The position numbers were made by a program, and so were the translations under genes. Shown here piece after piece: positions 1 to 60,491 of a stretch of 60,491 bases of DNA (within the stretch, counting starts at the first letter, position 1; every line of letters begins with the position of its first letter). The stretch spans positions 1 through 60,491 of the forward strand of contig QKDR01000029.1 of NCBI GenBank assembly GCA_003252515.1, given 5' to 3'. The notes under the pieces are model-generated. The model was not told the DNA's origin. It worked only from the letters and a program-made list of their open reading frames with translations, and ran no database searches. The DNA is from Candidatus Delongbacteria bacterium. Its GTDB lineage: Bacteria > UBA4055.

Positions 1-1668
1 GATCACATCTGTAACTGTCGTCTTTATACTTGAAGATCTGAGATCTTTGATCAAAGAATAAAATTCTTTCTGCCATCCGTTCTGAACCACCTGCCCGCCC
101 ATCCAAGTGGGAGCTATCACGTTCTTATAGAAAGTAGTGTCGGGAATGCTCTTTCTGAATTTCTGCCTGCCTTCATATAAAATATCTACAACCGTTTTTA
201 AAGCGGAACTGTCAGGTATCTCGCAGAGCTCTTTGTCGTCCCAGTTTCTTATGATCTCAGTAAGTATTCTGTATTTGTCCTGCCTGATCTTTCCTGATTC
301 GGAGTCAATTCTCTTATAAACCTTCAGGAACTCATCAGTATTTCCTCCCAGAATATCGCACTTGTCAAGGTATTCTTTTTCCTGTGAATAGAATTTTTCG
401 TTATCGCTAAAACCCATACTTTTCAAATAATACGAAGCGAATTCTGAAGTTCTTTTATAATTATTCAGCCTGTCCTTTCGTTTAAGCGCGGCTTTGTCCT
501 TCATCAGATCGAATTTGCCTTCGAAATATTTTTTTTCTGTTTTTCCTTCCGGTTTTTCAGCAGATGCGATCTGGAACCTGAAATTCAGATCAAGATCCTT
601 AATTTCCGTTGTTTTACCAAGTTCGATCCTGATATTCTTTTCTCCTTCTACCGTATCGAACATGGAGTAACCGAATCCGGCATCTTTTTTATAAGCCGTT
701 ATAAATACGGATCCTTTTCCCATAGGTATTATGACCTGACCTGATTTATCCGATTTGAGTTCCATCATGGGAAATATTCCGCCCCATGAGACTGCATAAA
801 GAACAACTGTAGCTCCGTCTACAGGCATTGAAGAGCTGTCGTCTATACTTATGATACACCTGTCCCAGCTCTTCGTATAATATTTTATCGAGCTCATCCT
901 TGTTGAGTTACCGGTTTTTTCGATCACATCGTCACCGTCATAATATCCGAAGGCCATTGAAGTAATTATTGAAGCACGCTCGGTAGTTTTAGTGAACCAC
1001 GTGCTGTTCAGGCGGTCGGCAGGCTCTCCAAGATATTTCCAGCCTTCAGGTGTCCACACTTCGATCCATGCATGATTTGAGTCCGTAAAATTCCATAAAG
1101 GTGTTCCTGCGGATCTTACAGGTATGCCTACGCTTCTTGCCGCGGCCATATAAATGATCATCATTTCCTCGCATCTTCCGTAACCGCGTTTTATCGTGGT
1201 GAGCGGCGCCTGGTCTTTCCCGTGAGTAGGTTTATACGTCATCTGTTCTTCAGCCCACAGATTCACAAGAATGGCAGCTTCCTCAATATCTTCTACATCT
1301 TTCACTAAAGGCGATATCTCATTATAAAATCTTTCCCGCCAGTCCTCGAACGGTTCCTGGGTTATCCTGAACGGCAGAACGAAATGCCTGAATATTTCAT
1401 CATCATATAAACCGGCATACTTGAATTCTTTTGTTTTTACTGCAAGATCAACGTTCTTTTTAATCTGGTCCGAAGTAATGACTGCAAGATCGTTAGGAGA
1501 AGAATAGTCCAGAATGAATTTAATATAATCAGATGTATCCGCTGAATTATACAATTCTGTAAGACTTTTTGCATTCTTCCCTGAATATTTCTTTATCCTG
1601 TCACCAGTCTGATCACAGTACAGAAACGATACTGCAGCCAGTATTATTATAATGTATTTATTCTTCAT
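1..1668 (-). CDS. transglutaminase-like domain protein, probable lipoprotein (partial; C-terminus runs off the window)
   Basis: Absent from the ORF track because it is open at the window edge. My reverse-strand translation from ATG 1668..1666 stays open for 556 codons down to base 1. The N-terminus MKNKYIIIILAAVSFLYCDQ looks like a signal peptide/lipobox. The core GYGRCEEMMIIYMAAARSVGIPVR...NHAWIEVW matches the transglutaminase Cys/His core. Confidence 0.8.
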   Translation of the reverse strand, partial: MKNKYIIIILAAVSFLYCDQTGDRIKKYSGKNAKSLTELYNSADTSDYIKFILDYSSPNDLAVITSDQIKKNVDLAVKTKEFKYAGLYDDEIFRHFVLPFRITQEPFEDWRERFYNEISPLVKDVEDIEEAAILVNLWAEEQMTYKPTHGKDQAPLTTIKRGYGRCEEMMIIYMAAARSVGIPVRSAGTPLWNFTDSNHAWIEVWTPEGWKYLGEPADRLNSTWFTKTTERASIITSMAFGYYDGDDVIEKTGNSTRMSSIKYYTKSWDRCIISIDDSSSMPVDGATVVLYAVSWGGIFPMMELKSDKSGQVIIPMGKGSVFITAYKKDAGFGYSMFDTVEGEKNIRIELGKTTEIKDLDLNFRFQIASAEKPEGKTEKKYFEGKFDLMKDKAALKRKDRLNNYKRTSEFASYYLKSMGFSDNEKFYSQEKEYLDKCDILGGNTDEFLKVYKRIDSESGKIRQDKYRILTEIIRNWDDKELCEIPDSSALKTVVDILYEGRQKFRKSIPDTTFYKNVIAPTWMGGQVVQNGWQKEFYSLIKDLRSSSIKTTVTDVI

Positions 1669-1724
1669 GATCTCACCTTATATATTAATGATTAATTTTA
1701 TAAAATTTTATTGCATTAAGCAAA

Positions 1725-1757
1725 TAAAAAAGAGCCGCGAATTGCGGCTCTTTTTTA
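1725..1757 (-). terminator. rho-independent terminator after cargo paralog A
   Basis: AGAGCCGC-gaatt-GCGGCTCT hairpin (1731..1751) flanked by an A-run and a T-run. On the minus strand the stem is followed by a U-run. Confidence 0.75.
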
Positions 1758-1773
1758 AATATTAAGGCTCATA

Positions 1774-3960
1774 TTATTTTGTCAGTACCATCTTTTTGGT
1801 TTCTGCTCTTCCGTTCACGTCAAGTTTATAGAAATAAACCCCGGAATTAAGTGCCGTAGCATCGAAGTTCACGTTATGAACACCTTTAGTCATTTTTTCA
1901 TTCTTCAGATTTGAAACAAGCTCCCCTTTAGTATTATATACCGTGAGTTTAACATTAGAGTCGTTCTGAAGAGCGAATTTTATCTCTGTTGAAGGGTTGA
2001 ACGGGTTGGGATAGTTCTGATAAAGAGTAAAGTCCTTTACAAGGCTCACCTCTTCTGCTTCTATACCTACATAGTTCAAAGTACCAGTCACTTTCCAAGC
2101 TTTCAGATACTGGTAGTAGCAGGAGAAATCGTCATCTTCAGCAACTGAAAGGTTATTCGGGTCGTATACCTGATGAGCACCGTAGAATGTCAGATTACCC
2201 CCTTCAACGATACCGTGATTGGCAACAGCCCATCCCTGTTCGTGAAGAGATCCTGTCTTGGAAACGTTCGTTCCGTAATATACGCTTGTATAAATGCTGT
2301 CGCCGTCAACCACGTCCCAGAGAATATCAGTTACGGAGTTGTGCTCCCACGAATTACCGCCGTCGCAGGATACGTTTACATAGATATCATCGTAGAAATA
2401 AGCTGAACCTGAAAGTTCTCCGAACGGACTCAGTACGGCTCTGCTTGTCGGTTTATCCAGCCACGATGAGAAAAGCACTTCGTATCCGTTCTCGGTTCCC
2501 GCGTAACCGATGCTTAAGTTGTTGCTGTTGTAATATTTGTATTCGAACTGGTCTTCGTCGCCAATCAAATATTCGTACAGGTCTACCCAAGATGCTACCC
2601 TGTTGGCTTTCTCCCATGTTACGCCTGTATCAGTAATATGACCTCTGATGTGATAAGTACCGCCTCTCAGCCCGTTGTCCGTATAAAGGTAGTAAGAGTC
2701 TGGAGCATCAAGAGTTGCAGGCCATACTTTAATAAGAAGGTGCACGTTGTTGTTCTCAGTTGCAACCGCTGACAGATTCCACTGGATCGAAGGATCGTCC
2801 ATGGTTACCACTTCAAGAGTATCCCATATCGTTTGCCCTTCTCCGTCCGTTCCGATCGAATCTCTGTCTATTACAGTCTCGCCGTACCAGTCGAAAATAT
2901 CCTTGCCTTCTAGCTGAAAAAATTTCCCGTCGATATCGTGTATCCAGTTCGGAGCCCAGTCGCCTGATCCGTCGTCACCACCCCAGTTCGTAGTGTACAT
3001 ATAAGATATCTTACCGTTCTGAAGAGTTTCTTCTCCAAGACTGTTCTGAGCGTAGTCGTCAACGTCATTTATATTTGCTACTATGATTCCGTATCCTGTT
3101 CCGTTGCCGTAAATATCTTTACAGTATGCTACGTATGCATCACCTATAGAAGTTACTCCGTTCGCATCATCAGTAGCGTCAAATCTGAGATCGTTAAAAT
3201 CCGTCCATGCCCAGCTGTTTTCATCATTCGGAGTCATTGACCTTCCTACTACTACGTCAAGAACAGCATCCTCAAGATTTGATAGTGTCTCGTTCCATGT
3301 CTGGGTCCAGTAATAGTAACCTGTAGCCGGATCATAAACGACGTCGCTGTTGCCTGTCCAGGCCGCAGGAACTACCGCTCCGCCTTCCGTTGCCTCAACT
3401 CTCTTGGGAGCCGACCAGAAAGAAATGTCCCATCCGAAAGTTGCGTCCGCTACCGTGAACATAGGCTGTGATACTTCACCTTCAGTTGTAAGATCATAAT
3501 CGTTGAAAGTACCGAAGAAATATCCGTTAATGAATTCACCGGCGTATGGATATCTTCCTCCGGGGGTTGTTCCTCCTCCCGCACCCTGATATGATGACGA
3601 AGAGTAAATTGTCTGAGCGTATCCGGAGAATGAAGTATCCCACGCTCCGATCATTCCGCCTATGGTTCCCGACCCGTAAGTCACATTAAGCTGTCTGTAG
3701 ATGGAACCTACCATAGGACCTGTAACAGGATCCATATTCGTCTGGATCTTCCTTGTAGTGTTGAGGATCCATCCGTAACCATTCATACTCTGATCGAAAG
3801 TAGGACCCTGAACCGCCGTGTACGGTGTTTTCTGGTTTGAAGTCACATTGTCATTGACATTCTCTTTCGCGATCTTGTCTCTTTTCGCATTTGCAAGACC
3901 TGCGGAGAGCGCCGCTGTCATCAGCACTGCCAGAGAAACCGTCATGATCTTTTTTAACAT
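1774..3960 (-). CDS. secreted protein with T9SS C-terminal sorting domain (tandem paralog A), one Asp-box-like motif
   Basis: The ORF is 1774..4005. I prefer the start at 3960 (MLKKIMTVSLAVLMTAALSAGLANA signal peptide, AGGAG RBS upstream). The C-terminus FTLYQNYPNPFNPSTEIKFAL...GVYFYKL...KKMVLTK is typical of Por_Secre_tail. SCDGGNSW resembles an Asp-box. Confidence 0.8.
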   Translation of the reverse strand: MLKKIMTVSLAVLMTAALSAGLANAKRDKIAKENVNDNVTSNQKTPYTAVQGPTFDQSMNGYGWILNTTRKIQTNMDPVTGPMVGSIYRQLNVTYGSGTIGGMIGAWDTSFSGYAQTIYSSSSYQGAGGGTTPGGRYPYAGEFINGYFFGTFNDYDLTTEGEVSQPMFTVADATFGWDISFWSAPKRVEATEGGAVVPAAWTGNSDVVYDPATGYYYWTQTWNETLSNLEDAVLDVVVGRSMTPNDENSWAWTDFNDLRFDATDDANGVTSIGDAYVAYCKDIYGNGTGYGIIVANINDVDDYAQNSLGEETLQNGKISYMYTTNWGGDDGSGDWAPNWIHDIDGKFFQLEGKDIFDWYGETVIDRDSIGTDGEGQTIWDTLEVVTMDDPSIQWNLSAVATENNNVHLLIKVWPATLDAPDSYYLYTDNGLRGGTYHIRGHITDTGVTWEKANRVASWVDLYEYLIGDEDQFEYKYYNSNNLSIGYAGTENGYEVLFSSWLDKPTSRAVLSPFGELSGSAYFYDDIYVNVSCDGGNSWEHNSVTDILWDVVDGDSIYTSVYYGTNVSKTGSLHEQGWAVANHGIVEGGNLTFYGAHQVYDPNNLSVAEDDDFSCYYQYLKAWKVTGTLNYVGIEAEEVSLVKDFTLYQNYPNPFNPSTEIKFALQNDSNVKLTVYNTKGELVSNLKNEKMTKGVHNVNFDATALNSGVYFYKLDVNGRAETKKMVLTK

Positions 3961-4044
3961 ACTCACTCCTTCTATTTTTAAAAGTTTACAAAAACTCTCG
4001 TCCAAAAATAACTATAAAAATCGTATATCGCAATTTTTTTTTAT

Positions 4045-4073
4045 AAAAAAGAGCCGCTCAAGCGGCTCTTTTT
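4045..4073 (-). terminator. rho-independent terminator after cargo paralog B
   Basis: GAGCCGC-tcaa-GCGGCTC hairpin (4051..4068) with flanking A/T runs. It uses the same stem sequence as the terminator at 1731..1751. Confidence 0.75.
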
Positions 4074-4092
4074 CAATCATCTGATGTTTTTT

Positions 4093-6180
4093 TTACTTGG
4101 TAAGAACCATCTTTTTGACTTCCGATCTTGCCCCGACGCTTAGTTTATAGAAATAAACTCCGGAGTTGAGAGCCGAAGCGTCAAAACTTACGCTGTGGTT
4201 CCCTTTAACCATTTTTTCGCTTTTCAGATTCGATACGAGTTCGCCTTTAGTATTGTAAACTGCAAGTTTTACATCGGAATCGTTCTCAAGGGCGAATCTT
4301 ATCTCCGTTACAGGGTTGAAAGGATTCGGGTAGTTCTGGAAAAGAGTGAAATCTTTAACCATGCTTACTTCTTCGGTCTCAATTCCTGTAGGAGTTCCGG
4401 TAACCTGCCATACTTTCAGGAACTGCTGATAGTCGTAATAGTCGTTATTCGGCGGTTCAAGCGGGTTAGTAGGATCATAATACTGGCATACCGCATATAC
4501 TTTCATGTTCGGAGCTTCATTCCATCCGTGAGATGAAATGATCCATCCCTCATCCTGAAGAGTACTGGTCTTTGTAACGTTAGCAGCATACTGAAGAGGA
4601 ATACCGTCGAAATCTACAGTTTTATTGATGTCCCAGGTTTTTCCGTAATCAGGTGAATAAGTAAAGAAATAATCATCTATATACAGCTTCTCGGGAGCTG
4701 TGTTCGGGTTGACGGTCCATCTGGTCTCGGGCCTGTCTCCCCATGAAGCATAAACAACTCCGTTGCCTGCATAACCGATAGCTAGATCGTGGTTATTTGA
4801 ATACTGCCACTCCATTTCATCATCATCAATACCCATGAAATTCGCTATAAAATCCACAGAAACCCAGTTCACACCACTCTCTGTAATGTGACCAAGAATA
4901 TGATAATAACCAGCTATAGCACTTCCGTTATGAGTGAACCACCAGTAGGCGTCGCCTTCATCAGTTGAAGCTCCGACAGCTTTTACGATAACATGTACAT
5001 AATTCTCTTCAGTGGCAACTGAAGATATATTCCACGTAAGATAAGGCCAGTTAAGTGTGGCAGTTGTAACAGAGTCAACTTCAGCTTCTTCACCGTAGAA
5101 GGGGAAAAGCTTGTAGATGTCTGCTCCGAAGAAATTATTTCCTTCTCCGTTAGGCGTGATCCAGTTCGGTTTGAAATCACCTGTACCAGAATCAGCACCC
5201 CAGTTCGTCGTATAGATATAACCAAGTCTCGGGTGATCCGTCACGTCAAGAGAATTACCGTCGCCATCCTGCATTTCGTATGTCACGTCGTTGAACATAG
5301 TTAAAGCGATTCCGTATCCTGTTCCGTTGCCGTATATGTCTTTACAGTAAGCAACATCTATATTTCCGAGCTGACGGATAGTGTTAGCGTCGTCAGTTGC
5401 GTCGAAATACAGTTCAGAATAGTCAGTCCATTCCCAGCTGTCGGGATCGTTCGGTGTCATTGTTCTTCCTACTACCATTCCCGCTTCAGAATCGTCGATA
5501 AGAGCAAGATCGTAATTCCAGTTGCTTGTCCAGTAATAATATCCTGTAGCCGGATCGTAAGTCACGTCGCCGATACCTGTCCATGCTCCGGGCATTGTAG
5601 CTCCGCCTTCGGTAGCTTCAATCCTTTTCGGGGCCGACCAGAAAGAAATATCCCATCCGAAAGTAGCGTCAGCAACCGTGAACATTGCCTGAGAATCTGT
5701 CGATCCTACCGGAAGGTTGTAATCGTTGAACAGACCGAAGAAATATCCGTTAATGAATTCGCTGGAATACGGATATCTTCCGCCCGGATTCCCTGATCCG
5801 TAAGGGCTTCCCTGATAATTCGAAACGCTGTAGACAGTCTGCGCGAATCCTGAAAAAGCAGTATCCCACGCACCACACATTCCGCCGATGGTTCCCGAGC
5901 CGGCAGTAGCATGCAGTTGTCTGTAGATTGATCCGACCATAGGTCCTGTAACCGGGTCCATGTTCGTCTGGATCTTTCTGTTGTATCCCTGATACCATCC
6001 GTATCCGTTGGCACTCTTGTCAAAAGTAGTACCCATTGTTCCTGTAAAAGTAACTGCCTTTACATCTTTAGGCGCATCATTCTTCTTTGCGACTTTTTTT
6101 GTATTGACCGGTCCTGTCACTCCGGCAGAGAGAGCGAACAACGATACCAGTACCGCTACGGCCATTATTTTCTTAATCAT
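4093..6180 (-). CDS. secreted protein with T9SS C-terminal sorting domain (tandem paralog B), Asp-box SPDYGKTW
   Basis: Signal peptide MIKKIMAVAVLVSLFALSAG with a GAGGAG RBS. Long collinear similarity to 1774..3960 (for example NMDPVTGPMVGSIYRQL, FTVADATFGWDISFWSAPKR). The C-terminal domain is FTLFQNYPNPFNPVTEIRFAL...GVYFYKL. Confidence 0.8.
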   Translation of the reverse strand: MIKKIMAVAVLVSLFALSAGVTGPVNTKKVAKKNDAPKDVKAVTFTGTMGTTFDKSANGYGWYQGYNRKIQTNMDPVTGPMVGSIYRQLHATAGSGTIGGMCGAWDTAFSGFAQTVYSVSNYQGSPYGSGNPGGRYPYSSEFINGYFFGLFNDYNLPVGSTDSQAMFTVADATFGWDISFWSAPKRIEATEGGATMPGAWTGIGDVTYDPATGYYYWTSNWNYDLALIDDSEAGMVVGRTMTPNDPDSWEWTDYSELYFDATDDANTIRQLGNIDVAYCKDIYGNGTGYGIALTMFNDVTYEMQDGDGNSLDVTDHPRLGYIYTTNWGADSGTGDFKPNWITPNGEGNNFFGADIYKLFPFYGEEAEVDSVTTATLNWPYLTWNISSVATEENYVHVIVKAVGASTDEGDAYWWFTHNGSAIAGYYHILGHITESGVNWVSVDFIANFMGIDDDEMEWQYSNNHDLAIGYAGNGVVYASWGDRPETRWTVNPNTAPEKLYIDDYFFTYSPDYGKTWDINKTVDFDGIPLQYAANVTKTSTLQDEGWIISSHGWNEAPNMKVYAVCQYYDPTNPLEPPNNDYYDYQQFLKVWQVTGTPTGIETEEVSMVKDFTLFQNYPNPFNPVTEIRFALENDSDVKLAVYNTKGELVSNLKSEKMVKGNHSVSFDASALNSGVYFYKLSVGARSEVKKMVLTK

Positions 6181-6197
6181 AACCCTTTACTCCTCAT

Positions 6198-7211
6198 TTA
6201 TTTAATTTCGTAACCGAGTGTTATCATATGGGTCATCCCGAGATATCCCATATGCTTCCATGCATAGTCTACTTTCAGACCGGCCGAATTCATTTTGAAA
6301 CCGAGACCGAGACTAGTACCCATCCAGTTGATACCGCTGTCGGAATAGTTCAGTTCCTCATCATCAGGATCCGCATTATCCGGAAAATCCACGGAATCAT
6401 CTTTCATGAACCAGTATTCGTCATTGTCGATCTTTCTTCCTACTCTGGCGAAGAACATGTCGTTGTAGGAATATTCGCATCCGATGGTAATGTACTCGGC
6501 ATTGTCTGAAGGATGAGCTGCCTCGCACAAAACAACGAGCTTGTTGACCTCGTCGTCCATCGCCGTATAGCTTGCACCGAAAACGAAAAGCATCGGAAGC
6601 GGAGTGTCTTCGTCAATATAAGTGAAGTTAGATCCGAAATGTCTGATCGACATACCGAATACAAGCGATTTCCATCCGGTGTTATAATAAGTACCCACAT
6701 CGCCGGCTGCTACGAAGACACTTTCGCCTGCAAGGCTCTCGGTTATGAACTTCAAAGTACCGCCGACAAAAAATTTCGGGGTAAGCATCTGTGCGTAAGT
6801 AAGACCCAGCATCATATCGCTTGCGCCGAAAGTTCTTCCTGTCCCGTCTGGATAAAGAGGAGTTGTCTCGTCCATTTCTCCGGTGGACAGATAAGCTACC
6901 TGAACCCCGGCTGCAGCGTTGAGCATAGGAATAGGATATGTTCCTCCTGCGAACGAATACTGTATGTCTGCCGCGTACATATTGTAAGATGCGACGAACT
7001 CCATGTTCTTCAGGTTCATCAGACCAGAAGGGTTATAGTACAGGCATGAAGCGTCGTCTGAAAGGCCAATGAACGATCCTCCCAGAGCGGTCGCTCTCGC
7101 GGACACGTCCATTTTAAGGAAAGTCATACCCGCGGTACCCGCTTTATCCTGTCCGAATGACACTGAAGTCAATAACATTAAAAATATCGCGAGAATCAGT
7201 TTATTTTTCAT
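6198..7211 (-). CDS. PorV/PorQ-family outer-membrane beta-barrel protein
   Basis: Signal peptide followed by GTAGMTFLKMDVSARATALGGSFIGLSDDASCLYYNPSGL, the N-terminal signature I associate with PorV/PorQ-type barrels. It lies directly upstream of two T9SS cargo genes. Confidence 0.65.
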   Translation of the reverse strand: MKNKLILAIFLMLLTSVSFGQDKAGTAGMTFLKMDVSARATALGGSFIGLSDDASCLYYNPSGLMNLKNMEFVASYNMYAADIQYSFAGGTYPIPMLNAAAGVQVAYLSTGEMDETTPLYPDGTGRTFGASDMMLGLTYAQMLTPKFFVGGTLKFITESLAGESVFVAAGDVGTYYNTGWKSLVFGMSIRHFGSNFTYIDEDTPLPMLFVFGASYTAMDDEVNKLVVLCEAAHPSDNAEYITIGCEYSYNDMFFARVGRKIDNDEYWFMKDDSVDFPDNADPDDEELNYSDSGINWMGTSLGLGFKMNSAGLKVDYAWKHMGYLGMTHMITLGYEIK

Positions 7212-9352
7212 TTTGCACCCCCATCATTGTTGATGTTGAACCATTCTATCATCGCCTTGAACATTTCGCTTACCTGATCATCAGAATTATCCAGGAAATA
7301 TGTCGGGAGGCCGAAGAACGCAGTTCTGAAGTTATCGCCTTCAGCTACGAATCTTGTAGCTACAGAACCAGATCTTCTCAAAATAGGTCCTTTTTCTCCT
7401 GTAACCGCATCTTTCCAGTACAGCCAGTGTGTCATATCGCCGTCAACTACAAGCGAATCGTTGGTGGCGTCCTTAGGAAGATCGTACAGCGACTGATACT
7501 TGTAAACAACTTCTCCCTTATAGGCTTCAAAAGTCGGAACTCCAGTGAATACCGTACCATTGTCTTTCAAAGCCAGCCTGTATAGCATTGTACTTCTGGG
7601 CCTGTCGAACCAAGCGCCATTGACTCTGGCGCTGTCAATCTTGAGAGGCAGAAGTCCTTCTTCAGCGGAAATATGCTCGTAAACTGTCGCACCTACGAAA
7701 TCATAGTTCTCCGAATATTTGTAATCCGTTGGTACAAGCGCCGGGTTCGGTGCGTTCTCTACGTAATATGTTTTCTGCTCGGGGAACGTCATTGAGTAGA
7801 TACCGAAATATTTATTGAAGAAATCTTCGGTACTTGCGCTGACACCCTGTCCTGAAATCGCGTAGGTGTCGAAAACGTATCTGTAAGGCTCTTTGTACTG
7901 GTGTATAGGCAGCTGGTCAGGTGACGCATAGATCTTGCCCATCAGTACAGAGTTGCCGAGGATGAATACGTTGCCTTTTACATCGAGATACTGTGAAAGA
8001 TACTGGTTGTATCCTGTGTAAGGCGGTTCTCCGGCAAAGTCTACGCCTCTGATGTTGCTTCTGTCATCGGAAGCTATCACTACGAGTTTGTATCTGGTCA
8101 AATCTCTGATGCTCGGATCGTAGACGCCTCTGTATACTGCTGTAGAGTCAACTATGACCTCGGGAGTAGCCGGGTTGTCGTCGTCGTCGTCCCATATATA
8201 ATCCCATCCGACAAATTCAGTTCCCTTCTGGAATTTTTTTACTACATAACCCTTGAGTGAATCGGGCGTTCCGGCAACAAGACTGTCCGGTTGATATCCC
8301 GCATACTGAAGAAGTTCTTCGTAGAAAGCGGTTACCAGCGATGCGTCAGGGTTACCCATGATCAGATAGTTGGTAGTAGGCGGCGGATACATTGTCGGGT
8401 CCGTATCGTCTATAAGAAGGATACCCTTATCGAACTGGGGTGCGAACACTTCGAAATTGATCGTAGCGTGATGTTCTGATTCTTCGAATGCGTCGTCACG
8501 CACATAGACCATGAACGCGTATTTTCCCTGCTTGTTATGGTTGTAGATCTTATCGTCAAAAGATACGGACAGGTTGTTGATGCTCCATCCGTTAGAAGAT
8601 GCAACAAGAGTTATGTAATTGTCAACTCCAGAAAGCCTCTGTCTCTCCCAGAGCTCCCATCTGAATTCAAGGTCAACGTCGGCTCCGTCAGGGTCTTCAC
8701 CCATCCATTTGAAGTCGAAGTTCTTCCAGAAAGTCGTGGGTTCTTCAAGAACCATCTGAGCGGAATCTGAACCGACTGTCATCCAGTATTTGTCGAAACC
8801 GTTAAGACCCAGCTTCTGAGAATATACCATTGGATATTTCGGGATTTTATTTGTTCTTTTGAAAATTTTTGACTGCATAAGCGTATTGTCTTCGTTCTCG
8901 TCAACTCCGAAAACGAAGAATTTCGAATATACAGCTTTGAAAGTAATCGTATCCGTAATAGCCGGATCCGTATAAGTCGCGGTATCCAAGAACACTACTT
9001 CGCTGTGATAAGGTCCGAAAGGCATTGATATATAAGCGTAAGTGTTCTCTGTTTCCGACCAGTAGGGATTGCCGTCTAGGTCAGTTCCGTCCAGAGGAAG
9101 TGAGGTCTTGACGTTGTCAACGGTCAGAGTTGTGTCAGTAGTGACAGTGTAATAATACTTGATCTTCATTCCGTCCGAATCGTTACCGTACCACTGGATC
9201 TTAGTTTTTTTACTGCTCGTAATATCACTTGTGTCGTAGATGTTGATCACCGGCACCTGATTGGCAGGTTTAGCTCCGTCGTAATCGGTAGAGCAGGAAA
9301 AAAACTGCAAAGACAGGGCGAGGATCGGTAACATCATTAATATCTTTTTCAT
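7208..9352 (-). CDS. hypothetical lipoprotein (714 aa)
   Basis: Long ORF with signal peptide plus Cys (LSLQFFSCSTDY). ATGA start/stop overlap with the PorV-like gene. No motif that I recognise. Confidence 0.6.
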   Translation of the reverse strand: MKKILMMLPILALSLQFFSCSTDYDGAKPANQVPVINIYDTSDITSSKKTKIQWYGNDSDGMKIKYYYTVTTDTTLTVDNVKTSLPLDGTDLDGNPYWSETENTYAYISMPFGPYHSEVVFLDTATYTDPAITDTITFKAVYSKFFVFGVDENEDNTLMQSKIFKRTNKIPKYPMVYSQKLGLNGFDKYWMTVGSDSAQMVLEEPTTFWKNFDFKWMGEDPDGADVDLEFRWELWERQRLSGVDNYITLVASSNGWSINNLSVSFDDKIYNHNKQGKYAFMVYVRDDAFEESEHHATINFEVFAPQFDKGILLIDDTDPTMYPPPTTNYLIMGNPDASLVTAFYEELLQYAGYQPDSLVAGTPDSLKGYVVKKFQKGTEFVGWDYIWDDDDDNPATPEVIVDSTAVYRGVYDPSIRDLTRYKLVVIASDDRSNIRGVDFAGEPPYTGYNQYLSQYLDVKGNVFILGNSVLMGKIYASPDQLPIHQYKEPYRYVFDTYAISGQGVSASTEDFFNKYFGIYSMTFPEQKTYYVENAPNPALVPTDYKYSENYDFVGATVYEHISAEEGLLPLKIDSARVNGAWFDRPRSTMLYRLALKDNGTVFTGVPTFEAYKGEVVYKYQSLYDLPKDATNDSLVVDGDMTHWLYWKDAVTGEKGPILRRSGSVATRFVAEGDNFRTAFFGLPTYFLDNSDDQVSEMFKAMIEWFNINNDGGAK

Positions 9353-9369
9353 CTTCCTAACTCCGTAAT

Positions 9370-12300
9370 TTATTTAATAATCACAAATTTACCAACCTGC
9401 TCGTAGCTGTCGTCATCAACGTCCTGAACGCTGAACAGATAGATACCTGATGCAACAGCCTGGTTGTTGTCATTAATAAGGTCCCAGGCGGCGCCGTATT
9501 CGCCGTACATATATCTCGCTGTAACCCTTGCGTTGCCGTTGTGCCCTATCGTCTTGACTAGGTCTCCGGCCAGAGTATAGATCCTGATGACCGACCTTAA
9601 AGGAATGTTCATGAAAACGATCTTCCTGTCCTGCTCTTGCCATACGTCCGCGCCGTCAACGTTCTCCCATCCCATTTCTTCATAATCCACATCTCCTCTG
9701 TAAGGATTTGGAACTACATAAACGTCATCGTTTCCTGATATTTTTGTAGGTATCACTGAAGTACCGTTCGTAGCAGGGTTTGATTTCAGGGCCGGAGTTC
9801 CGGTCTTCGGATCACCATAGTCTGAGGATGTTACTGCGACATAATTTTCTTTAGCGTAAAGTTTGTTGTGAAGAACGAATTTATATTTTTTGTACTGTAT
9901 AGTATCTACTACGTTCTCGGCAACGTTCAAGTATTTTACGTCATCCGACACAGTGTAGGTATATACGCCGTCAAGTGAATGGTTCTCATGGTACGATCTG
10001 TTGTCTCCGAAAGGCTTGAGCATCCATATCTTGTTTTCCTGTACTATGGTCGTCAATCCTGAATCTACAAGCGCGAGATATTCGTCTTCAGATATCGGAG
10101 CGTCAAGATAATTACCGACTTCGCTGACGTCTTCGTAAATGTAGTTGATGTTGTCCATGCCGAAGAGTTCTGTATAATTTTGAGAATTGGCGTTCGGAGA
10201 TATCTGTATCTGATATCCTTCAAAGTCCTTCGTTCTTGTGAACGGGTCAATGTAATGCTCGGGTCCTGTATAAGCTTCGAATCCGTCTTCTTTTGTAAAG
10301 AACTCGTGAGAAGCCCATTCTACCGTTACGTCGTTGTTATTGTAAGAAACGCTGATCTTAGGTGAAGGCGGAGGCGGCGGTCCTGTAAAGTCAGGCACTC
10401 CGTCACCGACGTCAATTTTGCCGTTGTCGAAACCGTACCTTATCCACTGACCGGGAGTGACCTGAGGATCAGGATCGATGAGATTATCGTAGATCACCAT
10501 GTATCCGTATCCGTCGCGGTCTCCGTTAGCGCTTGTACCGGTAATCCCGTATTTGCCGTCCTGGCTTTCTAGCTCTCTACCGTAAGGCAGAAGCACATCC
10601 TCGCTCGTAGCGGTATGACCGTAAATGTCGGTCAGTTCCACGGTGAAATCGGTAAGCTCGAAATCACCCTCTCCGTTCTCATCGTCCGGTCCGGAATATT
10701 CCTGCTCGTACCACCAGCAGACCGGATCGTTCTTCAGGTCGCCGAAGATACCGTCCGCTCCGACATCCTCTCCGTACCAGCCGTCTCCTTTAGTCTCGCC
10801 GTTCTTGTTGACGTAAGTGTCGTACATAGGGATATCATATACCCTTTCAGCCCATACTACGTTATAAAGCGCGTCGTACCAGCCTTTGTCATATAACGAT
10901 ACGTCAAGACCGTCGTCCAGATTCACTACCGTGTCGTCGTCGTAATTCGGGTCCTGATCGAGTGAAGTATGAAAGTTCTCGTTGACGATAAAAGCCAGAG
11001 TAAGTTTCAGCGAGTCCCCATTCGCAAATTTCCAAACCGCTTTGTTCGGTATAACATCGTCAAGAGTGCCGTCCATATTGGTGTCTATAGCGATATTATC
11101 TACAGTCTCCGTTCCGAGAGGCCCGAAAGACAGCAGGTATTTAACATCCGCTCCGTTGGCAAGATCGTTCAAAGCGGGAATATCACCGTCAGGGACTTCA
11201 CCGTATCCGGGTTGGCCAACGTCTGCAGCTGTAGTCCAGTTCTGCCATTTATTGGCCTGAGCATATGGAGTGCCTATCATATAATCCGGATCTTCAAGAA
11301 GTCCGAGTCTCAGATCTCTCAGTTTGTACTGTTCGTAATCGAACTCGTCGTTCGACATTACCATATATCTTCCTCTGTCACCTGTAGGTCTTCCTTCGGT
11401 CCTTCCGCCGTACAGCGGATCGGATCCGTTATTGCTGCTGACCATCAGATTGTCATGGTTGTCGTCATCATATCCTTTCTGGAAAGTACTCAGATCGTAC
11501 TGCCATACAACCGGGTCAATTCCGTCAACCTGTGCCGTGGAAGGTCCGTGAAGACCGGTCTTCCATCTCGGACCCCAGTCTATAGATTCGTCGTTGGATT
11601 CCGCCACGTACATATTGAACGCGTATCTCAGGTTCGGGTTCGGGTTCCTTAAAACCCTTACGGTAGCAATAGAAGTCGCACCGTCGAGAGGTGCTCCCGA
11701 ACCGGGTTCTCCCGATGCGGAATAGTATCCCTGTCCGGTATAGTTCCTTCCGTCGTTATCCGCCGCCCACGCGAGGTTCAGGTCAACAGTTTTCTGCAGA
11801 CCGGTAGCCGGGTCTATATAGTTATCCCATTTCTGGATAAACCCTCCGAGATCGTCCGCATGATCGTAGGTCCATGGCGCGTAAGTCATACCGATATCGC
11901 AGTCGAGATATACTCCCATAAAGAAATCGTATATGTCCTTTCCGTCGGTGTTCCTGTTATATAATGTATAATCAATTATAACGAATTTCTGGGCGTAGTC
12001 GTAAGACCATGAATAACTTTTCTGCCTTACTTCTATTCCCATTGGGATGTGGTCCCTTTTATCGTAATCGTCCTGTCCTGTGTATGGCGATCTCAAAACG
12101 AATTTATCAGTGTACATCGTATTGAACTGCTCTTCAGCAGTTGCCAGAGGATCGTAAACCTCTTCGAACAGACAGCTTACTTTTCCCTCGACATTCGAAG
12201 TTTCCACTATAGTTCCGAGCGTTGTTCCGGTCTCGTCCTCAACGAATTTGACCGGCCACAGCTCTCTAGCCATATCGTCCGGACCATTAGTTCCTGTCCA

Positions 12301-12693
12301 GCCTTCATATCCTGTCGTACAAAGAGGTCCCTGAAATACGTTGGCAGACTGACCGCCGATATTAACCGAAGCAGAGTCAAGATATCCTCCGAAAAGCAGA
12401 GAACCTACGAAAAGGAAGTCCGTTCTGGATCCGCCCGGAAGCTCGCCTGAAACAGCTACACTTCCTGTACACGGGTCTTTTAGTCCGTCGGGGTTCCCGA
12501 AATATCCGTTGTTAGTGACCATCATCCAGAAAAGGCCAGCCCTGTGAACCCTGTTCGCCTGAACCGGTTTCAGTTCCTTGGAGTCCTTAACCGAATAGCT
12601 GTCATCTGACGGTCCCGGATAGGCTGTTCTTGCCATTGCCGAGAATGCCATTATCAGCAGTATCGCGGTTACCGGTTTTAAGATTTTCATCAA
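9370..12693 (-). CDS. large secreted hypothetical protein (1107 aa) with C-terminal FlgD-Ig/T9SS-like sorting domain
   Basis: Signal peptide MMKILKPVTAILLIMAFSAMA. Contains a PPPPPSP linker. The C-terminus VYVVPNPYRG...IRIYTLAGDLVKTI...GIYLFSVQD...GKFVIIK resembles a sorting/Ig-like tail. Confidence 0.6.
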   Translation of the reverse strand: MMKILKPVTAILLIMAFSAMARTAYPGPSDDSYSVKDSKELKPVQANRVHRAGLFWMMVTNNGYFGNPDGLKDPCTGSVAVSGELPGGSRTDFLFVGSLLFGGYLDSASVNIGGQSANVFQGPLCTTGYEGWTGTNGPDDMARELWPVKFVEDETGTTLGTIVETSNVEGKVSCLFEEVYDPLATAEEQFNTMYTDKFVLRSPYTGQDDYDKRDHIPMGIEVRQKSYSWSYDYAQKFVIIDYTLYNRNTDGKDIYDFFMGVYLDCDIGMTYAPWTYDHADDLGGFIQKWDNYIDPATGLQKTVDLNLAWAADNDGRNYTGQGYYSASGEPGSGAPLDGATSIATVRVLRNPNPNLRYAFNMYVAESNDESIDWGPRWKTGLHGPSTAQVDGIDPVVWQYDLSTFQKGYDDDNHDNLMVSSNNGSDPLYGGRTEGRPTGDRGRYMVMSNDEFDYEQYKLRDLRLGLLEDPDYMIGTPYAQANKWQNWTTAADVGQPGYGEVPDGDIPALNDLANGADVKYLLSFGPLGTETVDNIAIDTNMDGTLDDVIPNKAVWKFANGDSLKLTLAFIVNENFHTSLDQDPNYDDDTVVNLDDGLDVSLYDKGWYDALYNVVWAERVYDIPMYDTYVNKNGETKGDGWYGEDVGADGIFGDLKNDPVCWWYEQEYSGPDDENGEGDFELTDFTVELTDIYGHTATSEDVLLPYGRELESQDGKYGITGTSANGDRDGYGYMVIYDNLIDPDPQVTPGQWIRYGFDNGKIDVGDGVPDFTGPPPPPSPKISVSYNNNDVTVEWASHEFFTKEDGFEAYTGPEHYIDPFTRTKDFEGYQIQISPNANSQNYTELFGMDNINYIYEDVSEVGNYLDAPISEDEYLALVDSGLTTIVQENKIWMLKPFGDNRSYHENHSLDGVYTYTVSDDVKYLNVAENVVDTIQYKKYKFVLHNKLYAKENYVAVTSSDYGDPKTGTPALKSNPATNGTSVIPTKISGNDDVYVVPNPYRGDVDYEEMGWENVDGADVWQEQDRKIVFMNIPLRSVIRIYTLAGDLVKTIGHNGNARVTARYMYGEYGAAWDLINDNNQAVASGIYLFSVQDVDDDSYEQVGKFVIIK

Positions 12694-12721
12694 TTTCTCC
12701 TTACATTATATTATATAATAA

Positions 12722-15700
12722 TTACCACGCGTAGCTTACGCCGAAACTATAATGTCTTCTTTCGTCAATGTTCTCAGGATTAACCCAATATTCAGCAAGG
12801 TTTTCCGTCCCTGTCTGCTCGTAATACTGCGAACTTCTTCTCCACCAGCTTCCCGTATCCGGATAAACTGCAAGAACGTTGATCTTGTTGAACACGTTAT
12901 AAACATTGAACTCGAATTTAAGTCTGCCGTAAGAAACGTTGTTCTCTCCGTTAAAAGAGAATGATTTGGATAATTTTATGTCCGTATTTGATGTCCACGG
13001 CATTCTTTCGGAATTTGTTTCTATGTCTTCCGCAGCAACAGCATAATTATAATACCATGTGTTAGGAGTGAAAGGTTTTCCGCTGCCGAAATCGGTCGTA
13101 ACACTTAATGACCAGTCGTCGGTATAAGGCATTCCGAAAAGAGTCTCACCCTGTCCGTAAAGAAGAGTGAAATATGTATTCAGAGAATGTCTCTCATCCC
13201 AGTCCAGCGGAAATTCTTTGACTTCGTATTCATCTTCTTCAAGGTTGGATGTCTGGCTTGAGGATTTTCCGTAAGCATAAGAAAGAGTATAAGAAAGTCC
13301 CCACATGTAGTGATCGCTCAAACTTTTATCAACCGAGATCTCCACACCTCTTGATTTACCGTAATCAGAGTTATAATAGATCGTCGCGTTCGTAACACCA
13401 TATTCATAAGTTTTAGTGTTGATCATGTCGTAGATATCTTTAAAATATCCTGTTATGTCTACAAGATATTCACCGATCTCGTTGACGACTCCGAGTTCAT
13501 ACTGAACGTTCCTTTCGTAATCAAGGTTCATATTACCGAAAAGAGGGTTCCTTCCAGCTTTCGTGTTCGGATCATATACGAGAGTATAGTTAGGAAGCTG
13601 ATACAGGTGACCGTATGAGAAAAAAAGTTTCGAAGTTTCAGAGATCGAGTGTGATATACCGAACCTTGGGCTGACAGCGTAAGTATATTTATTTATATCC
13701 TCTTCATAGCCGAATTCACCTTCATCATATTTTTCTTCGTAATCATCGACCGATTTGTCGTCGAGAATTCTCATATCAAGTCTTACACCTGCATTTACAA
13801 CGAGATCCTCGAATTCCATTTTGTCCTGAAGGAAAGCGGAGAACTCTTTTGGCTGATAGGCGTATAATGTTTTTTCTTCACCTCTTGTAGGATAATCGTC
13901 ATCAGGGTCTACCTCATACATATCGGTGTCATAATAGTAATAGGGGTTGACTATACTGTAGTAGTTGAGGTCGTTCATAGTGAATTCAAATCCAGTCTTT
14001 ATCATATGGAATCTGTTGATCTGGTTAGTGTAACTTCCTTTGAATTTCATAACTGAGTTATCAAAATCCTGATAAGTAATACCGTCGAGATAAGTACCCG
14101 GCTGAAGAAAACCGGAGCTCTCGTTCCATGCATCATTGTAATTGTAATCAACGAAATTCTCTCCCATATCATATGCGTTGTTCGGCTTGTCGTATGTACC
14201 ATTGCTGTTGTTGTCTATCCAGGTTGAATAAACTTCATCGTACGTGATCAGCGCTATGTTGGGAACTCCTACGTACATCGCCGACGGAGCTCTGTAAACG
14301 GAATACGATCCGGTGAACTCAACATAATCCGAAGGATTGTCAGAAGGTGCGTGACCGGTAGTCCATCCCAGAACCGATTCGTCCGTTGAAGAACCTTCGT
14401 ATCTCCATGAAGAAAAAGCCTCGAATTCGTCGAAAACTCCGTCGCTCCATGAGTTGTAAACGTCATTGAGCCTTGGTGTCGGCTGCGATGTCGAACCAAG
14501 CGAAGATCTCAGGTCCTGAAAATATTCTTTCGGATAAGTCAGTTCGAGAACCGTTCCGTCCCCGTATTTATCTGTAACGGTTGCATTGTAGAAATCACTG
14601 GTCTTTATAAAATCTATCCTGTTCCAAAATGCTGCAGACCCGCCGGGGTATGTGGCTGTGTAGTCTATTGAATCGGCGGTATCGGCGTAATTACGGACTA
14701 TTATCGTAAGATCGTATTTTCCCGATCCTTCGTCCCACATTCCGTTGGCTTCCTCTATCAGTTTACCGCCGGAAAGGTACAGTCTTTTCTGATCCACGAA
14801 AGGCTCCCCTGTGTCATTGAACCTGTCACCATCGGTGAAAGGCTCGTCGCCCGATACGTTATAAATATCCTTGTCATAATGTCCGGTACCGTTCTGATCG
14901 TCGTATCCTTCAACGATCTCAGTTGTCAGACAGTCGCCGTTGAAACCTGTATATGATGTACCTTTTTCCCAGTAATCCCAAGCGTTATTTCCGTTGGAAT
15001 CGTAAAGTTTATCTCCGTCCCAAGTTCCGTTCATGTTTGCGTCATAAGCAGGGTCATAAGCAATGAAAGTATCGCCTGTGCTGTATTCGCCGTCTCCGTT
15101 GACGTCAACGAAATACTCTCTGTCAAAATAACCGTTCTGGTTATTGTCGACGTAACCTTCCGCGTCACCTCCGTCCCTGACTCCGTTGTTTATTATATCG
15201 TGCTTAGCGAAACTGAAATTGTCAAGCTGCGATTCATAAACGAATTCGTCGGGCTGCTTTCCTCCCGGAAGATTTTCAAACTCTCTGTTGTAATACGAGA
15301 ATATAAAATCGTAGTAGCTCTGCTGATTGAGCGTATGCCTCCAGTTCAGATTGAAGATCGTGACATCCTCCAGCTGCTCCGTTGCGGTTTCCGGAGTGTA
15401 TCTGTAATCATACTGATAATCATAATCATGAGTTCTTGATTTGGTATAACCGAGACTCAGTTTCATAGTCGGAGAGAAATCATAAGCCGATTTAAGGATG
15501 ATGTTAAAATTATTCTCTCTTGATTGCGGCAATTCGAATCCGAAACCAGTCAGGTCATAGTCCTTAAATTCAAAAAAATCGCCGTCAGGATCTCCATTAT
15601 CCCTGTATGATCTGGTGTAACCGTTCTGCAGTGTAAAATCAGTAGCTATATAATATGTTGGCTTCATTCCACTCACAGGAAGAGGTATCGGACCGCTGAG

Positions 15701-16474
15701 ACTGAACTCTCCTCTGTTGTAATCAAGCTTGCTGTCCCCGAAAAAAGAATCAGTTGTATATTTAACATGTCCGGAAGTTTTCTCCTGATCACCTATTTTC
15801 ATGACGATGTTGACACTTCCTGAAAGAGCGTCGCCGTATTCAGCGTCAGGTATACCTTTCTGAATGTTGAAAGATTCCACATTGGCAAAGTTGATCTCTA
15901 CCGGATTCGTTTTGGCTCCAGTAGGGTCGCCCACCGAAATACCGTCGATCACATAACTTACCTCACCGGCCCTACCTCCCCTGAAGTGAAGTTCTCCTTC
16001 AGCGTCAGTTTTGATACCGGCAGTTCCTTTCAGAACATCCTCAACCTGAGTCACTGCAAGTGTTTCGATGTTTCCCATATCTACTGTCCTTGCTGAAGTG
16101 GTCTTACTCGGATCGACTTTCTGTTCCATGACGACCTCGGCTACGATCTCCTGAAGCTCAATCTCCTCTGAGGACATTTTAAAGTTCTGAGTAGTCGTCA
16201 GACCTACCCTTACTTTGATATCTTTAGCCTCCTTAGGTGCATATCCCACAAATTCGGTCTTGAGAGTGTAGGTTCCGGCTCTCACACCGATAATGTAGTA
16301 ATATCCATCTTCATCAGCTTCCGCACCCCATGTAGTTCCCACAACCATAATGTTCGCACCCGGAAGAGGATCTCCCTGCTCGTCAAGGACTACACCCTTA
16401 ATCTTACCGGTTGTTTGAGAAAACAAGACTGTTGCGAATAGGGCGATCATCATTAAGACGACACTTCTTTTCAT
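12722..16474 (-). CDS. TonB-dependent-receptor-like outer-membrane protein with CarboxypepD_reg-like N-domain and a large inserted loop region
   Basis: Signal peptide. GKIKGVVLDEQGDPLPGANIMVVGT...GYYYIIGVRAGTYTL is CarboxypepD_reg-like. A plug-like segment follows (LKGTAGI...HFRGGRAGEVSYVIDGISV). The C-terminus has alternating beta-strand character and ends in the aromatic residues YAW. Confidence 0.75.
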   Translation of the reverse strand: MKRSVVLMMIALFATVLFSQTTGKIKGVVLDEQGDPLPGANIMVVGTTWGAEADEDGYYYIIGVRAGTYTLKTEFVGYAPKEAKDIKVRVGLTTTQNFKMSSEEIELQEIVAEVVMEQKVDPSKTTSARTVDMGNIETLAVTQVEDVLKGTAGIKTDAEGELHFRGGRAGEVSYVIDGISVGDPTGAKTNPVEINFANVESFNIQKGIPDAEYGDALSGSVNIVMKIGDQEKTSGHVKYTTDSFFGDSKLDYNRGEFSLSGPIPLPVSGMKPTYYIATDFTLQNGYTRSYRDNGDPDGDFFEFKDYDLTGFGFELPQSRENNFNIILKSAYDFSPTMKLSLGYTKSRTHDYDYQYDYRYTPETATEQLEDVTIFNLNWRHTLNQQSYYDFIFSYYNREFENLPGGKQPDEFVYESQLDNFSFAKHDIINNGVRDGGDAEGYVDNNQNGYFDREYFVDVNGDGEYSTGDTFIAYDPAYDANMNGTWDGDKLYDSNGNNAWDYWEKGTSYTGFNGDCLTTEIVEGYDDQNGTGHYDKDIYNVSGDEPFTDGDRFNDTGEPFVDQKRLYLSGGKLIEEANGMWDEGSGKYDLTIIVRNYADTADSIDYTATYPGGSAAFWNRIDFIKTSDFYNATVTDKYGDGTVLELTYPKEYFQDLRSSLGSTSQPTPRLNDVYNSWSDGVFDEFEAFSSWRYEGSSTDESVLGWTTGHAPSDNPSDYVEFTGSYSVYRAPSAMYVGVPNIALITYDEVYSTWIDNNSNGTYDKPNNAYDMGENFVDYNYNDAWNESSGFLQPGTYLDGITYQDFDNSVMKFKGSYTNQINRFHMIKTGFEFTMNDLNYYSIVNPYYYYDTDMYEVDPDDDYPTRGEEKTLYAYQPKEFSAFLQDKMEFEDLVVNAGVRLDMRILDDKSVDDYEEKYDEGEFGYEEDINKYTYAVSPRFGISHSISETSKLFFSYGHLYQLPNYTLVYDPNTKAGRNPLFGNMNLDYERNVQYELGVVNEIGEYLVDITGYFKDIYDMINTKTYEYGVTNATIYYNSDYGKSRGVEISVDKSLSDHYMWGLSYTLSYAYGKSSSQTSNLEEDEYEVKEFPLDWDERHSLNTYFTLLYGQGETLFGMPYTDDWSLSVTTDFGSGKPFTPNTWYYNYAVAAEDIETNSERMPWTSNTDIKLSKSFSFNGENNVSYGRLKFEFNVYNVFNKINVLAVYPDTGSWWRRSSQYYEQTGTENLAEYWVNPENIDERRHYSFGVSYAW

Positions 16475-16554
16475 AACTCACTCCATCTTTATTTTAATTA
16501 ATCTCTCGCATATATACATCTTTGCATTCCATTCCTTAAATGCAAATCAGAGCT

Positions 16555-16583
16555 AATATAGCTCCTAATTTATGAAATTGCAA
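16555..16583 (-). promoter_or_regulatory. candidate sigma70-type promoter for the 16474->1774 cluster
   Basis: On the minus strand: TTGCAA (16583..16578), 17-nt spacer, TATATT (16560..16555). It sits about 80 nt upstream of the receptor start codon. Confidence 0.4.
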
Positions 16584-16692
16584 ATCAAAATATTTTTTAT
16601 TTTTTCGTCGTATTTCCGTATATGTTGATTTTGGGTGATTTTTATATTATCTTGAACCGTTGGATTTATTACTCAAACCGGAGTGCTATATC

Positions 16693-17898
16693 ATGAAAAA
16701 TCTCATAATCATCAAATTGACGGTTTTATGCATTTTGTCATTTACCCCGATCATATTGTCTCAGGAGCCGGGAATGAGGAAGTCGTTCTCGGACGAAATA
16801 ACAGGCCGTACATTCAATAATTTCAGAACAGATTCGACAGAAGTTCTCTTTTATCAGGTATTTATTCAGGATGAGTTCCTGTATGACGAACCGAAGAACA
16901 ACGCCGAAGCCGTTTACACTCTTGATTCCGGCACTTTTGTTGAAGTCGCGGAAGAAACCGGAGGAAGTTTCATAAAAATAAAAGCCCTCGACAAATTTCA
17001 CGGGATAATTGAGGGATGGGTACGATCGAATGCGCTGAAAAAAGAAAAGTATTACGCAAAACCGTTCGGCGGATCGAAAAAAAGTTCTGATACTTCCATA
17101 AGCGATCTCAGGAAAAATCCCCACTGGATAAGGTCCGGTTCCGCTATCGTCTATTCAGACAGCTCTAGATCAGCAGCATTAGCGATCCTTAAGGCAGGCG
17201 ATCCGGTTTTTGTAAAGGAATTCATTACGGAAGATTATTATCCTGTTTATTTTAAGAATGGCGAAGGCGGTTTATCCGAAGGTTTCATTAACACTGCAGA
17301 CATTTCAGAATATGCACTAATTCCGAATGCATCGACCGATATAGACGAACTTTATAAGATTTATAATCCTATACTGATCAGGAACGATCTCGATAAAGCC
17401 GGCTTCATATCTTTTAAAGGTATCAGTTTCAAAAATAAAGATGTTACTGAATTTACAGAGGACAAGGTCTGCAAAGAAAGGTCCGCTGACACTTTATCGT
17501 TCAGATATTCCTTAAGTTCCAACATTCATGACATTAAAAAAAGAACTGAAATCAGGAACAGACCGGAAAAACCGTCGATCGCCATGTACAGGTTCCTTCC
17601 GGATGAAAACATACTGACAAGCCGCGATACGGTCAAATGCAGAGTTATAGAAATTGCCTCGGTACCGCGTATCGCAAAGATCACTGTCGGAGGCATAGAA
17701 GAATCTTCAGTCACCAATATGATCTCGAAACTTTATATTACAACTCTTGACAATTTCGGTATGGACATCGTATTTCACAAAGAGGTCGAAGAATTTACTT
17801 TCAGCTACAAAAAAGACATATCGAACGGAAAGATATTCGATACTAAGACCGACACAGAAAAAGTAATAAAAAGACTGATCGCTTTCAGGAAGCACTGA
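16693..17898 (+). CDS. hypothetical secreted protein, possibly with SH3b-like repeats
   Basis: The ORF is 16660..17898. I prefer the start at 16693 (MKNLIIIKLTVLCILSF signal peptide, GGAG RBS). Family assignment is weak. Confidence 0.55.
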   Translation: MKNLIIIKLTVLCILSFTPIILSQEPGMRKSFSDEITGRTFNNFRTDSTEVLFYQVFIQDEFLYDEPKNNAEAVYTLDSGTFVEVAEETGGSFIKIKALDKFHGIIEGWVRSNALKKEKYYAKPFGGSKKSSDTSISDLRKNPHWIRSGSAIVYSDSSRSAALAILKAGDPVFVKEFITEDYYPVYFKNGEGGLSEGFINTADISEYALIPNASTDIDELYKIYNPILIRNDLDKAGFISFKGISFKNKDVTEFTEDKVCKERSADTLSFRYSLSSNIHDIKKRTEIRNRPEKPSIAMYRFLPDENILTSRDTVKCRVIEIASVPRIAKITVGGIEESSVTNMISKLYITTLDNFGMDIVFHKEVEEFTFSYKKDISNGKIFDTKTDTEKVIKRLIAFRKH

Positions 17899-19813
17899 CC
17901 TTTTTTCTGAATATCAGATAGAACACTATCAAAATGGAAAATACCGACATCAGCCGGGCAAACTGAATGTTCGAGAGCAGAAAGTGATTCTCCGTCAGGT
18001 CCCCGTTTTTCAGCATGAACATTACGACAATCGAATAACAGTTATTGGTAAAATGCATAATGACCGCAGGATAAATAGAGCCTGAATAAACGGTGAGTAT
18101 ACCCATTACCATACCCAGCACCGATGTCTCGAACAGAGTAAATACGTTGAGATGCATGGCTCCGAACATGAATCCCGTAAATACGATCACCTGAAATTTT
18201 GTGAATTTCTTTTCCATTACGGTTAAGAACACACCTCTGAAAGTAAATTCCTCGAAAACAGCCGGGAGAAGAGCGATCACCGCAACTGCGGCAAAAATGT
18301 TCAGATTCCCGATACCGGTACTCATAATATCCGATTTTTTCATGATATCCGGAACAGGAAAAATATCAAGCAACCACTCTGATACAAGAGATATCGGATA
18401 TCTGGCGAAAAGTCCGAGGAATACAGCGGAAGGTATAAAAACTACGGGGAATCTCCTTAATTTGAGTATCCCGGAAAAAGGCTTATCCAAAGTTCTCTTC
18501 ATGATGGCGACAAATGCCCCCAGAATTAATATCTGCGAGTATACAAGTCCCGTTATTATATTTCTTCCCTGCAGATAACCGCCTATCATCATATATGAAA
18601 CTGCAAGAAGGGCGAAAATCGTGAAAACTGCGCCTTTCGAAAATCCTTTTTTTACAATATCTGTGTCCGTATTTTTATCGAGAACGTCTTCTCCCCCAAG
18701 GTAACCTGATGCGCTTTTTACGACTATAAATGAGTAGATAAGATTCAGAGCGATCACAGAAACAGTCCCGAATATTCTGGTATCTCCCCTGAGAACGGCT
18801 TTAATGATCCCGGCGGAATTTACTACCGGTATAAGCAGCAGTCCTTTCCGTATGATTATTCCTTCGAAAGTACCCATCAATCCCAGTACAAGATATGTAA
18901 GCATAACAGGCAGGAACAGCAATTGCCCCGAGGAGGAAGATGTGAGCCTGCATGAGATAAATACCGAGACCGATGATATAAACATAGAGAGCGACAGCAG
19001 AACTGGAATGAGACTGAATATCTGTGAAGCGTAAAGAACCATATCGAAGCTTAAAGATCCGGTAAATCTCCCGTAAAAGAAAAAAGAAACAAGTTCGAGA
19101 ACCGACATGATCATTCCCGCAAGCATAACGATACTCATCTTTCCGTAAATAATATCCCTCCTTTTTACCCCGGAAGACAGGAGTGATTCAAGAGTGTTGT
19201 TATCCTTTTCTGCGAGAATGACATAATTGGAGATGACAAAAGTTCCCAGAACGAGAATGAGTATTATCGTCATCGGGAGTATGCCGGCATTCTTCATTTG
19301 CCTCATATCTTCATGTGAAGCGGCATTTTCTAGCTGAGGTATTGAATTTTTGTAATAATCCCTGATCCCTATCTCAGAATATCTCGATTCGGTAATGCTC
19401 TTTCTTATCTTTCTCAAATCCTTTATGAAAGCGCCTGCCTGAATACTCTGCCTGTCTTTTTTGGATGAATAATTCACGATGATCAAGTTAGTTCTGAGCG
19501 AATCGTTATATTCTAGAGTTACGACGGCCGGATAAACATTCAGGAGCGAATCTACTGAAGATCCTTTTTCCGCGTATACTACCGAAAAGATACTGTCATT
19601 ATCAAACTCTGAAAGTACATTCTTCAGGAAAGGCTCGTCATAGGAAACAACTTCAGTTTTTTCTTCAAATATCTTCCCGACACGCGAAGTTATCACGTTT
19701 GTCAGAACTCCGTTCAAAAGAGGAAAAATAACTAGAGGAAGTACGAATACCAGAATTATCGTTTTCTTATCTCTTAACAGCTGCCTGACCTCGTATTTGA
19801 GTATCTTTTTCAT
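17885..19813 (-). CDS. ABC-2-type permease fused to CPBP (CAAX-type) intramembrane protease domain
   Basis: The N-terminus resembles an ABC-2 permease (MKKILKYEVRQLLRDKKTIILVFVLPLVIFPLL). The C-terminal polytopic region carries the CPBP motifs EEFTFRG, FGAMH and HFTNN. Confidence 0.7.
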   Translation of the reverse strand: MKKILKYEVRQLLRDKKTIILVFVLPLVIFPLLNGVLTNVITSRVGKIFEEKTEVVSYDEPFLKNVLSEFDNDSIFSVVYAEKGSSVDSLLNVYPAVVTLEYNDSLRTNLIIVNYSSKKDRQSIQAGAFIKDLRKIRKSITESRYSEIGIRDYYKNSIPQLENAASHEDMRQMKNAGILPMTIILILVLGTFVISNYVILAEKDNNTLESLLSSGVKRRDIIYGKMSIVMLAGMIMSVLELVSFFFYGRFTGSLSFDMVLYASQIFSLIPVLLSLSMFISSVSVFISCRLTSSSSGQLLFLPVMLTYLVLGLMGTFEGIIIRKGLLLIPVVNSAGIIKAVLRGDTRIFGTVSVIALNLIYSFIVVKSASGYLGGEDVLDKNTDTDIVKKGFSKGAVFTIFALLAVSYMMIGGYLQGRNIITGLVYSQILILGAFVAIMKRTLDKPFSGILKLRRFPVVFIPSAVFLGLFARYPISLVSEWLLDIFPVPDIMKKSDIMSTGIGNLNIFAAVAVIALLPAVFEEFTFRGVFLTVMEKKFTKFQVIVFTGFMFGAMHLNVFTLFETSVLGMVMGILTVYSGSIYPAVIMHFTNNCYSIVVMFMLKNGDLTENHFLLSNIQFARLMSVFSILIVFYLIFRKKVSAS

Positions 19814-19912
19814 GGTACTTCCGCAATTTCGACGCTTAATTATAATTTTTTAATTCCTAAATATCAATTGTTTTCTTAAATTACACAGGGCGTTTGAAGT
19901 AAGGGTAAGCGA

Positions 19913-20458
19913 ATGGAAGCATCTAAACCCGGAGACGGCGGGCTTTTTATATTTCTTCCCGAGGATATTTCTTCAAGGATATATTCTTGGCAGAGTCAGT
20001 TCAAAGAGTATATAAAAATGCCGAAGCCGCATTTGACCATTATGTATCCTCCATATATTACGAGAGATGAATGGATCAGATTCAGACCTGAGGTCGTAAG
20101 GCGGGTAAGGATGCAGAGTTCTTTTGAGATCGAATTCACAAGAACGGGATTTTTCAAAGATCCGTTTTTTCTTTATATAGCTCCGTCATCTACATCTGAG
20201 CTTGACAAACTTAATGCTTCTCTTTCGGAGATCTGCCCTGCGAATATTCAGGGATTGAATCTCGAACCGTTTATTCCTCACGCTTCTATCGGCACTTTCG
20301 CGACCGAAGAATCGACGCTTTACGCTCAGAAACAGCTCGAATTGTTCATGCGTAAGACCGATCTTAAGTTCAGGGTCAGAGAAATATTTTATACGGCTCT
20401 TGACAACGACTTCAGATGGAAGATCCACGATATTATTTCACTTGGAAGAGGCAAATGA
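19913..20458 (+). CDS. 2H phosphoesterase superfamily protein (LigT/2'-5' RNA ligase-like)
   Basis: Two HxT/S motifs at appropriate spacing (PHLTIM and PHASIG). Length is about 180 aa. Confidence 0.65.
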   Translation: MEASKPGDGGLFIFLPEDISSRIYSWQSQFKEYIKMPKPHLTIMYPPYITRDEWIRFRPEVVRRVRMQSSFEIEFTRTGFFKDPFFLYIAPSSTSELDKLNASLSEICPANIQGLNLEPFIPHASIGTFATEESTLYAQKQLELFMRKTDLKFRVREIFYTALDNDFRWKIHDIISLGRGK

Positions 20459-21468
20459 TAGTTCTCGGCATTGAATCATCCTGCGACGACACTTCGGTCT
20501 CCGTTCTTGAGGACGGAAATATCCTTTCAGTTGCGACAAACACCCAGCTGGAACATATCGGGTTCGGCGGAGTGATACCCGAAATAGCCTCGCGGGAACA
20601 CCTGAGGTTTTTTCCGGCGGTGCTGGAAAAAGCTCTAAAGGACGCCGGGAAAAAGCCGGAGGAAATTGACGCCATCGGCGTTACTTACGGCCCCGGTCTT
20701 GTCGGATGCCTTCTGGTGGGCGTCAATTTCGCGAAAGGGCTCGCTTTTTCGCTTTCCGTCCCGGTCGTTCCCGTGAACCACATAGAAGCTCATATATCTG
20801 CAAATTTCATTGAGCATCATGATATAAAATATCCTTTCGTCGTTCTTGTTGTATCAGGTGGACACACAGAACTTATTTTCGTCCCGGAATACGGCGTATA
20901 TGAGCTTATCGGGAAGACGAGAGACGACGCCGCGGGAGAGTGTATAGACAAGGTCTCCAAGATGCTCGGTCTGGGCTTTCCGGGCGGGAGGATCATTGAC
21001 GAACTGGCCGCAAAAGGAGAAAAGGATTTCGTAAATTTTCCGAGAGGTATGAGAAACAGCCTCGATTTCAGCTTCAGCGGTCTGAAAACGGCAGTGAAAT
21101 ATTACATTGAAAAACATGATCCTGAGTTTATAAGATCGAATATCAGCAACATTGCCGCCTCATTTCTTGAATCCGTTACAGACTCACTGACCGAAAAGCT
21201 TTTCAGGGCGGTAAAAAAACATAAAGCAAAAACAGTACTTCTGGCGGGCGGGGTTTCGGCTAATTCGCTCCTGCGGAAAAAAGTGTCCGAATTCTCGGTA
21301 AAAAAAGGGATAACTTTCCATTATCCTCATCCGAAATACTGCACCGACAACGCCGCGATGGTCGCCATGACCGCGTACAAAAAGATAATGAAGCACGGTA
21401 TCGGCAGCTACAGTTTGACTTCCGAACTTGACGCGGTACCTTTTCTGAAACTGTCTGAAAAAAACTGA
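20455..21468 (+). CDS. tsaD: tRNA N6-adenosine threonylcarbamoyltransferase TsaD
   Basis: MIVLGIESSCDDTSVSVL...GGVIPEIASREH...VNHIEAHI is the Kae1/TsaD signature. The start at 20455 overlaps the upstream stop (ATGA). The ORF-track start at 20416 is an upstream extension. Confidence 0.93.
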   Translation: MIVLGIESSCDDTSVSVLEDGNILSVATNTQLEHIGFGGVIPEIASREHLRFFPAVLEKALKDAGKKPEEIDAIGVTYGPGLVGCLLVGVNFAKGLAFSLSVPVVPVNHIEAHISANFIEHHDIKYPFVVLVVSGGHTELIFVPEYGVYELIGKTRDDAAGECIDKVSKMLGLGFPGGRIIDELAAKGEKDFVNFPRGMRNSLDFSFSGLKTAVKYYIEKHDPEFIRSNISNIAASFLESVTDSLTEKLFRAVKKHKAKTVLLAGGVSANSLLRKKVSEFSVKKGITFHYPHPKYCTDNAAMVAMTAYKKIMKHGIGSYSLTSELDAVPFLKLSEKN

Positions 21469-21555
21469 AAATTTCATTAGAATTTTTAATATTCTTTTTG
21501 TATATTGAAAAACGGCAGTGCATATAATCCTCCCCCTATTATTGAACTGCCTAGG

Positions 21556-21580
21556 AAAAGCGCCTTCCCGGCGCTTTTTG
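21556..21580 (+). terminator. rho-independent terminator after tsaD
   Basis: GCGCC-ttccc-GGCGC hairpin (21560..21574) followed by TTTTT. Confidence 0.65.
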
Positions 21581-21583
21581 CAT

Positions 21584-21612
21584 TTGACAATCCGGTACCT
21601 TATAACTATATT
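21584..21612 (+). promoter_or_regulatory. sigma70-type promoter of nadA
   Basis: TTGACA (21584..21589), 17-nt spacer, TATATT (21607..21612). It sits 27 nt upstream of the nadA ATG. Confidence 0.55.
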
Positions 21613-21638
21613 AATCCGAAAACGGAGCTTTACGCAAG

Positions 21639-22565
21639 ATGGACAAACAGGAACTGGCAGAAAAAATACTCGAACTGAAAAAGAAAAAGAACGCGGTCAT
21701 TCTGGCTCACTCCTATCAGGATATTGAAGTTCAGGCTCTGGCGGATTTTACGGGAGATTCTCTTGAACTGTCAAGAAAAGCGGCGGGAACGGATGCGGAT
21801 ATGATCGTATTCTGCGGTGTTGATTTCATGGCCGAAAGCGCGAAGATCCTGTCTCCGGACAAAAAAGTCCTGCTTCCGGCATCCGAGGCGAAATGCCCCA
21901 TGGCTCGCATGGCTGATGCTGAAGGCCTGCGTGAGCTTAAGAAAGAGAATCCTGACGCCGTGGTGATAACTTATATAAACTCTCCGGCCGAAGTAAAGGC
22001 GGAAAGCGACTGTATCTGCACTTCATCTAATGCCGTCAGAATAGTAGAACACTATAAGGACAGAAAGATCATCTTCGCTCCCGACAGAAACCTGGGGAAT
22101 TACTGTAAAATTATGACAGGCGCCGATATGATCATCTGGGACGGTTACTGCTATGTTCACGACGAATTCAGCATCGGCGACATATACATAGCAAAACACG
22201 AACACCCGGGCTGCATTCTTCTCGTTCATCCCGAAGCTCCTGCTGACGTGCTCGAACAGGCTGACTTCATCGGCTCCACTTCACAGATAACTAAATTCGT
22301 TGAGGATAATATTGCAGATATGGACGAGAATGCCGGAGTCATCATCGGCACCGAAGTGGAGATCGCAAGGATTCTGCAGTTGAAGTTCCCTAATAAAAGA
22401 ATATATCCTCTCGCCGATCACGCGGTCTGCCTTCAGATGAAGAAAACAAGTCCTGATGATGTTTACAACTCACTTCTGAACGAGAAGGAAGAGATATTTG
22501 TGTCGGAAGAAGTGAGAAAAAAAGCGCTGAAAGCTTTGAACAAAATGCTTGAATTAAGTAAATAG
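21639..22565 (+). CDS. nadA: quinolinate synthase NadA
   Basis: AVILAHSYQDIEVQALADFTGDSLELSRKAA together with the overall ~308-aa architecture is typical of NadA. Confidence 0.9.
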   Translation: MDKQELAEKILELKKKKNAVILAHSYQDIEVQALADFTGDSLELSRKAAGTDADMIVFCGVDFMAESAKILSPDKKVLLPASEAKCPMARMADAEGLRELKKENPDAVVITYINSPAEVKAESDCICTSSNAVRIVEHYKDRKIIFAPDRNLGNYCKIMTGADMIIWDGYCYVHDEFSIGDIYIAKHEHPGCILLVHPEAPADVLEQADFIGSTSQITKFVEDNIADMDENAGVIIGTEVEIARILQLKFPNKRIYPLADHAVCLQMKKTSPDDVYNSLLNEKEEIFVSEEVRKKALKALNKMLELSK

Positions 22566-22577
22566 ACGGCTGATATC

Positions 22578-23204
22578 ATGATAGAAATGCATGAAGAAAA
22601 TCCCAAAAAAAGAGACATTGACGCTATCGTCGGTATTTTGAAAAACGGAGGTGTAATTATCTACCCTACCGATACCGGATATGCGTTCGGATGCGACCTC
22701 TTCAACAAAAAAGCTCTGGACAAGCTGGTAATGATCAAAAAAGTCGATAAAAGAAAAACTTTCTCTTTCGTATGCGGCAGCTTGAGTCAGATCAGCGAAT
22801 ATGCCGAATGCTCAAAAGAATCCTTCAGGATCATAAGAGAACTTCTTCCCGGACCGTATACGTTTATTATGAAAGCACTGAATTCAGTATCCAAGACCGT
22901 CTCCGGTGAAAAAAAGAAGGTCGGTTTAAGGATACCCCTGAACAATATCGACCTGGCATTAGTAGAAGGATTAGGCAACCCTCTCATAAGTTCAAGTATC
23001 AACAAATACTCGGACATTATGAACGGCAAAAAACCGCTGTCCGATCCGTCCGAAATAGACAGGATATACGGAAGACAGGTTGACGAGATAATAGACTGCG
23101 GAGTGATCGAACCTGAATACTCCACCGTGATAGACCTGAGCGGAGAAGAGGCTGAAATAATCAGAGAAGGTAAAGGTCCGACTGACATGTTCTCTTCGGA
23201 GTGA
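22578..23204 (+). CDS. L-threonylcarbamoyladenylate synthase family protein (TsaC/YrdC/YciO)
   Basis: IIYPTDTGYAFGCDL plus GLRIP and a ~208-aa length match the YrdC-domain family. Confidence 0.8.
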   Translation: MIEMHEENPKKRDIDAIVGILKNGGVIIYPTDTGYAFGCDLFNKKALDKLVMIKKVDKRKTFSFVCGSLSQISEYAECSKESFRIIRELLPGPYTFIMKALNSVSKTVSGEKKKVGLRIPLNNIDLALVEGLGNPLISSSINKYSDIMNGKKPLSDPSEIDRIYGRQVDEIIDCGVIEPEYSTVIDLSGEEAEIIREGKGPTDMFSSE

Positions 23205-23205
23205 T

Positions 23206-24162
23206 ATGATACAAAAAACAATAATAATACTTCTTACCGTCATCTGCTATCTTTCAGGCGGCAGTAAATACGCCGGCGAGTTCATCGGAGGCGGGGTCGA
23301 CGCAAGAAGCCTTTCGCTTGGCAATATCGTGCTCACATCTTTCAATAACCCTTCGGCAGTATATTTTAACCCTTCTTTTCTTCCCGAAATGGCTATGGAC
23401 GGCGTCACTGTCTCACACAGCGAAAGATTTGAAGGTATCGTGCAGCAGGAATTTGCCGCATACAAGACAAAATACAGGGAATTCGATGTAGGGGCCGCGC
23501 TGATATGGATCAATGTGGACGGTATCACTCTGACCAGGCTTGAGAACGAGGATGAGGTTATCAGCCCCGACAACAGGATCATTCCTGACGGGACAGTTTC
23601 CGATAATGAGTTCGCATTCTTCCTGAGCATGGGAAGAAAATTCCGCGACAACATGAACTGGGGTGCCGGAGTCAAACTTCTTTACAAAACTTTCGAGGAG
23701 GAATCGGCATCAGGTATAGGTTTCGACGTGTCGGGCCTGTACAAAGCACCTTATAATATTGATCTCGGATTGAAAATTCAGGATATCACGACTTCAGCTC
23801 TCTTCTGGACGACAGGCACGAACGAATTCATCAGCCCGTCAATTCTTTTCAATGCGGAATACAACGGCAGACTGGAATATTTCCTGGCCGATTACAAGAT
23901 CATCGGCGGAACTAAGATAAGAACTGAAAATTATTCCGAGTACTCTTTCGCCTCACTCGGATTCGCGGACTTCATTCTTTCAGCCGGGCTCGAGCTGAAG
24001 TTTAAGAACGTGTTCATCAGAGGCGGCTACAACACCGATGACACATGGTCTGCGGGAAGCGGGCTCGAATTATTCAATTTCGTTCTGGATTATGCTTTCA
24101 GACCGGATTTTGAAGATCTCGGGAATACTCATAAGGCAAGTATTTCATATTTCTGGAAATAG
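23206..24162 (+). CDS. PorV/PorQ-family-like outer-membrane beta-barrel protein (second paralog)
   Basis: Signal peptide followed by GEFIGGGVDARSLSLGNIVLTSFNNPSAVYFNPSFL, parallel to the N-terminal motif of 6198..7211. Alternating beta-strand pattern, ending in FW-K. Confidence 0.55.
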   Translation: MIQKTIIILLTVICYLSGGSKYAGEFIGGGVDARSLSLGNIVLTSFNNPSAVYFNPSFLPEMAMDGVTVSHSERFEGIVQQEFAAYKTKYREFDVGAALIWINVDGITLTRLENEDEVISPDNRIIPDGTVSDNEFAFFLSMGRKFRDNMNWGAGVKLLYKTFEEESASGIGFDVSGLYKAPYNIDLGLKIQDITTSALFWTTGTNEFISPSILFNAEYNGRLEYFLADYKIIGGTKIRTENYSEYSFASLGFADFILSAGLELKFKNVFIRGGYNTDDTWSAGSGLELFNFVLDYAFRPDFEDLGNTHKASISYFWK

Positions 24163-24164
24163 TT

Positions 24165-24572
24165 ATGGACAGAGGCAGAGTAATAAGAACTGAGAACGGT
24201 TTTGCTTACATCGAAATGGAGATTAGCGCGTCATGCCGTTCGTGTTCAAATAAAGGTGTATGCATGGCCGGGGACAAACCGTGCGAGGTTAAGATCGAGG
24301 ACAATGTCGGGCTCAAACCGGGAGACATGGTCGAGATAGACCTTCCTCCGCAGACGAAACTTTCAGCCGGCTTCCTGCTGTTCATCTTCCCGCTTATATC
24401 ATTGATAATCTTCTATTATATAGCTTACAGGATATTCGGCACTGAGGAGGCCGGTATGCTCGGAGCGCTCGCCGGTCTTGTCATCGGCACCGTGGAACTT
24501 ATGGTCTTCAATAAAATCGCAGCAAAGAACCGTTATTTCGTACCAAGATCGGTAAAAAAGATCAGTCAATGA
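24165..24572 (+). CDS. RseC/MucC-family (SoxR-reducing system) membrane protein
   Basis: N-terminus GRVIRTENGFAYIEMEISASCRSCSNKGVCMAG, followed by two transmembrane helices. About 135 aa. Confidence 0.65.
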   Translation: MDRGRVIRTENGFAYIEMEISASCRSCSNKGVCMAGDKPCEVKIEDNVGLKPGDMVEIDLPPQTKLSAGFLLFIFPLISLIIFYYIAYRIFGTEEAGMLGALAGLVIGTVELMVFNKIAAKNRYFVPRSVKKISQ

Positions 24573-25396
24573 GATCATATTTTAAAATAATGCGACCGCT
24601 GAACCTTTTAATAACGGCGTTCGCGTCGCTGACAGCCTATTTCATTGTATCCGATTCCATGAACTATGGTGATCTTATGCTTATCATTGCGACAACTGTT
24701 CTTACAGCCGGCGCGGGTAATATAATAAATGACATAATCGACATAAAGATCGATACTATAAATAAACCAGACAGACCTCTTCCTTCAAAAAGCATCAGTG
24801 TAACTTCAGCTTATTATCTTTACTTTATCCTCGTAGGAACTTCCTCATACGCAGGTTATCTTCTGGGTTATCATTCATTCGCGGCCGTTCTGCTTGTAAA
24901 TCTTATACTTTTTTTCTACACGATCTTTTTGAAAAGACGCCCTTTCTGGGGAAATTTCGTAGTAGCTTTTACGGGAGGATACCTTTTCTATTTCTGCTCT
25001 ATCACGACGGGCAACTTCATCAAGATACTCCCTCTCGCGATCTCTGCTTTCCTGTTCCACTTCATCAGGGAGATCATCAAAGACATTGCCGACATCGAAG
25101 GCGACAGACACGAAAGAGCGAACACGATGGCGATCAAACTTGGTGTGCACAGAACTGTTGTTATTGTAAAAGCCCTTCTTATCTCACTCGCGTTCTACCT
25201 TGTAACGCTGATGACATCGGAAAGTTATAATTTCAAATTCGTACTTATAATCCTAGTCTTTGTTTTTCCCGTAATAATCTACACTTTAACTTCACTGTTC
25301 AAAGACATTTCAAAGGTGAATTTCGAACGGTTGAGCCTTGTCATAAAGATCGATATGTTCTTCGGCATTCTCGCATTTTATTTCGGGATGATCTGA
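24569..25396 (+). CDS. UbiA-family prenyltransferase
   Basis: Polytopic membrane protein with NDIIDIKIDTINKPDRPLP (NDxxDxxxD motif) and a second Asp-rich motif, KDIADIEGD. Confidence 0.8.
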   Translation: MRSYFKIMRPLNLLITAFASLTAYFIVSDSMNYGDLMLIIATTVLTAGAGNIINDIIDIKIDTINKPDRPLPSKSISVTSAYYLYFILVGTSSYAGYLLGYHSFAAVLLVNLILFFYTIFLKRRPFWGNFVVAFTGGYLFYFCSITTGNFIKILPLAISAFLFHFIREIIKDIADIEGDRHERANTMAIKLGVHRTVVIVKALLISLAFYLVTLMTSESYNFKFVLIILVFVFPVIIYTLTSLFKDISKVNFERLSLVIKIDMFFGILAFYFGMI

Positions 25397-25485
25397 TACC
25401 GGACTGACAGGCGTCAATCTCTAGGAGAGGAACTATAGAATACTAAAACTTATTCGTGATGCGATTTCAAACATCATTAAACTAT

Positions 25486-25500
25486 TTACCATATTGGTAA
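25486..25500. other. perfect 15-bp palindrome TTACCATATTGGTAA followed by T-run (weak terminator or protein-binding site)
   Basis: Read directly from the sequence. It sits 90 nt downstream of the UbiA stop and 22 nt from the left end of the IS. Confidence 0.3.
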
Positions 25501-25518
25501 TTTTTAAATTGACATTAT

Positions 25519-26249
25519 TTACTTTTTAGGAGTAATGGACAAAAAGTGGGTGTTATTTAGACAATAAATAGTCAGTAACTTTCTTCTTTTTTCGATCTTC
25601 ATTCCGTTATGAACTCTGAGCTTCATTTTAATCTTTGAAAACATCCCTTCGATGGAATTAGAAGTATCTGGCATGAGCAGATCAGGGTATTTTTGATAAG
25701 TAAACAGATATGGGAGATTATTTACTAGACTACGATAGGCACTTCTAAGTCTTTTATGCGTAAAATGAAATTTCTTAGTCTCGATATTATAAGTTCTCTG
25801 CTTAAGAAAGAACTCCCATCTTTCATTTCATTCGTAGAGTAAGCACTCAAATTCGTCTCTGCTCGAATTAGTAAGCTTGGCAGCAATCTCTTTCAATTCG
25901 ATTCCCGGTTGTAATTTCGGTTTTCTTGTTATGTATCTTGTGATTATAGCTACCTGATAAAACTGACAAGCTGAACACGGATAGATCCGAACGAGTTAAG
26001 AATACCTCTTTTGCCATCACAAACGATGCCTAATATTTTCCAGCCTTGATCCTGCAAATGTTTTATGCCTGATATGTATTCGCTGTTTGTTTCATAACTG
26101 ACATATTTCCAATAAATATTCCTCTTCGTGATATAATCTCTGAACAACATTACACCGAAGCCTCTTCTTATATAGGATGTATCCATTATAATCAGGCATT
26201 TATCTGGTATGATCTCTTTTGTATTGATATTTATCTCAGAGAACCTTAT
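25519..26249 (-). pseudogene. DDE transposase remnant (N-terminally truncated, one frameshift, one in-frame TGA)
   Basis: One frame gives LIIMDTSYIRRG...ILGIVCDGKRG...IRVQL, then stops at 25950. One frame over it continues CQFYQVAIITRY...LLYE*NERW...THKRLRSAYRSLVNNLPYLFTY...NSIEGMFSKIKMKL. Candidate D, D and E residues are visible. Only about 20 codons precede the first D. Confidence 0.7.
25523..25552. repeat. IS terminal inverted repeat (left)
   Basis: See the mobile element entry. 28 of 30 positions match the reverse complement of 26350..26379. Confidence 0.8.
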
Positions 26250-26349
26250 TTAGGACAATATTTTTCACTCATTTTTAACCGTTTTTTAACTCAAAAAATA
26301 AAAATATGCACTTAACTAATCAATTACTTATCACTTGCAGCGATTTTAG

Positions 26350-26379
26350 CACCCACTTTTTGTCCATTAGACCTAAAAA
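26350..26379. repeat. IS terminal inverted repeat (right)
   Basis: See the mobile element entry. Confidence 0.8.
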
Positions 26380-26412
26380 TTTGATATTCTAATTTCAAAC
26401 CAATAAAGAGTT

Positions 26413-26730
26413 CTACCCGTTCACGGCCCTGATATCGAACTCCTCGACCACATCAAGCACTTTATCCGCGAACTCACTGATGATCTCGTAAAAAGCCTCG
26501 TTCTTGTTGTTCCTAGTCTTCTCGACGACTCCATGCCTTTTAAGTATCGCCAGCTGCTGGGAAACGATCGGGAAAGGTTCGTTGATACATTCGGCCATGT
26601 TCCCGACCCTGCATCTTTCCTCTCTTAATGCCAGAAGCAGATTGATCCTCTTCGGATTACTGAGCGCTTTGAATATCGTAGCCAGTTCCTCATGGTTCTT
26701 CAGATATGTCTTTTTATCTTCATTCTTCAT
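26413..26730 (-). CDS. ArsR/SmtB-family transcriptional regulator
   Basis: ATIFKALSNPKRINLLLAL...CRVGNMAECINEPFPIVSQQLAILKRHGVV is a winged-HTH ArsR signature. It is the last gene of the thioredoxin/OsmC operon. Confidence 0.8.
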   Translation of the reverse strand: MKNEDKKTYLKNHEELATIFKALSNPKRINLLLALREERCRVGNMAECINEPFPIVSQQLAILKRHGVVEKTRNNKNEAFYEIISEFADKVLDVVEEFDIRAVNG

Positions 26731-27151
26731 GCAGAAGCCTGTTGTTTAAAAAAATTTTATTATGTATGTCGCTTGCTTTTCTGAGCATGGCCGACACACC
26801 GCAGTATTTTTCATGCGATAACTCAACTGCTCTCTTAATTTTTTCGGGGTCAATATCATCCGGACCGGTAATATGGTATTCGATAACGATATTTTTATAG
26901 ATCTTCGGATGCTCTTCAGTCTGCCCCGCATCGACCGTAATTGTGAGATCATCGTATTTAACATGCATTTTCTGAAGTATGGAGGCAACATCCATGCCCG
27001 TACAACCCGCCAGACCGCCCAGAAGCAGTCCTTTCGGCGAAGGTCCCTTATCCTCGCCGCCGAACTCCTTCGCTCCGTCTACGAAGTACTTATGACCTTT
27101 CTGGTCGATCTCGAATGCTAGATTACCCTTCTGTACCGCTTTTATTATCAT
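26720..27151 (-). CDS. OsmC-family protein (thiol peroxidase-like)
   Basis: Two conserved Cys contexts, GGLAGCTGMDV and HEKYCGVSAML. About 143 aa. Confidence 0.7.
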   Translation of the reverse strand: MIIKAVQKGNLAFEIDQKGHKYFVDGAKEFGGEDKGPSPKGLLLGGLAGCTGMDVASILQKMHVKYDDLTITVDAGQTEEHPKIYKNIVIEYHITGPDDIDPEKIKRAVELSHEKYCGVSAMLRKASDIHNKIFLNNRLLHEE

Positions 27152-27347
27152 TCTCTTTCCTCTTAATTCTTTTATCGTTTATAACAGAATTTATCATATA
27201 GCCGAAAAAAATACCGTAAAGAACTGAAGTATAGGGATTAGAAGTAATCGGACAGCTGCCGCTTGAACATCCTATAAAATAATAATATGAATAACCCGCC
27301 ACTCCGCCGGTAATGATCAGTAATACTGCAATTAAATTCTTTTTCAC
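27123..27347 (-). CDS. small membrane protein with CxxGxC motif
   Basis: 74 aa with two transmembrane helices flanking FIGCSSGSCPITSNP. It is tightly packed in the operon, with overlaps at both ends. Confidence 0.5.
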   Translation of the reverse strand: MKKNLIAVLLIITGGVAGYSYYYFIGCSSGSCPITSNPYTSVLYGIFFGYMINSVINDKRIKRKENDNKSGTEG

Positions 27348-27766
27348 TATTGCTTCTCTATCGTTTTTTCAGTCGTTTTTCCGGATTTGAAATGTTTCTT
27401 CAGTATATCAAGCATCTGATCTTTGTCTCTGAGGCCCACGAATCCGTCTACAGGTTTTCCTCCGACGAATATCCCCACAGTAGGTATAGACCTTATTCCG
27501 TAACCGCCTGCCGTCCGCCTGTTATTATCAACGTTCAGTTTGCCGAATTTCATTTCAAGGTGATGCTCTTCGGCAATTTCTTCTATAATCGGACCGAGCT
27601 GCTTACACGGACCGCACCATGGCGCCCAGAAATCTACAAGAACAGCTTCTTCCGACTGAACAACCTCTTTCTCAAAATTCTGGTCTGTAATCTCAGTTAT
27701 GTATTTACTCTCACCGTTCAGCATAAATACGGCCAGCAGCAGCATACCTATTAATAATTTTTTCAT
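27347..27766 (-). CDS. exported thioredoxin (WCGPC)
   Basis: Signal peptide MKKLLIGMLLLAVFMLNG, then the thioredoxin fold motif FWAPWCGPCKQLGP. Confidence 0.85.
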   Translation of the reverse strand: MKKLLIGMLLLAVFMLNGESKYITEITDQNFEKEVVQSEEAVLVDFWAPWCGPCKQLGPIIEEIAEEHHLEMKFGKLNVDNNRRTAGGYGIRSIPTVGIFVGGKPVDGFVGLRDKDQMLDILKKHFKSGKTTEKTIEKQ

Positions 27767-27775
27767 CTTAACGCC

Positions 27776-28102
27776 TTATTTTTTAATATATTTATCCAGT
27801 TTCGCTTTTATGTTAGCTTCCGGATGAGCGCCGATAAGTCCGTCAACTACCTCACCATTTACAAAGATCAGCATTGTCGGTATAGACTGGATATTGTAAT
27901 TCATCGCTGTTTCCCTGTTGTGGTCGACGTCAAGTTTAGCGATCTTGAATTTTCCCTGATATTCATCGGCGAGTTTTTCTATTACAGGCCCTACCATTCT
28001 GCACGGAGCGCACCATTCCGCCCAGCAATCAACAAGAACCGGAATATCTGATTTTATCACTTCTTTTTCGAAGTCGGCGTCGTGTACGTGTAATGCTCCC
28101 AT
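27776..28102 (-). CDS. thioredoxin (WCAPC)
   Basis: CWAEWCAPCRMVGP. I prefer the start at 28102 (MGALHV, AAGGAG RBS). The ORF-track start at 28147 lies inside the conserved promoter-proximal block. Confidence 0.85.
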   Translation of the reverse strand: MGALHVHDADFEKEVIKSDIPVLVDCWAEWCAPCRMVGPVIEKLADEYQGKFKIAKLDVDHNRETAMNYNIQSIPTMLIFVNGEVVDGLIGAHPEANIKAKLDKYIKK

Positions 28103-28153
28103 TTGTTTCTCCTTTGTCATTTTAGTTATTTCAAAAATAATTAGCATTGTCGC

Positions 28154-28175
28154 TATTTAGTAAATTTACTAAATA
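28154..28175. promoter_or_regulatory. perfect 22-bp palindrome TATTTAGTAAATTTACTAAATA overlapping the -10 of the trx/OsmC/ArsR operon promoter (candidate operator)
   Basis: Verified base by base to be its own reverse complement. It overlaps the -10 hexamer at 28163..28168. Confidence 0.55.
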
Positions 28176-28191
28176 ACAAAGTGAATGTCAA
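28163..28191 (-). promoter_or_regulatory. sigma70-type promoter (P2) of the trx(WCAPC)-trx(WCGPC)-OsmC-ArsR operon
   Basis: On the minus strand: TTGACA (28191..28186), 17-nt spacer, TAAATT (28168..28163). Confidence 0.55.
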
Positions 28192-28249
28192 GTATTATTT
28201 TTCCGGTTTTAATTGACAGGATGATAAAATATGTTATAGGCAGTAGATA

Positions 28250-28597
28250 TCAGGCTTTTTTGCTTTTTTTCGGCTTCTTTGTCAAATATTTGTCCAGTAT
28301 AGCGTTCAGATCTTCCTCAGGGTCCACTTCCTCAAATCTTTCCAGTTCTTCACCGTTTATTATCACAAGAAGGGTGGGTATATATTTGATATTATAAGTC
28401 TCGGCGATCGGTTTATTTTCATTGTAATTCATTTTCCCGACTTTGAATCTGCCCTTGTATTCGTCAGCAAGATCGTCTATCAGCGGATCGACAATCCTGC
28501 ACTGAAAACACCAGTCGGCGCATATATTTAAAAGCACCGGCATTTCCGACTTAAGCACTTCTTTCTCATAATTTTTTTTGTTGATGATCATTGCGCC
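28250..28597 (-). CDS. thioredoxin-like protein with atypical WCFQC active site
   Basis: ICADWCFQCRIVDP in a thioredoxin-fold context. I prefer the start at 28597 (MGAMII, AGGAG RBS). The ORF-track start at 28660 lies in the promoter-proximal conserved block. Confidence 0.75.
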   Translation of the reverse strand, partial: GAMIINKKNYEKEVLKSEMPVLLNICADWCFQCRIVDPLIDDLADEYKGRFKVGKMNYNENKPIAETYNIKYIPTLLVIINGEELERFEEVDPEEDLNAILDKYLTKKPKKSKKA

Positions 28598-28650
28598 CAT
28601 TATTTTCTCCTGCGTGATTAACATTCTGTTAGCATTGTTGCTATGTAGCG

Positions 28651-28679
28651 AATTAAACAAACTTAAAACAGGTTGTCAA
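28651..28679 (-). promoter_or_regulatory. sigma70-type promoter (P1) of the WCFQC thioredoxin gene
   Basis: On the minus strand: TTGACA (28679..28674), 17-nt spacer, TTAATT (28656..28651). It is followed by a block that is 20 of 24 identical to the one downstream of P2. Confidence 0.5.
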
Positions 28680-28693
28680 GTTTTATTTTTACA

Positions 28694-28723
28694 AATAAAA
28701 AAGGCAGACGATCGTCTGCCTTT
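28694..28723 (-). terminator. rho-independent terminator after the giant hdrA-like gene
   Basis: GGCAGACGATCGTCTGCC palindromic hairpin (28703..28720), followed on the minus strand by TTTTTTATTT. Confidence 0.8.
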
Positions 28724-28727
28724 AACA

Positions 28728-31700
28728 TTACCACACTTCAAGCGCTTCGGTCAGCATGGCCAGCGTCTGCTCCTCCTTGAAACCGAGCTGCTGCATCGCG
28801 CCTGACGGACAGACGGAGGCACAGCTTCCGCATCCTTTGCAGAGAGCAGTATTGATATGAGCGAACTCCTTACCGTTCCTCCAGAAGAGTTCCGGAGCTC
28901 CGTAAGGACAAACGGACACGCACATTCCACAACCCGAGCAGACATCAAGGTCCACCTTGGCGATATTGGCTTCGGATATATATTTGTCCGAACTTATTAT
29001 CATACTTGCTCTTTCCGCTGCCGCTTTCGCCTGAGAGATAGTCTCTTCTATCCCCTTGGGAGAATGAGCCAGTCCGGCGAGGAATATCCCTTCGGCTGAG
29101 AAATCGACCGGCCTTAGTTTTACATGCGCTTCCATAAAGAAGTTGTCTTCATTCAATGGAATCTTGAGCATCTGTGAAAGAGTGACCGCATCTTCTCTCG
29201 GTACCATCGCCGATGCAAGAATTACCAGCCCCGGATTGATCACGAGCTCTTCGTTAAGGATATGGTCTTTAACCCTGACCAGCATACCTTTATCCTTTAG
29301 AACAAGGCTCTTGCTGTCGATCTCGACCACGGGTTTGTTATCAGGATTATATTTGACGAAGACTATCCCCATTTCACGAGCCTGTCGGTAATATTTCTCG
29401 TTAAAACCGTAGGTTCTTATATCTCTGTACAGAATGTAGATGTTGACTTGGGGATTCAGTTCTTTCAGTCTTATTGCGTTCTTGATCGACTGGGTACAGC
29501 ATACCCTGGAGCAGTACGGTCTGTTCTCGTCCCTTGAGCCGACGCACTGGATCATCACGACGTTCTTGAATTTCTGATATTTTTTCGGCTCTTTCTCGAA
29601 ATCCTCTTCGAATTCGAGTTGCGTCATTACACCGGGATCCGAGCCGTACAGGTATTCCTCCGGTTTGGATTCGACTGCTCCAGTCGCTATCACGATCACA
29701 CCATGCCTGTACTCAATGGTCTCGTTCTCCGAATTCACGAATGTAGTTTTATAATTTCCTATGTATCCGCCGATCTCGTTTATCTTAGCTTCCGTATAGA
29801 TATGTACGTTCGGATTGTCGTCGAGACTGTCCCTTATCTCAGTTATATACGTCTCTATCTTTTTACCTTCAACATTTTCAGATAACCTGTTGAGATTACC
29901 TCCTAACCGGTCGCTTTTCTCCAGCAGAGCGACTTCGTAACCCTGTTCAGCTATCGACAGAGCTGCGATCATACCCGACAATCCTCCGCCGATGATCAGC
30001 GCTTTCTGCGTAACGTCAAGAGCTACCGTATAGAGCGGTTCGAGAAGTCTTGCTTTACCGACGGCTATCTTAGTCAGACCTTTCGCCTTCTCGGTCGCGT
30101 CCGCGTGATTGTCCTTGTGTACCCAGCTGCACTGGTTCCTTATGTTCGCCATATCGAACAGATAAGGATTGAGCCCTGCTTCCTTGAGCGTCTCCTGAAA
30201 CAGCGCCTCGTGAGTACTTGGGGAACATGACGACACAACTACCCTGTTAAGCTTGTATTCCTTTATTATATCTCTCATCTGTATCTGCGTATCCTGCGAA
30301 CAGGTGAAAAGATTGTCCGACGCGTAAACTACGTTCGGAAGCGTCTTTGCGTACGCAACAACATCTTTCACGTCCACGACGCTGCTGATGTTTATTCCGC
30401 AGTGACATACGAAGACACCTATCCTCGGTGTTTTACCGGTTACGTCAATCTCTTCCGGATAAACTTTTTCCGTTATCTCAGTACCTCTGACTTCCGAAAG
30501 TATCTCCGCAGCTCCCGCGACCGCACCCGAAGCCTGCATCACAGTTTCAGGAATATCTTTTGGCGATACTGCCGGACCGCATACGAAAACGCCCGGTCTT
30601 GATGTCTGGATCGGGTAGATACCGAAATTATCTATGAAATTATACTCGTTCAATCTTACTTTCAGCTTATCCGCAAGATCGGCCGTGTTCTTCTGGGGAT
30701 GCAGACCTATCGAGAGTACTACAAGATCGAATTCCTCTATCGTATTCTTTCCGTCGTCACCGACATAGTAAAGCTCAAGATTACCTGTTTCCGCTATTTC
30801 CTTGATCTTTCCTATCCTGCCTCTTACGAACCTTACTCCTGTCGCTTTGGCTTTATCATAATATTTGTCGAAGTCCTTACCGAAAGCCCTGATGTCCATA
30901 TAGAAGATCGTAGGTTCGACCGTTCCGACGTGCTCTTTAGCGATTATAGCCTCTTTCATGGCATACATACAGCATACCGACGAGCAGTACGGCATAGGGG
31001 ATTCTTCGGTCCTTGATCCGACGCACTGGATCCATGCGATCTTTCTGGGAACCTTTCCGTCGGCGGGTCTCTGAAGGTGACCTTCATAAGGTCCCGAAGC
31101 AGCCAGCACCCTTTCGAACTGGATACTGGTAAGAACGTTCCTGTACCTGCCGAAACCGTATTCATGCATTGCCGTCGGATCATATTTCTCGGCTCCAGTC
31201 GAGACTATTATGGAACCTACGCTTATCTCTATGGTCTCGCCTGTCATTGAATGATCTACAGCACCGGCTTCACATACAGTAACGCACTGCAGACATTCCG
31301 AACATATTCCGCACTCGAGACAGCGTGACGCCTCTTTCTTAACCTGCTCCTCGGAAAATCCCAGTTCGTGCTCATCGAAATTATTAATCCTTTCTTTCGG
31401 GTCCTGTTCGCCCATTTTCGCACGTACTTTTCTCATCACGAACTGGTCTGGCTCTTTAGCCGGGATCAGGTCGTCTCTGACAGTTCTGCCTTCCGTCAGG
31501 TCCTGCTTTCTTAAAAATCTGTCTATGGAAATCGCGGCTTCGTACGCCTGACCTACAGCCTCTACGACCGAAGCAGGTCCCTGTACTGCGTCACCGCCTG
31601 CGAAAATGTCCTTTCCTGTGGATTTGAATGTTAGTTCATCGGCTTTGACCGTGTTCCATTTTGTAACTTCTACGTTATTCCCGTTAAGGAATTTAAGATC

Positions 31701-33185
31701 TGAAGTCTGGGATACTGCCACCATCATGCTGTCGTATTCCTCAGTAATGAACTCTCCGGTCGGTTCGGGTCTTCTTCTTCCCGATTCGTCCCTTACACCA
31801 AGCTTCATCACGGCAAACTTAACCGATTTTATTCTTCCGTTCTCACCGTTTATCTCTACAGGGTTGGTCAGGAATTTAAAATTTATGCCTTCTTCTTCAG
31901 CTGCGACTATCTCGTGCGGCTCGGCCGGCATTTCGCGTCTCGTTCTTCTGTAAACGAGCGTAACGTCGGCGCCGAGTCTTTTGGCGACCCTCGCGCAGTC
32001 TATCGCGGTGTTTCCGCCTCCGATCACAGCGACCTTTTTACCTATCTCGACTTTTTCCTCTCCAAGATTCACTTTCTTAAGAAAATCTATACCGCCGTAA
32101 ACACCGTCCAGCTCCTCTCCCTTTATCTTAAGCGAGAGACTGACCTGCGCGCCGACACCTATGAAGAACGCCTTATATCCTTTTTTCCTTAAGTCCTCGA
32201 AATCTTTCGCAGTCGCGATGTCCGCGCCGGTCTTAAGTTCGATGCCCTCTTTAAGTATCTGCTCTATCTCCCAGTCAAGTTCGTTCCTTGAAAGCCTGTA
32301 AGCAGGAATACATGAGCGCATCATTCCGCCCGGTTTTTTATCTTTTTCATATATAGTGACCTGATAGCCTTTCTGAGCAAGATAGTACGCACATGTAAGT
32401 CCTGCAGGTCCGGCACCTATGACCCCCACTTTTCCCTTATCCTTCGGTACAGGCACATTTTTCTTTTCGAATTCGTCCTGATGCTGATGAACGTAGTCGG
32501 CTATGAACCTCTTGATTGATCTGATCGCTATAGGCTCGTCATATTCCCCTCTGCGGCATTCGATCTCGCACGGATGATGACATACTCTTCCGCATACCGA
32601 CGGGAACGGGTTGTTCTGTCTGATAAGGTCGTACGCTTCTTTGTATTTGCCTTTCGCGGCAAGAGCGACGTACCCCTGAACATGTATTCCCGAAGGGCAG
32701 ACGATCTTACACGGAGCCGTCTCTTTTTTATCGATCACAAAAGCGTTCGGTGATGCCTGAGCGTAAGGTTTATATATAGCTGCTTTCTCCACAAGTCTCT
32801 CGTCGAACACAGATACTGTCGAGATGGGGCAGACGGAAGCACATTCGCCGCATCCGGTACATTTGTCAAGATCGACGAATCTCGGCTTCTTGAACAATTT
32901 TACTTTAAAATTACCTGCCTCACCATCAACAGACAAAAGTTCTGATCCGGTAAGCAGGTCTATATTCAAATGTCTCCCTGCTTCCACAAGCTTGGGAGAT
33001 ATTACACACATAGCGCAGTCGTTTGTCGGGAACGTCTTGTCCAGCTGAGCCATCGTACCGCCTATCGCGGGCGTCTCGTCCATCAGGTATACTTTAAATC
33101 CCGAACCTGCAAGGTCAAGAGACGACTGGATACCGGCGATTCCGGCTCCAACTACAAGTACTGATCCCACTTTATTTTTTTTCAT
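28728..33185 (-). CDS. hdrA: 1485-aa fusion: HdrA-like flavin module carrying a GltD/NfnB-like NAD(P)H module, followed by a complete HdrA module
   Basis: aa 1-150: VVGAGIAGIQSSLDLA...DKTFPTNDCAMCV (HdrA FAD domain). aa ~155-560: CPSGIHVQGYV...NPFPSVCGRVCHHPCEIECRRG, VIGAGPAGLTCAYYL, VAVIGGGNTAIDCAR and FAGGDAV (GltD-like small subunit). aa ~620-905: the rest of the HdrA module, with PYCSSVCCMYAMKEA. aa ~915-1485: RIGVFVCHCGINISS, IIGGGLSGM, PYCSRVCCTQSIKNA and two C-terminal CxxCxxCxxxCP motifs. Confidence 0.8.
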   Translation of the reverse strand: MKKNKVGSVLVVGAGIAGIQSSLDLAGSGFKVYLMDETPAIGGTMAQLDKTFPTNDCAMCVISPKLVEAGRHLNIDLLTGSELLSVDGEAGNFKVKLFKKPRFVDLDKCTGCGECASVCPISTVSVFDERLVEKAAIYKPYAQASPNAFVIDKKETAPCKIVCPSGIHVQGYVALAAKGKYKEAYDLIRQNNPFPSVCGRVCHHPCEIECRRGEYDEPIAIRSIKRFIADYVHQHQDEFEKKNVPVPKDKGKVGVIGAGPAGLTCAYYLAQKGYQVTIYEKDKKPGGMMRSCIPAYRLSRNELDWEIEQILKEGIELKTGADIATAKDFEDLRKKGYKAFFIGVGAQVSLSLKIKGEELDGVYGGIDFLKKVNLGEEKVEIGKKVAVIGGGNTAIDCARVAKRLGADVTLVYRRTRREMPAEPHEIVAAEEEGINFKFLTNPVEINGENGRIKSVKFAVMKLGVRDESGRRRPEPTGEFITEEYDSMMVAVSQTSDLKFLNGNNVEVTKWNTVKADELTFKSTGKDIFAGGDAVQGPASVVEAVGQAYEAAISIDRFLRKQDLTEGRTVRDDLIPAKEPDQFVMRKVRAKMGEQDPKERINNFDEHELGFSEEQVKKEASRCLECGICSECLQCVTVCEAGAVDHSMTGETIEISVGSIIVSTGAEKYDPTAMHEYGFGRYRNVLTSIQFERVLAASGPYEGHLQRPADGKVPRKIAWIQCVGSRTEESPMPYCSSVCCMYAMKEAIIAKEHVGTVEPTIFYMDIRAFGKDFDKYYDKAKATGVRFVRGRIGKIKEIAETGNLELYYVGDDGKNTIEEFDLVVLSIGLHPQKNTADLADKLKVRLNEYNFIDNFGIYPIQTSRPGVFVCGPAVSPKDIPETVMQASGAVAGAAEILSEVRGTEITEKVYPEEIDVTGKTPRIGVFVCHCGINISSVVDVKDVVAYAKTLPNVVYASDNLFTCSQDTQIQMRDIIKEYKLNRVVVSSCSPSTHEALFQETLKEAGLNPYLFDMANIRNQCSWVHKDNHADATEKAKGLTKIAVGKARLLEPLYTVALDVTQKALIIGGGLSGMIAALSIAEQGYEVALLEKSDRLGGNLNRLSENVEGKKIETYITEIRDSLDDNPNVHIYTEAKINEIGGYIGNYKTTFVNSENETIEYRHGVIVIATGAVESKPEEYLYGSDPGVMTQLEFEEDFEKEPKKYQKFKNVVMIQCVGSRDENRPYCSRVCCTQSIKNAIRLKELNPQVNIYILYRDIRTYGFNEKYYRQAREMGIVFVKYNPDNKPVVEIDSKSLVLKDKGMLVRVKDHILNEELVINPGLVILASAMVPREDAVTLSQMLKIPLNEDNFFMEAHVKLRPVDFSAEGIFLAGLAHSPKGIEETISQAKAAAERASMIISSDKYISEANIAKVDLDVCSGCGMCVSVCPYGAPELFWRNGKEFAHINTALCKGCGSCASVCPSGAMQQLGFKEEQTLAMLTEALEVW

Positions 33186-33233
33186 CCGTAAATACTCCTG
33201 ATTTACTGAATACTCTTCTTTCGGAAAATGGTA

Positions 33234-33260
33234 AATGAAGGAGCACGAAGCTCCTTCATT
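33234..33260 (-). terminator. rho-independent terminator after the tandem-rhodanese gene
   Basis: AATGAAGGAGC-acgaa-GCTCCTTCATT hairpin. Confidence 0.6.
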
Positions 33261-33266
33261 CTGAAT

Positions 33267-34127
33267 CTATTCGACCGGATTGTCTTTTGTAGCGTTCCAC
33301 TCGTAATAAGCCCCGTCATATACTCTGACTTTTTTGAAATCCATTACGGAAGTCAGTACCGCATAAACAATACCTGCTCTGACGCTTGAAGCGCAGTACA
33401 GGATGATCTCTTTGTCACCTGATATACCGGCAGTCTGCAAAAGTTTAGCTATATCGTCTTTTGATTTTACTGTACCGTCACTGTTTATTACGGTGTCAAA
33501 AACGAAATTCACCGCGCCCGGAATGTGTCCTTTTCTTGTGATATTCGCGTCATCTTTTTCTTTACCGTTGAATTCGTCGCTGCTTCTGACGTCAACCAGC
33601 ATCACACCGTCTTTTTTCATATTGCTTTTTACGTATTCCATTGAAGCGTATTTTGATCCGTCTACCGCAGGAGCGAAAGTAACAGGTTCTACTTTATTGA
33701 TCTTCGCTGACATCTTGCCTCTAGCTTTTGCCCAGCCGCCTGTAATATGACCGTTAAGAATATCTACATTCTTAGCTCCCATATATTCAAGTATCCAGTA
33801 AAGTCTTCCGGCGGCTTTATTCGAACCGGTATCATATACGATGATCTTTTTATCGGGCGTAATTCCTTTTTCGCCTAAATACTTTGCGATCTCTTCTGCC
33901 GGTTTAAGCATTACTTTTATACCTTCCGGATTATACAGCGCGTTAAGATCCACGTTGACAGCCCCGTCGATATGTTTCTTGGCATAATCTTCAGCAGGTC
34001 TTGTTGAAACTATTATCGCGTCACCCGATTTAAGCAGTTTCGCTGCTTCTTTGGCGTCTATAAACCCTCCGAACAGGAATTGTACTCCCGCGATTAAGGT
34101 AATAAACAGAACTAATGATCTTTTCAT
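33267..34127 (-). CDS. exported tandem-domain rhodanese (thiosulfate sulfurtransferase-like)
   Basis: Signal peptide present. Two rhodanese domains: the first is inactive-type (VYDTGSNKAAGR) and the second has the active-site loop YCASSVRAG. Confidence 0.8.
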   Translation of the reverse strand: MKRSLVLFITLIAGVQFLFGGFIDAKEAAKLLKSGDAIIVSTRPAEDYAKKHIDGAVNVDLNALYNPEGIKVMLKPAEEIAKYLGEKGITPDKKIIVYDTGSNKAAGRLYWILEYMGAKNVDILNGHITGGWAKARGKMSAKINKVEPVTFAPAVDGSKYASMEYVKSNMKKDGVMLVDVRSSDEFNGKEKDDANITRKGHIPGAVNFVFDTVINSDGTVKSKDDIAKLLQTAGISGDKEIILYCASSVRAGIVYAVLTSVMDFKKVRVYDGAYYEWNATKDNPVE

Positions 34128-34145
34128 AAGATTTCCTTGCGTTGT

Positions 34146-35237
34146 TTAGAATTTCACCTGCAGCTGTACAAGTATTTCATTGTTGTCAACATCCTGCCAT
34201 TCTTCATCGTTCATTATATAATTGAACTGAAGCCTTGTCCATTCATTGAAGAAATAATTAAATCCGAACGTCATAGTAGTTACAGCCTGATAATCCAGCG
34301 ACATATCTTCGGCTGAGGGATCATATTTATCAATATCTGAATTCGCATCGAAGTATTCGTACTTGAAAACAGGCTGCAGATCCCAAGGCGTCATATATAA
34401 TGCCTGTACGAAATAACCGTTCCTTTTAATTGTTCCCTGGTGAACCACCACGGGTGTACCGTCTCATCCTCCGCCTGTAGTATAGGAACCTTTATCTTCC
34501 GCCTGAATATATTCCGCCTGTACAAGTATATCGGAATATTTGAACTCGAATTCTCCGGCAACCCTGGTTCTCTCGTCTTCTTCGGGCGCTGTGATCACGT
34601 TATAATATTTTCCGAATCTGTAGCTTCCGCCTATGCTGACCATATCCATTGCGTTGTAAACAAGCCTTCCGGCAAACACTTTATTCGGGTTGTCATCTTT
34701 AACACCCACACCATTACCGTTAGTGAGTGACATCGCGTATTTGAATTTTGCGTAATCGTTAACGTCGTAATTACCCTGCAGAAGAACGCCAAGATCCCTA
34801 TCAGGATAGACTAATGTATTTACCACCTTCGATCTTTTTATTGTGTGCAGGCTCTGGCATGGTGTATTCAGTTCAAGACTGAACGGGGATTTGAACTGAC
34901 CCATCGACAGTTTTGCGTATGGTGCAAGACGGGAATAAGTGATAAATCCGTCAAGCAGGAACGGCTGCCCGGCTTCAGTCACGAAAGGGCTTAATTCAAC
35001 TATGATGTAATAGCTGAAATCATACGGAATGCTTCCCAGAAAACCTAATCTTGCTCTGTTGAACGTAAAGCCCATATAATCGTCTGCATCCTCATCGTCG
35101 GACTGCTTATATTCGAACTGAGACTGAATATAGCCGACAACGCTCACTCCTTCATCTGAAGAGGCTTCCATGCATTGTGCCAGCAGTCCTGCAGTCATTG
35201 AAACCATCAGCATGAAAAATAAAATTTTATTCTTCAT
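34146..35237 (-). CDS. phosphate-selective porin O/P-like outer-membrane porin interrupted by an in-frame TGA at 34464..34466 (pseudogene, sequencing error or read-through)
   Basis: ORFs 34464..35237 and 34146..34451 are in the same frame, separated by a single TGA (…YTTGGG*DGTPVVVHQ…). The N-terminal part shows FNRARLGFLG...LLDGFITY...GQFKSPFSLE...PDRDLG (Porin_O_P-like). The C-terminal fragment ends LQVKF, a typical OMP terminal Phe. Confidence 0.6.
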
Positions 35238-35262
35238 TTGATCTCCTTTAATTTAAAATTCA

Positions 35263-35289
35263 GAGCAGGAACTATATAAGCTCCTGCTC
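35263..35289 (-). terminator. strong hairpin (11-bp stem, 5-nt loop) between the rhodanese lipoprotein and porin genes; terminator or attenuator
   Basis: On the minus strand: GAGCAGGAGCT-TATAT-AGTTCCTGCTC, followed by TGAATTTTAAATT. Confidence 0.5.
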
Positions 35290-35298
35290 ATATTTTCG

Positions 35299-36330
35299 TT
35301 ACTTGGCAAGCGTACCTTCAAGAGGAAGATCCACTATTGCCGTCGCATCCCACTTGTGTCCGGTAAGATCGTCATAGATCATCGCGTTAGCACCGTTACC
35401 CAGTGACCATGCGTCATATCCAAGCGCGCCAAGATATGCCGTGATCATTGAAGATGTCTGTCCCGTCCAGCAGTAGGTAACTATCGGCAAGTCAGGATTG
35501 AGAAGGCTCAGATCGATAGGGTTGATCCTGTAAGCTCCGTCAATGTTTCCATAAGTAGTTACGTCAGTTGCAGCCCAGTAATTGTTAATGAAATAGTTCG
35601 TATTGTTGTCGAGAACATCAGTCGCTGTTTTCTTATGGAAATTCTGCGTGATCCAGTATGCTCTGTTAGCCACTATTTCAGCATCCGTGTTACCTTCAAG
35701 TGTAACTGCAGGTAATGCATAAGTTGTCACAGGTACTGTAGCGTTGCCCGGTGCGGCTACCCAGTTGGCATGGTTAAGCTGAGCTGTACCGGCAGACCAG
35801 TAATCGAATCTAAGTTCATTAGCATCTGTAAGAGTAGCAGGATCCGGTTCGCCGTTAGGATTAATATCTGTATGCCATCCTGACATTCCCCACATTATTG
35901 AGAAAGCGTCGGAATAACCTGATAATCTGAGCGCTACCACTGCGTGACATGCGGACTGACCGGTATAGCAGACCACCGCAATTGTTTTCCCTCCGCATGC
36001 TGAGGCGTCAGTAATTATAGTTGCGAGGCTGGAATTTACAGCTCCCGGTATATGTCCTTTTTCGAATAAGGCCGCGCTTCTTATGTCCATTATATAATAG
36101 TCATTTGAAGCATCTGCATCCGTCATTACATCATTGACCGCTGCTGCTGTTTTGATCCAGTTTGTCAGCATGTCGTCTATGCCCATACCTTTGTTATCAA
36201 GATAATTAACAAGGTCCTGAGTCGAGTTGATCGTTACTTCAACGCTGTCGTCATCGTCTGAGCAGCTGATGATGAACATACTTGAGAATAGTACCAGCAC
36301 AATAGCCAGTAATGTGAATCTTTTTTGCAT
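35299..36330 (-). CDS. rhodanese-domain lipoprotein (two rhodanese-like domains)
   Basis: Lipobox FIISCSDDDD. Active-site-like loops VVCYTGQSACH and VTYCWTGQTSS. Confidence 0.7.
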   Translation of the reverse strand: MQKRFTLLAIVLVLFSSMFIISCSDDDDSVEVTINSTQDLVNYLDNKGMGIDDMLTNWIKTAAAVNDVMTDADASNDYYIMDIRSAALFEKGHIPGAVNSSLATIITDASACGGKTIAVVCYTGQSACHAVVALRLSGYSDAFSIMWGMSGWHTDINPNGEPDPATLTDANELRFDYWSAGTAQLNHANWVAAPGNATVPVTTYALPAVTLEGNTDAEIVANRAYWITQNFHKKTATDVLDNNTNYFINNYWAATDVTTYGNIDGAYRINPIDLSLLNPDLPIVTYCWTGQTSSMITAYLGALGYDAWSLGNGANAMIYDDLTGHKWDATAIVDLPLEGTLAK

Positions 36331-36408
36331 TTTGTCCTCCCGGATTTTTTTTCTACCACCTTATTATTACGATCTTAATTTAAGTGAACTCACTTGTTTC
36401 TACCCGCC

Positions 36409-36960
36409 TCATCCGCCGTCGCTTGTTTCTTCTTCGACGACGTCGGGAAGGCTCGGATCAAGCCACTTGGCATATCCGCCTTTAAGGCTCATTACATTTC
36501 TGTAGCCCATTTTCATAAGAGTCTGGGCTGCCAGAGCAGATCTGCCTCCTGATTTACAGTAAACAACTATTTCCTCATCTGTTCCCGGCATTTCGACGAA
36601 CAGATCATTGTCCCAGTACTTTTTGTTCCCGATATTGAACTCAATCATACCTCTTGGAATGTTTACCGTAAACGCATCAGGGTAAGGATACTCTCCGCTT
36701 TCCTCATCTTCCTGATTGATGAACCCTTCTTCGTATTCGGAAGGTTCCCTTACATCGATTACGACTCTTACTTCTTTGTTGTCCAGTTTCGATTTAAAAT
36801 CATCGTAACTGATCTCCGTGATATCTTTCTTCGCTTCACTTACCATTGCTTTGGAATTATCGAAAATCCCGTTCTCGCTGAAACCCTTTCCGCATGATAC
36901 GAGCAGAAGAAGGACAACTGTCAGAGCTGAAAGATATAATATCCGTCTGTTCATCATCAT
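36409..36960 (-). CDS. single-domain rhodanese lipoprotein
   Basis: Lipobox LLLVSCGKG. Canonical active-site loop VVYCKSGGRSALAA. Confidence 0.8.
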   Translation of the reverse strand: MMMNRRILYLSALTVVLLLLVSCGKGFSENGIFDNSKAMVSEAKKDITEISYDDFKSKLDNKEVRVVIDVREPSEYEEGFINQEDEESGEYPYPDAFTVNIPRGMIEFNIGNKKYWDNDLFVEMPGTDEEIVVYCKSGGRSALAAQTLMKMGYRNVMSLKGGYAKWLDPSLPDVVEEETSDGG

Positions 36961-36966
36961 CTCCTT

Positions 36967-38181
36967 TTAAAATGCGGAAAATTTTCCGGTTTTTTCATTC
37001 CATTTTACAAATATGTACGCAAAAAGCAAAAGCACAAGGATCAGTATTACCGATCCGGTATAACCAAGATAATCCGGCAGGAATACTTTTGTCGCTTCGG
37101 GCAGAAAACTGTCGAAGAAAGGCACAACGAAGTTCCTGGCGATCGGAGCAAATACAACGAATCCGAGTGCGGACAGCCATAGTTTAACATGTCCTTCTCC
37201 GGCTCTCCATAATGTTCCGACAGCACAGCCGCCGGCTATCGTCATACCCAGACCAAAGATGAACCCTCCGATCAGAGCTTTCGCCCAGAAGCTCGCGTAT
37301 ACTGCTTTCATTTCTATAGCCCTTACTGAAGTCTCCGCGGCGTTCCCGACACCAAAATACTTGAGAACGGTATAGCCGGTCAGGATCACAAGTATACTGA
37401 TAATGACCGCAACAGGAGCGGTCGCTTCGCCCGTCATGAACGGCTCGCGGAAAGCTCTAACAATACAGAATCTGGATCTCTGAAGAATGAGTCCGAGAAG
37501 CAGTCCGATTATAATATGCCATCCGAGCACCTTCATTCCCGAAGAACCTTCATAGTTATAGTTTCCGGCGACATAAAGAACCGCGATTATCACAAGCCAG
37601 GCCAGCCATTTCTGCCAAGCTCCGTGTTTGCTGTTGCCCGCCAGAAAAGTGTATGATTTTCCCGTGCTCATAAAAGGAAGGACTTCCATTTCCCAGATTA
37701 TATACTTTAAGGCAATATAAGTACCGATCAGAAACCCTAATGCCAGAAACAGAGCTCCGCCAGACAGAGCAGGCAAAGCCGAGAAGAAACCGCCTGTAGT
37801 ACATCCTACTCCGACCATAGATCCTACAGCCATCAATGCGCCTCCGAGAAAACCTTTGAAAAGTTCACCCTTTGGAGCGATCTTGATCCCGAACTCACCC
37901 GAGAATAGAGATGCCGTCATTGATCCTACCACCACCATAATGTTCAAAATGGCGACAGTATGCATGCTTACAGGTGTCGATGTGCTCATACTTTCCCATC
38001 CGAAAGCTCCGAGGAAGTTCTGCCCGATGTTCAGATAGCCTCCACTTGCCCCCCAGGGATACTTCACAACGAACAGAAGGATGTTCAGAACAGCCAGAAG
38101 TACACCTCCGACCCACATCGGCCAGGATTTTGCGAACAGGCTGTCGTATAGTTCCCTGAGCGTTCCGCCTTTTTTAAACAC
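36967..38181 (-). CDS. YeeE/YedE-family sulfur-compound (thiosulfate-type) transporter
   Basis: 404-aa polytopic protein. It has the three Cys-containing half-helix motifs typical of YeeE: GVGCTTGGFF, SRFCIVRAF and AGGCAVGTLW. A TusA-like gene lies immediately downstream. Confidence 0.8.
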   Translation of the reverse strand: MFKKGGTLRELYDSLFAKSWPMWVGGVLLAVLNILLFVVKYPWGASGGYLNIGQNFLGAFGWESMSTSTPVSMHTVAILNIMVVVGSMTASLFSGEFGIKIAPKGELFKGFLGGALMAVGSMVGVGCTTGGFFSALPALSGGALFLALGFLIGTYIALKYIIWEMEVLPFMSTGKSYTFLAGNSKHGAWQKWLAWLVIIAVLYVAGNYNYEGSSGMKVLGWHIIIGLLLGLILQRSRFCIVRAFREPFMTGEATAPVAVIISILVILTGYTVLKYFGVGNAAETSVRAIEMKAVYASFWAKALIGGFIFGLGMTIAGGCAVGTLWRAGEGHVKLWLSALGFVVFAPIARNFVVPFFDSFLPEATKVFLPDYLGYTGSVILILVLLLFAYIFVKWNEKTGKFSAF

Positions 38182-38192
38182 AGCTTTCTCCC

Positions 38193-38420
38193 TTATTTTT
38201 TCTTGATGTAGAACTTATTCTCGCCCTCACCTTCCTCTATGCTGAGAAATTCGTTCCCGGTTTTATTACACCATGCCGGTACGTCAGCTTTTGATCCCGG
38301 ATCCGTACCTATCAGTTCAAGCACCTGTCCGGGCTGAAGGTCCTTCATCGCCTTAGCAAGCTTGATTATAGGCATAGGGCATGATAATCCCCTGCAGTCC
38401 AATGTTTGATCAGCGTTCAT
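38193..38420 (-). CDS. tusA: TusA-family sulfur carrier protein
   Basis: 75 aa. LDCRGLSCPMPIIKLAK is the CPxP motif. Confidence 0.85.
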   Translation of the reverse strand: MNADQTLDCRGLSCPMPIIKLAKAMKDLQPGQVLELIGTDPGSKADVPAWCNKTGNEFLSIEEGEGENKFYIKKK

Positions 38421-38423
38421 TTT

Positions 38424-38918
38424 TCACTCCTCTTTTTTATTGTTATTAGCCCATTTCCCGTCAAGAATATTTGAAAGAACATCTTTTATTTCTTTCTCTT
38501 CTTTAGAATCAGGATGCAGTTTGTCGTTAATGATCCTGCATCTCAGGCTCTGTAGTTGTTTATCAAGCTCTTTTGCTTTAACATATCTTTCTCTTTCAAC
38601 GAAACCTTCTTTCACAGCCATCTCTCTAAGAATATCCAGCACATCGGAAAATTTCACACCCTGAGGGCAGAGAGCGTAACAGGTATAGCATCTGGAACAC
38701 ATCCAGAGAATATCCGATGATAGAACTTCCTTTTTCATTCCCAGGATACACATTCTGATTATTCTTCTGGGATCGTACTCGTCGTGAACTTCCGCCACCG
38801 GACATGCCGCAGTGCATGTTCCGCATGTGAAACACCTCTGTATGTGCTCCGCTCCGGGATGTGAGGCTATCTCGTTCTTGAAGTTCGCATCCATTTCGCT
38901 TAAGACTATCTTGTTCAT
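38424..38918 (-). CDS. HdrC-like 2x[4Fe-4S] ferredoxin subunit
   Basis: CFTCGTCTAACP and CSRCYTCYALCP motifs with HdrC-like spacing. 164 aa. Confidence 0.65.
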   Translation of the reverse strand: MNKIVLSEMDANFKNEIASHPGAEHIQRCFTCGTCTAACPVAEVHDEYDPRRIIRMCILGMKKEVLSSDILWMCSRCYTCYALCPQGVKFSDVLDILREMAVKEGFVERERYVKAKELDKQLQSLRCRIINDKLHPDSKEEKEIKDVLSNILDGKWANNNKKEE

Positions 38919-38933
38919 CAGAATTCTCCTTTA

Positions 38934-39764
38934 CTAAAAAGCTTCGGGTATATTTTTAAGTTCTTCGAATGAAAATACCGGTCCGTCGATACAGACATAC
39001 TTCGAGCCTATACCGCATCTTCCGCATTTCCCTATTCCGCATTTCATCCTTCTTTCGAGCGAAGTGTATATTTTATCGTCCGCGAATCCGAGTTCCTTAA
39101 GAACGGGCAGCGTGAATTTTATCATGATCGGAGGACCGCAGACAACAGCCCACGAATTCGGATCGGGAGCCACTTCTTTTGTGATGGTCGGAACGAATCC
39201 GCAATGCTTAGTCCATCCTTCTACCGATTTGTCAATGGTCAGGTGCAGAAAAAGGTCATCTCTCTTATCCCATTCCTTAAGCTCGTCCTTGTAAATGAGC
39301 AGATCGGGGTTCCTTGCTCCATAGATCACTGTGATCATACCATAATCCGACCTGTGTTCGAGCATATAAACAAGCATCGATCTCAGGGTCGTGAAAGCAA
39401 AACCTCCGCCGATTATCACTACATCCGCGCCTTTGAATTTCTCGACCGGATACCAGTTCCCGAGAGGACCCCTGATACCTACGATATCTCCCGGCTGAAG
39501 ATAATGGATCTCCTTTGTTACGGATCCGGTCCTGTTGACCGTGAATTTAAGAATGTCTTTTTCTGTAGGAGAAGAAGCTATTCCGAATGGGGATTCTCCC
39601 TTTCCGAGCATCGAGAACTCGCAGAACTGACCCGGCATGTAACTGAATTCGTCCCTGTCTTTCTCGTTCACAAAAGAGAGGTCAAATGTTTTAAGGGTTT
39701 TGTCCGGATTCTCGGCAAGGATTTTCTCGACCTTCATCTGTATAGGTAAGTAACCGTTACACAT
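38934..39764 (-). CDS. FAD/NAD(P)-binding oxidoreductase subunit with C-terminal [2Fe-2S] (FlxA / AsrB / sulfhydrogenase-gamma-like)
   Basis: FNR-like fold motifs (MPGQFCEF, RTGSVT, VVIIGGGFAFT) and the C-terminal motif CGIGKCGRCGIGSKYVCIDGPV. The start is uncertain (39764 or 39737). Confidence 0.7.
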   Translation of the reverse strand: MCNGYLPIQMKVEKILAENPDKTLKTFDLSFVNEKDRDEFSYMPGQFCEFSMLGKGESPFGIASSPTEKDILKFTVNRTGSVTKEIHYLQPGDIVGIRGPLGNWYPVEKFKGADVVIIGGGFAFTTLRSMLVYMLEHRSDYGMITVIYGARNPDLLIYKDELKEWDKRDDLFLHLTIDKSVEGWTKHCGFVPTITKEVAPDPNSWAVVCGPPIMIKFTLPVLKELGFADDKIYTSLERRMKCGIGKCGRCGIGSKYVCIDGPVFSFEELKNIPEAF

Positions 39765-40812
39765 CGGCTTGGACCTTTTCTTTAATTTTATGATCTAAAA
39801 TACCTTTTATAACTTCTCTGATATCGAAATTTACGGGACAAACCACGATGCACCTGCCGCAGCCCGTACAAAGATGGCTTCCGTAATTCTCCATAAAATA
39901 ATTGAATTTATGCATCACTCTCTGTTTCACACGCTGAGTCGAATTTCCGCGTGGATTATGACCTGAAGCCTCCATAGTGAAGATCGGGAACATGCATGAA
40001 TCCCACAGCCTGACCCTTTTTCCCCTGCCGTTCTTACCTTCGTCAGATACGTCGAAGCAGTGACACGTCGGACATATAAAAGCACAGGCGCCGCAGTTGA
40101 CGCATTTAGCGGCCAGTTTCTGCCACACAGGTTCGTTCCAGACTGTTGAAAGCTTTTCGAACAGGTTTGATATGTCGGTTGGTTTGGACATCATTTCTTC
40201 AGCTTTCTTTTTGGCTGTTTCGGCAAGTTCTTCGTCCTTCTTCTCCGCTTCAATCGTTACCGACAGTTTTTCAAGTAATGCTTTACCTTTTTCAGAGACA
40301 CCTTTCAGGATCAGATCCCCGTCAGTCTCAACGACGAACACGTCCGAACCGGTCTCGTCAAAAGGACCGCCGCCGAACCAGTTGCAGAAACAGGTTGACA
40401 GTGGTGCAGTGCATGCGAAGTTGAAGATAACGGAGGTGTCGTACTTTTTCTTCCAGTACGGGTCTTTGTACATATCCTTGTCCGGAGCCTGATGTGCGTT
40501 ACCGAACACCTTATCCAGCATTCTGATGCTCTTCGTGTCGCAGTTCCTCACACCCCAGAGCAGATAAGGTTTCTCTTCGTTATCCGAAATCCGGACCCCG
40601 TTAGTGTCATACTCGAAAAGTACTTCCGATTGGGGAAAGAAAACGTCTTTAGGAGATCTTTCGGATTTTACGGTGCCGGTAGAAATTTCCGCCGGATCGG
40701 TGATCTTTTTAAATTTAGATCTGGACCCGTCTTTTACCGGAGCGAAAACGAGATAATCCTTTAAAAATTCTCCGATCAGTCCGTTTATTTTGTCTTTTTT
40801 TACTTTCAGCAT
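39757..40812 (-). CDS. Fe-S subunit (AsrA / sulfhydrogenase-beta / FlxB-like), 2x[4Fe-4S]
   Basis: CVNCGACAFICPTCHCFDV and CTGCGRCIVVCPVNFDI. I prefer the start at 40812 (MLKVKKDK), just after the upstream stop. The ORF track extends to 40851. Confidence 0.65.
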   Translation of the reverse strand: MLKVKKDKINGLIGEFLKDYLVFAPVKDGSRSKFKKITDPAEISTGTVKSERSPKDVFFPQSEVLFEYDTNGVRISDNEEKPYLLWGVRNCDTKSIRMLDKVFGNAHQAPDKDMYKDPYWKKKYDTSVIFNFACTAPLSTCFCNWFGGGPFDETGSDVFVVETDGDLILKGVSEKGKALLEKLSVTIEAEKKDEELAETAKKKAEEMMSKPTDISNLFEKLSTVWNEPVWQKLAAKCVNCGACAFICPTCHCFDVSDEGKNGRGKRVRLWDSCMFPIFTMEASGHNPRGNSTQRVKQRVMHKFNYFMENYGSHLCTGCGRCIVVCPVNFDIREVIKGILDHKIKEKVQADV

Positions 40813-40814
40813 TT

Positions 40815-41780
40815 TCAACTCATTATAAAATCTTGTTTTTCGTGCTCGCAAAAGGTCGCCATTGCAGGTTTCTCATTAATGTCGAGACCTGCAGTATATC
40901 CGAACCTTTCCCTGATCTCCTTCTCGACCTTCTTGTTCATGATCCTCAGGTCGATCTCCACTGGACAGGCAGTAACGCAGGACCCGCAGTCGACGCACCT
41001 CCCGGCTATATGTATATTTCTTATAAGGTGGAAAATTATCGAATCTGTCGTTTCAGGGGTCTTTCCTATCCACTGCGGATTGTTCTGATCCACAAAACAT
41101 TCGTTGCAGTAGCATGACGGGCAAACGTTCCTGCATGCGTAGCAGCGGATGCATTTTGAATATTCCTCAGTAATATATTCCCATCTTTCTTCGGCTGTTT
41201 TCTTTTCGAACTCGTTGACGCTGGAGAATTCTTCCGGTACGTCAACTTCTTTTCTCGGTTCGCCGATGAAAACGTCGTATTCCCTCGCGTCGGGATATCT
41301 GCAGTAGATACAGGAATCTGAAAGGACTTCTTTTTCCGGTACGGATTTCTCGAGATCCCTGCCTTTTATCGTAACTATATTTCCGGAGCTTTTCACGGAA
41401 AATATCTCTTTTCCTTCCGCTGCAGCCCTCAGCTTCTTTTTCTCATACATCCCTTCGCAGTGTACGCCGATTATAAATACGTTTTCTCTCTTGACCTGAT
41501 TCTCAACAGCATAAAGAACGACCGATCTGGCATCACAGCCCTTAACGATCACTCCGACCTTCGCATGATCCTTAGAAAGTTTCCTCTTGTCTTTCGTCAG
41601 ATATGAAGTAAGATTGTTCCTGCATGTATGGTCGAATATCAGTTCCCCGACATCTTCGGGATATTCCATGAACAGAGGCGTGGCGATACCGGGAAGAGTG
41701 CCTTTTTTCCAGCCGATCACGATATCCGCCTTCTTCTCTTCAAGTATCTTCTTAACCGTATCCTTAAGTTCCTGCAGCAT
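40815..41780 (-). CDS. Fe-S protein, member of a local three-member paralog family (FlxC/FrhB-like?)
   Basis: CIRCYACRNVCPSCYCNECF...IFHLIRNIHIAGRCVDCGSCVTACPVEIDL. N-terminal GCDARS motif. Its ATG shares one base with the mvhD stop (TAATG). Confidence 0.6.
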   Translation of the reverse strand: MLQELKDTVKKILEEKKADIVIGWKKGTLPGIATPLFMEYPEDVGELIFDHTCRNNLTSYLTKDKRKLSKDHAKVGVIVKGCDARSVVLYAVENQVKRENVFIIGVHCEGMYEKKKLRAAAEGKEIFSVKSSGNIVTIKGRDLEKSVPEKEVLSDSCIYCRYPDAREYDVFIGEPRKEVDVPEEFSSVNEFEKKTAEERWEYITEEYSKCIRCYACRNVCPSCYCNECFVDQNNPQWIGKTPETTDSIIFHLIRNIHIAGRCVDCGSCVTACPVEIDLRIMNKKVEKEIRERFGYTAGLDINEKPAMATFCEHEKQDFIMS

Positions 41781-42202
41781 TATTTAACTCCTTTTACAAG
41801 TCTTTTGGCCGGTCCGATCTTTTTTATATCTTCCGATATTTTTGCTATAATATTGGCGAATCTTTCGCCTTCTCCTGCGGAAATCCACGAGAACTGAACT
41901 CTCTCCGGTTCAACTCCGACATACTCTAAGAGAGGCTTGATCGCCGCGAATTTTCTTCTTGCTATGAAATTACCTGACAGGTAATGGCAGTCGCCCGGAT
42001 GTCAGCCGGATACGAAAAGCCCATCATAACCGCTCTGAAGCGTCTTTACTATAAAAAGCGGATCGACCCTTCCGGAACATGGTATTCGCACAACTCTTAC
42101 GTTCGGAGGGTACTGCATCCTGGATACACCTGCCAAGTCAGCTCCGGCATAAGAGCACCAGTTGCACAGTAAAGCCAGTATTTTCGGTTCCCAGTTACTC
42201 AT
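41780..42202 (-). CDS. mvhD: MvhD (methyl-viologen-reducing hydrogenase delta / FlxD-like) selenoprotein; UGA at 42004..42002 read as Sec
   Basis: The track ORF 42002..42202 ends ...LFVSG at a TGA. The same frame continues U-HPGDCHYLSGNF...SWISAGEGERF for 73 sense codons to TAA 41782..41780. The TGA sits at the Cys of the conserved G-C-H-x-G-D-C-H-Y motif. Confidence 0.85.
41969..41985 (-). promoter_or_regulatory. SECIS-like hairpin downstream of UGA (mvhD copy 1)
   Basis: In the mRNA: AUUACC-UGUCA-GGUAAU, starting 17 nt after the UGA. Confidence 0.5.
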
Positions 42203-42222
42203 TGAAACTCCGTGTTATCAGT

Positions 42223-45200
42223 TTACTCGTTCATTACATTAATTATATCAAGCGATTCGAATGCGCTGAACATCTGCTCGTTCGTGAATCCTCTCAGATC
42301 CAGCGCACCGCACCTGCATGATGCCACACATGCCCCGCAGCCCTTGCATAGAGCGTCGTTCACTTTTGCGACTTCTTTCTCCTTATTGATCTCGATCGCG
42401 TTGTACGCGCATATCTGTTCGCAGTAACCGCAGGCCGTACAACGGCTTTCGTTCACCTCGCAGATGGTTCCTTCCGCGAGAACGGCTTTTTTGTTCAAAA
42501 ACGTCATCGCCCTGCTCGCCGCCGCTTTGGCCTGAGTGATACTTTCGCTACAATCTTTCGGGCCGTGCGCCAGACCTGCAAGAAAAACGCCGTCCGTCGC
42601 GAAATCCACCGGTCTGAGTTTTGCGTGGGCTTCGAGGAACATACCGTCAGTGTTTAGCGATACTTTAAGCATCTTGGCCAGATCCAAATTCTCTTTCTTG
42701 GCATCAACGGCGGTCGAGAGAACAAGAAGGTCGGCTTTTATTTCAATGTTCCTGTTCACGATCGGGTCGAAGACCGTGACGTTGACCTGAGTATCCGGAT
42801 CCATATCGTTGACAAGAGCCACTTCCGGTTTGTTGTCCGGCGTGTAGTGAACGAACATCGCTCCCTTGCCTCTCAGTTCGGAATAATATTTTTCCCTGAA
42901 ACCGTACGTTCTCACATCCCTGTACACGATGTAGATGTTCGCGTTCGGAAGCATCTTCTTGAGCACACCGGCGTTCTTGACGGCTTTCGTACAGCAAATT
43001 CTGCTGCAGTACATTTTCCCTTCCTCTCTCGATCCTACGCACTGTATCATAACCACGTTCTGAGGTTTTCTACCGCCGGGGAATTTCTTATCCTTCATCA
43101 TCCTTTCAAGCTCGACCTGCGAAATGATCCTTGATGATTCCCCGTAAAGGTATTCTTTCGACTCATGCTCGTCAGCTCCGGTCGCGATGATCACTGCTCC
43201 GTGCTCAACTATAACAGGCTGATCGCTACCTTTTTTCAGAAGTGTGGACTTGAAATTACCGACGTAACCGTCGATCTTTTGTATTTCAGTGCTCATATGA
43301 ATATGAATAAGCCTGTTTTTCCTGAGTTTATCTATTGTATCAGCAAGAAGTTCCTGCGGGTCGTCCTCGAAATTGAAGAAAATATTCCTGAGATTTCCTC
43401 CGAGCTCGTTCTCTTTTTCCACCAGATAGACTTCGTGTCCCGCTTCGGCCAGCGAGATCGCTGCGGTCATTCCGGCAAGTCCTCCGCCGATGACCATTGC
43501 TCTCGGATCGATAGGTATAGGCAGCCTTTTCAAAGGTTTCAGCTCTCTTGCTTTCGCGATACCCATACTTATAAGATCTTTAGATTTAGCTGTAGCGAGT
43601 TCCGGTTCGTTCATATGCGCCCAGGAGCACTGGTCTCTGATGTTGGCCATTTCGAACAGATACGGATTAAGCCCGGCTTCTGAAATTGTTTCCCTGAACA
43701 GAGGTTCGTGAGTTCTGGGAGTACACGCTGCTACGACGATCCTGTTGAGATTATGTTCTTTTATCTTTTCCTTTATTGTGTTCATACAGTCCTGAGAACA
43801 TGCGTATATCAGGTTCCCCGAAAATTCTACGTTAGGCTGAGTTCCGGCATGTTCGGCGACCGCTTTCACATCCACGACCCCGGCGATATTTATACCGCAG
43901 TGGCATACGAAAGCGCCTATCCTGGGTCTGTCTCCGGAAACGTCCATTTCAGGCACAGCTCCTTTTTTGTCTGTCAGGTCCTGACGCTCAAGCCTCAAGA
44001 ACTTGAGAGTTTCGGCTACAGCGCCTGAAGAAGTTGTAACCGACTCGGGGATGTCTTTAGGAGCATTCATAGCTCCGCAGACGTAAATACCTTCACTGGT
44101 AGTGTTCAGAGGAGTATTAGCGTCCGATCTGCAAAACCCGAATTCGTTCAGGTTGAAGTTCAGTTTTTCAGCGAGTTCGGTTATGTTGTTCCTGGGCTGA
44201 AGTCCGATCGAAAGCACGACCATATCGAATTTCTTGTACTGTATTTCTCCGTTCTCGAACACGTATTTCAGAATCAGGTTGCCCTCGTCGTCCTGGGAAA
44301 TGTCCGAAACTTTGGATTTTATGTATTCGACACCATATTTGCTTTTTGATTTTTCATAATATTTATCGAAATCCTTACCGAACGCTCTTATATCCATATA
44401 GAATATCGACGGCTGAAGGTCTTTTATGTGCTCTTTTGCAATAATAGCTTCTTTGATGGCGAACATGCAGCATGCTGAGGAACAGTAATTATGATTTATA
44501 TTCTCGTCCCTGGACCCGACGCACTGAATGAAAGCGAGACTCTTCGGTTCCTTGTGGTCTCCCGGACGTATGACATGACCTCCAAGCGGACCGGAAGCAG
44601 ACAGCATCCTTTCGAACTCAAGTGAAGTGACCACGTTCGGATATCTCTTATATCCGAAATTGCCGAAATGGATCGGGTTGAACGTATCTATCCCGCTCGA
44701 CAGTATTACAGCTCCGACATTAATTTCGTACTGTTTGTCTTTATCATCAAAATCTATCGCGCCTGCCGGACAAACCTTTTCGCATATCCTGCAAACGCCC
44801 TTGTTAAGATAAAGACAGCTTCTTCTGTCGATAGTATATTCTGAAGGGATACTTTGAAGGAAATATCTTGATATCGCTCCTCTTTTCCTGAGCTTCATGT
44901 CGAACTCGTCGTCAATCTTGACCGGACATTTTTCTTCGCAGAGACCGCATGATACGCATTTTTCCTGATTGACATACTTGGCTTTTTCAGTAATTACAGC
45001 CTTGAAATTGCCGGGAACACCGCTTACGGAATCTACGATCGAAGTCGTGTATATTTTTATATTGGGATGTCTGACGCTCTCGCTCATTTTCGGCGCGAGG
45101 ATACACATTGAGCAGTCATTGGTCGGGAAAGTTTTGTCCAGCTGGGGCATTCTTCCACCAATCGAAGGTGATTCTTCGACCAGATGTACCTTAATGCCCA

Positions 45201-45279
45201 TTTCAGCAAGGTCAAGCGCCGCCTGTATGCCGGCTATCCCCGCTCCTACTACCATTACCGATCTGCTTTTCAAACTCAT
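42223..45279 (-). CDS. hdrA: double HdrA (two HdrA-type flavin modules fused, 1018 aa)
   Basis: Module 1: VVGAGIAGIQAALDLA...DKTFPTNDCSMCI and NYCSSACCMFAIKEA. Module 2 starts at RIGAFVCHCGINIAGV, with IGGGLAGM, MYCSRICCTKAVKNA and two C-terminal CxxCxxCxxxC motifs. Confidence 0.85.
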   Translation of the reverse strand: MSLKSRSVMVVGAGIAGIQAALDLAEMGIKVHLVEESPSIGGRMPQLDKTFPTNDCSMCILAPKMSESVRHPNIKIYTTSIVDSVSGVPGNFKAVITEKAKYVNQEKCVSCGLCEEKCPVKIDDEFDMKLRKRGAISRYFLQSIPSEYTIDRRSCLYLNKGVCRICEKVCPAGAIDFDDKDKQYEINVGAVILSSGIDTFNPIHFGNFGYKRYPNVVTSLEFERMLSASGPLGGHVIRPGDHKEPKSLAFIQCVGSRDENINHNYCSSACCMFAIKEAIIAKEHIKDLQPSIFYMDIRAFGKDFDKYYEKSKSKYGVEYIKSKVSDISQDDEGNLILKYVFENGEIQYKKFDMVVLSIGLQPRNNITELAEKLNFNLNEFGFCRSDANTPLNTTSEGIYVCGAMNAPKDIPESVTTSSGAVAETLKFLRLERQDLTDKKGAVPEMDVSGDRPRIGAFVCHCGINIAGVVDVKAVAEHAGTQPNVEFSGNLIYACSQDCMNTIKEKIKEHNLNRIVVAACTPRTHEPLFRETISEAGLNPYLFEMANIRDQCSWAHMNEPELATAKSKDLISMGIAKARELKPLKRLPIPIDPRAMVIGGGLAGMTAAISLAEAGHEVYLVEKENELGGNLRNIFFNFEDDPQELLADTIDKLRKNRLIHIHMSTEIQKIDGYVGNFKSTLLKKGSDQPVIVEHGAVIIATGADEHESKEYLYGESSRIISQVELERMMKDKKFPGGRKPQNVVMIQCVGSREEGKMYCSRICCTKAVKNAGVLKKMLPNANIYIVYRDVRTYGFREKYYSELRGKGAMFVHYTPDNKPEVALVNDMDPDTQVNVTVFDPIVNRNIEIKADLLVLSTAVDAKKENLDLAKMLKVSLNTDGMFLEAHAKLRPVDFATDGVFLAGLAHGPKDCSESITQAKAAASRAMTFLNKKAVLAEGTICEVNESRCTACGYCEQICAYNAIEINKEKEVAKVNDALCKGCGACVASCRCGALDLRGFTNEQMFSAFESLDIINVMNE

Positions 45280-45300
45280 AATACAGTCCCCGCCGTCTGT

Positions 45301-45741
45301 CTAAATAAATATATTGTGTTTACTTTCATTCTCACCTTTTTCCAGGATATCTTTTGTGAACTCGTTGCCGACCTGAGCGAATTTCTGCCCTTCCGAAGCC
45401 GAGATCCATGACAACCTGAACCTTTCTTCGTCAAGTCCGAGACCTCCGAACAGGGCTTTTAGAATTTTGATCCTTCTTCTTGTATAGAAATTACCGACCT
45501 GGTAATGGCAGTCGCCGGGGTGTCATCCGCCCACAAGTATGCCGTCAGCCCCTCTCAGGTACGATTTGATAAGGAATACAGGATCGATCCTGCTGGAGCA
45601 CATTACCTTTATCGGCAGAATAGATGTCGGATAGGACATCCTGTTGATACCCGCCAGATCCGCTCCGGTATATGAACACCACTTGCATAAAAAACTTACG
45701 ATCTTTGGTGATTCAGCGCTTTTCATATCTTTATTTTCCAT
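45301..45741 (-). CDS. mvhD: MvhD-like selenoprotein; UGA at 45525..45523 read as Sec
   Basis: The track ORF 45523..45741 ends ...ILVGG at a TGA. The frame continues [13 protein letters not shown]...[11 protein letters not shown] for 73 codons to TAG 45303..45301. Confidence 0.85.
45490..45506 (-). promoter_or_regulatory. SECIS-like hairpin downstream of UGA (mvhD copy 2)
   Basis: In the mRNA: AUUACC-AGGUC-GGUAAU, starting 17 nt after the UGA. The loop contains GGUC. Confidence 0.55.
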
Positions 45742-45762
45742 GTTTTAAGCTCTCAACTTATC

Positions 45763-46854
45763 TTATTCACCGAGTTCAGGGAATTCCTGCTCTTTATATA
45801 TCATCACCGGTATCTTTTCTTCTACATTTCTACCCGGTACGAAACTGAATTCAGAGGCCACAATCTCACCGGCTCTGTTGAAGACCGTTCCTACAGGTAT
45901 CGAAGCGGGACATACATCTGAGCATTGTCCGCAGCCGACGCACGAAAAAGCCATATGGGACATTCTGCCGATGTGAAAGAATATCGTATCGGGCGGAAGC
46001 CTTACCGCGCCTTTCTGTTCAGCCTCTTTTTCGATTATCGTCCTGTTGTAGTCAAAATTCGCGGAAGAAAAATCGCATTGAGTACAATAACAAATGGGAC
46101 ATACAGAATTACAGCCTCTGCAGCCGATACATCTTCCGAATATCTCCACGAGCCCTTCAAGCCCTTTATCGCTTTTATCTACTGCCGCGTACTGCCGATG
46201 CTTTACTTCCTTTCTTTCAGAAACGATCCCTGACAGTACTGACGGATCGAATTTCCCGTTCTTAAGTTCTATTCCCGATCCTTCAATTATCTTTTTCGTT
46301 CTCTCGTTCCAGACATATATCTCGGTCGTTCCGCATTCCGATCCCAGAAAACTCACAAGAACATCCGCGTTCTCAGGATAAAAATGTTCGCATCTGAGAC
46401 AGTTGTCTCTTAAACCATCCGTATTTTTACATTCCGAAACTGAAGCGTAATATTTTTTTAACTCTTCGTCGGACATACCACCGGCAAGTTTCTGCATAGG
46501 GTAAACCCCTCCGCAAGTATAGCTGGCTGTTATAAAATTATCGATATCGCCCTGAACTCTCTTTACAAGTTCAATGAAGGCTCTTAATTCACAAGGTCTG
46601 ATTATAGCCAGAACAGGCTTATCCATCTTTGTGAATTTGGACAGTATCTTGCCCGCGTTCTGAGGCATTGCGGGATAGAAGGGTACGATATATTTCAGAA
46701 GTTCTGGATCCGTTATCAGTCCGTAATCGGCATTTGACGCGCCTCCGAATTTCTTTAAAGAGAACACTCCGCCGATCTTTCCGTTCTCGAGCAGATATGA
46801 AGCAAGTTCTCTTACTGCAGTATCACGGTCCTTGTTTATCACCGCTTTAAGCAT
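45763..46854 (-). CDS. Fe-S protein, local paralog family (FrhB/FlxC-like?)
   Basis: RPCELRAF motif. CIGCRGCNSVCPICYCTQCDF...IFFHIGRMSHMAFSCVGCGQCSDVCPASIPV. Confidence 0.6.
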   Translation of the reverse strand: MLKAVINKDRDTAVRELASYLLENGKIGGVFSLKKFGGASNADYGLITDPELLKYIVPFYPAMPQNAGKILSKFTKMDKPVLAIIRPCELRAFIELVKRVQGDIDNFITASYTCGGVYPMQKLAGGMSDEELKKYYASVSECKNTDGLRDNCLRCEHFYPENADVLVSFLGSECGTTEIYVWNERTKKIIEGSGIELKNGKFDPSVLSGIVSERKEVKHRQYAAVDKSDKGLEGLVEIFGRCIGCRGCNSVCPICYCTQCDFSSANFDYNRTIIEKEAEQKGAVRLPPDTIFFHIGRMSHMAFSCVGCGQCSDVCPASIPVGTVFNRAGEIVASEFSFVPGRNVEEKIPVMIYKEQEFPELGE

Positions 46855-48010
46855 CTAATCCCTCCTGTCTGTCAACACTCTTCACCAGCTCTCCCAGCTG
46901 TCCCAGCTGTCCGAGCTCTTCCTCTTTATAATCTCTCATCGGCAGCGGATCTCCTGTGCTGTTACCTGCTCTGTAATCGAAAGCCTCCTGGGTCTGTGAT
47001 GCCATATAACTGAAAACCGAGGCTACAGGAATATCTACCGGGCAGGCGTCAGAGCACAGTCCGCACGATACGCACGACAGGCTCATATGCGTCATCCTGC
47101 CTATATGGAACATCAGCTTATCTTCCGGGAAAGACAGCGCGCCTTTCTTTGACGCTCTCAGCAGTTTATAATCTGAATTCTGCTCATTTACCGAAGAGTC
47201 AAAAAAGCACTGCCTGCAGTAGCAGATCGGACACACGCTTCCGCAGTTATGACAGCCTATGCATTTCTCAAATACCTTATTAAGGTTCTGCATTCCGTCG
47301 ACCGAGGCTGCGGTTTCCGTGAATACTTTTGTTCTTTTTTCTTTCCTTACTGACAAGGCGGCGCTGAAAGAGTCTTCAGCGGGTTTCATATCTTCTTCTG
47401 CCTTCAGACCGCAGTCAGTGATAAATGAATTCCCTTTCTCGGTAACAGGCACAAGGTACAGATCGCTGTCTGTTTCTGAAATATGCATGTCGGATGAAGT
47501 TCTGCCGAATTCAGTACAGGTACCACAAATGCTCTTCATTATATCCGAATTATATTCCCCGCTCATGAAAGCCGAGTTAAAATCACTGCCTTTACCTTCG
47601 GGATCTTTGATGAAATCCTGCATCGGGACCGCTCCGGGGCAATCGTATGTTATCAGAAAAAGGTCTTCGGAATGAACCTGATTAAGTTTAATAAGTTCGG
47701 TCAACGCTCTTATCTCGCAGGGTCTCACAAGCACGCATGTCCTGTACTTTCCGTTCCCTTTTCTTGTCAGTCTTTTAACTGCATTGGCAGCGTTAACCGG
47801 CATTATCGGAGTGATAATGTCGGACATCTCCAGTACCTTCCTGTCCCTGATCAGCATCCAGGCGTATGAATCACCGGAAGGTACTTTTACGGGAAGAAAG
47901 GCCGCATCCGCAATTCCCGAATCCAGAGCTTTAACCAGAAAGTCCTTTATCACTTCTCTGTAATTTTGTTTAGAACCCAGTTTGACTCCCTTCGGAGTGA
48001 TTATATCCAT
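46847..48010 (-). CDS. Fe-S protein, local paralog family (FrhB/FlxC-like?)
   Basis: RPCEIRAL motif. CIGCHNCGSVCPICYCRQCFF...LMFHIGRMTHMSLSCVSCGLCSDACPVDIPV. 8-nt overlap with the downstream paralog. Confidence 0.6.
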   Translation of the reverse strand: MDIITPKGVKLGSKQNYREVIKDFLVKALDSGIADAAFLPVKVPSGDSYAWMLIRDRKVLEMSDIITPIMPVNAANAVKRLTRKGNGKYRTCVLVRPCEIRALTELIKLNQVHSEDLFLITYDCPGAVPMQDFIKDPEGKGSDFNSAFMSGEYNSDIMKSICGTCTEFGRTSSDMHISETDSDLYLVPVTEKGNSFITDCGLKAEEDMKPAEDSFSAALSVRKEKRTKVFTETAASVDGMQNLNKVFEKCIGCHNCGSVCPICYCRQCFFDSSVNEQNSDYKLLRASKKGALSFPEDKLMFHIGRMTHMSLSCVSCGLCSDACPVDIPVASVFSYMASQTQEAFDYRAGNSTGDPLPMRDYKEEELGQLGQLGELVKSVDRQEGLDA

Positions 48011-48020
48011 ATAAATCCCT

Positions 48021-49706
48021 CTACCTTACAGCTTCTTTAATTTCCTGGAACAGCTGCGGGTTGGTGAAATGCCTTGATCTTATTGAACCTGAAGGACAGC
48101 TTCCCACGCAGTTACCGCATCCTCTGCAAACGGCACCGTTGACTACCGAGACCGCTTTCGCATCATCAAAATAAATAGCACCGTATTTACATACTTTGAG
48201 ACATGTCTGACATCCGGTACAGTACGCTTCCAGAACTTCAGACACCTTAACTTCAGGAACGATCTTCTGACCGGGAATAAGCTGGGTAGATATCTTTGCG
48301 ACAGCCGCTTTCGCCTGTATTATGGAATCTGCGACATTAGCCGGACCGTGAGCGGCACCGACGGCAAAGATACCGTCGTTGGATGAAGATATCGGATTTA
48401 TCTTAAGATGAGCTTCTTTTATGAATCCGTATTCGTCAAGATCGATATTGAGAAGTTGAGCAAGTTCTTTAGTTCCCATGGCCGGTATGACCGACTTGGC
48501 GTAAATTATCATATCGTGCTCATCTGTTCCCTCTGTACCATAAGGATCGGCGTATTTTACCGTCTCGCCTTTAAGATTGAGACCGCTGATATATTTGAAT
48601 TCAATACCTTCCTCTCTGACATCCTTATAGAATGACTGACTGTCTTTTGTAGGAAGGCACAGATCTCTGATGTAATGGACGACAGGAACATCGGGATACA
48701 TGGCTCTTATATATGATGATATCTTTATCAGATAATTGCAGCAGATCTTTGAACAGTAGCCGGATAACTCTCTTCCGACACAGTGTATAATTCCCACTGA
48801 AGTTGGTGTCTTGCCGTTTTTCTTCAGCACTTTCTTCTGCTGAGCCATAAGAGCTTCTATCTCGAGTCCGCAATGTACATCGTGTTCGTCTGAAAATTCC
48901 ATGTATGCTGATTCTCCGGCATGAAGCAGTTCGTATCCCGTCGCGACTATAACGGCTCCTGCCATGAATTCCGTAGTATCGTTGTTAACAAGATTTCTTA
49001 TAACAATTTCATAATTACCCTGAAAACCTATAATACTTTCAAGCTTTGTACTTGTAAACACTTTTATATTCGGGTTCTTTTTGAGTTTTGCGAGCTTCTG
49101 ACTTATCATGTTCAGGTTCGATCCCTGCTCGGTCAGCAGGCCGTGAAGCCTGGTAGTCTTACCTCCCAGTTCCGGGGCTCTTTCGATAAGATAGACCGTC
49201 CTGTCCTTTGATGCAAGGTTCAGAGAAGCCTGAACACCGGCTATACCTGCTCCGATCACAAGCACATCGCAGTTAGAATCAAGCTGGTTCTCAAATAACT
49301 GTTCCTGATACAGAACTCTGTTCATACCGCCGTGAATATACTTGACGGCTTTATCCGTCGACTGTTCCTTGTCAGGTATTACCCATGCGCATTGCTCTCT
49401 GATATTCACCATCGTATAAAGATAAGGGTTCAGCTTTGTTTTCTTGCAGACCCCGATGAAAGTCGAATCGTGCTCTCTCGGTGAACAGGCGGCGCAGACC
49501 ATATGGGTAAGTTCGTTTGAATTTATCTCATCCTCAAGAAATTTCTTGCCTTCGTTCGAACAGAGAAGCTTATGTCGTCTTATAACAAGCTCTTTATCAC
49601 CGAAATCCTTCAGCCCGGCTATTTCCGCTGCTATCCTGTCCATATCCACTTTACTGGCTATGTTGGGACCGCACTCGCATAAGAATATTCCTATTTTATC
49701 ACCCAT
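48021..49706 (-). CDS. hdrA: HdrA, complete canonical-type module (561 aa; second half of a split double HdrA)
   Basis: KIGIFLCECGPNIASKVD N-domain, VIGAGIAGVQASLNLA, GYCSKICCNYLIKIS, and C-terminal CTGCQTCLKVC plus CRGCGNCVGSCP. Confidence 0.8.
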   Translation of the reverse strand: MGDKIGIFLCECGPNIASKVDMDRIAAEIAGLKDFGDKELVIRRHKLLCSNEGKKFLEDEINSNELTHMVCAACSPREHDSTFIGVCKKTKLNPYLYTMVNIREQCAWVIPDKEQSTDKAVKYIHGGMNRVLYQEQLFENQLDSNCDVLVIGAGIAGVQASLNLASKDRTVYLIERAPELGGKTTRLHGLLTEQGSNLNMISQKLAKLKKNPNIKVFTSTKLESIIGFQGNYEIVIRNLVNNDTTEFMAGAVIVATGYELLHAGESAYMEFSDEHDVHCGLEIEALMAQQKKVLKKNGKTPTSVGIIHCVGRELSGYCSKICCNYLIKISSYIRAMYPDVPVVHYIRDLCLPTKDSQSFYKDVREEGIEFKYISGLNLKGETVKYADPYGTEGTDEHDMIIYAKSVIPAMGTKELAQLLNIDLDEYGFIKEAHLKINPISSSNDGIFAVGAAHGPANVADSIIQAKAAVAKISTQLIPGQKIVPEVKVSEVLEAYCTGCQTCLKVCKYGAIYFDDAKAVSVVNGAVCRGCGNCVGSCPSGSIRSRHFTNPQLFQEIKEAVR

Positions 49707-49717
49707 AAACTACCTTA

Positions 49718-51007
49718 TTATTCATTTATTACAGCAAGAATACCCGCCACAGCAGCTTCAGCCTGCAGGATCGAACTCTGAACATCTTTAGGTCCTTCAA
49801 CGCAGCCTGCCACAAAAATACCGGCTCTCGAAGTTTCCACAGATCCTATCTCATACGGCTCTACACTTATAAACCCGTATTTATCTCTATCGATCTTGAG
49901 TATTTCAGTAAGGTCGACAATATTCTTCGGAGGTACAAGAGAATTTGCGAGTATTACCATATCCGTTGAGATCTGCTCAACTTTTCCTTTGTATAAATAT
50001 TTCACATTCAGTTTATCTCCTGCTTCTTCAATATTAATACTGTTCATATCTGCCTGGAAAATAAACTCGGAATCATGAGATTTAACGCTATCATAAAATT
50101 TCTGATAGTTTTTATCAGTTAAACAAATATCGGAATACAGATTGAATATTCTAACGTTTTCCAGTTTGTGTTTTATGAAATGCGCGTGTTTTGAAGAAGA
50201 CATACAGCATACTGTTGAACAGTATCCTGACTCTTCTCTTCCGACACAGTGAATGATAGCTACGGACTCAGGTTTCTTCCCGTTTCGCAGGATTAATTCA
50301 CCCTGAGTAGGTCCGTTAGAAGCGAAAAGCCTTTCGAATTCAAGCGAAGTATATACTCCATCCAGTTTGCTGTATCCCAGTCTGTCAATTTCTGCAGCAT
50401 CGTAAATATCATATCCGGTCGCTACGATAATTCCCGACACACTGAATTCCAGTACCTGATCTGTATCTTTAAGATCAATCGCCGCGAACATGCACGACTC
50501 AACGCATTTCGTACATTCCTCCGTGCCGTTCAGATTCAGGCATTTTTCCCTGTCGATAACCGGTACGTTCGGTAAAGACCCCGAACACGGGACGTAAATA
50601 GCTTTCTTGTCTGCCAGATTCTCTTCCCATTCGTTTTTCAGAACTACAGGACAAACCTCATAACACATTCCGCAACCAAGACAAAGCTCCAGGCTTACAT
50701 ACCTTGCTTTTTTCCTGACCGAGACCTTGAAATCACCTCTGTTTCCTGACACTTTTTCGATCGAGCTGTAAGTTAACACCTGAATGTCTTTATTCTGAAG
50801 TATAGACTGCTGGATCGGTGCTACAAGACAGGTTGAGCAGTCAAGATTCGGAAAAGTCTCCTCGTTCTTGATCGTCTTGCCGCCTATTATCGGGAGTTTT
50901 TCTACAAGGATAACCTTTTTCCCGGCTTTCGAAAGCATAAGTGCGGCTTCCATTCCCGCTACACCGGACCCGATTATCATAACATTTTCATTAGCGCTCA
51001 TCATCAC
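49718..51007 (-). CDS. hdrA: HdrA-like flavin module without N-domain (429 aa; first half of a split double HdrA)
   Basis: IIGSGVAGMEAALMLS...EETFPNLDCSTCL, CLGCGMCYEVCP and GYCSTVCCMSSSKHA. GTG/ATG start at 51007/51004. Confidence 0.8.
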   Translation of the reverse strand: MMMSANENVMIIGSGVAGMEAALMLSKAGKKVILVEKLPIIGGKTIKNEETFPNLDCSTCLVAPIQQSILQNKDIQVLTYSSIEKVSGNRGDFKVSVRKKARYVSLELCLGCGMCYEVCPVVLKNEWEENLADKKAIYVPCSGSLPNVPVIDREKCLNLNGTEECTKCVESCMFAAIDLKDTDQVLEFSVSGIIVATGYDIYDAAEIDRLGYSKLDGVYTSLEFERLFASNGPTQGELILRNGKKPESVAIIHCVGREESGYCSTVCCMSSSKHAHFIKHKLENVRIFNLYSDICLTDKNYQKFYDSVKSHDSEFIFQADMNSINIEEAGDKLNVKYLYKGKVEQISTDMVILANSLVPPKNIVDLTEILKIDRDKYGFISVEPYEIGSVETSRAGIFVAGCVEGPKDVQSSILQAEAAVAGILAVINE

Positions 51008-51014
51008 ATTCCAG

Positions 51015-51437
51015 TTATAAATTGATGTCTTTTGTAACAGGATTAGGACCTAGCTTAGCGATCTTCTTCGTGAACTCATTCACGACCTGTTCGTATTTAT
51101 TGCCTTCCGAAGCTGATATCCACGTAAGCTGGATCCTTTCGGGATCAATATTCAAGGTTTGGAATACCTTTTTAAGGAGAGCGTACCTTCTTCTTGTGTA
51201 GTAATTACCGACCTGGTAATGGCAGTCGCCCGGATGTCAGCCGGCGATCAGAACGCCATCCGCTCCGTTGAAGAAAGTAGTAAGTAATAGATTATGGTCC
51301 ACCCTGCTGGAACACATCACCCTGACGGCGTTGAATCCGGGTGGCAGATTTTTTTTAGCGGCTCCCGCCATATCCGCTGCGGCATATGTACACCAGTTGC
51401 ATAGGAAGCCGACTATTTTCGGATTGAACTCTTCCAT
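51015..51437 (-). CDS. mvhD: MvhD-like selenoprotein; UGA at 51239..51237 read as Sec
   Basis: The track ORF 51237..51437 ends ...VLIAG at a TGA. The frame continues [13 protein letters not shown]...TWISASEGNKY for 73 codons to TAA 51017..51015. Confidence 0.85.
51204..51220 (-). promoter_or_regulatory. SECIS-like hairpin downstream of UGA (mvhD copy 3)
   Basis: In the mRNA: AUUACC-AGGUC-GGUAAU, starting 17 nt after the UGA. Identical to copy 2. Confidence 0.55.
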
Positions 51438-51469
51438 TTAACACTCTGTCAAAAATTACATTAATTTAT

Positions 51470-51499
51470 TAAAAAAGCGCCCGTCTGCTGACGGACGCC
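51470..51499 (-). terminator. rho-independent terminator after the dsrE-like/tusA pair
   Basis: GCGTCCGTC-agca-GACGGGCGC hairpin (one mismatch), followed on the minus strand by TTTTTT. Confidence 0.7.
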
Positions 51500-51512
51500 T
51501 AACGAGAATCGT

Positions 51513-51737
51513 TTATAGCTGGATCTGAGCGTTGTGGACTCCGGAACCGTCGTCCATGCAGAACATCAGGGTTTTTCCGGTTCTGTCGCACCACGCTTTT
51601 ATATCAGTAGGAAATGAAGGGCAGTCGGCTTTTATCTCAAGAATGTCGCCGGGCTGAAGAGTAGGTATTACAGCTACCACTTTTAGTATTGGTTGCGGAC
51701 ATTTCAGTCCTAAGCAGTCTAATTCTTTTGTAGCCAT
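51513..51737 (-). CDS. tusA: TusA-family sulfur carrier protein (copy 2)
   Basis: LDCLGLKCPQPILKVV is the CPxP motif. 74 aa. Confidence 0.85.
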   Translation of the reverse strand: MATKELDCLGLKCPQPILKVVAVIPTLQPGDILEIKADCPSFPTDIKAWCDRTGKTLMFCMDDGSGVHNAQIQL

Positions 51738-51765
51738 TTTGTTCTCCTTTAATTTTTTTAATTTC

Positions 51766-52131
51766 CTAGAATGAAAATGTAAGGTTCGAACCCTGCGCTT
51801 CAGCTACAAAAGTGGTAGCTCCGACAACTTCGCATCCTTCTATCAGATCTTCCTCGTGAAGTCCGTGGACACCAAATCCGAGCTCGCAGATCAGAATTCT
51901 TCCGCCCAAAGCCTTGAATCCTTCCATCATCTCCACAAGATTCGGAAGATTTTTGCTCATTCCTTCTTCATTGAGTTTCTCTATCATCCCTTTTTTCAGC
52001 GCCGGAAGCGCGCTCGGAAGTATAAAGAGTATCACTTCATCCCCGCTTGCAAGAGCTGATACGGAGATAGTTACTGCAGGATAAATGTTCTTTACTTCCG
52101 ATCCGTTAAGAGTGATTGCCAGTTTGCCCAT
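51766..52131 (-). CDS. DsrE/DsrF-like family protein
   Basis: 121 aa. Small alpha/beta protein with ...ILFILPSA... and GGRILICELG (conserved Cys context). Adjacent to tusA. Confidence 0.6.
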   Translation of the reverse strand: MGKLAITLNGSEVKNIYPAVTISVSALASGDEVILFILPSALPALKKGMIEKLNEEGMSKNLPNLVEMMEGFKALGGRILICELGFGVHGLHEEDLIEGCEVVGATTFVAEAQGSNLTFSF

Positions 52132-52163
52132 TTTTTCTCCCTGTGTAATTTTTCACATTTTTA

Positions 52164-52192
52164 AATTTATTTCACATATTGCCGTTTGTCAA
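52164..52192 (-). promoter_or_regulatory. sigma70-type promoter of the dsrE-like/tusA operon
   Basis: On the minus strand: TTGACA (52192..52187), 17-nt spacer, TAAATT (52169..52164). The -10 is bracketed by TGTGAAA repeats. Confidence 0.5.
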
Positions 52193-52258
52193 GAACTTTT
52201 TATCTAATTATTTGCATATCTATATATCCGAATAGTGCGATATTCATGATTAAAAAAA

Positions 52259-52531
52259 TTATTCCTTCATAGTTTCCATAAGATTTATAAGACTGATGCA
52301 GAACTTATCAATCACTTGATAACATATCTCAGTACCTTTTCTTTTACCCTTGATAATGCCTGAATCTTTCAGTACTCTCAGATGTTGTGAAATGGTCGAC
52401 TGGGGAAGACCCATTCTTTCGGCGCATTGCGTTACATTGCACTCATTGTGGTACAGTCCGATTATCATTTTCAATCTGTGAGGATGAGAGAGAGGTTTGA
52501 GAAGGTTGCTTATTTTTTCGAAATCCGGCAT
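52259..52531 (-). CDS. ArsR/SmtB-family transcriptional regulator (Cys-x4-Cys in the helix preceding the recognition helix)
   Basis: LSHPHRLKMIIGLYHNECNVTQCAERMGLPQSTISQHLRVLKDSGII. Confidence 0.8.
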   Translation of the reverse strand: MPDFEKISNLLKPLSHPHRLKMIIGLYHNECNVTQCAERMGLPQSTISQHLRVLKDSGIIKGKRKGTEICYQVIDKFCISLINLMETMKE

Positions 52532-52564
52532 TACTTTTCCCTTACGTTAATTAAATCACGACAA

Positions 52565-52593
52565 AACATAACAAGGTACATGACCGATGTCAA
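52565..52593 (-). promoter_or_regulatory. sigma70-type promoter of the ArsR-type regulator gene
   Basis: On the minus strand: TTGACA (52593..52588), 17-nt spacer, TATGTT (52570..52565). Confidence 0.5.
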
Positions 52594-52643
52594 GTATTTT
52601 TTTTATTCAAATATTCAGATAAATAAATATATACAGTGCCTGA

Positions 52644-52868
52644 TTATAGCTGAATCTGGGCGGTATGCACCCCTGAACCGTCGTCCATACAGAACATCAG
52701 TGTCTTTCCTGTTCTGTCGCACCACGCTTTTATATCGGTTGGAAAAGAAGGACAATCGGCTTTTACTTCCAGAACGTCTCCGGCGGGTATGGTCGGGATC
52801 TTAGCTACCACTTTTAAAATAGGCTGCGGGCATTTCAATCCTAAACAATCTAATTCGTGAGTTGCCAT
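52644..52868 (-). CDS. tusA: TusA-family sulfur carrier protein (copy 3, close paralog of 51513..51737)
   Basis: MATHELDCLGLKCPQPILKVVAKIP... It differs from copy 2 at only about 9 of 74 residues. Confidence 0.85.
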   Translation of the reverse strand: MATHELDCLGLKCPQPILKVVAKIPTIPAGDVLEVKADCPSFPTDIKAWCDRTGKTLMFCMDDGSGVHTAQIQL

Positions 52869-52912
52869 TTTTTATCTCCTTACTGGTTTAATCGTTGTTT
52901 CTTCCGCTATAC

Positions 52913-52941
52913 ATTATATCCATTATTTAAACCGATTGCCA
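52913..52941 (-). promoter_or_regulatory. sigma70-type promoter of tusA copy 3
   Basis: On the minus strand: TGGCAA (52941..52936), 17-nt spacer, TATAAT (52918..52913). Confidence 0.45.
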
Positions 52942-53045
52942 TATTTTTTTTACATTTTTTACAATTTTATAAGTTCCGTTTTTATATTGCATTGAAGTCA
53001 TTATTTTTGTATTGTTATTCTTTAATATTGGATAAGGAGGGCAAA

Positions 53046-54227
53046 ATGAGCGGATTAAACTTAAAATTCATAACAGGAAGTCTGATTGTTTTCATAATAT
53101 CTGTTCTGACGCTGATTTCCTGTACAAAAAAAGAAACATGCACGATTGTCGAAAAAGACGGAGTCAGACATTACCAGAACAGAAACGTTCCGGCAAATCC
53201 TGCTCTTAAATTCGTTATCGACAGTAAGCTTGACATTCAGGGAAATTCGGAAGATAGTTTAAGCAGTTTCCGGAGACCGGCTGACTTTGAGATCGACGAT
53301 GACGGGAATTTCTATGTTTTTGACGCTGTAAAACAGAGAGTATTTAAATACGACCGCAACGGGAATTTCCTTCTCGGTTTTTCTAACAGAGGGACCGGGC
53401 CGGCTGAGATCGACGGGGCGCAGGACATAGCGATAATCGGAGATTCCGTAACGATCTCTTCTCCAGGTGTCGCAAAAGTCTCGATCTATGACAGGAACGG
53501 CAATTTCGGAAGGCACATTCCTGCGATGATGCCCGGGCTTTATTACGGAGCTAAAGATATCGGTATAGGAGATGACAAAATACTCGGATATAACCCTACT
53601 TTCAGGATGGAAGGCGAAAAACCTTTTATCGGTAATGATTTTGGGATAAAGAACAAAAAATATGAACAACAGACCCTTATACATTCAATACCGCCTGACC
53701 AGGACCCTATGGACATTGAGGGCGCCAAGATAATATTCATGCCTTTTGCTTATTTTAAAGGAAACATTTATTTCGCTCCCAACTTTCCCGAAAATTACCA
53801 GATACATCAGAAGGATGAAAAGGGGAATCTCCTCGGGATAATCTCGAAACATAATGCCCGTATAGAATACAATCCTGAAGAAAAAAAACATTATGAGGAA
53901 ACATCGAGTTTCAACTGGGGGGGACAGAGGCTGATCCCGAACTGCAAGCTGAAATCGGTAATGAACGGTATCTATACGGATAAATACGGTCAATTGCTCG
54001 TATGGGTGTCTCAGAAAAGAAAGGAAGGCGTAAAGCACAATCCCTCGATCGATGTTTTCAAGGACGGTGTATTCCAGAACACTATAATACTGGATCAGCT
54101 TAAGATAATCGAATCCCATACTCCGACCGATATGGAATTTTATTTCAAGAAGGATAAATTCATAGTTTTCGACAGAAACGAGAATACTTACAGCATTTAT
54201 GATTACCATTACGAAGGCATGAACTAA
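53046..54227 (+). CDS. lipoprotein, probable 6-bladed beta-propeller (NHL-like repeats)
   Basis: I prefer the start at 53046 (AAGGAGG RBS; MSGLNLKFITGSLIVFIISVLTLISCTKK lipobox). Repeats such as DDDGNFYVFDAVKQRVFKYDRNGNF are present. The ORF-track start at 52857 overlaps tusA. Confidence 0.6.
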   Translation: MSGLNLKFITGSLIVFIISVLTLISCTKKETCTIVEKDGVRHYQNRNVPANPALKFVIDSKLDIQGNSEDSLSSFRRPADFEIDDDGNFYVFDAVKQRVFKYDRNGNFLLGFSNRGTGPAEIDGAQDIAIIGDSVTISSPGVAKVSIYDRNGNFGRHIPAMMPGLYYGAKDIGIGDDKILGYNPTFRMEGEKPFIGNDFGIKNKKYEQQTLIHSIPPDQDPMDIEGAKIIFMPFAYFKGNIYFAPNFPENYQIHQKDEKGNLLGIISKHNARIEYNPEEKKHYEETSSFNWGGQRLIPNCKLKSVMNGIYTDKYGQLLVWVSQKRKEGVKHNPSIDVFKDGVFQNTIILDQLKIIESHTPTDMEFYFKKDKFIVFDRNENTYSIYDYHYEGMN

Positions 54228-54248
54228 TTATTATCAGGGAGGATTTTT

Positions 54249-54518
54249 ATGGCGCATATAGTCGTGAACGGGAAAAAAATAACGAACCCGCTTGTAATGT
54301 TTATTATCGGGCTTGTTTCAATAATTTTCACAGGACTCATTACGGCTTTTGTTATATTTCTGATCTTACCGTTCGCAGGTGTAGTCCTCAGCCTTTCGGT
54401 CGGACTTACGATCGTGATATTCATAGCACTGCTTGTAGGACTGCCTCTGCTGATCCTTATCAGAGTGATCCTCGGAGTTCTGTTAAGACCATTTAGTAAA
54501 GACAGGGATGAACGATGA
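54249..54518 (+). CDS. small membrane protein (89 aa)
   Basis: AGGGAGG RBS, two or three hydrophobic helices, and an ATGA overlap with hutI. Confidence 0.55.
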   Translation: MAHIVVNGKKITNPLVMFIIGLVSIIFTGLITAFVIFLILPFAGVVLSLSVGLTIVIFIALLVGLPLLILIRVILGVLLRPFSKDRDER

Positions 54519-55738
54519 ACGATCTTCTGATACATAATATAGGAAAGCTCTACAGTCCCGATCCTGACAATTTCGGCAAAATTTCAATAACCGATAACTG
54601 CTCTGTTAAGATCAGAGACGGTATTATTGAGGATATTATTCCCGCGGAAGTTGAAGTTAACGCACCGGTGATCGAAAAATACGATATACTTGACGCAAAA
54701 GGGAAATCTGTTTTACCAGGATTTATCGATTCTCACGCGCATCCGGTCTTCGCCGCGCTCAGGAATAACGAGTTCGAGATGAGGAATGCCGGAAAGTCCT
54801 ACCTGGAAATAGCTGAAGCCGGCGGTGGCATAAAGAACAGTGTAAGAAAGCTTAGGGCGATGAGCGAGGATGATCTGTTCAGGATATCCAGAAAGCGCGT
54901 GCTTGAGTTCCTGAAATTCGGGACGACGACTCTGGAGGCAAAATCAGGATACGGCCTGACTGTCGACGACGAGATCAAGATGCTCAAGGTTATCAGACGG
55001 CTGAACGAAGAGCTGCCTATCGACCTCGTGCCTACATTCTTGGGCGCGCACGACACCCCGGAAGAGTATAAGGAGGACCGCGAGGGATATATCAGCCTGC
55101 TGATAAATGAAATGATCCCGAAGATCGCTGAAGAAAAGTTGGCCGTTGCATGTGACATCTTCATTGAAAAGAACTATTATACTATAGAGGAAGGCAGAAG
55201 GATACTGACTGCCGCAAAGAAGCACGGGCTTGACGTCAAGATACACGCCGACCAGCTCACATGCAACGGCGGGAGCGGTCTTGCAGCCGAACTGGGCGCT
55301 CTTTCATCGGACCATCTGGAATACATTTCGGATTCCGATATTGATACGATGATCGGAAAGGGAACAGTATTCAACCTAATGCCCGGAGCTTCATTTTTCA
55401 TAGGCATGAAGGATTTCCCGCCGGCAAGAAAGATCATCGATCGTGGCGGTATCTGCGCGCTCTCGACAGACTTCAACCCCGGAACTTGCTACTGCTATTC
55501 GCTGCCCTTTATCATGACGGTATCGGCGATATATCTGCATATGAGCGCGGAGGAACTTGTCTGGGCGGCTACGGCAGGTGGCGCGAGGGCTCTCGGTCTT
55601 ACTGACAGAGGCCGCATCGAAAAAGGCGCAGCCGGCGATCTTCTGGTCATGGACATTAAAGAGCTCAGCGAAATACCGTACAGTATGGGTATGAACCTGG
55701 TCAGAAAAGTCATAAAGAACGGAAAAGTAGTGATATAG
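54515..55738 (+). CDS. hutI: imidazolonepropionase
   Basis: PGFIDSHAHPVFA, GGGI, TTLEAKSGYGL, TFLGAHDTP, KIHADQL, SSDHLEY, STDFNPG and AAGDLLVM together form the HutI amidohydrolase pattern. Confidence 0.88.
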   Translation: MNDLLIHNIGKLYSPDPDNFGKISITDNCSVKIRDGIIEDIIPAEVEVNAPVIEKYDILDAKGKSVLPGFIDSHAHPVFAALRNNEFEMRNAGKSYLEIAEAGGGIKNSVRKLRAMSEDDLFRISRKRVLEFLKFGTTTLEAKSGYGLTVDDEIKMLKVIRRLNEELPIDLVPTFLGAHDTPEEYKEDREGYISLLINEMIPKIAEEKLAVACDIFIEKNYYTIEEGRRILTAAKKHGLDVKIHADQLTCNGGSGLAAELGALSSDHLEYISDSDIDTMIGKGTVFNLMPGASFFIGMKDFPPARKIIDRGGICALSTDFNPGTCYCYSLPFIMTVSAIYLHMSAEELVWAATAGGARALGLTDRGRIEKGAAGDLLVMDIKELSEIPYSMGMNLVRKVIKNGKVVI

Positions 55739-55746
55739 GAGGTTTT

Positions 55747-56871
55747 ATGCAGTACAGGAAAATGAAAGACGGGAACAAAGTATCGGTACTGGGATACGGA
55801 TGTATGAGGTTCCCGACTAAAAAAGACGGTTCTATCAATGAGGAGAGGGCGACAAAACAGCTGCTGTACGCTATAGAACAAGGTGTGAATTACCTTGATA
55901 CGGCAAAACCTTACCATGGAGGAAAAAGCGAACCGTTCGTCGGAAAATTCCTTGAGGAAAACAAATTAAGAAACAAAATATACCTTGCTACCAAATTGTC
56001 AGGATGGTACATTAAGGAAACGAAAGATTTTGATAGAATATTCAAAGAACAGCTGAAAGACCTTCGTACTGACTATATTGACTACTATCTGGTCCACGCC
56101 CTGAACGGTAAAAGCTGGGCTAAATTGAAGGAACTGGGCGTCCTGAAATTCCTTGACAAACTCAGAAAACAGAAGAAGATCATAAATGTCGGGTTCTCGT
56201 TCCACGGAAACATTGAGCATTTCTATCAGATCGTAGACGATTACGGCTGGTCGTTCTGTCAGATACAGTTCAACTTCCTCGACACTGAATATCAGGCGGG
56301 GTTCAAAGGATATCTCTATGCGGTGAAAAAAGGTCTGTCGGTAATATCAATGGAGCCTTTAAGAGGAGGAAGACTCGCTCAGATGCCGCCTGAAAAAGTA
56401 AAAGAAATTTACGGCAGCTCCGGATATAAAAGAACTCCCGCGGAATGGGCTCTCAGATGGGTCTGGAATTTTCAGGGGATCACCACTCTTCTTTCCGGTA
56501 TGAACCAGATGAAACAGGTAAAAGAAAATATAAAAATATCGAAGAACGCATTTCCGGGTTCTATGACTCAGGAAGAGCTGCAGGTGATCGAAAATGTCAC
56601 GAAGGTCTATAAGAAACTCATGAAGATCGGTTGTACCGGATGCATGTACTGTCTGCCCTGCCCGGTAAATGTCACGATCCCCGCATGTTTCGAATATTAC
56701 AACGGTTACCATCTTTACAAAGATGAAAAATTCAAGACATGGTACAAGAACTTCCTCGGTGACAGGGCTAAAGCATCACTCTGTGTCAATTGCGGCGAGT
56801 GTGTAAAAAAATGTCCTCAGGGTCTTAAAATACCCGAACTACTGAAAAAAGTAGTAAAAGATATGGAATAA
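55747..56871 (+). CDS. aldo/keto reductase with C-terminal 4Fe-4S ferredoxin domain
   Basis: YRKMKDGNKVSVLGYGCMRFP and NYLDTAKPYHGG form the AKR core. The C-terminus has CTGCMYCLPCP and CVNCGECVKKCP. Confidence 0.8.
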   Translation: MQYRKMKDGNKVSVLGYGCMRFPTKKDGSINEERATKQLLYAIEQGVNYLDTAKPYHGGKSEPFVGKFLEENKLRNKIYLATKLSGWYIKETKDFDRIFKEQLKDLRTDYIDYYLVHALNGKSWAKLKELGVLKFLDKLRKQKKIINVGFSFHGNIEHFYQIVDDYGWSFCQIQFNFLDTEYQAGFKGYLYAVKKGLSVISMEPLRGGRLAQMPPEKVKEIYGSSGYKRTPAEWALRWVWNFQGITTLLSGMNQMKQVKENIKISKNAFPGSMTQEELQVIENVTKVYKKLMKIGCTGCMYCLPCPVNVTIPACFEYYNGYHLYKDEKFKTWYKNFLGDRAKASLCVNCGECVKKCPQGLKIPELLKKVVKDME

Positions 56872-56872
56872 A

Positions 56873-57850
56873 ATGTATAATAGAATTTATTTATTAATTT
56901 TATTTACTGCTGTCTTACTTTTTTCGCAATATCCGATTGAACTTCCTGAGACGGTCAAAGGAAAACAATTGGTATTTATATACGTCCACGGTTTCGGGGA
57001 ATACGGACTTGATACTGCTTTCGAAGAGAAAATGCGGGAATTTCTGGAACCTGTTTCCGAGATAACTGACGTTTTTACTTACCGCTGGGAAAGAGTGCTC
57101 ATAAATCCGGTAAAAGTAACGGACCAGTGGAAAAATTCCAAGACGAGAGCTGATTCAGTCGCTTCTCATTTTCTGAACAATGTGCTTCTTAAACTGGAGG
57201 ATGAGAAAGTTCCTTATGTGATATTAGGATACAGTCTGGGTACGAGGGTCGTATCGGGAGCGCTCGTACTCTGCAGACGTAATCTGAAATACGTAAGAGG
57301 CGTATATTTCGCAGGATCCGCCTTGCCGAACGATTTCTCGCCCGACATTTCAAAACTGCCGCCCGGAATGAAGATCATCAATTATTATTCTTCCTTTTTC
57401 GATGAAGTTCTGAAGGTCAGCTATTACTTTACCGAAAAGAACGAGGCGGGCGGAGAAGTAGGATTCACAGACAGCGCGTTCGTGAACTACAGAACGGTCT
57501 GCACTCATGTTCACAAGGGCGGTCCTCTCCAGCGCGACTATACGGAACTCGCAGAACCTGTCGGATACTTATCGCTGATGAAGGAAGGCATATTTTACAA
57601 AGAATCGTATAACGACCATAACATTGAAATGCCGGTTCTGGACGGCGATATCCAGTGGAACGACATAGTTCTTTACGGTCCGCCCGATGACATCCTGATC
57701 CAGCAGAACATGACGACCGGACATTACAGGGCTGTAAAAATTGATGCTGACGGTGATCGGACTAGAGTCTCGTGGGGGAATTCACTTCACGCAATTCTTG
57801 ACGAACTCGGACTGTTCGGTGAAAAGAAGATGACGGTGATCGTGCGGTAA
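56873..57850 (+). CDS. alpha/beta-hydrolase-fold protein of unknown function
   Basis: Signal peptide-like N-terminus, VFIYVHGFGEY, and the nucleophile elbow GYSLGTRV (GxSxG). Confidence 0.5.
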   Translation: MYNRIYLLILFTAVLLFSQYPIELPETVKGKQLVFIYVHGFGEYGLDTAFEEKMREFLEPVSEITDVFTYRWERVLINPVKVTDQWKNSKTRADSVASHFLNNVLLKLEDEKVPYVILGYSLGTRVVSGALVLCRRNLKYVRGVYFAGSALPNDFSPDISKLPPGMKIINYYSSFFDEVLKVSYYFTEKNEAGGEVGFTDSAFVNYRTVCTHVHKGGPLQRDYTELAEPVGYLSLMKEGIFYKESYNDHNIEMPVLDGDIQWNDIVLYGPPDDILIQQNMTTGHYRAVKIDADGDRTRVSWGNSLHAILDELGLFGEKKMTVIVR

Positions 57851-57854
57851 CAAT

Positions 57855-57880
57855 GAAAAAGGGCGGAATTTCCGCCCTTC
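57855..57880. terminator. hairpin terminator between convergent genes
   Basis: GGGCGG-aattt-CCGCCC, preceded by AAAAA. This gives a good U-run for the minus-strand transcript and a weaker one for the plus strand. Confidence 0.6.
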
Positions 57881-57901
57881 AGACACTTGGATATTTCCTG
57901 T

Positions 57902-58330
57902 TTATTTCTCGATGTAGATCCTGACGATATCGCCGTTAGCGCTTTCCACGTTCACGATATCCTCGTCGACCATATCGACGAAGCTGTCGATATTTGCAAC
58001 GATCTGCTCGAGGTCGATCCCCTCGTTCTTAATGTCAGCCATTTTGTTCTTCGGCATCATGTTCATTGCCAGTTTGGCCAGCATCAGCGGAAGTGTTATC
58101 ACGACATTGTCACCGTCAGAGCTTTCAACTACAACTTTGAACTTCCCTTTCAGTTTTCCTCCGACTTCTGATTTTTCAACCGGCACCGGTGCCGCGGGAA
58201 CCGCCGGTTTCCTCAATTCTGTTTTACCTTCAGCGCTATCGACAGCTTTCAGCAGCTTCTCGGCCTGCTCAACCGATATTTTCTTTTCCTCTAACATCTT
58301 GAGGATCTGTAATTTTTCTTCGCTTCCCAT
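57902..58330 (-). CDS. SHOCT-like/YvlB-type N-terminal domain protein
   Basis: N-terminus KLQILKMLEEKKISVEQAEKLLKAV. 142 aa. Confidence 0.5.
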   Translation of the reverse strand: MGSEEKLQILKMLEEKKISVEQAEKLLKAVDSAEGKTELRKPAVPAAPVPVEKSEVGGKLKGKFKVVVESSDGDNVVITLPLMLAKLAMNMMPKNKMADIKNEGIDLEQIVANIDSFVDMVDEDIVNVESANGDIVRIYIEK

Positions 58331-58345
58331 TTTAAACTCCTTTTC

Positions 58346-58765
58346 TTAAAGTTTTATTTTAATTACTGTTCCGTCTTTTGCGGTAACATCCACACCTATT
58401 TCGTCCTTCAGTCCGACCGTCGGCTGCTTTCTCATTATCAGATACAGATTGAAAGGAATAAGCAGGAGCGGCCTGAAAATACTGTAATTTACCGTTACTT
58501 CTTTATTTATCACTCTCACAACACTCATGTAGGGCATTTCCCAGACCGTCTTTCCGGTATAGGTTATAGTAAGATAGTCGATAAAAGTATAGATCACATA
58601 AATGAACCCTAAAGTTCTTACTACGCCTTCATCCATCCCGTTCAGGACCAGCAGGTTCACCGCGAACATCACGGATGTGATGACCAGCATCGCTTTCGTT
58701 TCTTTCAGGATCACGCCTTTTATCAGGTAGTATAATCCGAGTGTGAGTATCAGAATAAAGATCAT
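58346..58765 (-). CDS. membrane protein (139 aa)
   Basis: Three or four hydrophobic helices. Tightly spaced within the operon. Confidence 0.5.
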   Translation of the reverse strand: MIFILILTLGLYYLIKGVILKETKAMLVITSVMFAVNLLVLNGMDEGVVRTLGFIYVIYTFIDYLTITYTGKTVWEMPYMSVVRVINKEVTVNYSIFRPLLLIPFNLYLIMRKQPTVGLKDEIGVDVTAKDGTVIKIKL

Positions 58766-58775
58766 GATGTTTTCC

Positions 58776-59696
58776 TTATTTTAAAGCGTTGATGAGTTTT
58801 TCCGCTTCCTCCGCGGTGATCTTGCCTTCGGATACCATGTTCAGGATCTGCGAAACGTTCTGATTGTCCTGTTTTGAGGAATGGACTTCGGATTTAAAAC
58901 TGTGTTTCGTAACGTCCTTCAGATGCTCTTTCAGGTTCTTTATCATCGGTTTAAATGAATCCTGGAAGAAAGCTTTATTGAACTTGGCGAATTCCCCTTT
59001 GACCTGAGAGATGTGAATTTTATCTTCTGCAGGTTTTTCGCCTGTTATGCTGATGTCTCCCGATACGGAATTGACATTTATTCCCGCATCACCGCTGAAT
59101 TTGACTATATTGACAGAAACATCTCCCGTAACGCTGTTGATGTTCAGGTCGTCCTCAAGTTCGAGCTCGCAGCTGACCGAAACGTCACCGGACACACTTT
59201 TTAACGACAGCTCCGTCATTTTTCCGTCCATAACACTGACATCGCCGCTGATGCTTGAAGTCTTCAGCTTGCCGTTAACTCCCGCGACCGATATGTCTCC
59301 CGAAATGACGTTCACGTCCGCGTCGGCATTTTTTATTTCTGATACGCTGATGTCCCCTTTTTTCGACGCGATCTTGCCGGAAAAAGAAGCCACTCCGGCA
59401 AGAACGATGTCGCCTTTCAGGCTGTCGAGAGTCCCTTCTACTTCTATACTTTCAGGTACCGAGATCATTACCGGGAACTCTTCTTTATTAATGAACTGCG
59501 AAAGTTTCTTGTTCTTTTGTGATATATTCAGTTCGCCGCCGCTGTAAGATATCTCGAAAACTTCTTCAGCCGTTCCTTTTCTCAGTTCGTCGAAATTCAC
59601 CGAGATTTCATTTCCTGATGTTCCTTTGAGCTCAATGTCACCGTTTAAAAGTGTCACATTGACCTTCAGTTTGCCGTCCTTCACTTCGTAATTCAT
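58776..59696 (-). CDS. DUF4097-like beta-strand repeat protein with C-terminal SHOCT-like helix
   Basis: Many GD(I/V)SV repeats (GDISVSE, GDISVAG, GDVSVMD, GDVSVSC, GDVSVNI, GDISITG). C-terminus MVSEGKITAEEAEKLINALK. Confidence 0.65.
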   Translation of the reverse strand: MNYEVKDGKLKVNVTLLNGDIELKGTSGNEISVNFDELRKGTAEEVFEISYSGGELNISQKNKKLSQFINKEEFPVMISVPESIEVEGTLDSLKGDIVLAGVASFSGKIASKKGDISVSEIKNADADVNVISGDISVAGVNGKLKTSSISGDVSVMDGKMTELSLKSVSGDVSVSCELELEDDLNINSVTGDVSVNIVKFSGDAGINVNSVSGDISITGEKPAEDKIHISQVKGEFAKFNKAFFQDSFKPMIKNLKEHLKDVTKHSFKSEVHSSKQDNQNVSQILNMVSEGKITAEEAEKLINALK

Positions 59697-60061
59697 GATT
59701 GCCTCCCTTTCGAAAGTTTGTTTAAGGCTTCATCCGCCGATATCTCTCCCTTTGACAGAAGTTCTATCACGTCAGCGGAAATATCTTCCTCCTCCTCTTC
59801 GATGTTGAGAACTGTCTTCGCTTTCTTCAGCAGGTTCTTCACCTTGGGATACGAGCAGTTCATTAATTTCTCGACCTGTTTAATGTTCCCCTCCGCGAAG
59901 ATGAACACTTTTATGAAGTCAGTGATCTCCTTCTCCATTTCTCCCATACCGCCGTCGCAGACGAAATCCCCTCTGATCTTCGTGCTGCATGATCCGCATG
60001 TGTATTCGGTGACCTTGAGCCCCGAACCGCAGACCGGACAATCCGTTAGTTTTTTCTTCAT
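59693..60061 (-). CDS. DUF2089-like zinc-ribbon/HTH protein
   Basis: CPVCGSGLKVTEYTCGSCSTKIRGDF zinc ribbon, followed by an HTH-like segment. ATGA overlap with the downstream gene. Confidence 0.6.
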   Translation of the reverse strand: MKKKLTDCPVCGSGLKVTEYTCGSCSTKIRGDFVCDGGMGEMEKEITDFIKVFIFAEGNIKQVEKLMNCSYPKVKNLLKKAKTVLNIEEEEEDISADVIELLSKGEISADEALNKLSKGRQS

Positions 60062-60222
60062 TTCATTTCCTTTGTATTGTTAAATATATTCATGTCGGTC
60101 AGTATTTTTGAGGCAGTAGTTTCAAAAGCGATAAATGTTCCGATCATTCTGTCGGCTTCAGATCTGCTGATCTTTTTGTCTTTCAGCATCTGAAATATAC
60201 TATTTATGTCCTGACACCACAT
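60058..60222 (-). CDS. small ORF (54 aa) translationally coupled to the DUF2089 gene
   Basis: Too short for the ORF track. GGGAGG RBS with an ATG at 60222. Product: MWCQDINSIFQMLKDKKISRSEADRMIG... Its TGA overlaps the downstream ATG. Confidence 0.4.
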   Translation of the reverse strand: MWCQDINSIFQMLKDKKISRSEADRMIGTFIAFETTASKILTDMNIFNNTKEMK

Positions 60223-60237
60223 TTTGTCCTCCCTTTT

Positions 60238-60378
60238 CTATAAAATTCTGCCGTTACCCTGTCCGAGAGCGAATTCGTATTTTACTGATATAGACATAAG
60301 GTCTTTTGCTTTTTTGAAGGACTCTCCTCCGTTCTCAAGCATTTTTATCAATCTGTCCATTTTATTATTCATCTTCAT
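60238..60378 (-). CDS. small ORF (46 aa)
   Basis: Too short for the ORF track. AAGGAG RBS with an ATG at 60378. Product: MKMNNKMDRLIKMLENGGESFKKAKDLMSISVKYEF... Confidence 0.3.
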   Translation of the reverse strand: MKMNNKMDRLIKMLENGGESFKKAKDLMSISVKYEFALGQGNGRIL

Positions 60379-60491
60379 TTTGTTCTCCTTGTTTGTGTTT
60401 CTGATGGCAATATAAACATTATTTATTCTTTTGTCAAGTATTTATTAATATTATTAACATTTTATTTTATTTCTATTAATTTTATCAACAT

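Follow-up and report, generated by a model that had tools for sequence, protein, structure and literature searches.

How could HdrA flavoproteins act on sulfur where HdrB is missing? The question is raised by an island at positions 26413-52868 of a 60,491-nucleotide stretch of DNA, analysed as a whole and referred to here as the window. All 29 genes of the island lie on the minus strand, and coding sequence makes up 97% of the interval. The 28 intergenic gaps include 19 of no more than 25 nt and 7 overlaps, in keeping with the single-strand, tightly spaced layout described in the initial annotation. Strong, terminator-like hairpins at 51475-51500, 35263-35289 and 28700-28723 may split the island, which suggests several transcription units rather than a single operon (hairpin scans were not enriched relative to shuffled sequence). 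Families were assigned by Pfam and PDB searches, with NCBIfam providing additional subfamily scores.

Six HdrA modules are distributed over four proteins of 429, 561, 1018 and 1485 residues. Every module carries the YCSxxCC motif followed by a lysine at CC+5, and the modules match HdrA structures in the PDB with E values of about 1e-84 to 4e-197. They are therefore genuine HdrA modules, as initially annotated, rather than generic pyridine-nucleotide disulfide oxidoreductases, and they form three N-type/C-type pairs. The separate N-type module (49718..51007) has a TrxR-like core with an inserted ferredoxin domain and contains FPxLDCxxC; it aligns with residues 137-556 of HdrA 8rvv_A (E 2e-85), and all 44 orthologues retain its Cys57 and Cys60. 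Its C-type counterpart (48021..49706) consists of an N-terminal four-cysteine domain, a TrxR core without the insert and a C-terminal ferredoxin domain. It aligns with residues 13-243 and 325-652 of HdrA 8rvu_a (E 5e-84) and lacks the DCxxC motif. The 1018-residue protein (42223..45279) is a fused N-type/C-type dimer that matches 5odc_A (E 4e-197). This pairing resembles the fused HdrA dimer BamE, whose architecture has been described (bioRxiv 10.64898/2026.04.10.717634). The 1485-residue protein (28728..33185; Pfam Fer4_20, Pyr_redox_2, FAD_oxidored and Fer4) is of the HdrL type (PMC2702500), in which a GltD/NfnB-like NAD(P)H insert made up of Fer4_20 and Pyr_redox_2 is built into a fused HdrA dimer.

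Three FlpD/MvhD genes (Pfam E about 8e-46 to 1e-53) accompany the HdrA modules, as first proposed. All three are predicted selenoprotein genes. Together with the genes for a porin and a 183-residue rhodanese, they hold five in-frame TGA codons that are best read as selenocysteine; the initial gene inventory was right in its families but missed these codons. In MvhD 1 (51015..51437), read-through of the UGA at 51237-51239 restores a 140-residue FlpD protein (E 1.5e-49, Pfam) with the motif G-U-HPGDCHY, and a hairpin with the loop AGGUC begins 16 nt past the UGA. MvhD 2 (45301..45741; UGA 45523-45525) and MvhD 3 (41780..42202; UGA 42002-42004) match FlpD with E values of 8e-46 and 1e-52. MvhD 3 also matches the MvhD chain 5odc_D over its full length (E 2e-49), and the comparison aligns its Sec with the first cysteine of GGCHxGDCHY.

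Several further electron-transfer subunits accompany the HdrA modules. The initial annotation counted four Fe–S paralogues; there are indeed four such proteins, but three are FrhB/FdhB-like and one is a HydB/AsrA-like Fer4_22 subunit. The first FdhB/FrhB-like Fe–S (flavo)protein (387 residues, 46847..48010) resembles FdhB chains of Fdh/Elp-Hdr complexes (PDB E 5e-26 to 2e-14). Its AF2 model (pLDDT 72) matches 7bkb_E (Foldseek E 1.5e-13, TM 0.64), and 15 cysteines are invariant or nearly so (99-100%) across 84 orthologues. Its 363-residue paralogue (45763..46854; Pfam Fer4_8 and weak FrhB_FdhB_C) has the same cysteine pattern and follows it in 35 of the 36 loci that span at least 10 kb. A point against the reading proposed below is that, by analogy with the Fdh/Elp-Hdr complexes, these FdhB-like subunits may serve to take in electrons from some other two-electron donor. 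The third, a 321-residue, distantly FrhB-like protein in an FlxC-like position (40815..41780; Pfam Fer4 families and weak FrhB_FdhB_C), is always encoded ahead of the HydB-like gene in relatives. That subunit (39757..40851; Fer4_22 E 3e-33) matches the P. furiosus sulfhydrogenase I beta chain 9nez_B (E 1e-41); its NCBIfam AsrA/HydB scores of about 155-160 bits are below cutoffs. Pfam and PDB searches support one copy each of the GltD-like module, a HydG/AsrB/FlxA-like FAD-NAD(P)-[2Fe-2S] subunit (38934..39764; Pfam NAD_binding_1, DHODB_Fe-S_bind and FAD_binding_6; NCBIfam HydG/AsrB 177-226 bits, below cutoffs) and an HdrC-like two-cluster ferredoxin (38424..38918; Pfam Fer4_8 and Fer4_17; TIGR03290 96 bits against a cutoff of 160).

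The families of the sulfur-handling and regulatory genes were likewise confirmed. TusA_a (52644..52868; Pfam E 7e-17) and TusA_b (51513..51737; E 5e-17) are paralogues of a four-cysteine subtype with 89% amino acid and 80% nucleotide identity, differing at 31 synonymous and 8 non-synonymous codons. All 35 TusA_b orthologues keep Cys13 and Cys39, and 94% of them keep Cys50 and Cys60. The DsrE-like carrier (51766..52131; DrsE_2 E 3e-9, DsrE E 8e-6) has an invariant Cys82 (28/28 orthologues). TusA_c (38193..38420; E 6e-29) is the partner of a YeeE/YedE-family membrane transporter (36967..38181; Sulf_transp E 2e-45) with three conserved cysteines in orthologues; the two genes adjoin in 10 of the 36 loci that span at least 10 kb. 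Three rhodaneses bear signal or lipoprotein leaders. One lipoprotein (36400..36960) probably ends in a C-terminal Sec (UGA 36409-36411, DGG-U-GG-stop): orthologues end in GGCG-stop or GGCGG-stop at that site, and a hairpin lies 16 nt past the UGA. Another, with two rhodanese-like domains (35299..36330; lipobox FIISC), has invariant Cys121 and Cys287 in nine orthologues. The third is an SseA/MST-like two-domain protein (33267..34127; Pfam Rhodanese E 3e-38 in two stretches; NCBIfam 3-MST 142 bits against a cutoff of 250). The Porin_O_P-family outer-membrane porin (34146..35237; read-through product E 4.5e-17) is a probable selenoprotein as well (UGA 34464-34466, GGG-U-DG). The Sec/Cys pair spans six orthologues: the window and L089 have U at this position, L004, L109 and L112 have C, and in L002 the UGA is shifted one residue downstream (GGGD-U). 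Each of the three Sec forms has a hairpin 13-15 nt past its UGA. The remaining genes encode an ArsR/SmtB-family, BigR-like regulator (52259..52531; HTH_5 E 7e-12; NCBIfam BigR 57 bits, below the cutoff of 155), three thioredoxins (27347..28660; E 1e-22 to 9e-31; motifs WCFQC and WCAPC, and WCGPC with a leader peptide), and a DUF6132 membrane protein, an OsmC-like protein and a second ArsR/BigR-like regulator (26413..27347; Pfam and NCBIfam). A sulfur role is opposed by sub-threshold NCBIfam matches of YeeE, the porin and one rhodanese to the selenium-associated YedE/FdhT, ExtI and ExtH; for YeeE, YedE/FdhT (111 bits) ranks above TsuA (81 bits), and neither reaches its cutoff.

To our knowledge, HdrB is the disulfide-cleaving subunit in every characterized Hdr system, whereas the HdrA complexes of the island lack it. 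A six-frame search for the CCG (HdrB) pattern gave no match in the whole 60-kb window; the same pattern gave many matches in control loci, and all six checked against Pfam were PF02754. Neither an MvhAG-type NiFe hydrogenase nor an LbpA-type lipoyl-carrier domain was found among the scanned ORFs of the window, so the reported absence of all three extends beyond the island. The lack of HdrB, and an HdrC-like protein with no obvious partner, argue against sulfur reduction. HdrB could be encoded elsewhere in the genome, unlinked to the island. Among relatives, CCG proteins occur near the core in 5 of 36 loci of at least 10 kb. The absence of HdrB and hydrogenase holds for the present locus but not for the whole family: L142 carries HdrB, two Mvh-type [NiFe] hydrogenases and a TauE/SafE exporter beside the common core.

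The association of sulfur carriers with Hdr is strongly conserved and not accidental. A minimal operon, DsrE-TusA-MvhD-HdrA(N)-HdrA(C) followed by two FdhB-like genes, recurs in 80 metagenome loci and stands alone in four (L136, L147, L155, L158). In a neighbourhood survey of 31 informative loci, MvhD-HdrA(N) is immediately preceded by TusA (the TusA_b counterpart) in 27 and by DsrE plus TusA in 25. In L127, L145, L146, L148 and L152, TusA-YeeE-rhodanese genes separate HdrA(C) from the FdhB-like genes. The complete gene set, with porin, rhodaneses, Flx-like module and HdrL, is found in genomes of Cloacimonadota and Krumholzibacteriota as well as in L089, L109 and L112. DsrE, YeeE, rhodanese and porin genes are absent from all 80 distant fused-HdrA loci of other lineages, where only L020 has a lone TusA-like ORF; the sulfur link thus belongs to the island's clade.

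We infer electron direction, substrate and catalytic site, and hold it a little better than even that the island is a sulfane-sulfur import and reduction system of a fermentative, Delongbacteria-like anaerobe. In the envelope, the Cys/Sec porin and the three exported rhodaneses would take sulfane sulfur off thiosulfate or polysulfide; YeeE, with its TusA partner, would pass it across the inner membrane, and the four-cysteine TusA and DsrE-like proteins would carry it as a protein persulfide. The HdrB-less complexes, each a putative N-type/C-type HdrA pair with MvhD adaptors, to which the core pair would add two FdhB-like subunits, would then convert carrier-bound sulfur to H2S. NAD(P)H electrons would enter through the Flx-like HydB/HydG module and the NfnB-like insert of HdrL, with coupling to ferredoxin at the HdrA flavin. 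The candidate catalytic site is either the invariant DCxxC pair beside the N-type flavin or the Cys/Sec that adjoins the [2Fe-2S] cluster of MvhD; the invariance of the carrier cysteines and the DCxxC pair among orthologues counts for such chemistry. In Methanococcus HdrA, a Cys-Sec197 pair near the flavin forms a disulfide or selenylsulfide. The DCxxC counterpart in BamE, Cys59-Cys62, does likewise (bioRxiv 10.64898/2026.04.10.717634).

As initially stated, no characterized system of this composition was found in a literature search. The cluster was noticed once before, in Ca. Stygibacter (Cloacimonadota) MAGs, and guessed to oxidize sulfur (PMC8542988). The donor modules vary around a constant core: the island has NAD(P)H modules where the relative L142 has Mvh [NiFe] hydrogenases together with HdrB. 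This variation favours a reductive role, from carrier-bound sulfane sulfur to H2S. Mvh-type hydrogenases pass electrons from H2 to HdrA. With potentials of -320 mV for NAD(P)H and -270 mV for S0/HS-, the span is too small for ferredoxin reduction, so that confurcation or another acceptor couple would be needed. Thermotoga maritima offers a physiological precedent: thiosulfate raises expression of its yeeE/dsrE/tusA unit 42.6-fold, and the electron sink is a cytoplasmic NAD(P)H sulfur reductase (PMC9431562). If our proposal is correct, NAD(P)H and ferredoxin would be re-oxidized on a sulfur acceptor instead of through H2 production, most likely a new route by which fermenters dispose of electrons onto sulfur.

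The island at 26413-52868 holds 29 genes, every one of them on the minus strand, and is 97% coding; of its 28 gaps, 19 do not exceed 25 nt, and 7 are overlaps. The tight single-strand arrangement described in the initial annotation is thus borne out, and Pfam recovered each gene family named there. Transcription (minus strand) begins with TusA_a, an ArsR-type regulator, a DsrE-like protein and TusA_b. It continues through an MvhD, the N-type HdrA module HdrA(N) (429 aa), the C-type module HdrA(C) (561 aa) and two FdhB-like Fe-S proteins of 387 and 363 aa (FdhB' and FdhB''). Next come an MvhD with a fused HdrA dimer (1018 aa), and a third MvhD followed by a 321-aa Fe-S protein and by HydB/AsrA-like, HydG/AsrB-like and HdrC-like proteins. 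The envelope and import genes follow: TusA_c, YeeE, rhodaneses of 183 and 343 aa, a porin and a 286-aa rhodanese. An HdrL-type protein of 1485 aa, three thioredoxins, DUF6132, OsmC and a second ArsR complete the order. GC-rich strong hairpins with T-runs occupy three gaps on the minus strand: 51475-51500 after TusA_b, 35263-35289 after the 343-aa rhodanese and 28700-28723 after HdrL. These may be terminators or attenuators that split the island into transcription units and set the carrier-to-enzyme stoichiometry. Promoter and terminator scans of the island gave no enrichment over shuffled sequence, and we therefore read the hairpins as hints of operon breaks only.

By Pfam, one flank encodes type-IX-secretion cargo, a TonB-dependent receptor, TsaD, NadA, Sua5, RseC and UbiA, and the other an amidohydrolase, an aldo-keto reductase and DUF2089/toastrack genes; within the window, no Hdr-, hydrogenase- or Dsr-related gene was found in either. 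NadA has its closest named relatives in Candidatus Delongbacteria (75, 72 and 67% identity), with Cloacimonadota next (58%), and the relatives of the fused HdrA rank in the same way (81% and 76%). An exact-sequence look-up of YeeE returned no record, and that of the HydG-like protein returned an identical 26.8-kb Logan contig with nothing beyond the window sequence. Outside the island, six large minus-strand genes form a run at 1774-16474: two encode type-IX-secretion cargo (Por_Secre_tail), three (337, 714 and 1107 aa) gave no Pfam match, and one encodes a 1250-aa TonB-dependent receptor with CarboxypepD_reg. This run looks like a polymer-utilisation-type locus, in keeping with an organism of the FCB group. 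At 52857-54535, a plus-strand ORF of 456 aa overlaps minus-strand ORFs of 141, 174 and 103 aa, all lacking a Pfam match.

As first annotated, the HdrA-type proteins are genuine HdrA rather than generic pyridine-nucleotide disulfide oxidoreductases. All four match HdrA, three of them against PDB structures at E values of 5e-84 to 4e-197, the latter for the 1018-aa protein against 5odc_A. The sHdrA structure 6tjr is matched at 7e-23 to 5.5e-38, compared with 5e-84 to 4e-197 for bifurcating HdrA. The 429-aa protein aligns with HdrA residues 137-556, which form the thioredoxin-reductase-like core with its inserted ferredoxin domain, and keeps the FPxLDCxxC motif. The 561-aa protein aligns with residues 13-243 and 325-652 and lacks DCxxC; it consists of an N-terminal four-Cys domain, the core minus the insert and a C-terminal ferredoxin domain. 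N-type and C-type modules are fused in the 1018-aa and 1485-aa proteins, the larger of which has a Fer4_20/Pyr_redox_2 (GltD/NfnB-like) insert: the HdrL architecture of Desulfobacterium autotrophicum. In all six modules, YCSxxCC is followed by a lysine five residues past the CC. Alignment of the 429-aa protein places it at Lys409 in 5ODC numbering, which we take to be the lysine at the bifurcating flavin. Cys57 and Cys60 of HdrA(N) are present in 44 of 44 orthologues. In Methanococcus HdrA, the pair equivalent to DCxxC makes a selenylsulfide. BamE of class II benzoyl-CoA reductase is divided into N-type and C-type parts in the same way as the island HdrA: its N-terminal half contains the bifurcating FAD and a Cys59-Cys62 disulfide, and BamF, a Sec-containing MvhD homologue, acts as adaptor for BamE (bioRxiv 10.64898/2026.04.10.717634).

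The three MvhD genes match Pfam FlpD at E 1e-46 to 1e-53, and the third of them matches 5odc_D over the full length at E 2e-49. By sequence, the 387-aa protein resembles the FdhB chains in methanogen Fdh/Elp-Hdr complexes (E 5e-26 to 2e-14). A Foldseek search with its AF2 model (pLDDT 72, pTM 0.72) returned 7bkb_E (E 1.5e-13, TM 0.64), then FrhB, the N-terminal half of Fsr, HCAR and sulfhydrogenase beta. Four N-terminal cysteines are invariant among orthologues of the FdhB-like proteins. The HydB/AsrA-like protein (364 aa) matches Pyrococcus sulfhydrogenase I beta (9nez_B) at E 1e-41, and the 276-aa protein gives NCBIfam matches to the HydG/AsrB family. The HdrC-like protein (164 aa) scores 96 bits against an HdrC cutoff of 160 and covers only positions 2-94 of the 360-position QmoC profile. 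No island protein reached an NCBIfam equivalog cutoff, and hence none takes a curated name. The thioredoxin nearest HdrL (28250-28660, minus strand) combines an N-terminal extension with an unusual active site, WCFQC. Of the remaining two, one has WCAPC and the other WCGPC plus a signal peptide.

Neither Pfam over the scanned ORFs nor a regular expression over all six frames detected a CCG (HdrB) domain in the 60-kb window. The same expression found matches in about half of 80 control loci, and the six matches checked were all PF02754 by Pfam. The window has no NiFeSe_Hases or Oxidored_q6 match that would denote MvhA or MvhG, and its scanned ORFs gave no lipoyl-carrier or GcvH-like Pfam match that would denote LbpA. 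With both searches empty and the expression working on controls, the reported absence of HdrB, MvhAG and LbpA stands for the 60 kb. It does not extend to every relative: one related locus, L142 (contig Ga0315551_10000011, 52-21125), has the DsrE-TusA-HdrA-FdhB core beside an HdrB with two CCG domains, HdrL and a TauE/SafE exporter, together with two Mvh-type [NiFe] hydrogenase gene sets, a HycI protease and an HdrA::MvhD fusion. L142 is an H2-linked version of the system. A second related locus, L130, has a GlcD-like FAD-linked oxidase and an HdrD-like protein (Fer4_8+CCG) at 1890-5011, just upstream of MvhD-DsrE-TusA-MvhD-HdrA; the two genes resemble a lactate/glycolate-dehydrogenase pair. 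Downstream of its core are a malic enzyme, a fumarase and an [FeFe]-hydrogenase-like gene.

Metagenome contigs scanned with an alignment of FdhB-like proteins yielded 80 loci, which may over-represent a few lineages; synteny was annotated by local phmmer with the window's own proteins and the CCG expression. At E <=1e-10 the FdhB-like family numbers 1144 proteins, and most of these come from Delongbacteria, Cloacimonadota, Krumholzibacteriota, Marinimicrobia and KSB1. The recurring unit among the 80 loci is (MvhD)-DsrE-TusA-MvhD-HdrA(N)-HdrA(C)-FdhB'-FdhB''-(MvhD). In 31 loci the contig reaches 1.5 kb or more beyond the start of HdrA(N); TusA lies directly upstream of MvhD-HdrA(N) in 27 of these and DsrE plus TusA in 25. 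In five loci TusA-YeeE-rhodanese is embedded between HdrA(C) and FdhB', and in four the minimal DsrE-TusA-HdrA-FdhB unit stands alone. Two genomes, one of Cloacimonadota (L002) and one of Krumholzibacteriota (L004), contain the window's gene set in nearly the same order, with no CCG protein within 10 kb on either side. MAGs with the cluster include GCA_021736135.1 and GCA_003369455.1. The comparison set comprised 80 distant fused-HdrA loci among the matches listed (44-59% identity; Desulfobacterota, archaea and others), which served as negative control for the sulfur link and as positive control for the CCG expression rather than to judge close synteny. None of these 80 contained DsrE, YeeE, rhodanese or porin genes, and one contained a lone TusA.

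The cysteines of the carriers are conserved too. Cys82 of DsrE is kept in 28 of 28 orthologues, and TusA_b is fully conserved at Cys13 and Cys39 and 94% conserved at Cys50 and Cys60, which defines a four-Cys TusA subtype, compared with the usual one or two conserved cysteines. TusA_a (52644-52868) and TusA_b (51513-51737), both on the minus strand and both of this subtype, flank the ArsR and DsrE genes. They are 89% identical in protein and 80% in DNA, their codons differing by 31 synonymous and 8 non-synonymous changes, which looks like an old duplication under purifying selection. Because the close relatives, the metagenome survey, the contrast with distant loci and the conserved cysteines agree, we conclude that the link between sulfur carriers and Hdr-type genes is real.

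This distribution bears on whether the carriers are substrates at all. The island could instead be a generic 'Flox-Hdr' redox balancer that sets NAD(P)H and ferredoxin against a thiol/disulfide couple such as thioredoxins or a low-molecular-weight thiol, the carriers being suppliers or sensors. The module of fused HdrA, MvhD, 321-aa Fe-S protein, HydB and HydG (with or without HdrC) is indeed widespread without sulfur-carrier genes, three thioredoxin genes follow HdrL, and the HdrA core is thioredoxin-reductase-like. We nevertheless consider it unlikely, given the placement of TusA and the embedded YeeE-TusA genes across loci. What accompanies TusA and DsrE from locus to locus is the split HdrA pair with the two FdhB-like genes; among the matches listed, the split pair occurs in none of the 80 distant loci and an ORF like the 387-aa protein in two only. 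Moreover, thioredoxins were not seen beside HdrL in L002.

The initial gene list was right as to families but missed five in-frame UGA codons that probably encode selenocysteine. Each of the three MvhD ORFs stops at a TGA and goes on in frame with HPGDCHY, and read-through gives proteins of 140-146 aa; gene callers split each into a 66-72 aa stub and an unannotated remainder. The UGAs (51237-51239, 45523-45525 and 42002-42004, minus strand) stand for the first Cys of GCHPGDCHY, which corresponds by alignment to the leading Cys of GGCHxGDCHY in the 5ODC MvhD. Each is followed after 16 nt by a near-identical hairpin, CAUUACC-loop-GGUAAU. Across the related loci this site is UGA in 42 cases and Cys in 80. 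Use is coherent within a locus: of 63 loci, 18 are all-Sec, 44 all-Cys (L147 and L155 among them) and 1 mixed, and the system therefore exists in both forms.

The other two UGAs lie in envelope genes. The Porin_O_P porin (34146-35237, minus strand) has a UGA at 34464-34466, position 258 of the protein, in the context GGG-U-DG. This column is U in the window and in the metagenome contig L089 (2791-3970) and Cys in the uninterrupted genes of L004 (1015-2109), L109 and L112; in the Cloacimonadota genome L002 (227-1276), the UGA falls one residue further on. Two further conserved cysteines lie past the signal peptide (QGCM..SDEGV) and in NTxC. From its sequence, the protein is a candidate Sec-containing outer-membrane porin. 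We rejected a pseudogene, as the interruption recurs in three divergent lineages with the frame preserved. The 183-aa exported lipoprotein rhodanese (36400-36960, minus strand; UGA 36409-36411) ends in DGG-UGA-GGC-GGG-UAG, and its orthologues in L089, L109 and L112 end in GGCG or GGCGG; no UGA-containing orthologue was seen in another organism. This tail points to a Gly-rich C-terminal Sec of the 'UXX-star' type; mammalian thioredoxin reductase has a similar swinging tail, GCUG. The UXX-star motif class is listed in a 2026 review of prokaryotic selenoproteins, which names no porin. As far as we found, a Sec porin and a Sec-tailed exported rhodanese are undescribed forms in the searched literature, and they would put selenium chemistry in the outer envelope. 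Reassignment of UGA (code 25) was rejected, as several genes end properly at TGA and in-frame TGAs occur only where they align with Cys. GU-loop hairpins lie 13-16 nt past each UGA, with folding energies that are ordinary against shuffled sequence (z -0.4 to -1.2). An Rfam search at gathering thresholds gave no match and a tRNA gene search found none in the window, so SECIS elements and tRNA-Sec lend no independent support here.

Five probable selenoproteins raise the question of whether selenium is itself the substrate. Under such a reading, the import branch, and possibly the reductase, would take selenium (selenite, or selenotrisulfide on its way to selenide) in place of sulfur, for selenoprotein supply or detoxification. 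The best NCBIfam match of YeeE (selenium-associated YedE/FdhT) and the YedF matches of the TusA proteins agree with this, as do the weak likenesses of the porin to ExtI and of the 286-aa exported two-domain rhodanese Rhd286 (33267-34127) to ExtH of the Geobacter selenite/tellurite operon. These matches are far below cutoff, however, and sulfur and selenium carriers are homologous. The 44 all-Cys loci include the complete clusters L004, L109 and L112, which means that the system is not tied to selenium use, and six HdrA modules would be a large outlay for a trace-element pathway. We therefore regard selenium handling as highly improbable.

To place the island among known Hdr-type systems, we compared it with each in turn. 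By domain content, FlxABCD-HdrABC of Desulfovibrio vulgaris and syntrophs appears to share MvhD (FlxD), two Fe-S subunits, an FAD/NAD(P)/[2Fe-2S] subunit, HdrA and an HdrC-like protein, and the presumed donor is NAD(P)H in both. The likeness, drawn from domains and the HydB/HydG matches, lies in one gene string (41780-38424) plus the fused HdrA. Flx-Hdr has HdrB, which the island lacks, and the island HdrA is fused or split into an N-type/C-type pair. The presumed substrate of Flx-Hdr is DsrC, whereas the island string is joined to TusA, DsrE, YeeE, rhodaneses and a porin. BamDEF(GHI) of Geobacter metallireducens also has a fused HdrA dimer with DCxxC and a bifurcating-type lysine in its N-terminal half (bioRxiv 10.64898/2026.04.10.717634), a Sec-containing MvhD-type adaptor and an NAD(P)H/ferredoxin input coupled to HdrA-type bifurcation. 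Pfam detected neither the tungsten AOR-type subunit BamB nor the CCG subunit BamD in the window; BamBC and the HdrBC-like BamD are missing, and the partners are sulfur carriers instead. The island MvhD is of canonical length with Sec at another conserved Cys position than in BamF, and the lysine is kept in both HdrA halves, the second half of BamE having Gln. The methanogen Fdh/Elp-MvhD-HdrABC complexes (7bkb, 8rvu, 9t1s) likewise have an FdhB-like protein beside MvhD and HdrA, and the predicted fold of the 387-aa protein resembles FdhB over its full length (TM 0.6). The island differs in having two paralogous FdhB-like proteins and no FdhA catalytic subunit or HdrB; F420 is not expected in these bacteria, and the FdhB-like flavin site is putative. 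A Qmo-like reading of the split HdrA pair was rejected, the HdrC-like protein lacking the QmoC membrane part and Apr genes being absent.

Two sulfur-related arrangements were also considered. In sulfur disproportionators, the YTD cluster (yedE-tusA-dsrE-chp1-3) is contiguous and includes two or three conserved hypothetical proteins (PMC12998232); YeeE, TusA and the DsrE-like protein are all in the island yet non-contiguous. In sHdr-LbpA systems (Hyphomicrobium, Acidithiobacillus, Aquifex), Hdr-type proteins also occur with DsrE-family proteins, TusA, rhodanese and an ArsR-type regulator. The island lacks Hyp, LbpA and both HdrB1 and HdrB2: the hdrC1B1A-hyp-hdrC2B2 set is not in the window, which has no CCG protein, and its HdrA is of the bifurcating methanogen type with MvhD. 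Lacking HdrB/CCG, a catalytic partner and LbpA, the island is not a member of Flx-Hdr, Bam, Fdh/Elp-Hdr or sHdr, a defining feature of each being missing. It would work most like an HdrA-based bifurcating/confurcating complex with interchangeable inputs and a new output. In the searched literature we found no characterisation of this system, only one passing description and the label 'uncharacterized Flox-Hdr'.

That description proposed, for a like cluster in Ca. Stygibacter and Ca. Tenebribacter, an oxidative role (Williams et al. 2021, PMC8542988): cytoplasmic oxidation of sulfane sulfur in the manner of sHdr would supply reductant, for example to reverse-TCA CO2 fixation. DsrE, TusA and rhodaneses do accompany sHdr (PMC11094781). 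The window, however, has no HdrB1/B2 or LbpA and no sulfite-forming or sulfite-oxidising enzyme, and the 429-aa module matches bifurcating methanogen HdrA far better (E 2e-85) than it matches sHdrA 6tjr (E 7e-23). The core of L142 is coupled to H2-oxidising Mvh-type hydrogenases. Input modules of NAD(P)H and hydrogenase type also speak for a reductive direction rather than sHdr-type oxidation, and an oxidative pathway is in our judgement very unlikely.

The distribution of donor modules helps to orient the pathway. Carriers, HdrA pair and FdhB-like pair form the constant part across loci, and donor modules the variable part; those in the window, the HydB/HydG (Flx-like) string and HdrL, are both of NAD(P)H type. 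Mvh-type hydrogenases pass electrons from H2 to HdrA. The variable donors and the Mvh-type input in L142 argue for a core on the acceptor side, and hence for a reductive pathway. Textbook potentials are -320 mV for NADH, -270 mV for S0/HS-, -414 mV for H+/H2 and -402 mV for thiosulfate to HS- plus sulfite; at these values, electrons from NAD(P)H alone would not suffice to reduce ferredoxin with sulfur as the acceptor. For the window, a confurcating reaction that passes electrons of both NAD(P)H and reduced ferredoxin to a sulfur couple of low potential, modelled on confurcating hydrogenases, would be more plausible; for L142, bifurcation from H2 is the more plausible mode. The closest physiological counterpart is YeeE/DsrE/TusA with the NAD(P)H sulfur reductase NSR in Thermotoga maritima. 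This fermenter takes up thiosulfate or sulfur and disposes of NAD(P)H electrons by reducing it in the cytoplasm; its yeeE/dsrE/tusA unit is induced 42.6-fold by thiosulfate (PMC9431562). The NSR of T. maritima is a single CoA-disulfide-reductase-type flavoprotein encoded apart from the carriers (PMC9431562), whereas the island reductase would be a multi-subunit HdrA/MvhD/FdhB-like assembly encoded with them.

In our preferred explanation, import of sulfane sulfur and its reduction to H2S by HdrB-less HdrA complexes, the exported rhodaneses and the Cys/Sec porin would harvest sulfane sulfur and YeeE with TusA_c would import it. TusA_b and DsrE would carry the sulfur to the HdrA assemblies, and these would couple NAD(P)H and ferredoxin as they reduce the sulfur to H2S. 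An outer-membrane porin beside rhodanese-family lipoproteins is also found in ExtH-ExtI of the Geobacter sulfurreducens selenite/tellurite operon; the porin scores 50 bits against ExtI and Rhd286 46 bits against ExtH, both far under the family cutoffs. The island differs in having no multihaem cytochromes and in the Cys/Sec triad of its porin.

The same envelope genes weigh against a stress system for clearing surplus reactive sulfane sulfur or sulfide in sulfidic habitats, under BigR/SqrR-like persulfide-sensing repressors and with no part in energy metabolism. Persulfide-stress operons typically hold YeeE/TauE-type transporters and multidomain sulfurtransferases, and the island's two ArsR/BigR-like regulators, OsmC-like protein and three thioredoxins would suit such a role. 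An outer-membrane porin with three exported rhodaneses points instead to the active acquisition of external sulfur, and a redox apparatus of this size, paired in some loci with NAD(P)H modules and in others with hydrogenases, suggests catabolism. A stress function thus seems to us quite improbable.

Three sites are candidates for catalysis of the proposed sulfur reduction: the invariant DCxxC pair by the HdrA(N) flavin, the Cys/Sec near the MvhD cluster and the four invariant N-terminal cysteines of the FdhB-like proteins. The chemistry of a Cys/Sec near the MvhD cluster has been likened to that of ferredoxin:thioredoxin reductase (bioRxiv 10.64898/2026.04.10.717634). A more far-reaching reading, which we put forward tentatively as a possibility well short of an even chance, is that DsrE-TusA-MvhD-HdrA(N)-HdrA(C)-FdhB'-FdhB'' constitutes a new HdrB-independent class of bifurcating/confurcating enzyme, with a protein, the four-Cys TusA, as its 'heterodisulfide' and an envelope-wide chalcogen relay as its feed. 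TusA would be loaded via DsrE and cycle between persulfide/trisulfide and dithiol, its reduction taking place at the HdrA DCxxC or at the Cys/Sec by the MvhD cluster. The relay would run from the Sec/Cys porin through the Sec-tailed rhodanese and YeeE to TusA.

HdrA-based complexes are central to the way anaerobes conserve energy, and in every characterised case the reduced substrate is set by the partner: HdrB, BamB/D or, for Qmo, AprAB. If the proposal is true, a widespread HdrB-less, carrier-linked version adds protein-bound sulfane sulfur to the outputs of flavin-based electron bifurcation, and annotations that currently read 'sulfur oxidation by Hdr' would be corrected. The minimal operon is small enough for expression and testing. 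The proposal would also explain how abundant uncultured fermenters of sulfidic sediments and digesters, among them Cloacimonadota, Krumholzibacteriota, Delongbacteria, Marinisomatota and KSB1, join the 'cryptic' sulfur cycle. Should the HdrB-independent class prove real, it would give uncultured Delongbacteria, Cloacimonadota and Krumholzibacteriota fermenters an energy-conserving sulfur sink.

Follow-up and report, generated by a model that had tools for sequence, protein, structure and literature searches.

An HdrL-type fused HdrA with a predicted NAD(P)H cassette ends an Hdr/Flx-type gene cluster of Candidatus Delongbacteria

The window analysed here, a 60,491-nt stretch of contig QKDR01000029.1 from a Candidatus Delongbacteria bacterium, contains on its minus strand a 26-kb cluster of Hdr/Flx-type, MvhD and sulfur-trafficking genes. 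The focal gene (28728..33185, stop codon included), identified from the ORF listing and from Pfam, NCBIfam and PDB searches, is, as previously proposed from the sequence alone, a single intact ORF for a 1485-aa polypeptide, here assigned to the HdrL type, and starts with an ATG preceded 10 nt upstream by AGGAG. It had been described as an isolated unit; however, synteny among relatives identifies it as the last gene of a conserved cluster with the order MvhD, tandem HdrA, MvhD, FlxC/B/A-like, HdrC-like, (sulfur block), (FrhB-like), HdrL, (HdrA-MvhD, HdrC, HdrB). In the window, the cluster includes a 1018-aa paralogue (42223..45279), a fused HdrA pseudo-dimer devoid of the insert described below and 47% identical to the HdrL-type protein by sequence comparison; an HdrA pair in split form (48021..51007), consisting of a 429-aa, module-1-like protein with a DCSTC motif and a 561-aa, module-2-like protein with N- and C-terminal domains; and a block (38424..41780) encoding FlxC-like (321 aa), FlxB/HydB/AsrA-like (364 aa) and HdrC-like (164 aa) proteins and a 276-aa FlxA/HydG/AsrB-like NAD(P)H flavoprotein. 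The earlier statement that MvhD is not adjacent is misleading, given that the same-strand cluster carries three selenocysteine-containing MvhD genes, which ORF scanning misses because each has an in-frame TGA: MvhD/FlpD gene 1 (41780..42202; TGA at 42004..42002, in the context G-U-HPGDCHY), gene 2 (45301..45741; TGA at 45525..45523) and gene 3 (51015..51437; TGA at 51239..51237), all on the minus strand like the other genes listed.

Between the HdrC-like and HdrL-type genes lies a sulfur-trafficking block (33267..38420, minus strand) encoding TusA, a YeeE-type transporter, two rhodaneses, a further rhodanese with a signal peptide and a porin whose gene contains an in-frame TGA; a DsrE-like gene is also present within the Hdr cluster. 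The in-frame UGA of the porin gene is conserved. Such sulfur-trafficking genes embedded in an Hdr cluster are also known from sHdr systems (PMC11094781), and Williams et al. inferred a sulfur-oxidising Hdr-like system for Cloacimonadota, namely Ca. Stygibacter and Ca. Tenebribacter (PMC8542988), genes of which are among the HdrL-type matches (L017 and L018). By analogy, sulfane sulfur supplied via TST, TusA and YeeE would be oxidised, with the electrons being confurcated or bifurcated to NADP+ through the HdrL-type protein. We regard this oxidative scheme as unlikely. The HdrA proteins of the cluster are of the large, multi-cluster bifurcating type rather than small sHdrA, and sHdrA (6TJR_A) is just a weak partial match in the PDB search. 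The CCG clusters of HdrB constitute the catalytic site, and no HdrB/CCG gene is found within the 60-kb window. Furthermore, the block is optional in close relatives, being absent from the closest one (L084) and from Marinimicrobia loci, and the sulfur link is thus lineage-specific.

All motifs quoted in the sequence-only reading were found again in the HdrL-type protein: VLVVGAGIAGIQSS (aa 9-22), CPSG...NPFPSVCGRVCHHPCEIEC (aa 163-210), the Rossmann motifs GAGPAGL (aa 257-263) and IGGGNTAID (aa 388-396), YCSSVCC (aa 733-739), VFVCHCGINISS (aa 924-935), YCSRVCC (aa 1224-1230) and two CxxCxxCxxxC motifs near the C-terminus (aa 1416-1459). The domain order deduced from them is likewise borne out by Pfam, NCBIfam and PDB alignments. 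Pfam recognises Fer4_20 (aa 156-235), Pyr_redox_2 (aa 252-547) and a C-terminal Fer4 dicluster (aa 1409-1463); among NCBIfam models, PRK12771 ('NAD(P)-binding protein') scores 560 bits over aa 151-659 against a cut-off of 516, and HdrA2 reaches 970 bits over five stretches, below its cut-off of 1100. The PDB sequence search retrieved HdrA (5ODC_A, E=4e-192) and NfnI-L (5JCA_L, E=3e-92).

The first HdrA module is divided in two. Its first part (aa 1-155; 32721..33185, minus strand), to which the N-terminal portion of the homology with the 1018-aa paralogue extends (aa 5-~160), aligns to residues 153-298 of HdrA 8RVU_a and carries a TrxR-like FAD Rossmann motif (GAGIAG), the loop TFPTNDC57AMC60 and the first cluster motif, CxxCxxCxxxCP (C109-C119), of the inserted ferredoxin domain. 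The loop (aa 46-61; 33003..33050, minus strand), delineated by pLDDT and conservation, is the counterpart of 'Cys197' of HdrA and of the Cys59-Cys62 pair of BamE. The second part (aa 628-915; 30441..31304, minus strand) aligns to 8RVU_a residues 300-570 and comprises the second inserted-ferredoxin motif (C628/631/634/638) and the remainder of TrxR1, with C721/C734/C738/C739 and K744/E691. According to the 8RVU_a alignment, module 1 has both the inserted ferredoxin domain and the DCxxC loop but neither the N- nor the C-terminal domain of HdrA. Module 2 (aa 916-1485) supplies the only N-terminal cluster domain (aa ~919-1050; 30036..30431), with C927, C929, C962, C987 and C1019; the second FAD domain, TrxR2 (aa ~1051-1400; 28986..30035), with GGGLSG, C1214/1225/1229/1230 and K1235/E1193; and, by Pfam and the 5ODC_A alignment, the only C-terminal 2x[4Fe-4S] ferredoxin domain (aa ~1401-1485; 28731..28985), the MvhD-facing entry in HdrA (all minus strand). 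This unit does begin at VFVCHCGINISS, as had been suggested, and the alignment to 5ODC_A starts from residue 3; yet it is not the full, canonical HdrA it was taken for, because the alignment runs to residue 235 and resumes at 312, skipping the inserted ferredoxin domain (residues 236-311), and the DCxxC/'Cys197' motif is absent from it. By alignment, the modules are complementary halves that, joined covalently, amount to a single asymmetric HdrA pseudo-dimer.

A cassette (aa ~156-627), delimited by comparison with the insert-less paralogue, interrupts the inserted ferredoxin domain exactly between its two cluster motifs. Its GltD/NfnB-like core (aa 156-561; 31503..32720, minus strand) matches 9BOV_A (E=6e-116), 8OH5_C (E=6e-108) and residues 48-473 of 5JCA_L, and contains C159/C163, C(198)/202/206/210 with K225, an FAD Rossmann motif (GAGPAGL) and an NAD(P)H Rossmann motif (GGGNTA) with YRR. 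It is followed (31305..31502, minus strand) by a linker of low pLDDT (aa 562-587) and a segment of pLDDT 81-95 (aa 588-627; ...ERINNFDEHELGFSEEQVKKEASRC622LEC625G) that aligns to 5JCA_L residues 8-47, revealing a circular permutation. C159/C163 and C622/C625, from opposite ends of the cassette, together provide the four cysteines of the canonical GltD/NfnB N-terminal motif and would form its distal cluster. Besides an FAD and two predicted [4Fe-4S] sites, the cassette holds a Rossmann fold of the NADPH type. Thus, the splicing of a GltD/NfnB-type module into an HdrA-like module, for which domain-resolved profiles were the proposed check, is supported by the PRK12771, Fer4_20 and Pyr_redox_2 matches and the PDB alignments, but the insert is no ordinary NfnB: NfnB proper is permuted relative to it (272-319 bits), whereas the GltD cassettes of StnC and Bfu-NfnA are colinear with it and score best (365-391 bits), and position 225 is a lysine, as in StnC (K170), instead of the glutamate cluster ligand of NfnB. 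An AF2 model of aa 1-915, that is, of the chain up to module 2, has a pLDDT of 86.9 and a pTM of 0.82, with aa 46-61 being the sole segment below 50. Foldseek placed 9BOV_A, 9N5U_A and 8OH5_C above 5JCA_L, and the match to HdrA 8RVU_a (TM 0.88) spans the insert.

At least 88 full-length orthologues (1440-1570 aa, 52-88% identity), drawn from the best 120 clusters at 90% identity, are collinear with the HdrL-type protein from end to end. They derive from Delongbacteria, Cloacimonadota, Neomarinimicrobiota, Spirochaetota, Dehalococcoidia, Desulfobacteraceae and Thermoplasmatota, so that the survey suggested for the HdrA-GltD-HdrA architecture places it in many phyla. Conservation is complete or almost complete for all 38 cysteines predicted to ligate Fe-S clusters (C1019 in 84 of 88); C57, C60, C622 and C625 are conserved throughout, as are K225 and R297 (each 88/88); in Desulfobacterota homologues the C60 codon is TGA (Sec). 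In 33 of the 88, 'LE' replaces 'RR' after the second Rossmann strand, and nucleotide preference may therefore vary across the family. A mis-assembly joining unrelated HdrA and GltD genes, or a frameshift artefact, is effectively refuted: the orthologues were assembled independently (NCBI, JGI, ENA, Logan) and share every junction, the permuted segment and the junction cysteines (C159/163, C622/625/628...) are invariant, the model is confident across both cassette junctions, and synteny is kept among relatives. In some positional orthologues with conserved synteny and flanks 65-74% identical, NuoE-, NuoF- and NuoG-N-terminal-like modules occupy the insertion point in place of the cassette. Judging from these sequences, the insertion point is a swappable NAD(P)H port, with exchange between NfnB and NuoEFG modules.

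Based on sequence, alignment and model, we consider it reasonably probable that this HdrL-type (type III, fused) HdrA recreates an asymmetric HdrA dimer in one chain with its own NADPH socket. The earlier expectation that one chain unites an NAD(P)H site with several flavins and many Fe-S clusters holds, but its tally of two flavins and at least five motifs was too low, the predicted sites amounting to three FAD and about nine [4Fe-4S]. The electron wiring can be proposed by homology with solved HdrA, BamE and StnC structures. NADP(H) would exchange hydride with the cassette FAD, from which single electrons would pass first to the proximal cluster (C202/206/210 + K225) and then to the distal one, would continue through both clusters of the inserted ferredoxin domain to that of the N-domain, presumably built from module 2 cysteines together with C57/C60 from module 1, and would end at the bifurcating HdrA-type FAD. 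Such a chain would hard-wire to NADP(H) the low-potential branch that in methanogen HdrA leads to free ferredoxin. Like its counterpart in StnC, the cassette FAD probably serves 2e-/1e- conversion without bifurcating, and of the two HdrA-type FADs probably just one is the real branching point, as in BamE; the latter assignment is without residue-level support, because both TrxR modules retain the hallmark Lys/Glu of bifurcation (K744/E691 and K1235/E1193), unlike BamE, in which TrxR2 has Gln768. These pairs, the invariance of R297 (NfnB R201), which leaves a bifurcating cassette flavin compatible with the sequence, and an NfnA/PyrK-family protein encoded in the cluster speak for double or triple bifurcation, in which the NfnB-like FAD would bifurcate as in NfnAB, with the 276-aa FAD/[2Fe-2S] protein as NfnA-like partner, in addition to one or two Hdr-type sites. 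This view was taken in the sequence-only reading and by Chadwick et al. for HdrA9-11, and two bifurcations have been suggested for type II HdrA (PMC12054007). We nevertheless find it rather unlikely, given the cassette's closeness to StnC/Bfu-NfnA, Lys225 and the non-bifurcating flavin of StnC, the presence of a NuoEF-type NADH module instead of the cassette in positional orthologues, and BamE, where only one of two fused HdrA flavins bifurcates. Moreover, the 276-aa protein is far closer to sulfhydrogenase gamma (E=2e-51) than to NfnA (E=5e-20) and always adjoins a HydB/AsrA-like protein.

Terminators had been placed on both sides of the gene. The downstream one is canonical (28700..28723, minus strand; 10-bp stem and T-run immediately 3' of the stop codon), whereas the upstream hairpin (33234..33260, minus strand; 11-bp stem), between a rhodanese gene and the HdrL-type gene, is present but was not called by the terminator scan, and its weak T-tract makes a terminator function doubtful. 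Beyond the HdrL-type gene lie three thioredoxin genes, OsmC and ArsR, and Trx-Trx-OsmC is also found near the 88% identical homologue of L084. Together with the TrxR fold of HdrA, the invariant C57xxC60 pair (C60 being Sec in some homologues), the Cys59-Cys62 disulfide of BamE and the TusA and rhodaneses of the same operon, this could suggest an NADPH-dependent reductase of the thioredoxins or of TusA/rhodanese persulfides, with C57/C60 serving as the redox-active dithiol as in a thioredoxin reductase. We deem such a function improbable: the strong downstream terminator separates the HdrL-type gene from Trx1, two opposite-strand genes intervene in L084, and none of the 83 other loci searched has Trx beside the HdrL-type gene. 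Besides, signal peptides mark one Trx and one rhodanese as periplasmic, and the CxxC pair of the solved HdrA and BamE structures ligates a cluster or gates electrons internally and does not reduce a substrate.

We favour instead the fused HdrA with an NADPH socket, which would be the terminal component in a cytoplasmic, bifurcating or confurcating supercomplex of Hdr/Flx type. This complex would comprise two further HdrA pseudo-dimers, three MvhD, an HdrC-like protein and an NAD(P)H module resembling Flx/sulfhydrogenase, and would balance NADPH, NAD(P)H and ferredoxin. Its coupling to sulfane sulfur from TusA, rhodaneses and YeeE is probable in this lineage. The architecture itself is already known, as HdrL (2009; PMC2702500, PMC5947623), HdrA9-11 of ANME (2022) and type III HdrA (2025), a catalogued design common in anaerobes. 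HdrA wiring, with Cys197 supplied in trans, the fusion of HdrA units with complementary domains and the NfnB insertion have been described (PMC9012536); with GltD inserted, the Fd site is blocked and electrons from NAD(P)H are fed in (PMC12054007). For StnC, the GltD flavin has been shown not to bifurcate, and K170 is located at the cluster (PMC10482914). The fused pseudo-dimer design resembles BamE, which belongs to class II benzoyl-CoA reductase and is likewise a fused HdrA dimer; a single FAD bifurcates in it, and its Cys59-Cys62 pair is redox-active and forms a disulfide (bioRxiv 10.64898/2026.04.10.717634).

The HdrL-type gene (28728..33185, minus strand) is a single unbroken open reading frame of 1485 aa, with an ATG start and an AGGAG motif 10 nt upstream. 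The sequence-only reading had described an intact polypeptide of this size, and both the frame and all of the motifs quoted for it were found where it had placed them. The Pfam scan of the protein places a Fer4_20 domain at aa 156-235, a Pyr_redox_2 domain at aa 252-547 and a C-terminal 2x[4Fe-4S] domain at aa 1409-1463. In the NCBIfam scan, the GltD-like family PRK12771 scores 560 bits against a curated cut-off of 516 over aa 151-659, and the HdrA/HdrA2 models match in four to five separate stretches, all below their cut-offs. Consistently, a sequence search against solved structures retrieved HdrA (5ODC_A, E=4e-192) and the Nfn large subunit (5JCA_L, E=3e-92). The HdrA and GltD-like domain content is thus real and well past chance, and the GltD-like insertion proposed from the sequence holds at the level of domain-resolved HMMs.

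The same architecture is encoded in many phyla. Among the best 120 clusters retrieved from 5.8 billion proteins, 88 contain proteins of 1440-1570 aa that align end to end with the window protein at 52-88% identity and originate from NCBI, JGI, ENA and Logan assemblies; the survey of the architecture called for by the sequence-only reading thus yields at least 88 full-length orthologues. When one genome per species was scanned, the gene turned up in Delongbacteria, the closest named relatives (78-79% identity), as well as in Cloacimonadota, Neomarinimicrobiota, Spirochaetota, Dehalococcoidia, Desulfobacteraceae and Thermoplasmatota. Across the 88 orthologues, each of the 38 cysteines that were assigned to Fe-S sites is invariant or nearly so (C1019 is conserved in 84), and this extends to the cysteines at the domain junctions. 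Because the junctions are conserved across independently assembled orthologues, a chimeric assembly is excluded and read coverage is not needed to decide the matter. The predicted cofactor load of the protein is three FAD and approximately nine [4Fe-4S] clusters.

The chain had been read as two full HdrA proteins plus NfnB. HdrA-like units and a GltD-type module are indeed present; neither unit is full, however, since the domains are split between them, and the insert is permuted. When each HdrA-like part was aligned on its own to solved HdrA, module 2 (aa ~919-1485) corresponded to 5ODC_A residues 3-235 and 312-642, skipping residues 236-311, which constitute the inserted ferredoxin domain; the HdrA sequence TFPTNDCSIC is replaced by LSENVEGKKIE. 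The description of this half as a canonical second HdrA therefore fails. In module 1, aa 8-153 correspond to 8RVU_a 153-298 and aa 627-894 to 8RVU_a 300-570; limited to this part of HdrA, module 1 is devoid of the N-terminal domain and of the C-terminal ferredoxin domain, and it retains the DC57xxC60 loop together with the two cluster motifs that belong to the inserted ferredoxin domain. [quoted passage not shown] The modules are complementary, and the chain as a whole corresponds to one asymmetric HdrA dimer rather than two canonical HdrA proteins.

Both flavin sites retain the features of HdrA. The hallmark Lys/Glu pair (HdrA K409/E356) is kept as K744/E691 in module 1 and K1235/E1193 in module 2, invariant or nearly so among the 88 orthologues; the Rossmann GxGxxG motifs read GAGIAG and GGGLSG, respectively, and the ligands of the FAD-adjacent [4Fe-4S] clusters, which follow the C...CxxxCC motif (C721/734/738/739 and C1214/1225/1229/1230), are all invariant. 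In Desulfobacterota homologues, HdrL-type and fused-HdrA-type alike, the codon for C60 is TGA (NDCSM[U]IISPK; genomic loci L033:2075-2266, L053:1813-2013, L065:9962-10183, and L068:9932-10123 and 15339-15527). This codon specifies selenocysteine, which creates a Cys/Sec pair at the position of the Cys59-Cys62 disulfide of BamE and marks the CxxC pair as redox-active.

The boundaries of the insert are bracketed by a 1018-aa paralogue encoded in the window (42223..45279, minus strand), which, with 47% identity, covers aa 5-~160 and 611-1484 of the HdrL-type protein. The insertion point lies between 8RVU_a residues 298 and 300, that is, exactly after the first and before the second cluster motif of the inserted ferredoxin domain, so that the protein carries a GltD-type NAD(P)H domain within that domain, as do HdrL and type III HdrA. 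Compared with Pyrococcus furiosus NfnI-L (5JCA_L), aa 155-561 correspond to residues 48-473, and aa 588-627 ('...ERINNFDEHELGFSEEQVKKEASRCLEC'), located after the Rossmann domains, to residues 8-47. The alignment thus falls into two swapped pieces, and the cassette is a circular permutation of NfnB, with the four canonical GltD-motif cysteines coming jointly from its two ends (C159/C163 and C622/C625). The permuted order is shared with StnC (8OH5_C 102-576) and the Bfu-type NfnA (9BOV_A 102-575; also 9N5U_A), with which the cassette is colinear. These proteins score higher in sequence comparison (365-391 bits) than NfnB (272-319 bits) and are also the best fold matches found with Foldseek. In the AlphaFold2 model of aa 1-915 (pLDDT 86.9, pTM 0.82), the permuted segment is well folded, which lends the GltD-like insertion structural support; the sole stretch with pLDDT below 50 is the C57/C60 loop (aa 46-61), the partner domain of which lies outside the modelled construct.

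The presence of an NfnB-type module might suggest a second, Nfn-type bifurcation site in the same chain. Indeed, the cassette has the content of NfnB, with FAD and NADPH Rossmann domains and two [4Fe-4S] clusters; its second Rossmann motif, GGGNTA followed by YRR, fits an NADPH-type pattern. However, it has neither the native N-to-C order of NfnB nor the Glu at the proximal cluster. The latter position is occupied by K225 in 88 of 88 orthologues, aligned with StnC K170, where NfnB (5JCA_L) has the Glu cluster ligand. The flavin of the StnC cassette has been shown to be a non-bifurcating entry point for NADPH (PMC10482914). The circular permutation and the StnC-type Lys hence disfavor a second Nfn-type bifurcation site and argue that the cassette is a StnC-like entry module. 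A second class of homologues (30 of the best 120 clusters), mostly from Thermoplasmata and uncultured lineages, carries a partly duplicated insert, in which residues 3-345 are followed by a repeat of 187-470, yielding an additional Rossmann domain (proteins P0043, P0058 and P0082, 1649-1667 aa; P0119, 1697 aa); in P0119, an HdrA N-terminal domain precedes module 1 as well.

In approximately 25 of the fetched genomic loci of relatives, the positional orthologue lacks the GltD cassette, although synteny is kept and the flanks are 65-74% identical to the window protein. These cassette-free orthologues are divided into three genes at the insertion point: the N-terminal part of module 1 fused to a NuoE-like [2Fe-2S] domain; a NuoF-like FMN/NADH protein; and a NuoG-N-terminal-like domain fused to the remainder of module 1 and module 2 (loci L020-L029, L035-L038, L040, L043, L045-L048, L051, L057, L059, L061, L062, L066, L067, L070 and L079; for example, L037:9983-16039 and L023:3653-12787). 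In some of these loci, DRTGG, CBS and PHP genes lie in between. The exchange amounts to the BamGHI/Bfu logic fused onto HdrA and, with NuoE/F/G replacing the cassette at the same point, indicates that the inserted-ferredoxin loop acts as a port at which NAD(P)H modules can be exchanged. The module swap also disposes of a different idea, namely, that relatives seemingly split at aa ~295 contain selenocysteine at the position of C292: the paired frames are 2-5 kb apart, the split is caused by the NuoE/NuoF/NuoG module, and Gly occupies this position in 50 of the 88 orthologues.

The HdrL-type gene is the last in a same-strand cluster of about 26 kb in which intergenic gaps are short or genes overlap. 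Following the minus strand, the cluster encodes a DsrE-like protein and TusA, MvhD and a split HdrA pair (429 and 561 aa); two Fe-S proteins, a second MvhD, the fused 1018-aa HdrA and a third MvhD; FlxC-like, HydB/AsrA-like and HydG/AsrB-like proteins and an HdrC-like protein; and, finally, TusA, a YeeE-type transporter, two rhodaneses, a porin and a signal-peptide rhodanese, followed by the HdrL-type protein. The order MvhD, fused HdrA, MvhD, FlxCBA-like, HdrC-like, (FrhB-like) and HdrL is common to several phyla, and the sulfur block is an optional insertion in this conserved cluster. The window thus holds two further HdrA pseudo-dimers, the insert-free fused protein (42223..45279, minus strand; 47% identity) and the split pair (48021..51007, minus strand), of which the 429-aa protein carries the DCSTC motif and the 561-aa protein the N- and C-terminal domains. 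The hallmark Lys is kept in every version of the pseudo-dimer in the window. Upstream of the cluster, a weak DsrE2-like ORF (121 aa) and two further TusA copies (51513..52131 and 52650..52865, minus strand) form an arrangement reminiscent of the YeeE-TusA-DsrE ('YTD') sulfur-relay clusters.

HdrA-MvhD, HdrC and HdrB genes directly follow the orthologue in four loci (L004, L009, L010 and L044), and the same trio is found in the NuoEF variant L035 and in the partial locus L042; in L019 and L032, MvhD is the next gene. The window cluster has an HdrC-like gene, and a search of the 60-kb window for HdrB/CCG and FrhB-like genes (E<=1e-5) found none. The sequence-only reading had noted the absence of an adjacent MvhD. 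No MvhD gene lies directly beside the HdrL-type gene, but three are located in the same-strand cluster (41780..42202, 45301..45741 and 51015..51437, minus strand); these were overlooked because each has an in-frame TGA (42004..42002, 45525..45523 and 51239..51237, respectively). In all three, the TGA occurs at the conserved G-[U]-HPGDCHY, with an ATTACC-N5-GGTAAT hairpin about 19 nt further on, suggesting that the three MvhD proteins are probably selenoproteins. TGA serves as an ordinary stop in 5 of the 22 cluster genes, and in the window, where tRNA-Sec was sought, no tRNA gene of any kind was found. The locus of the closest relative, L084, encodes a rhodanese plus AAA_SelU protein, similar to tRNA 2-selenouridine synthase (L084:23119-24273), in keeping with selenium use in the lineage.

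A further candidate is the Porin_O_P gene (34146..35237, minus strand), in which a frame of 364 codons is interrupted by TGA at codon 258 (34466..34464; YTTGGG[TGA]DGTP). The same TGA is present in nine of nine orthologous porins checked from Delongbacteria and Cloacimonadota, in each case followed by ~100 conserved codons ending in LQVKF. When ten sequences were folded singly, most showed a hairpin ~13 nt downstream of the TGA; a MAFFT alignment of this region mis-registered the stems, and RNAalifold returned no consensus structure from it. We regard the UGA of this outer-membrane porin as a candidate site of selenocysteine insertion or recoding, and the hairpin as a putative SECIS-like element.

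Downstream of the HdrL-type gene, the same strand encodes three thioredoxins (active sites WCFQC, WCAPC and WCGPC, the last in a protein with a signal peptide), an OsmC-like protein and an ArsR-type regulator (26413..28660, minus strand). Functional coupling to these thioredoxins, conceivable from their position, is unlikely: the terminator that had been claimed after the gene is present, is strong and separates the two, none of the 83 loci searched has a thioredoxin adjoining the gene, and in L084, which encodes the 88% identical homologue and is the only locus in which the block is kept, it is set off by genes on the opposite strand. The block looks like a separate thiol-stress unit. Between the ArsR gene and a UbiA-family gene, ~0.7 kb (25519..26186, minus strand) contains several short ORFs (51-78 aa) that look like pieces of a degraded transposase. 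Similarly, the 276-aa flavoprotein was rejected as an NfnA partner of the cassette, being far closer to sulfhydrogenase gamma/AsrB.

By analogy with HdrA, type III HdrA modelling, BamE and StnC, NADP(H) would exchange hydride with the FAD of the cassette, and single electrons would reach an HdrA-type FAD by way of both cassette clusters, both inserted-ferredoxin clusters and, lastly, the N-domain cluster. Such a path would hard-wire to NADP(H) the branch that normally reduces free ferredoxin. The lineage-specific gene block hints at a coupling to sulfane sulfur bound by TusA or rhodaneses; in Cloacimonadota, the same block was read by Williams et al. as sulfur oxidation (PMC8542988). A joint reading, which we regard as rather improbable as a whole, combines these elements: the inserted-ferredoxin loop would be a general swappable socket that accepts, at the same position in close relatives, a permuted StnC-type NADPH cassette or a NuoE/NuoF/NuoG-type NADH-ferredoxin (Bfu) module, and the NADPH version found here would serve as terminal unit in a supercomplex that lacks HdrB and comprises three HdrA pseudo-dimers, three selenocysteine MvhD and a Flx-like module. 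To reduce or oxidise ferredoxin in an NADPH-linked manner, this complex would use as its high-potential partner sulfane sulfur from TusA, rhodaneses and YeeE, imported via the UGA-recoded porin. If this is true, fermentative FCB-group bacteria would possess a sulfur-coupled bifurcation system that had not been characterised before.

Flavin-based electron bifurcation of the HdrA type is among the few routes by which anaerobes obtain low-potential electrons. HdrL and type III HdrA are abundant in uncultured anaerobes and, to our knowledge, have never been purified. With split, fused, and fused plus NADPH cassette forms of the pseudo-dimer, a single operon offers an unusually complete natural 'experiment', and these three forms, together with the NuoEF swap in relatives, locate the wiring point of the nucleotide module at the ferredoxin-exit branch. 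Although no new kind of enzyme emerges, the literatures on HdrL, ANME type III HdrA, BamE and Stn become linked, and concrete constructs for biochemistry and cryo-EM are nominated.

Among known systems, BamE of class II benzoyl-CoA reductase is likewise a fused HdrA dimer; its first domain is TrxR1 with the Cys59-Cys62 pair (cryo-EM preprint 10.64898/2026.04.10.717634). Compared by description, the window protein matches it in being a one-chain dimer opening directly with TrxR1, in its CxxC pair (C57/C60), in the domain order TrxR1 (CxxC), inserted ferredoxin domain, N-domain, TrxR2 and C-terminal ferredoxin domain, and in the complementary loss that leaves one N-domain cluster, one inserted and one C-terminal ferredoxin domain. 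BamE partners with the Sec-containing MvhD-like adaptor BamF and a NuoEFG/Bfu module, and positional orthologues of the window gene have NuoE/F/G fused at the port. However, a GltD cassette is missing from BamE; in its TrxR2, the hallmark Lys is changed to Gln, the second flavin being non-bifurcating, whereas K1235 of module 2 is invariant and both modules have Lys. BamE feeds a tungsten benzoyl-CoA reductase and the HdrBC-like subunit BamD, neither of which is encoded in the window.

The cassette resembles StnC (8OH5) and Bfu-NfnA (9BOV, 9N5U) in its permuted order, the EASRCLECG motif after the Rossmann domains, its NADPH-type motifs, its location within an Fe-S domain of the host and the Lys at the proximal cluster (StnC K170, K225 here), but its host is HdrA rather than a NuoG/HydA-like subunit, and Val169 stands in place of StnC C114. 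With NfnB/NfnI-L (4YLF_B, 5JCA_L) and GltD it shares the fold (TM ~0.8), the binding sites for FAD and NADPH and a pair of [4Fe-4S] clusters; across the aligned fold, identity is 38-40% to NfnI-L/NfnB and 27-30% to GltD. It differs from NfnB in being circularly permuted, having Lys for the Glu ligand, being embedded in another protein and apparently lacking a dedicated NfnA partner, the sole PyrK-family neighbour being sulfhydrogenase-gamma-like. The cluster recalls FlxABCD-HdrABC of Desulfovibrio and MvhADG-HdrABC of methanogens in combining HdrA with MvhD/FlxD, an HdrC-like protein and an NAD(P)H module of the HydG/HydB kind, but is accompanied by no HdrB gene in the 60-kb window, has no hydrogenase, and contains three HdrA pseudo-dimers instead of one homodimer and an additional NADPH cassette.

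By description, the original HdrL proteins of Desulfobacterium autotrophicum are likewise large soluble HdrA-like proteins with one or two GltD-type NAD(P)H domains, clustered with MvhD, and some are selenoproteins. The L033 homologue from a Desulfobacteraceae MAG (46% identity) keeps the order of module 1, insert and module 2 with selenocysteine at the C60 position, and the ~1650-aa homologues with a duplicated Rossmann domain fit the description of HdrL with 'two NADH domains'. Unlike HdrL, the window chain has Cys rather than Sec, MvhD is 9-18 kb upstream rather than the next gene, and sulfur-transfer genes take the place of dsrABC or fdh as neighbours. NfnB insertion and self-complementary fused HdrA were described for ANME in 2022 (PMC9012536), and these forms were classified in 2025 as type II and type III HdrA, with a class 'A9-TRX-C' among them (PMC12054007). 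Type III HdrA (classes A9, A9-TRX-C and A10; HdrA9/10/11 of ANME-1) similarly has a ~500-aa NfnB/GltD-like insertion in the inserted ferredoxin domain of an A6-like HdrA without N- and C-terminal domains, and the insertion was proposed to block the ferredoxin site and feed NAD(P)H electrons (PMC12054007; PMC9012536). The same papers list only nine archaeal sequences, thought rare and recent, whereas the fused form is abundant in Bacteria; they predict NAD+ from GXGXXG, whereas the window protein has GGGNTA (GXGXXA) and YRR of the NADPH type; and circular permutation and the StnC-type Lys are absent from their descriptions. Thus, a fused HdrA with an NAD(P)H insertion is the already known design of HdrL and ANME type III HdrA; new here are the exact complementarity map, the circular permutation with the StnC-type Lys, the bacterial abundance of the fused type III form and the swap between NfnB and NuoEF modules.

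Follow-up and report, generated by a model that had tools for sequence, protein, structure and literature searches.

The question raised by this stretch of DNA is whether a sulfur carrier, TusA, has taken the place of the HdrB subunit in an Hdr-type complex. The window analyzed here is a stretch of 60,491 nucleotides from a Candidatus Delongbacteria genome (GCA_003252515.1, contig QKDR01000029.1), in which a tusA gene follows the gene for an HdrC-like protein (hdrC') at the point where an hdrB gene would be expected. A preliminary description of the window considered this junction to be the most specific evidence that the carrier replaces the HdrB substrate site.

Gene content of the locus and the absence of HdrB

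All genes from the selenocysteine (Sec) type mvhD to yeeE are encoded on the minus strand, in the order mvhD(Sec), FdhB-like, AsrA/HydB-like, AsrB/HydG-like, HdrC-like, tusA and yeeE, and the gene coordinates confirm both this order, as it had been described, and the 3-nt gap between hdrC' and tusA. The junctions, which had been described as overlaps or gaps of 1 to 15 nt, range from an 8-nt overlap to a 15-nt gap. The MvhD/FlxD-like [2Fe-2S] protein (41780-42202) has an in-frame TGA at codon 67, inside the motif GUHPGDCHY (Sec), and its gene overlaps by 1 nt with that of a 321-aa FlxC-like, FdhB/FrhB_C-like Fe-S subunit (40815-41780), which matches 7bkb_E (E 4e-32), the FdhB chain of the Fdh-Hdr complex. 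After a 2-nt gap comes the gene for a 351-aa FlxB-like Fe-S subunit of the AsrA/HydB family (39757-40812; Fer4_22, CPTCHCFD type), with matches to PF17179 (E 3e-33), the AsrA model TIGR02910 (E 3.8e-47; 161 bits, cut-off 323), the HydB model (E 5e-45; 154 bits, cut-off 750) and P. furiosus sulfhydrogenase I beta (9nez_B, E 1.7e-41). The next gene, which overlaps it by 8 nt, encodes a 276-aa FlxA-like FAD/NAD(P)H/[2Fe-2S] subunit of the AsrB/HydG family (38934-39764) that contains the domains PF00175, PF10418 and PF00970 and matches AsrB (E 2.6e-52; 177.5 bits, cut-off 288.6) and HydG (E 1.1e-52; 179 bits, cut-off 650). It is followed after 15 nt by hdrC' (38424-38918; a 164-aa 2x[4Fe-4S] protein, TIGR03290 E 2.2e-27), after the 3-nt gap by tusA type 1 (tusA1, 38193-38420; CPMP motif, PF01206 E 6e-29), whose ribosome-binding site lies within hdrC', and after 11 nt by yeeE, the gene for a 404-aa membrane transporter of the YeeE/YedE family (36967-38181; PF04143 E 2.4e-45).

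This run belongs to a larger minus-strand cluster. Upstream are a double HdrA of 1018 aa (42223-45279; 1009 bits against the HdrA2 model) and a stretch (45301-51437) with an mvhD(Sec), a split HdrA (429 and 561 aa), two FdhB-like Fe-S proteins (387 and 363 aa) and a further mvhD(Sec). The head of the cluster (51513-52868) carries a tusA of type 2 (tusA2, 52644-52868), a BigR-like ArsR regulator (52259-52531), a dsrE-like gene (51766-52131) and a second tusA2 (51513-51737). Downstream of yeeE, the region 33267-36960 holds three exported rhodaneses (36409-36960, 35299-36330 and 33267-34127) and an O/P-type porin (34146-35237) with an in-frame TGA at 34464-34466, and the final gene of the conserved supercluster encodes an HdrL-type fusion of HdrA and GltD of 1485 aa (28728-33185). 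Two strong minus-strand hairpins stand out in the window, one at 35263-35289 and a terminator-like one at 51475-51500, between the head dsrE-tusA2 pair and mvhD-hdrA; a promoter scan of the window gave 34 matches against 33.4 in shuffled sequence, that is, no excess. The profile E-values, together with a gene order that recurs in 80 loci of other genomes, confirm that the gene arrangement is far beyond chance.

HdrC' contains two CxxCxxCxxxCP [4Fe-4S] motifs that are invariant across 15 aligned sequences. Its score against TIGR03290 (95.8 bits) lies below the equivalog cut-off of 160 and the match covers positions 1-85 of the 144 in the model; it also matches the N-terminal part of the QmoC model (E 4e-21) and HdrC chains in the PDB (E 1e-26). 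The best Foldseek match of an AF2 monomer model (pLDDT 76.7) is 5odc_C (probability 1.00, TM 0.55), and this model confirms a predicted HdrC fold. The conserved C-terminal helices bear a nearly invariant cysteine, Cys127, which is also kept in relatives where frhB or hdrL comes next.

The description of hdrC' as a gene without an hdrB partner proved correct: no CCG-domain gene lies within the window, and hdrB is absent from 78 of the 80 related loci, adjoining an hdrC' homologue solely in two distant ones (L088, Chloroflexota; L089, Thermoplasmata). An hdrB elsewhere with clear co-expression had been named as a finding that would speak against the replacement of HdrB, and the first part of this applies: the genome, which is 96% complete, does have an hdrB, its only copy, on another contig (C137:22443-23345); this hdrB, however, belongs to a separate hdrA-hdrC-hdrB cluster with its own hdrA and hdrC, next to fumarate-reductase-like and TCA genes. 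The window holds all three tusA genes, the sole yeeE and the best dsrE of the genome. In the same genome we did not find DsrC, a siroheme sulfite reductase (NIR_SIR, PF01077) or a [NiFe]-hydrogenase large subunit (PF00374).

Conservation of the module and the single origin of the tusA junction

We compared 80 related loci and, for 73 of them, counted the genes downstream of hdrC' and built a tree of FlxA and HdrC'. In all loci with a readable upstream gene, except one (L087), FlxA is the upstream neighbor of hdrC', and this comparison shows that the FlxB-FlxA-HdrC' trio forms the final part of a five-gene module, mvhD-flxC-flxB-flxA-hdrC'. This module lies in a supercluster of some 20 genes with several HdrA units and no HdrB, in the order mvhD, hdrA429/561, two Fe-S genes, mvhD, hdrA1018, mvhD, flxCBA, hdrC', an optional frhB and hdrL, which is conserved in Cloacimonadota, Fermentibacterota, Neomarinimicrobiota, Krumholzibacteriota, KSB1, Eisenbacteria, Zixibacteria and others. 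The trio is a fixed electron-transfer unit of a large HdrB-free redox cluster common to many uncultured anaerobes.

The gene after hdrC' differs among loci: it is frhB-like in 33 of the 73 loci, tusA in 27 and hdrL in 13. The tusA state corresponds to one change on the tree and is confined to one Cloacimonadota subclade (SH-aLRT 88), whose sister consists of four Cloacimonadota loci (SH-aLRT 99), and where tusA comes next, the spacer between the two genes ranges from -4 to 379 nt. Since other lineages carry the sulfur-import cassette to which this tusA belongs at the cluster head, behind hdrL or downstream, the hdrC'-tusA junction is a single lineage-specific rearrangement inside a cluster that stays together, and it therefore does not point specifically to TusA in the place of HdrB. 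Two genes that adjoin closely in a single genome can owe this to a recent rearrangement and not to contact between their proteins. The weight that the preliminary description gave to the junction is accordingly not supported; moreover, HdrB is missing already in the lineages where frhB or hdrL follows hdrC', and the tusA1 orthogroup goes with yeeE.

Among known systems, the four genes before hdrC' had been likened to flxDCBA, which their domain content bears out. The FlxABCD-HdrABC system, reportedly described from Desulfovibrio vulgaris by Ramos et al. in 2015 (as cited in PMC5947623), likewise combines an NAD(P)H/FAD/[2Fe-2S] subunit, two poly-ferredoxins, an MvhD-like protein, HdrA and an HdrC-type protein in one operon, a likeness of domain content and adjacency only. 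The order here is hdrA-flxD-C-B-A-hdrC', HdrB is lacking, the cluster contains an HdrL and three each of HdrA units and Sec-type MvhD proteins, and DsrC, the proposed substrate of Flx-Hdr, is absent from this genome. QmoABC shares HdrA-type flavoproteins and an HdrC-like di-cluster domain that works as an electron wire without HdrB; QmoC, however, carries a fused cytochrome b domain in the membrane and serves APS reductase, whereas HdrC' is soluble, 156-164 aa long, and has C-terminal helices of its own. By sequence, the 351-aa and 276-aa proteins are closest to the beta and gamma subunits of P. furiosus sulfhydrogenase I (HydBG, PDB 9nez) and to AsrAB. We rejected an AsrABC assignment, since the AsrA and AsrB scores lie below the equivalog cut-offs and the genome has no AsrC/siroheme protein, and likewise a sulfhydrogenase (HydABDG/ShyABCD), since the HydB and HydG scores lie below theirs and the genome has no [NiFe]-hydrogenase large subunit. 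In the literature we found no description of the 9nez structure and no detailed descriptions of the Flx subunits.

The sulfur-import cassette linked to the cluster

In the window, the tusA that follows hdrC' opens a conserved cassette with the order tusA1, yeeE, rhodanese, rhodanese, porin, rhodanese. The TusA proteins fall into two orthogroups, of which type 1 precedes yeeE in every locus where yeeE is present. The TusA1 of the window is 61-76% identical to the TusA encoded before yeeE in Fermentibacterota and in locus L085, compared with 35-38% to the other two TusA proteins of the window. The tusA1-yeeE pair occurs in every arrangement and phylum examined with one exception, locus L022, and this orthology is consistent with the alternative already raised in the preliminary description, that TusA acts only with YeeE in uptake.

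The position of the cassette differs among lineages. In the sister Cloacimonadota loci, KSB1, Neomarinimicrobiota and Krumholzibacteriota, an (arsR/dsrE)-tusA1-yeeE-rhd-rhd-porin-rhd-(dsrE)-tusA2 set lies directly upstream of mvhD-hdrA429, that is, at the supercluster head in the sister clade and three to four other phyla. In the clade of the window the cassette lies between hdrC' and (frhB-)hdrL, and the head keeps arsR-dsrE-tusA2 and a second tusA2 copy; in L085 it comes after hdrL; and Fermentibacterota have a tusA1-yeeE-dsrE-tusA2 set on the opposite strand, downstream of the cluster. Exactly one yeeE orthologue is present in 32 of the 43 genomes with the supercluster, and where yeeE and hdrC' are on one contig they are within about 1-19 kb of each other in 19 of 20 genomes, the exception being a Zixibacteria genome. 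Within the linked genomes yeeE is found at the head (7), after hdrC' (7 and the window), after hdrL (1) or downstream on the opposite strand (3). These results support a tie between the sulfur-carrier genes and the Hdr/Flx cluster, and with it the wider idea of a role for sulfur. We did not find a yeeE orthologue in 11 of the 43 genomes with the core cluster, some of which may be explained by incomplete MAGs, and at least 4 of the 11 (G005, G006, G013, G017) have no tusA near the cluster; therefore the core complex can exist without an adjacent sulfur relay. TusA itself is present in all 24 genomes without the tusA junction, but it occurs in most genomes generally, so its presence is not discriminating.

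Two described systems resemble this arrangement. In the TsuA/TsuB (YeeE/YeeD) system for thiosulfate uptake in E. coli, TsuB is essential for uptake (PMC11582611), and adjacent genes for a TusA-like protein and a YeeE-family transporter are likewise conserved as a pair. Here, however, the two genes (PF01206 and PF04143) lie inside an Hdr/Flx cluster in the company of a porin and three exported rhodaneses, and the 404-aa transporter has a more YedE-like architecture and does not reach the NCBIfam cut-offs, scoring 81.5 (cut-off 400) and 63 (cut-off 645) against the TsuA models; TusA1 gave no TsuB/YeeD match in the profile search. In sHdr-LbpA sulfur oxidation, an Hdr-type cluster goes with DsrE3/TusA/Rhd sulfur transferases (PMC11094781), and both loci share genes for TusA, a DsrE-family protein, rhodaneses, a YeeE-type importer and an ArsR-type regulator beside an Hdr-type cluster. 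That pathway needs two HdrB/HdrC pairs (hdrC1B1-A-hyp-C2B2) and LbpA, whereas the cluster described here has none of them and carries Flx, MvhD and HdrL.

Possible functions of the HdrB-free complex

We favor, as a probable explanation, that the locus combines the fixed FlxBA-HdrC' unit of an HdrB-free supercluster with a sulfur-import cassette that was relocated once, and that sulfur may serve as the electron acceptor. The FlxA-like protein is the NAD(P)H/FAD/[2Fe-2S] entry subunit and the FlxB-like and FlxC-like proteins, of the HydB/AsrA and FdhB types, are poly-ferredoxin subunits. By analogy with HdrC between HdrA and HdrB, or with the HdrC-like domain of QmoC in a system without HdrB, HdrC' may act as an electron wire, and we expect it to join the HdrA/Flx flavins with either the FrhB/HdrL module downstream or a different acceptor site. 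In this reading, sulfane sulfur would enter through the porin, the periplasmic rhodaneses and YeeE and would then be carried as a persulfide on TusA1, DsrE and TusA2. It would most likely accept electrons from NAD(P)H and/or ferredoxin, and its reduction to H2S would give fermentation an electron sink. We identified no catalytic site for persulfide reduction in the supercluster, and to our knowledge HdrB is the only subunit of Hdr enzymes that reduces disulfides. Also against this reading are the core clusters without an adjacent sulfur relay, the terminator-like hairpin between the head dsrE-tusA2 pair and mvhD-hdrA, and the sulfane sulfur/H2S couple itself, which lies near NAD(P)H in potential and is a poor high-potential acceptor for flavin-based bifurcation.

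Sulfur may be the physiological redox partner of the complex, a claim to which we give slightly less than even confidence. More tentatively, the supercluster may possibly represent an undescribed, widespread, HdrB-free, multi-HdrA bifurcating or confurcating megacomplex of the FCB group and allied uncultured anaerobes, whose high-potential partner would be sulfane sulfur on TusA/DsrE, supplied across the cell envelope by a porin bearing a reactive Cys or Sec, by periplasmic rhodaneses and by YeeE; if so, it would be a cytoplasmic sulfur reductase of a new type, through which fermentation is tied to the sulfur cycle. Complexes of the Hdr/Flx type are central to energy conservation in anaerobes, and their substrate in bacteria is mostly unknown apart from the DsrC hypothesis. 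Across several candidate phyla, an HdrB-free Hdr/Flx cluster is linked here to a sulfur import and carrier set in organisms without DsrC or sulfite reductase, which puts forward TusA- or DsrE-bound persulfide as a concrete and testable choice for the missing redox partner and suggests a possible route into sulfur cycling for abundant fermenters of sulfidic habitats (Cloacimonadota, Marinimicrobia, Fermentibacterota).

The reading of the preliminary description, in which sulfur-loaded TusA docks on HdrC' in place of HdrB and HdrC' directly reduces or oxidizes the bound sulfur, now seems very unlikely to us. The spacing of only 3 nt, which places the ribosome-binding site of tusA within hdrC', a cluster without hdrB, the extra Cys127 in the C-terminal helix and locus L022, which retains tusA1 between hdrC' and frhB though no yeeE was found in that MAG, would all agree with it, but the junction occurs in one clade only, with spacers of up to 379 nt, the same HdrC' family, Cys127 included, precedes frhB or hdrL elsewhere, and TusA1 otherwise travels with yeeE and not with hdrC'; we also know of no persulfide chemistry in a plain 2x[4Fe-4S] ferredoxin-like protein. 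Less easily set aside, though still unlikely, is a sulfur-independent supercluster, for example a ferredoxin-linked NADH/NADPH transhydrogenase or a confurcating enzyme using the FlxA and GltD-type sites, with a cassette that serves only assimilation and Fe-S supply and TusA1 as a TsuB/YeeD-like partner of YeeE. The TsuA/TsuB-like conservation of the tusA1-yeeE pair, the core clusters without yeeE in about a quarter of the genomes, and the two separate NAD(P)H modules without a thiol-reducing subunit are in line with this, as is a genome that, lacking sulfite reductase, must assimilate reduced sulfur. Against it, the cassette returns to the same supercluster at four positions in at least five phyla, which would be unexpected for unrelated functions, and with its DsrE, second TusA type, three exported rhodaneses and dedicated porin it exceeds the usual needs of assimilation.

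The opposite direction of electron flow, with imported thiosulfate or sulfane sulfur oxidized by the Hdr-type complex to provide reductant for a reverse TCA cycle, was proposed for close relatives by Williams et al. 2021 (PMC8542988), who independently noted, in Ca. Stygibacter and Ca. Tenebribacter, that Hdr genes group with those for TusA, a sulfur transporter and a thiosulfate sulfurtransferase. The TusA, DsrE and rhodaneses that accompany the sHdr systems of sulfur oxidizers (PMC11094781) would fit as well, but we regard this direction as improbable here: the defining sHdr parts HdrB1/B2 are missing from the cluster, the sole GcvH/LbpA-like (GcvH-family) gene of the genome is on another contig (C153), neither DsrAB nor DsrC was found in the genome, and MvhD and Flx modules accompany the HdrA units, a combination known from reductive or bifurcating Hdr enzymes. 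A further possibility is that the cassette imports selenium through a YedE/YedF-like pair and rhodaneses for the Sec-containing MvhD and perhaps the porin. The best NCBIfam match of the transporter is YedE/FdhT, end to end (111 bits, cut-off 350), and within 20-kb loci the cassette goes with the MvhD type (18 with Sec and the cassette, 32 with Cys and no cassette, and 5 and 5 mixed cases). This correlation is confounded by phylogeny and by cassette position, and we rejected the selenium reading, which we consider extremely unlikely, because the correlation collapses once the head cassettes of the Cys-type phyla are counted: other phyla have Cys codons at the Sec position of MvhD, and Cys-type lineages carry the head cassette in KSB1, Neomarinimicrobiota, Krumholzibacteriota and Fermentibacterota. 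TusA1 also scores higher against TusA than against YedF, and the DsrE and BigR-like parts point to sulfur.

Gene order and subunit identity around hdrC'

The gene order given in the preliminary description, from a selenocysteine-encoding mvhD to yeeE, is confirmed by coordinates, strand and domain models alike. All on the minus strand and in transcription order, the row consists of mvhD (41780-42202; codon 67 is a TGA within the conserved GG(U/C)HPGDCHY motif), an FdhB-like Fe-S protein of 321 aa (40815-41780), a Fer4_22 protein of 351 aa (39757-40812), a FAD/NAD/[2Fe-2S] protein of 276 aa (38934-39764), the HdrC-like protein of 164 aa, here called HdrC' (38424-38918), tusA (38193-38420) and yeeE (36967-38181). 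Neighbouring genes in this row first overlap by 1 nt, then stand 2 nt apart, overlap again by 8 nt and are finally separated by 15, 3 and 11 nt; the family assignments from profile models are solid at the superfamily level.

The top models for the 351-aa protein are AsrA (E 3.8e-47) and HydB (E 5e-45), and among solved structures it comes closest to the P. furiosus sulfhydrogenase I beta subunit (9nez_B, E 1.7e-41); the 276-aa protein matches AsrB, HydG and a 'cytochrome-c3 hydrogenase gamma' model. All of these scores lie far under the curated equivalog cut-offs, and genome-wide searches of the window genome (2.52 Mb, 96% complete) found no siroheme sulfite-reductase domain, which together with the scores rules out AsrAB, and no [NiFe]-hydrogenase large subunit, which likewise rules out sulfhydrogenase beta-gamma. 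The proposed AsrAB/sulfhydrogenase likeness of the pair therefore stands as a family resemblance to AsrAB and HydBG but not as an identification of true subunits of either enzyme. By domain content and position, the 351-aa protein corresponds to FlxB and the 276-aa protein to FlxA, while the 321-aa protein, for which the top PDB hit is the FdhB chain from the Fdh-Hdr complex of Methanospirillum (7bkb_E, E 4e-32), corresponds to FlxC and MvhD to FlxD.

Position of the sulfur-import genes across related loci

The HdrC-like family is abundant, and a scan of reference genomes yielded 80 loci, which were annotated by tblastn with the window proteins. A conserved block (hdrA561, FeS387, FeS363, mvhD, hdrA1018, mvhD, flxC, flxB, flxA, hdrC') was present in Cloacimonadota, including MAGs labelled Delongbacteria or Armatimonadota, and also in Fermentibacterota, Neomarinimicrobiota, Krumholzibacteriota, KSB1, Eisenbacteria, Zixibacteria, WOR-3 and others. 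It belongs to a supercluster of about 20 genes that lacks HdrB throughout. The gene upstream of hdrC' is flxA in all loci with a readable upstream gene except L087, and hdrB adjoins only in the two most distant homologues, from Chloroflexota and Thermoplasmata. Among 73 loci, the gene 3' of hdrC' is tusA in 27, a frhB-like gene of 374 aa in 33 and a giant hdrL in 13. The tusA-next state is a single change on the FlxA+HdrC' tree; its 27 loci group as a single clade (SH-aLRT 88), whose sister group (99) consists of four junction-free Cloacimonadota loci. Inside the 27-locus clade the hdrC'-tusA spacer ranges from -4 to 379 nt, and the window, with 3 nt, is at the tight end.

The three tusA genes of the window fall into two orthogroups. 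Type 1 (CPMP...GTDPGSK), the gene at 38193, shares 61-76% identity with the yeeE-preceding tusA of Fermentibacterota and of locus L085, and it opens a sulfur-import cassette of tusA1, yeeE, two rhodanese genes, a porin and a third rhodanese. Type 2 (CPQP...ADCPSFP) comes after dsrE; its two window copies, at 51513 and 52644, are 89% identical and stand on either side of a BigR-like ArsR regulator gene and a dsrE-like one (51513-52868, minus), a place occupied in other phyla by a single tusA2. Between tusA2 and the third mvhD there is a strong terminator-like hairpin (51475-51500, minus; 11-bp stem with seven G-C pairs, T-rich tail), which could be a terminator or attenuator that sets the hdr genes apart from the sulfur carriers at the head.

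For the genomes without the junction, the regions upstream of the supercluster were fetched, and the cassette was found at its head, directly 5' of mvhD-hdrA429-hdrA561, in the order (arsR)-tusA1-yeeE-rhd183-rhd343-porin-rhd286-(dsrE)-tusA2; this placement occurs in the sister Cloacimonadota clade, KSB1, Neomarinimicrobiota and Krumholzibacteriota. In L085 the cassette comes after hdrL, and Fermentibacterota have a tusA1-yeeE-dsrE-tusA2 set on the opposite strand, a few kb downstream. Exactly one yeeE orthologue is present in 32 of the 43 supercluster genomes and, when on the same contig as hdrC', lies about 1-19 kb from it, with one Zixibacteria exception. The head of the window supercluster retains tusA2'-arsR-dsrE-tusA2, which is the leftover expected on excising tusA1 to rhd286 from the KSB1, Neomarinimicrobiota and Krumholzibacteriota arrangement. 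Because the cassette is at the head elsewhere and the window keeps this remnant, the hdrC'-tusA junction is a one-time relocation within the supercluster rather than a case of HdrC' and TusA being conserved as a pair. The sole observation pointing the other way, toward such a pairing, is L022, a Cloacimonadota MAG in which tusA1 alone (10762-10989) separates hdrC' from frhB and the downstream part is not a single hdrL but a NuoE/F-type variant; a search of this genome found no yeeE. The preliminary description had treated the junction as the most specific evidence that a sulfur carrier replaces the HdrB substrate site, and this argument is not supported: the junction is confined to one clade and arose by a single change, and the cassette is at the head elsewhere. 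What survives of that interpretation, and is strengthened, is the broader tie of sulfur carriers to an HdrB-less complex, as the sulfur-import and sulfur-carrier set is linked to the supercluster in most lineages, at four different positions.

Other genes vary in position as well. The usual place of the frhB-like gene is between the cassette (or hdrC') and hdrL, for example at 15916-17040 in L008, a Cloacimonadota locus; it is absent from the expected site in the window (33185-33267) and from the whole genome, and in L090 it has shifted to the supercluster head along with the cassette. In L008/L009 a DsrE-family gene of 119 aa (6289-6648) is inserted between hdrA1018 and mvhD2, a further entry point of a sulfur-carrier gene into the supercluster. 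The cassette porin, of the O/P type (34146-35237, minus), reads in one frame with a single in-frame TGA at 34464-34466 ('GSYTTGGG[TGA]DG'). The TGA falls in the same column in eight related Cloacimonadota-type loci, and in homologues from the sister clade, KSB1, Neomarinimicrobiota, Krumholzibacteriota and Zixibacteria a Cys codon (TGT or TGC) takes its place, giving 'GSYTTGGGC'. This alternation suggests that the porin is an outer-membrane selenoprotein whose Cys or Sec is reactive. The small hairpin that begins 11 nt past the TGA does not stand out statistically.

HdrC' and the hdrB of the window genome

HdrC' carries both CxxCxxCxxxCP motifs of HdrC. Its profile matches include HdrC models (TIGR03290, E 2e-27) as well as the QmoC N-terminal domain (E 4e-21), and it aligns with solved HdrC chains across their residues ~13-114; HdrC chains are also the only significant structural matches of its predicted AlphaFold model. 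The aligned family has C-terminal helices peculiar to it, in which Cys127 hardly varies and a His-Pro is invariant. When the window genome was searched for CCG domains, two proteins emerged, a GlcF/GlpC-like protein on contig C126 and a true hdrB product on contig C137. The latter gene (300 aa) is third in a row that begins with an hdrA with a fused MvhD domain (794 aa) and an hdrC (134 aa); after it come fumarate-reductase-like Fe-S and flavoprotein genes and those for succinyl-CoA synthetase and fumarase. The whole row is what Williams et al. 2021 (PMC8542988) described from Cloacimonadota as a thiol:fumarate-reductase/Hdr cluster. The preliminary description had named an hdrB elsewhere in the genome, with clear co-expression, as an argument against its view; an hdrB is indeed present, but with hdrA and hdrC partners of its own it does not account for hdrC', which is still an orphan.

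Proposed function and relation to known systems

Every tusA of the window genome, its sole yeeE and its best dsrE lie inside the supercluster, which has the BigR-like ArsR regulator at its head, and genome-wide searches found no DsrC, DsrAB/AsrC or [NiFe] hydrogenase. HdrC has been described as the wire that joins HdrA to HdrB (Wagner et al. 2017, as summarised in PMC5861303). By analogy with this link, and with the HdrC-like domain of QmoC, which works without HdrB, HdrC' may act as an electron wire, probably with the flavins of HdrA/Flx at one end and FrhB/HdrL or a different acceptor site at the other. Sulfane sulfur on TusA and DsrE is the best candidate redox partner of the complex, a tentative assignment to which we give slightly less than an even chance; its weak points are that yeeE is lacking in about a quarter of the supercluster genomes and that the potential of the sulfane sulfur/H2S couple is near that of NAD(P)H. 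With neither the sHdr hallmarks (HdrB pairs, LbpA in the cluster) nor any sulfite-handling enzyme present, oxidation of the sulfur is less likely than its reduction to sulfide.

For Ca. Stygibacter and Ca. Tenebribacter, Williams et al. 2021 (PMC8542988) described Hdr genes whose neighbors encode TusA, a thiosulfate sulfurtransferase and a sulfur transporter, and they read the arrangement as sulfur oxidation; the missing HdrB, the Flx-type module, the cross-phylum spread and the cassette mobility were not addressed there. Tested for membership, the window system falls outside HdrABC, AsrABC, sulfhydrogenase and sHdr alike, and it is best filed as a variant within the Flx/Hdr kind.

Elsewhere in the genome, positions 3894-6581 of contig C7 encode a formate-dehydrogenase-like molybdopterin protein whose reading frame contains a TGA, probably for Sec; its gene adjoins that of a NuoE/F-like protein of 574 aa and is unlinked to the Hdr cluster. 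After hdrL, the window has three tandem thioredoxin genes and an OsmC-family gene (26720-28660, minus), and the Marinimicrobia locus L004 has LarA and PEPCK in place of this set.
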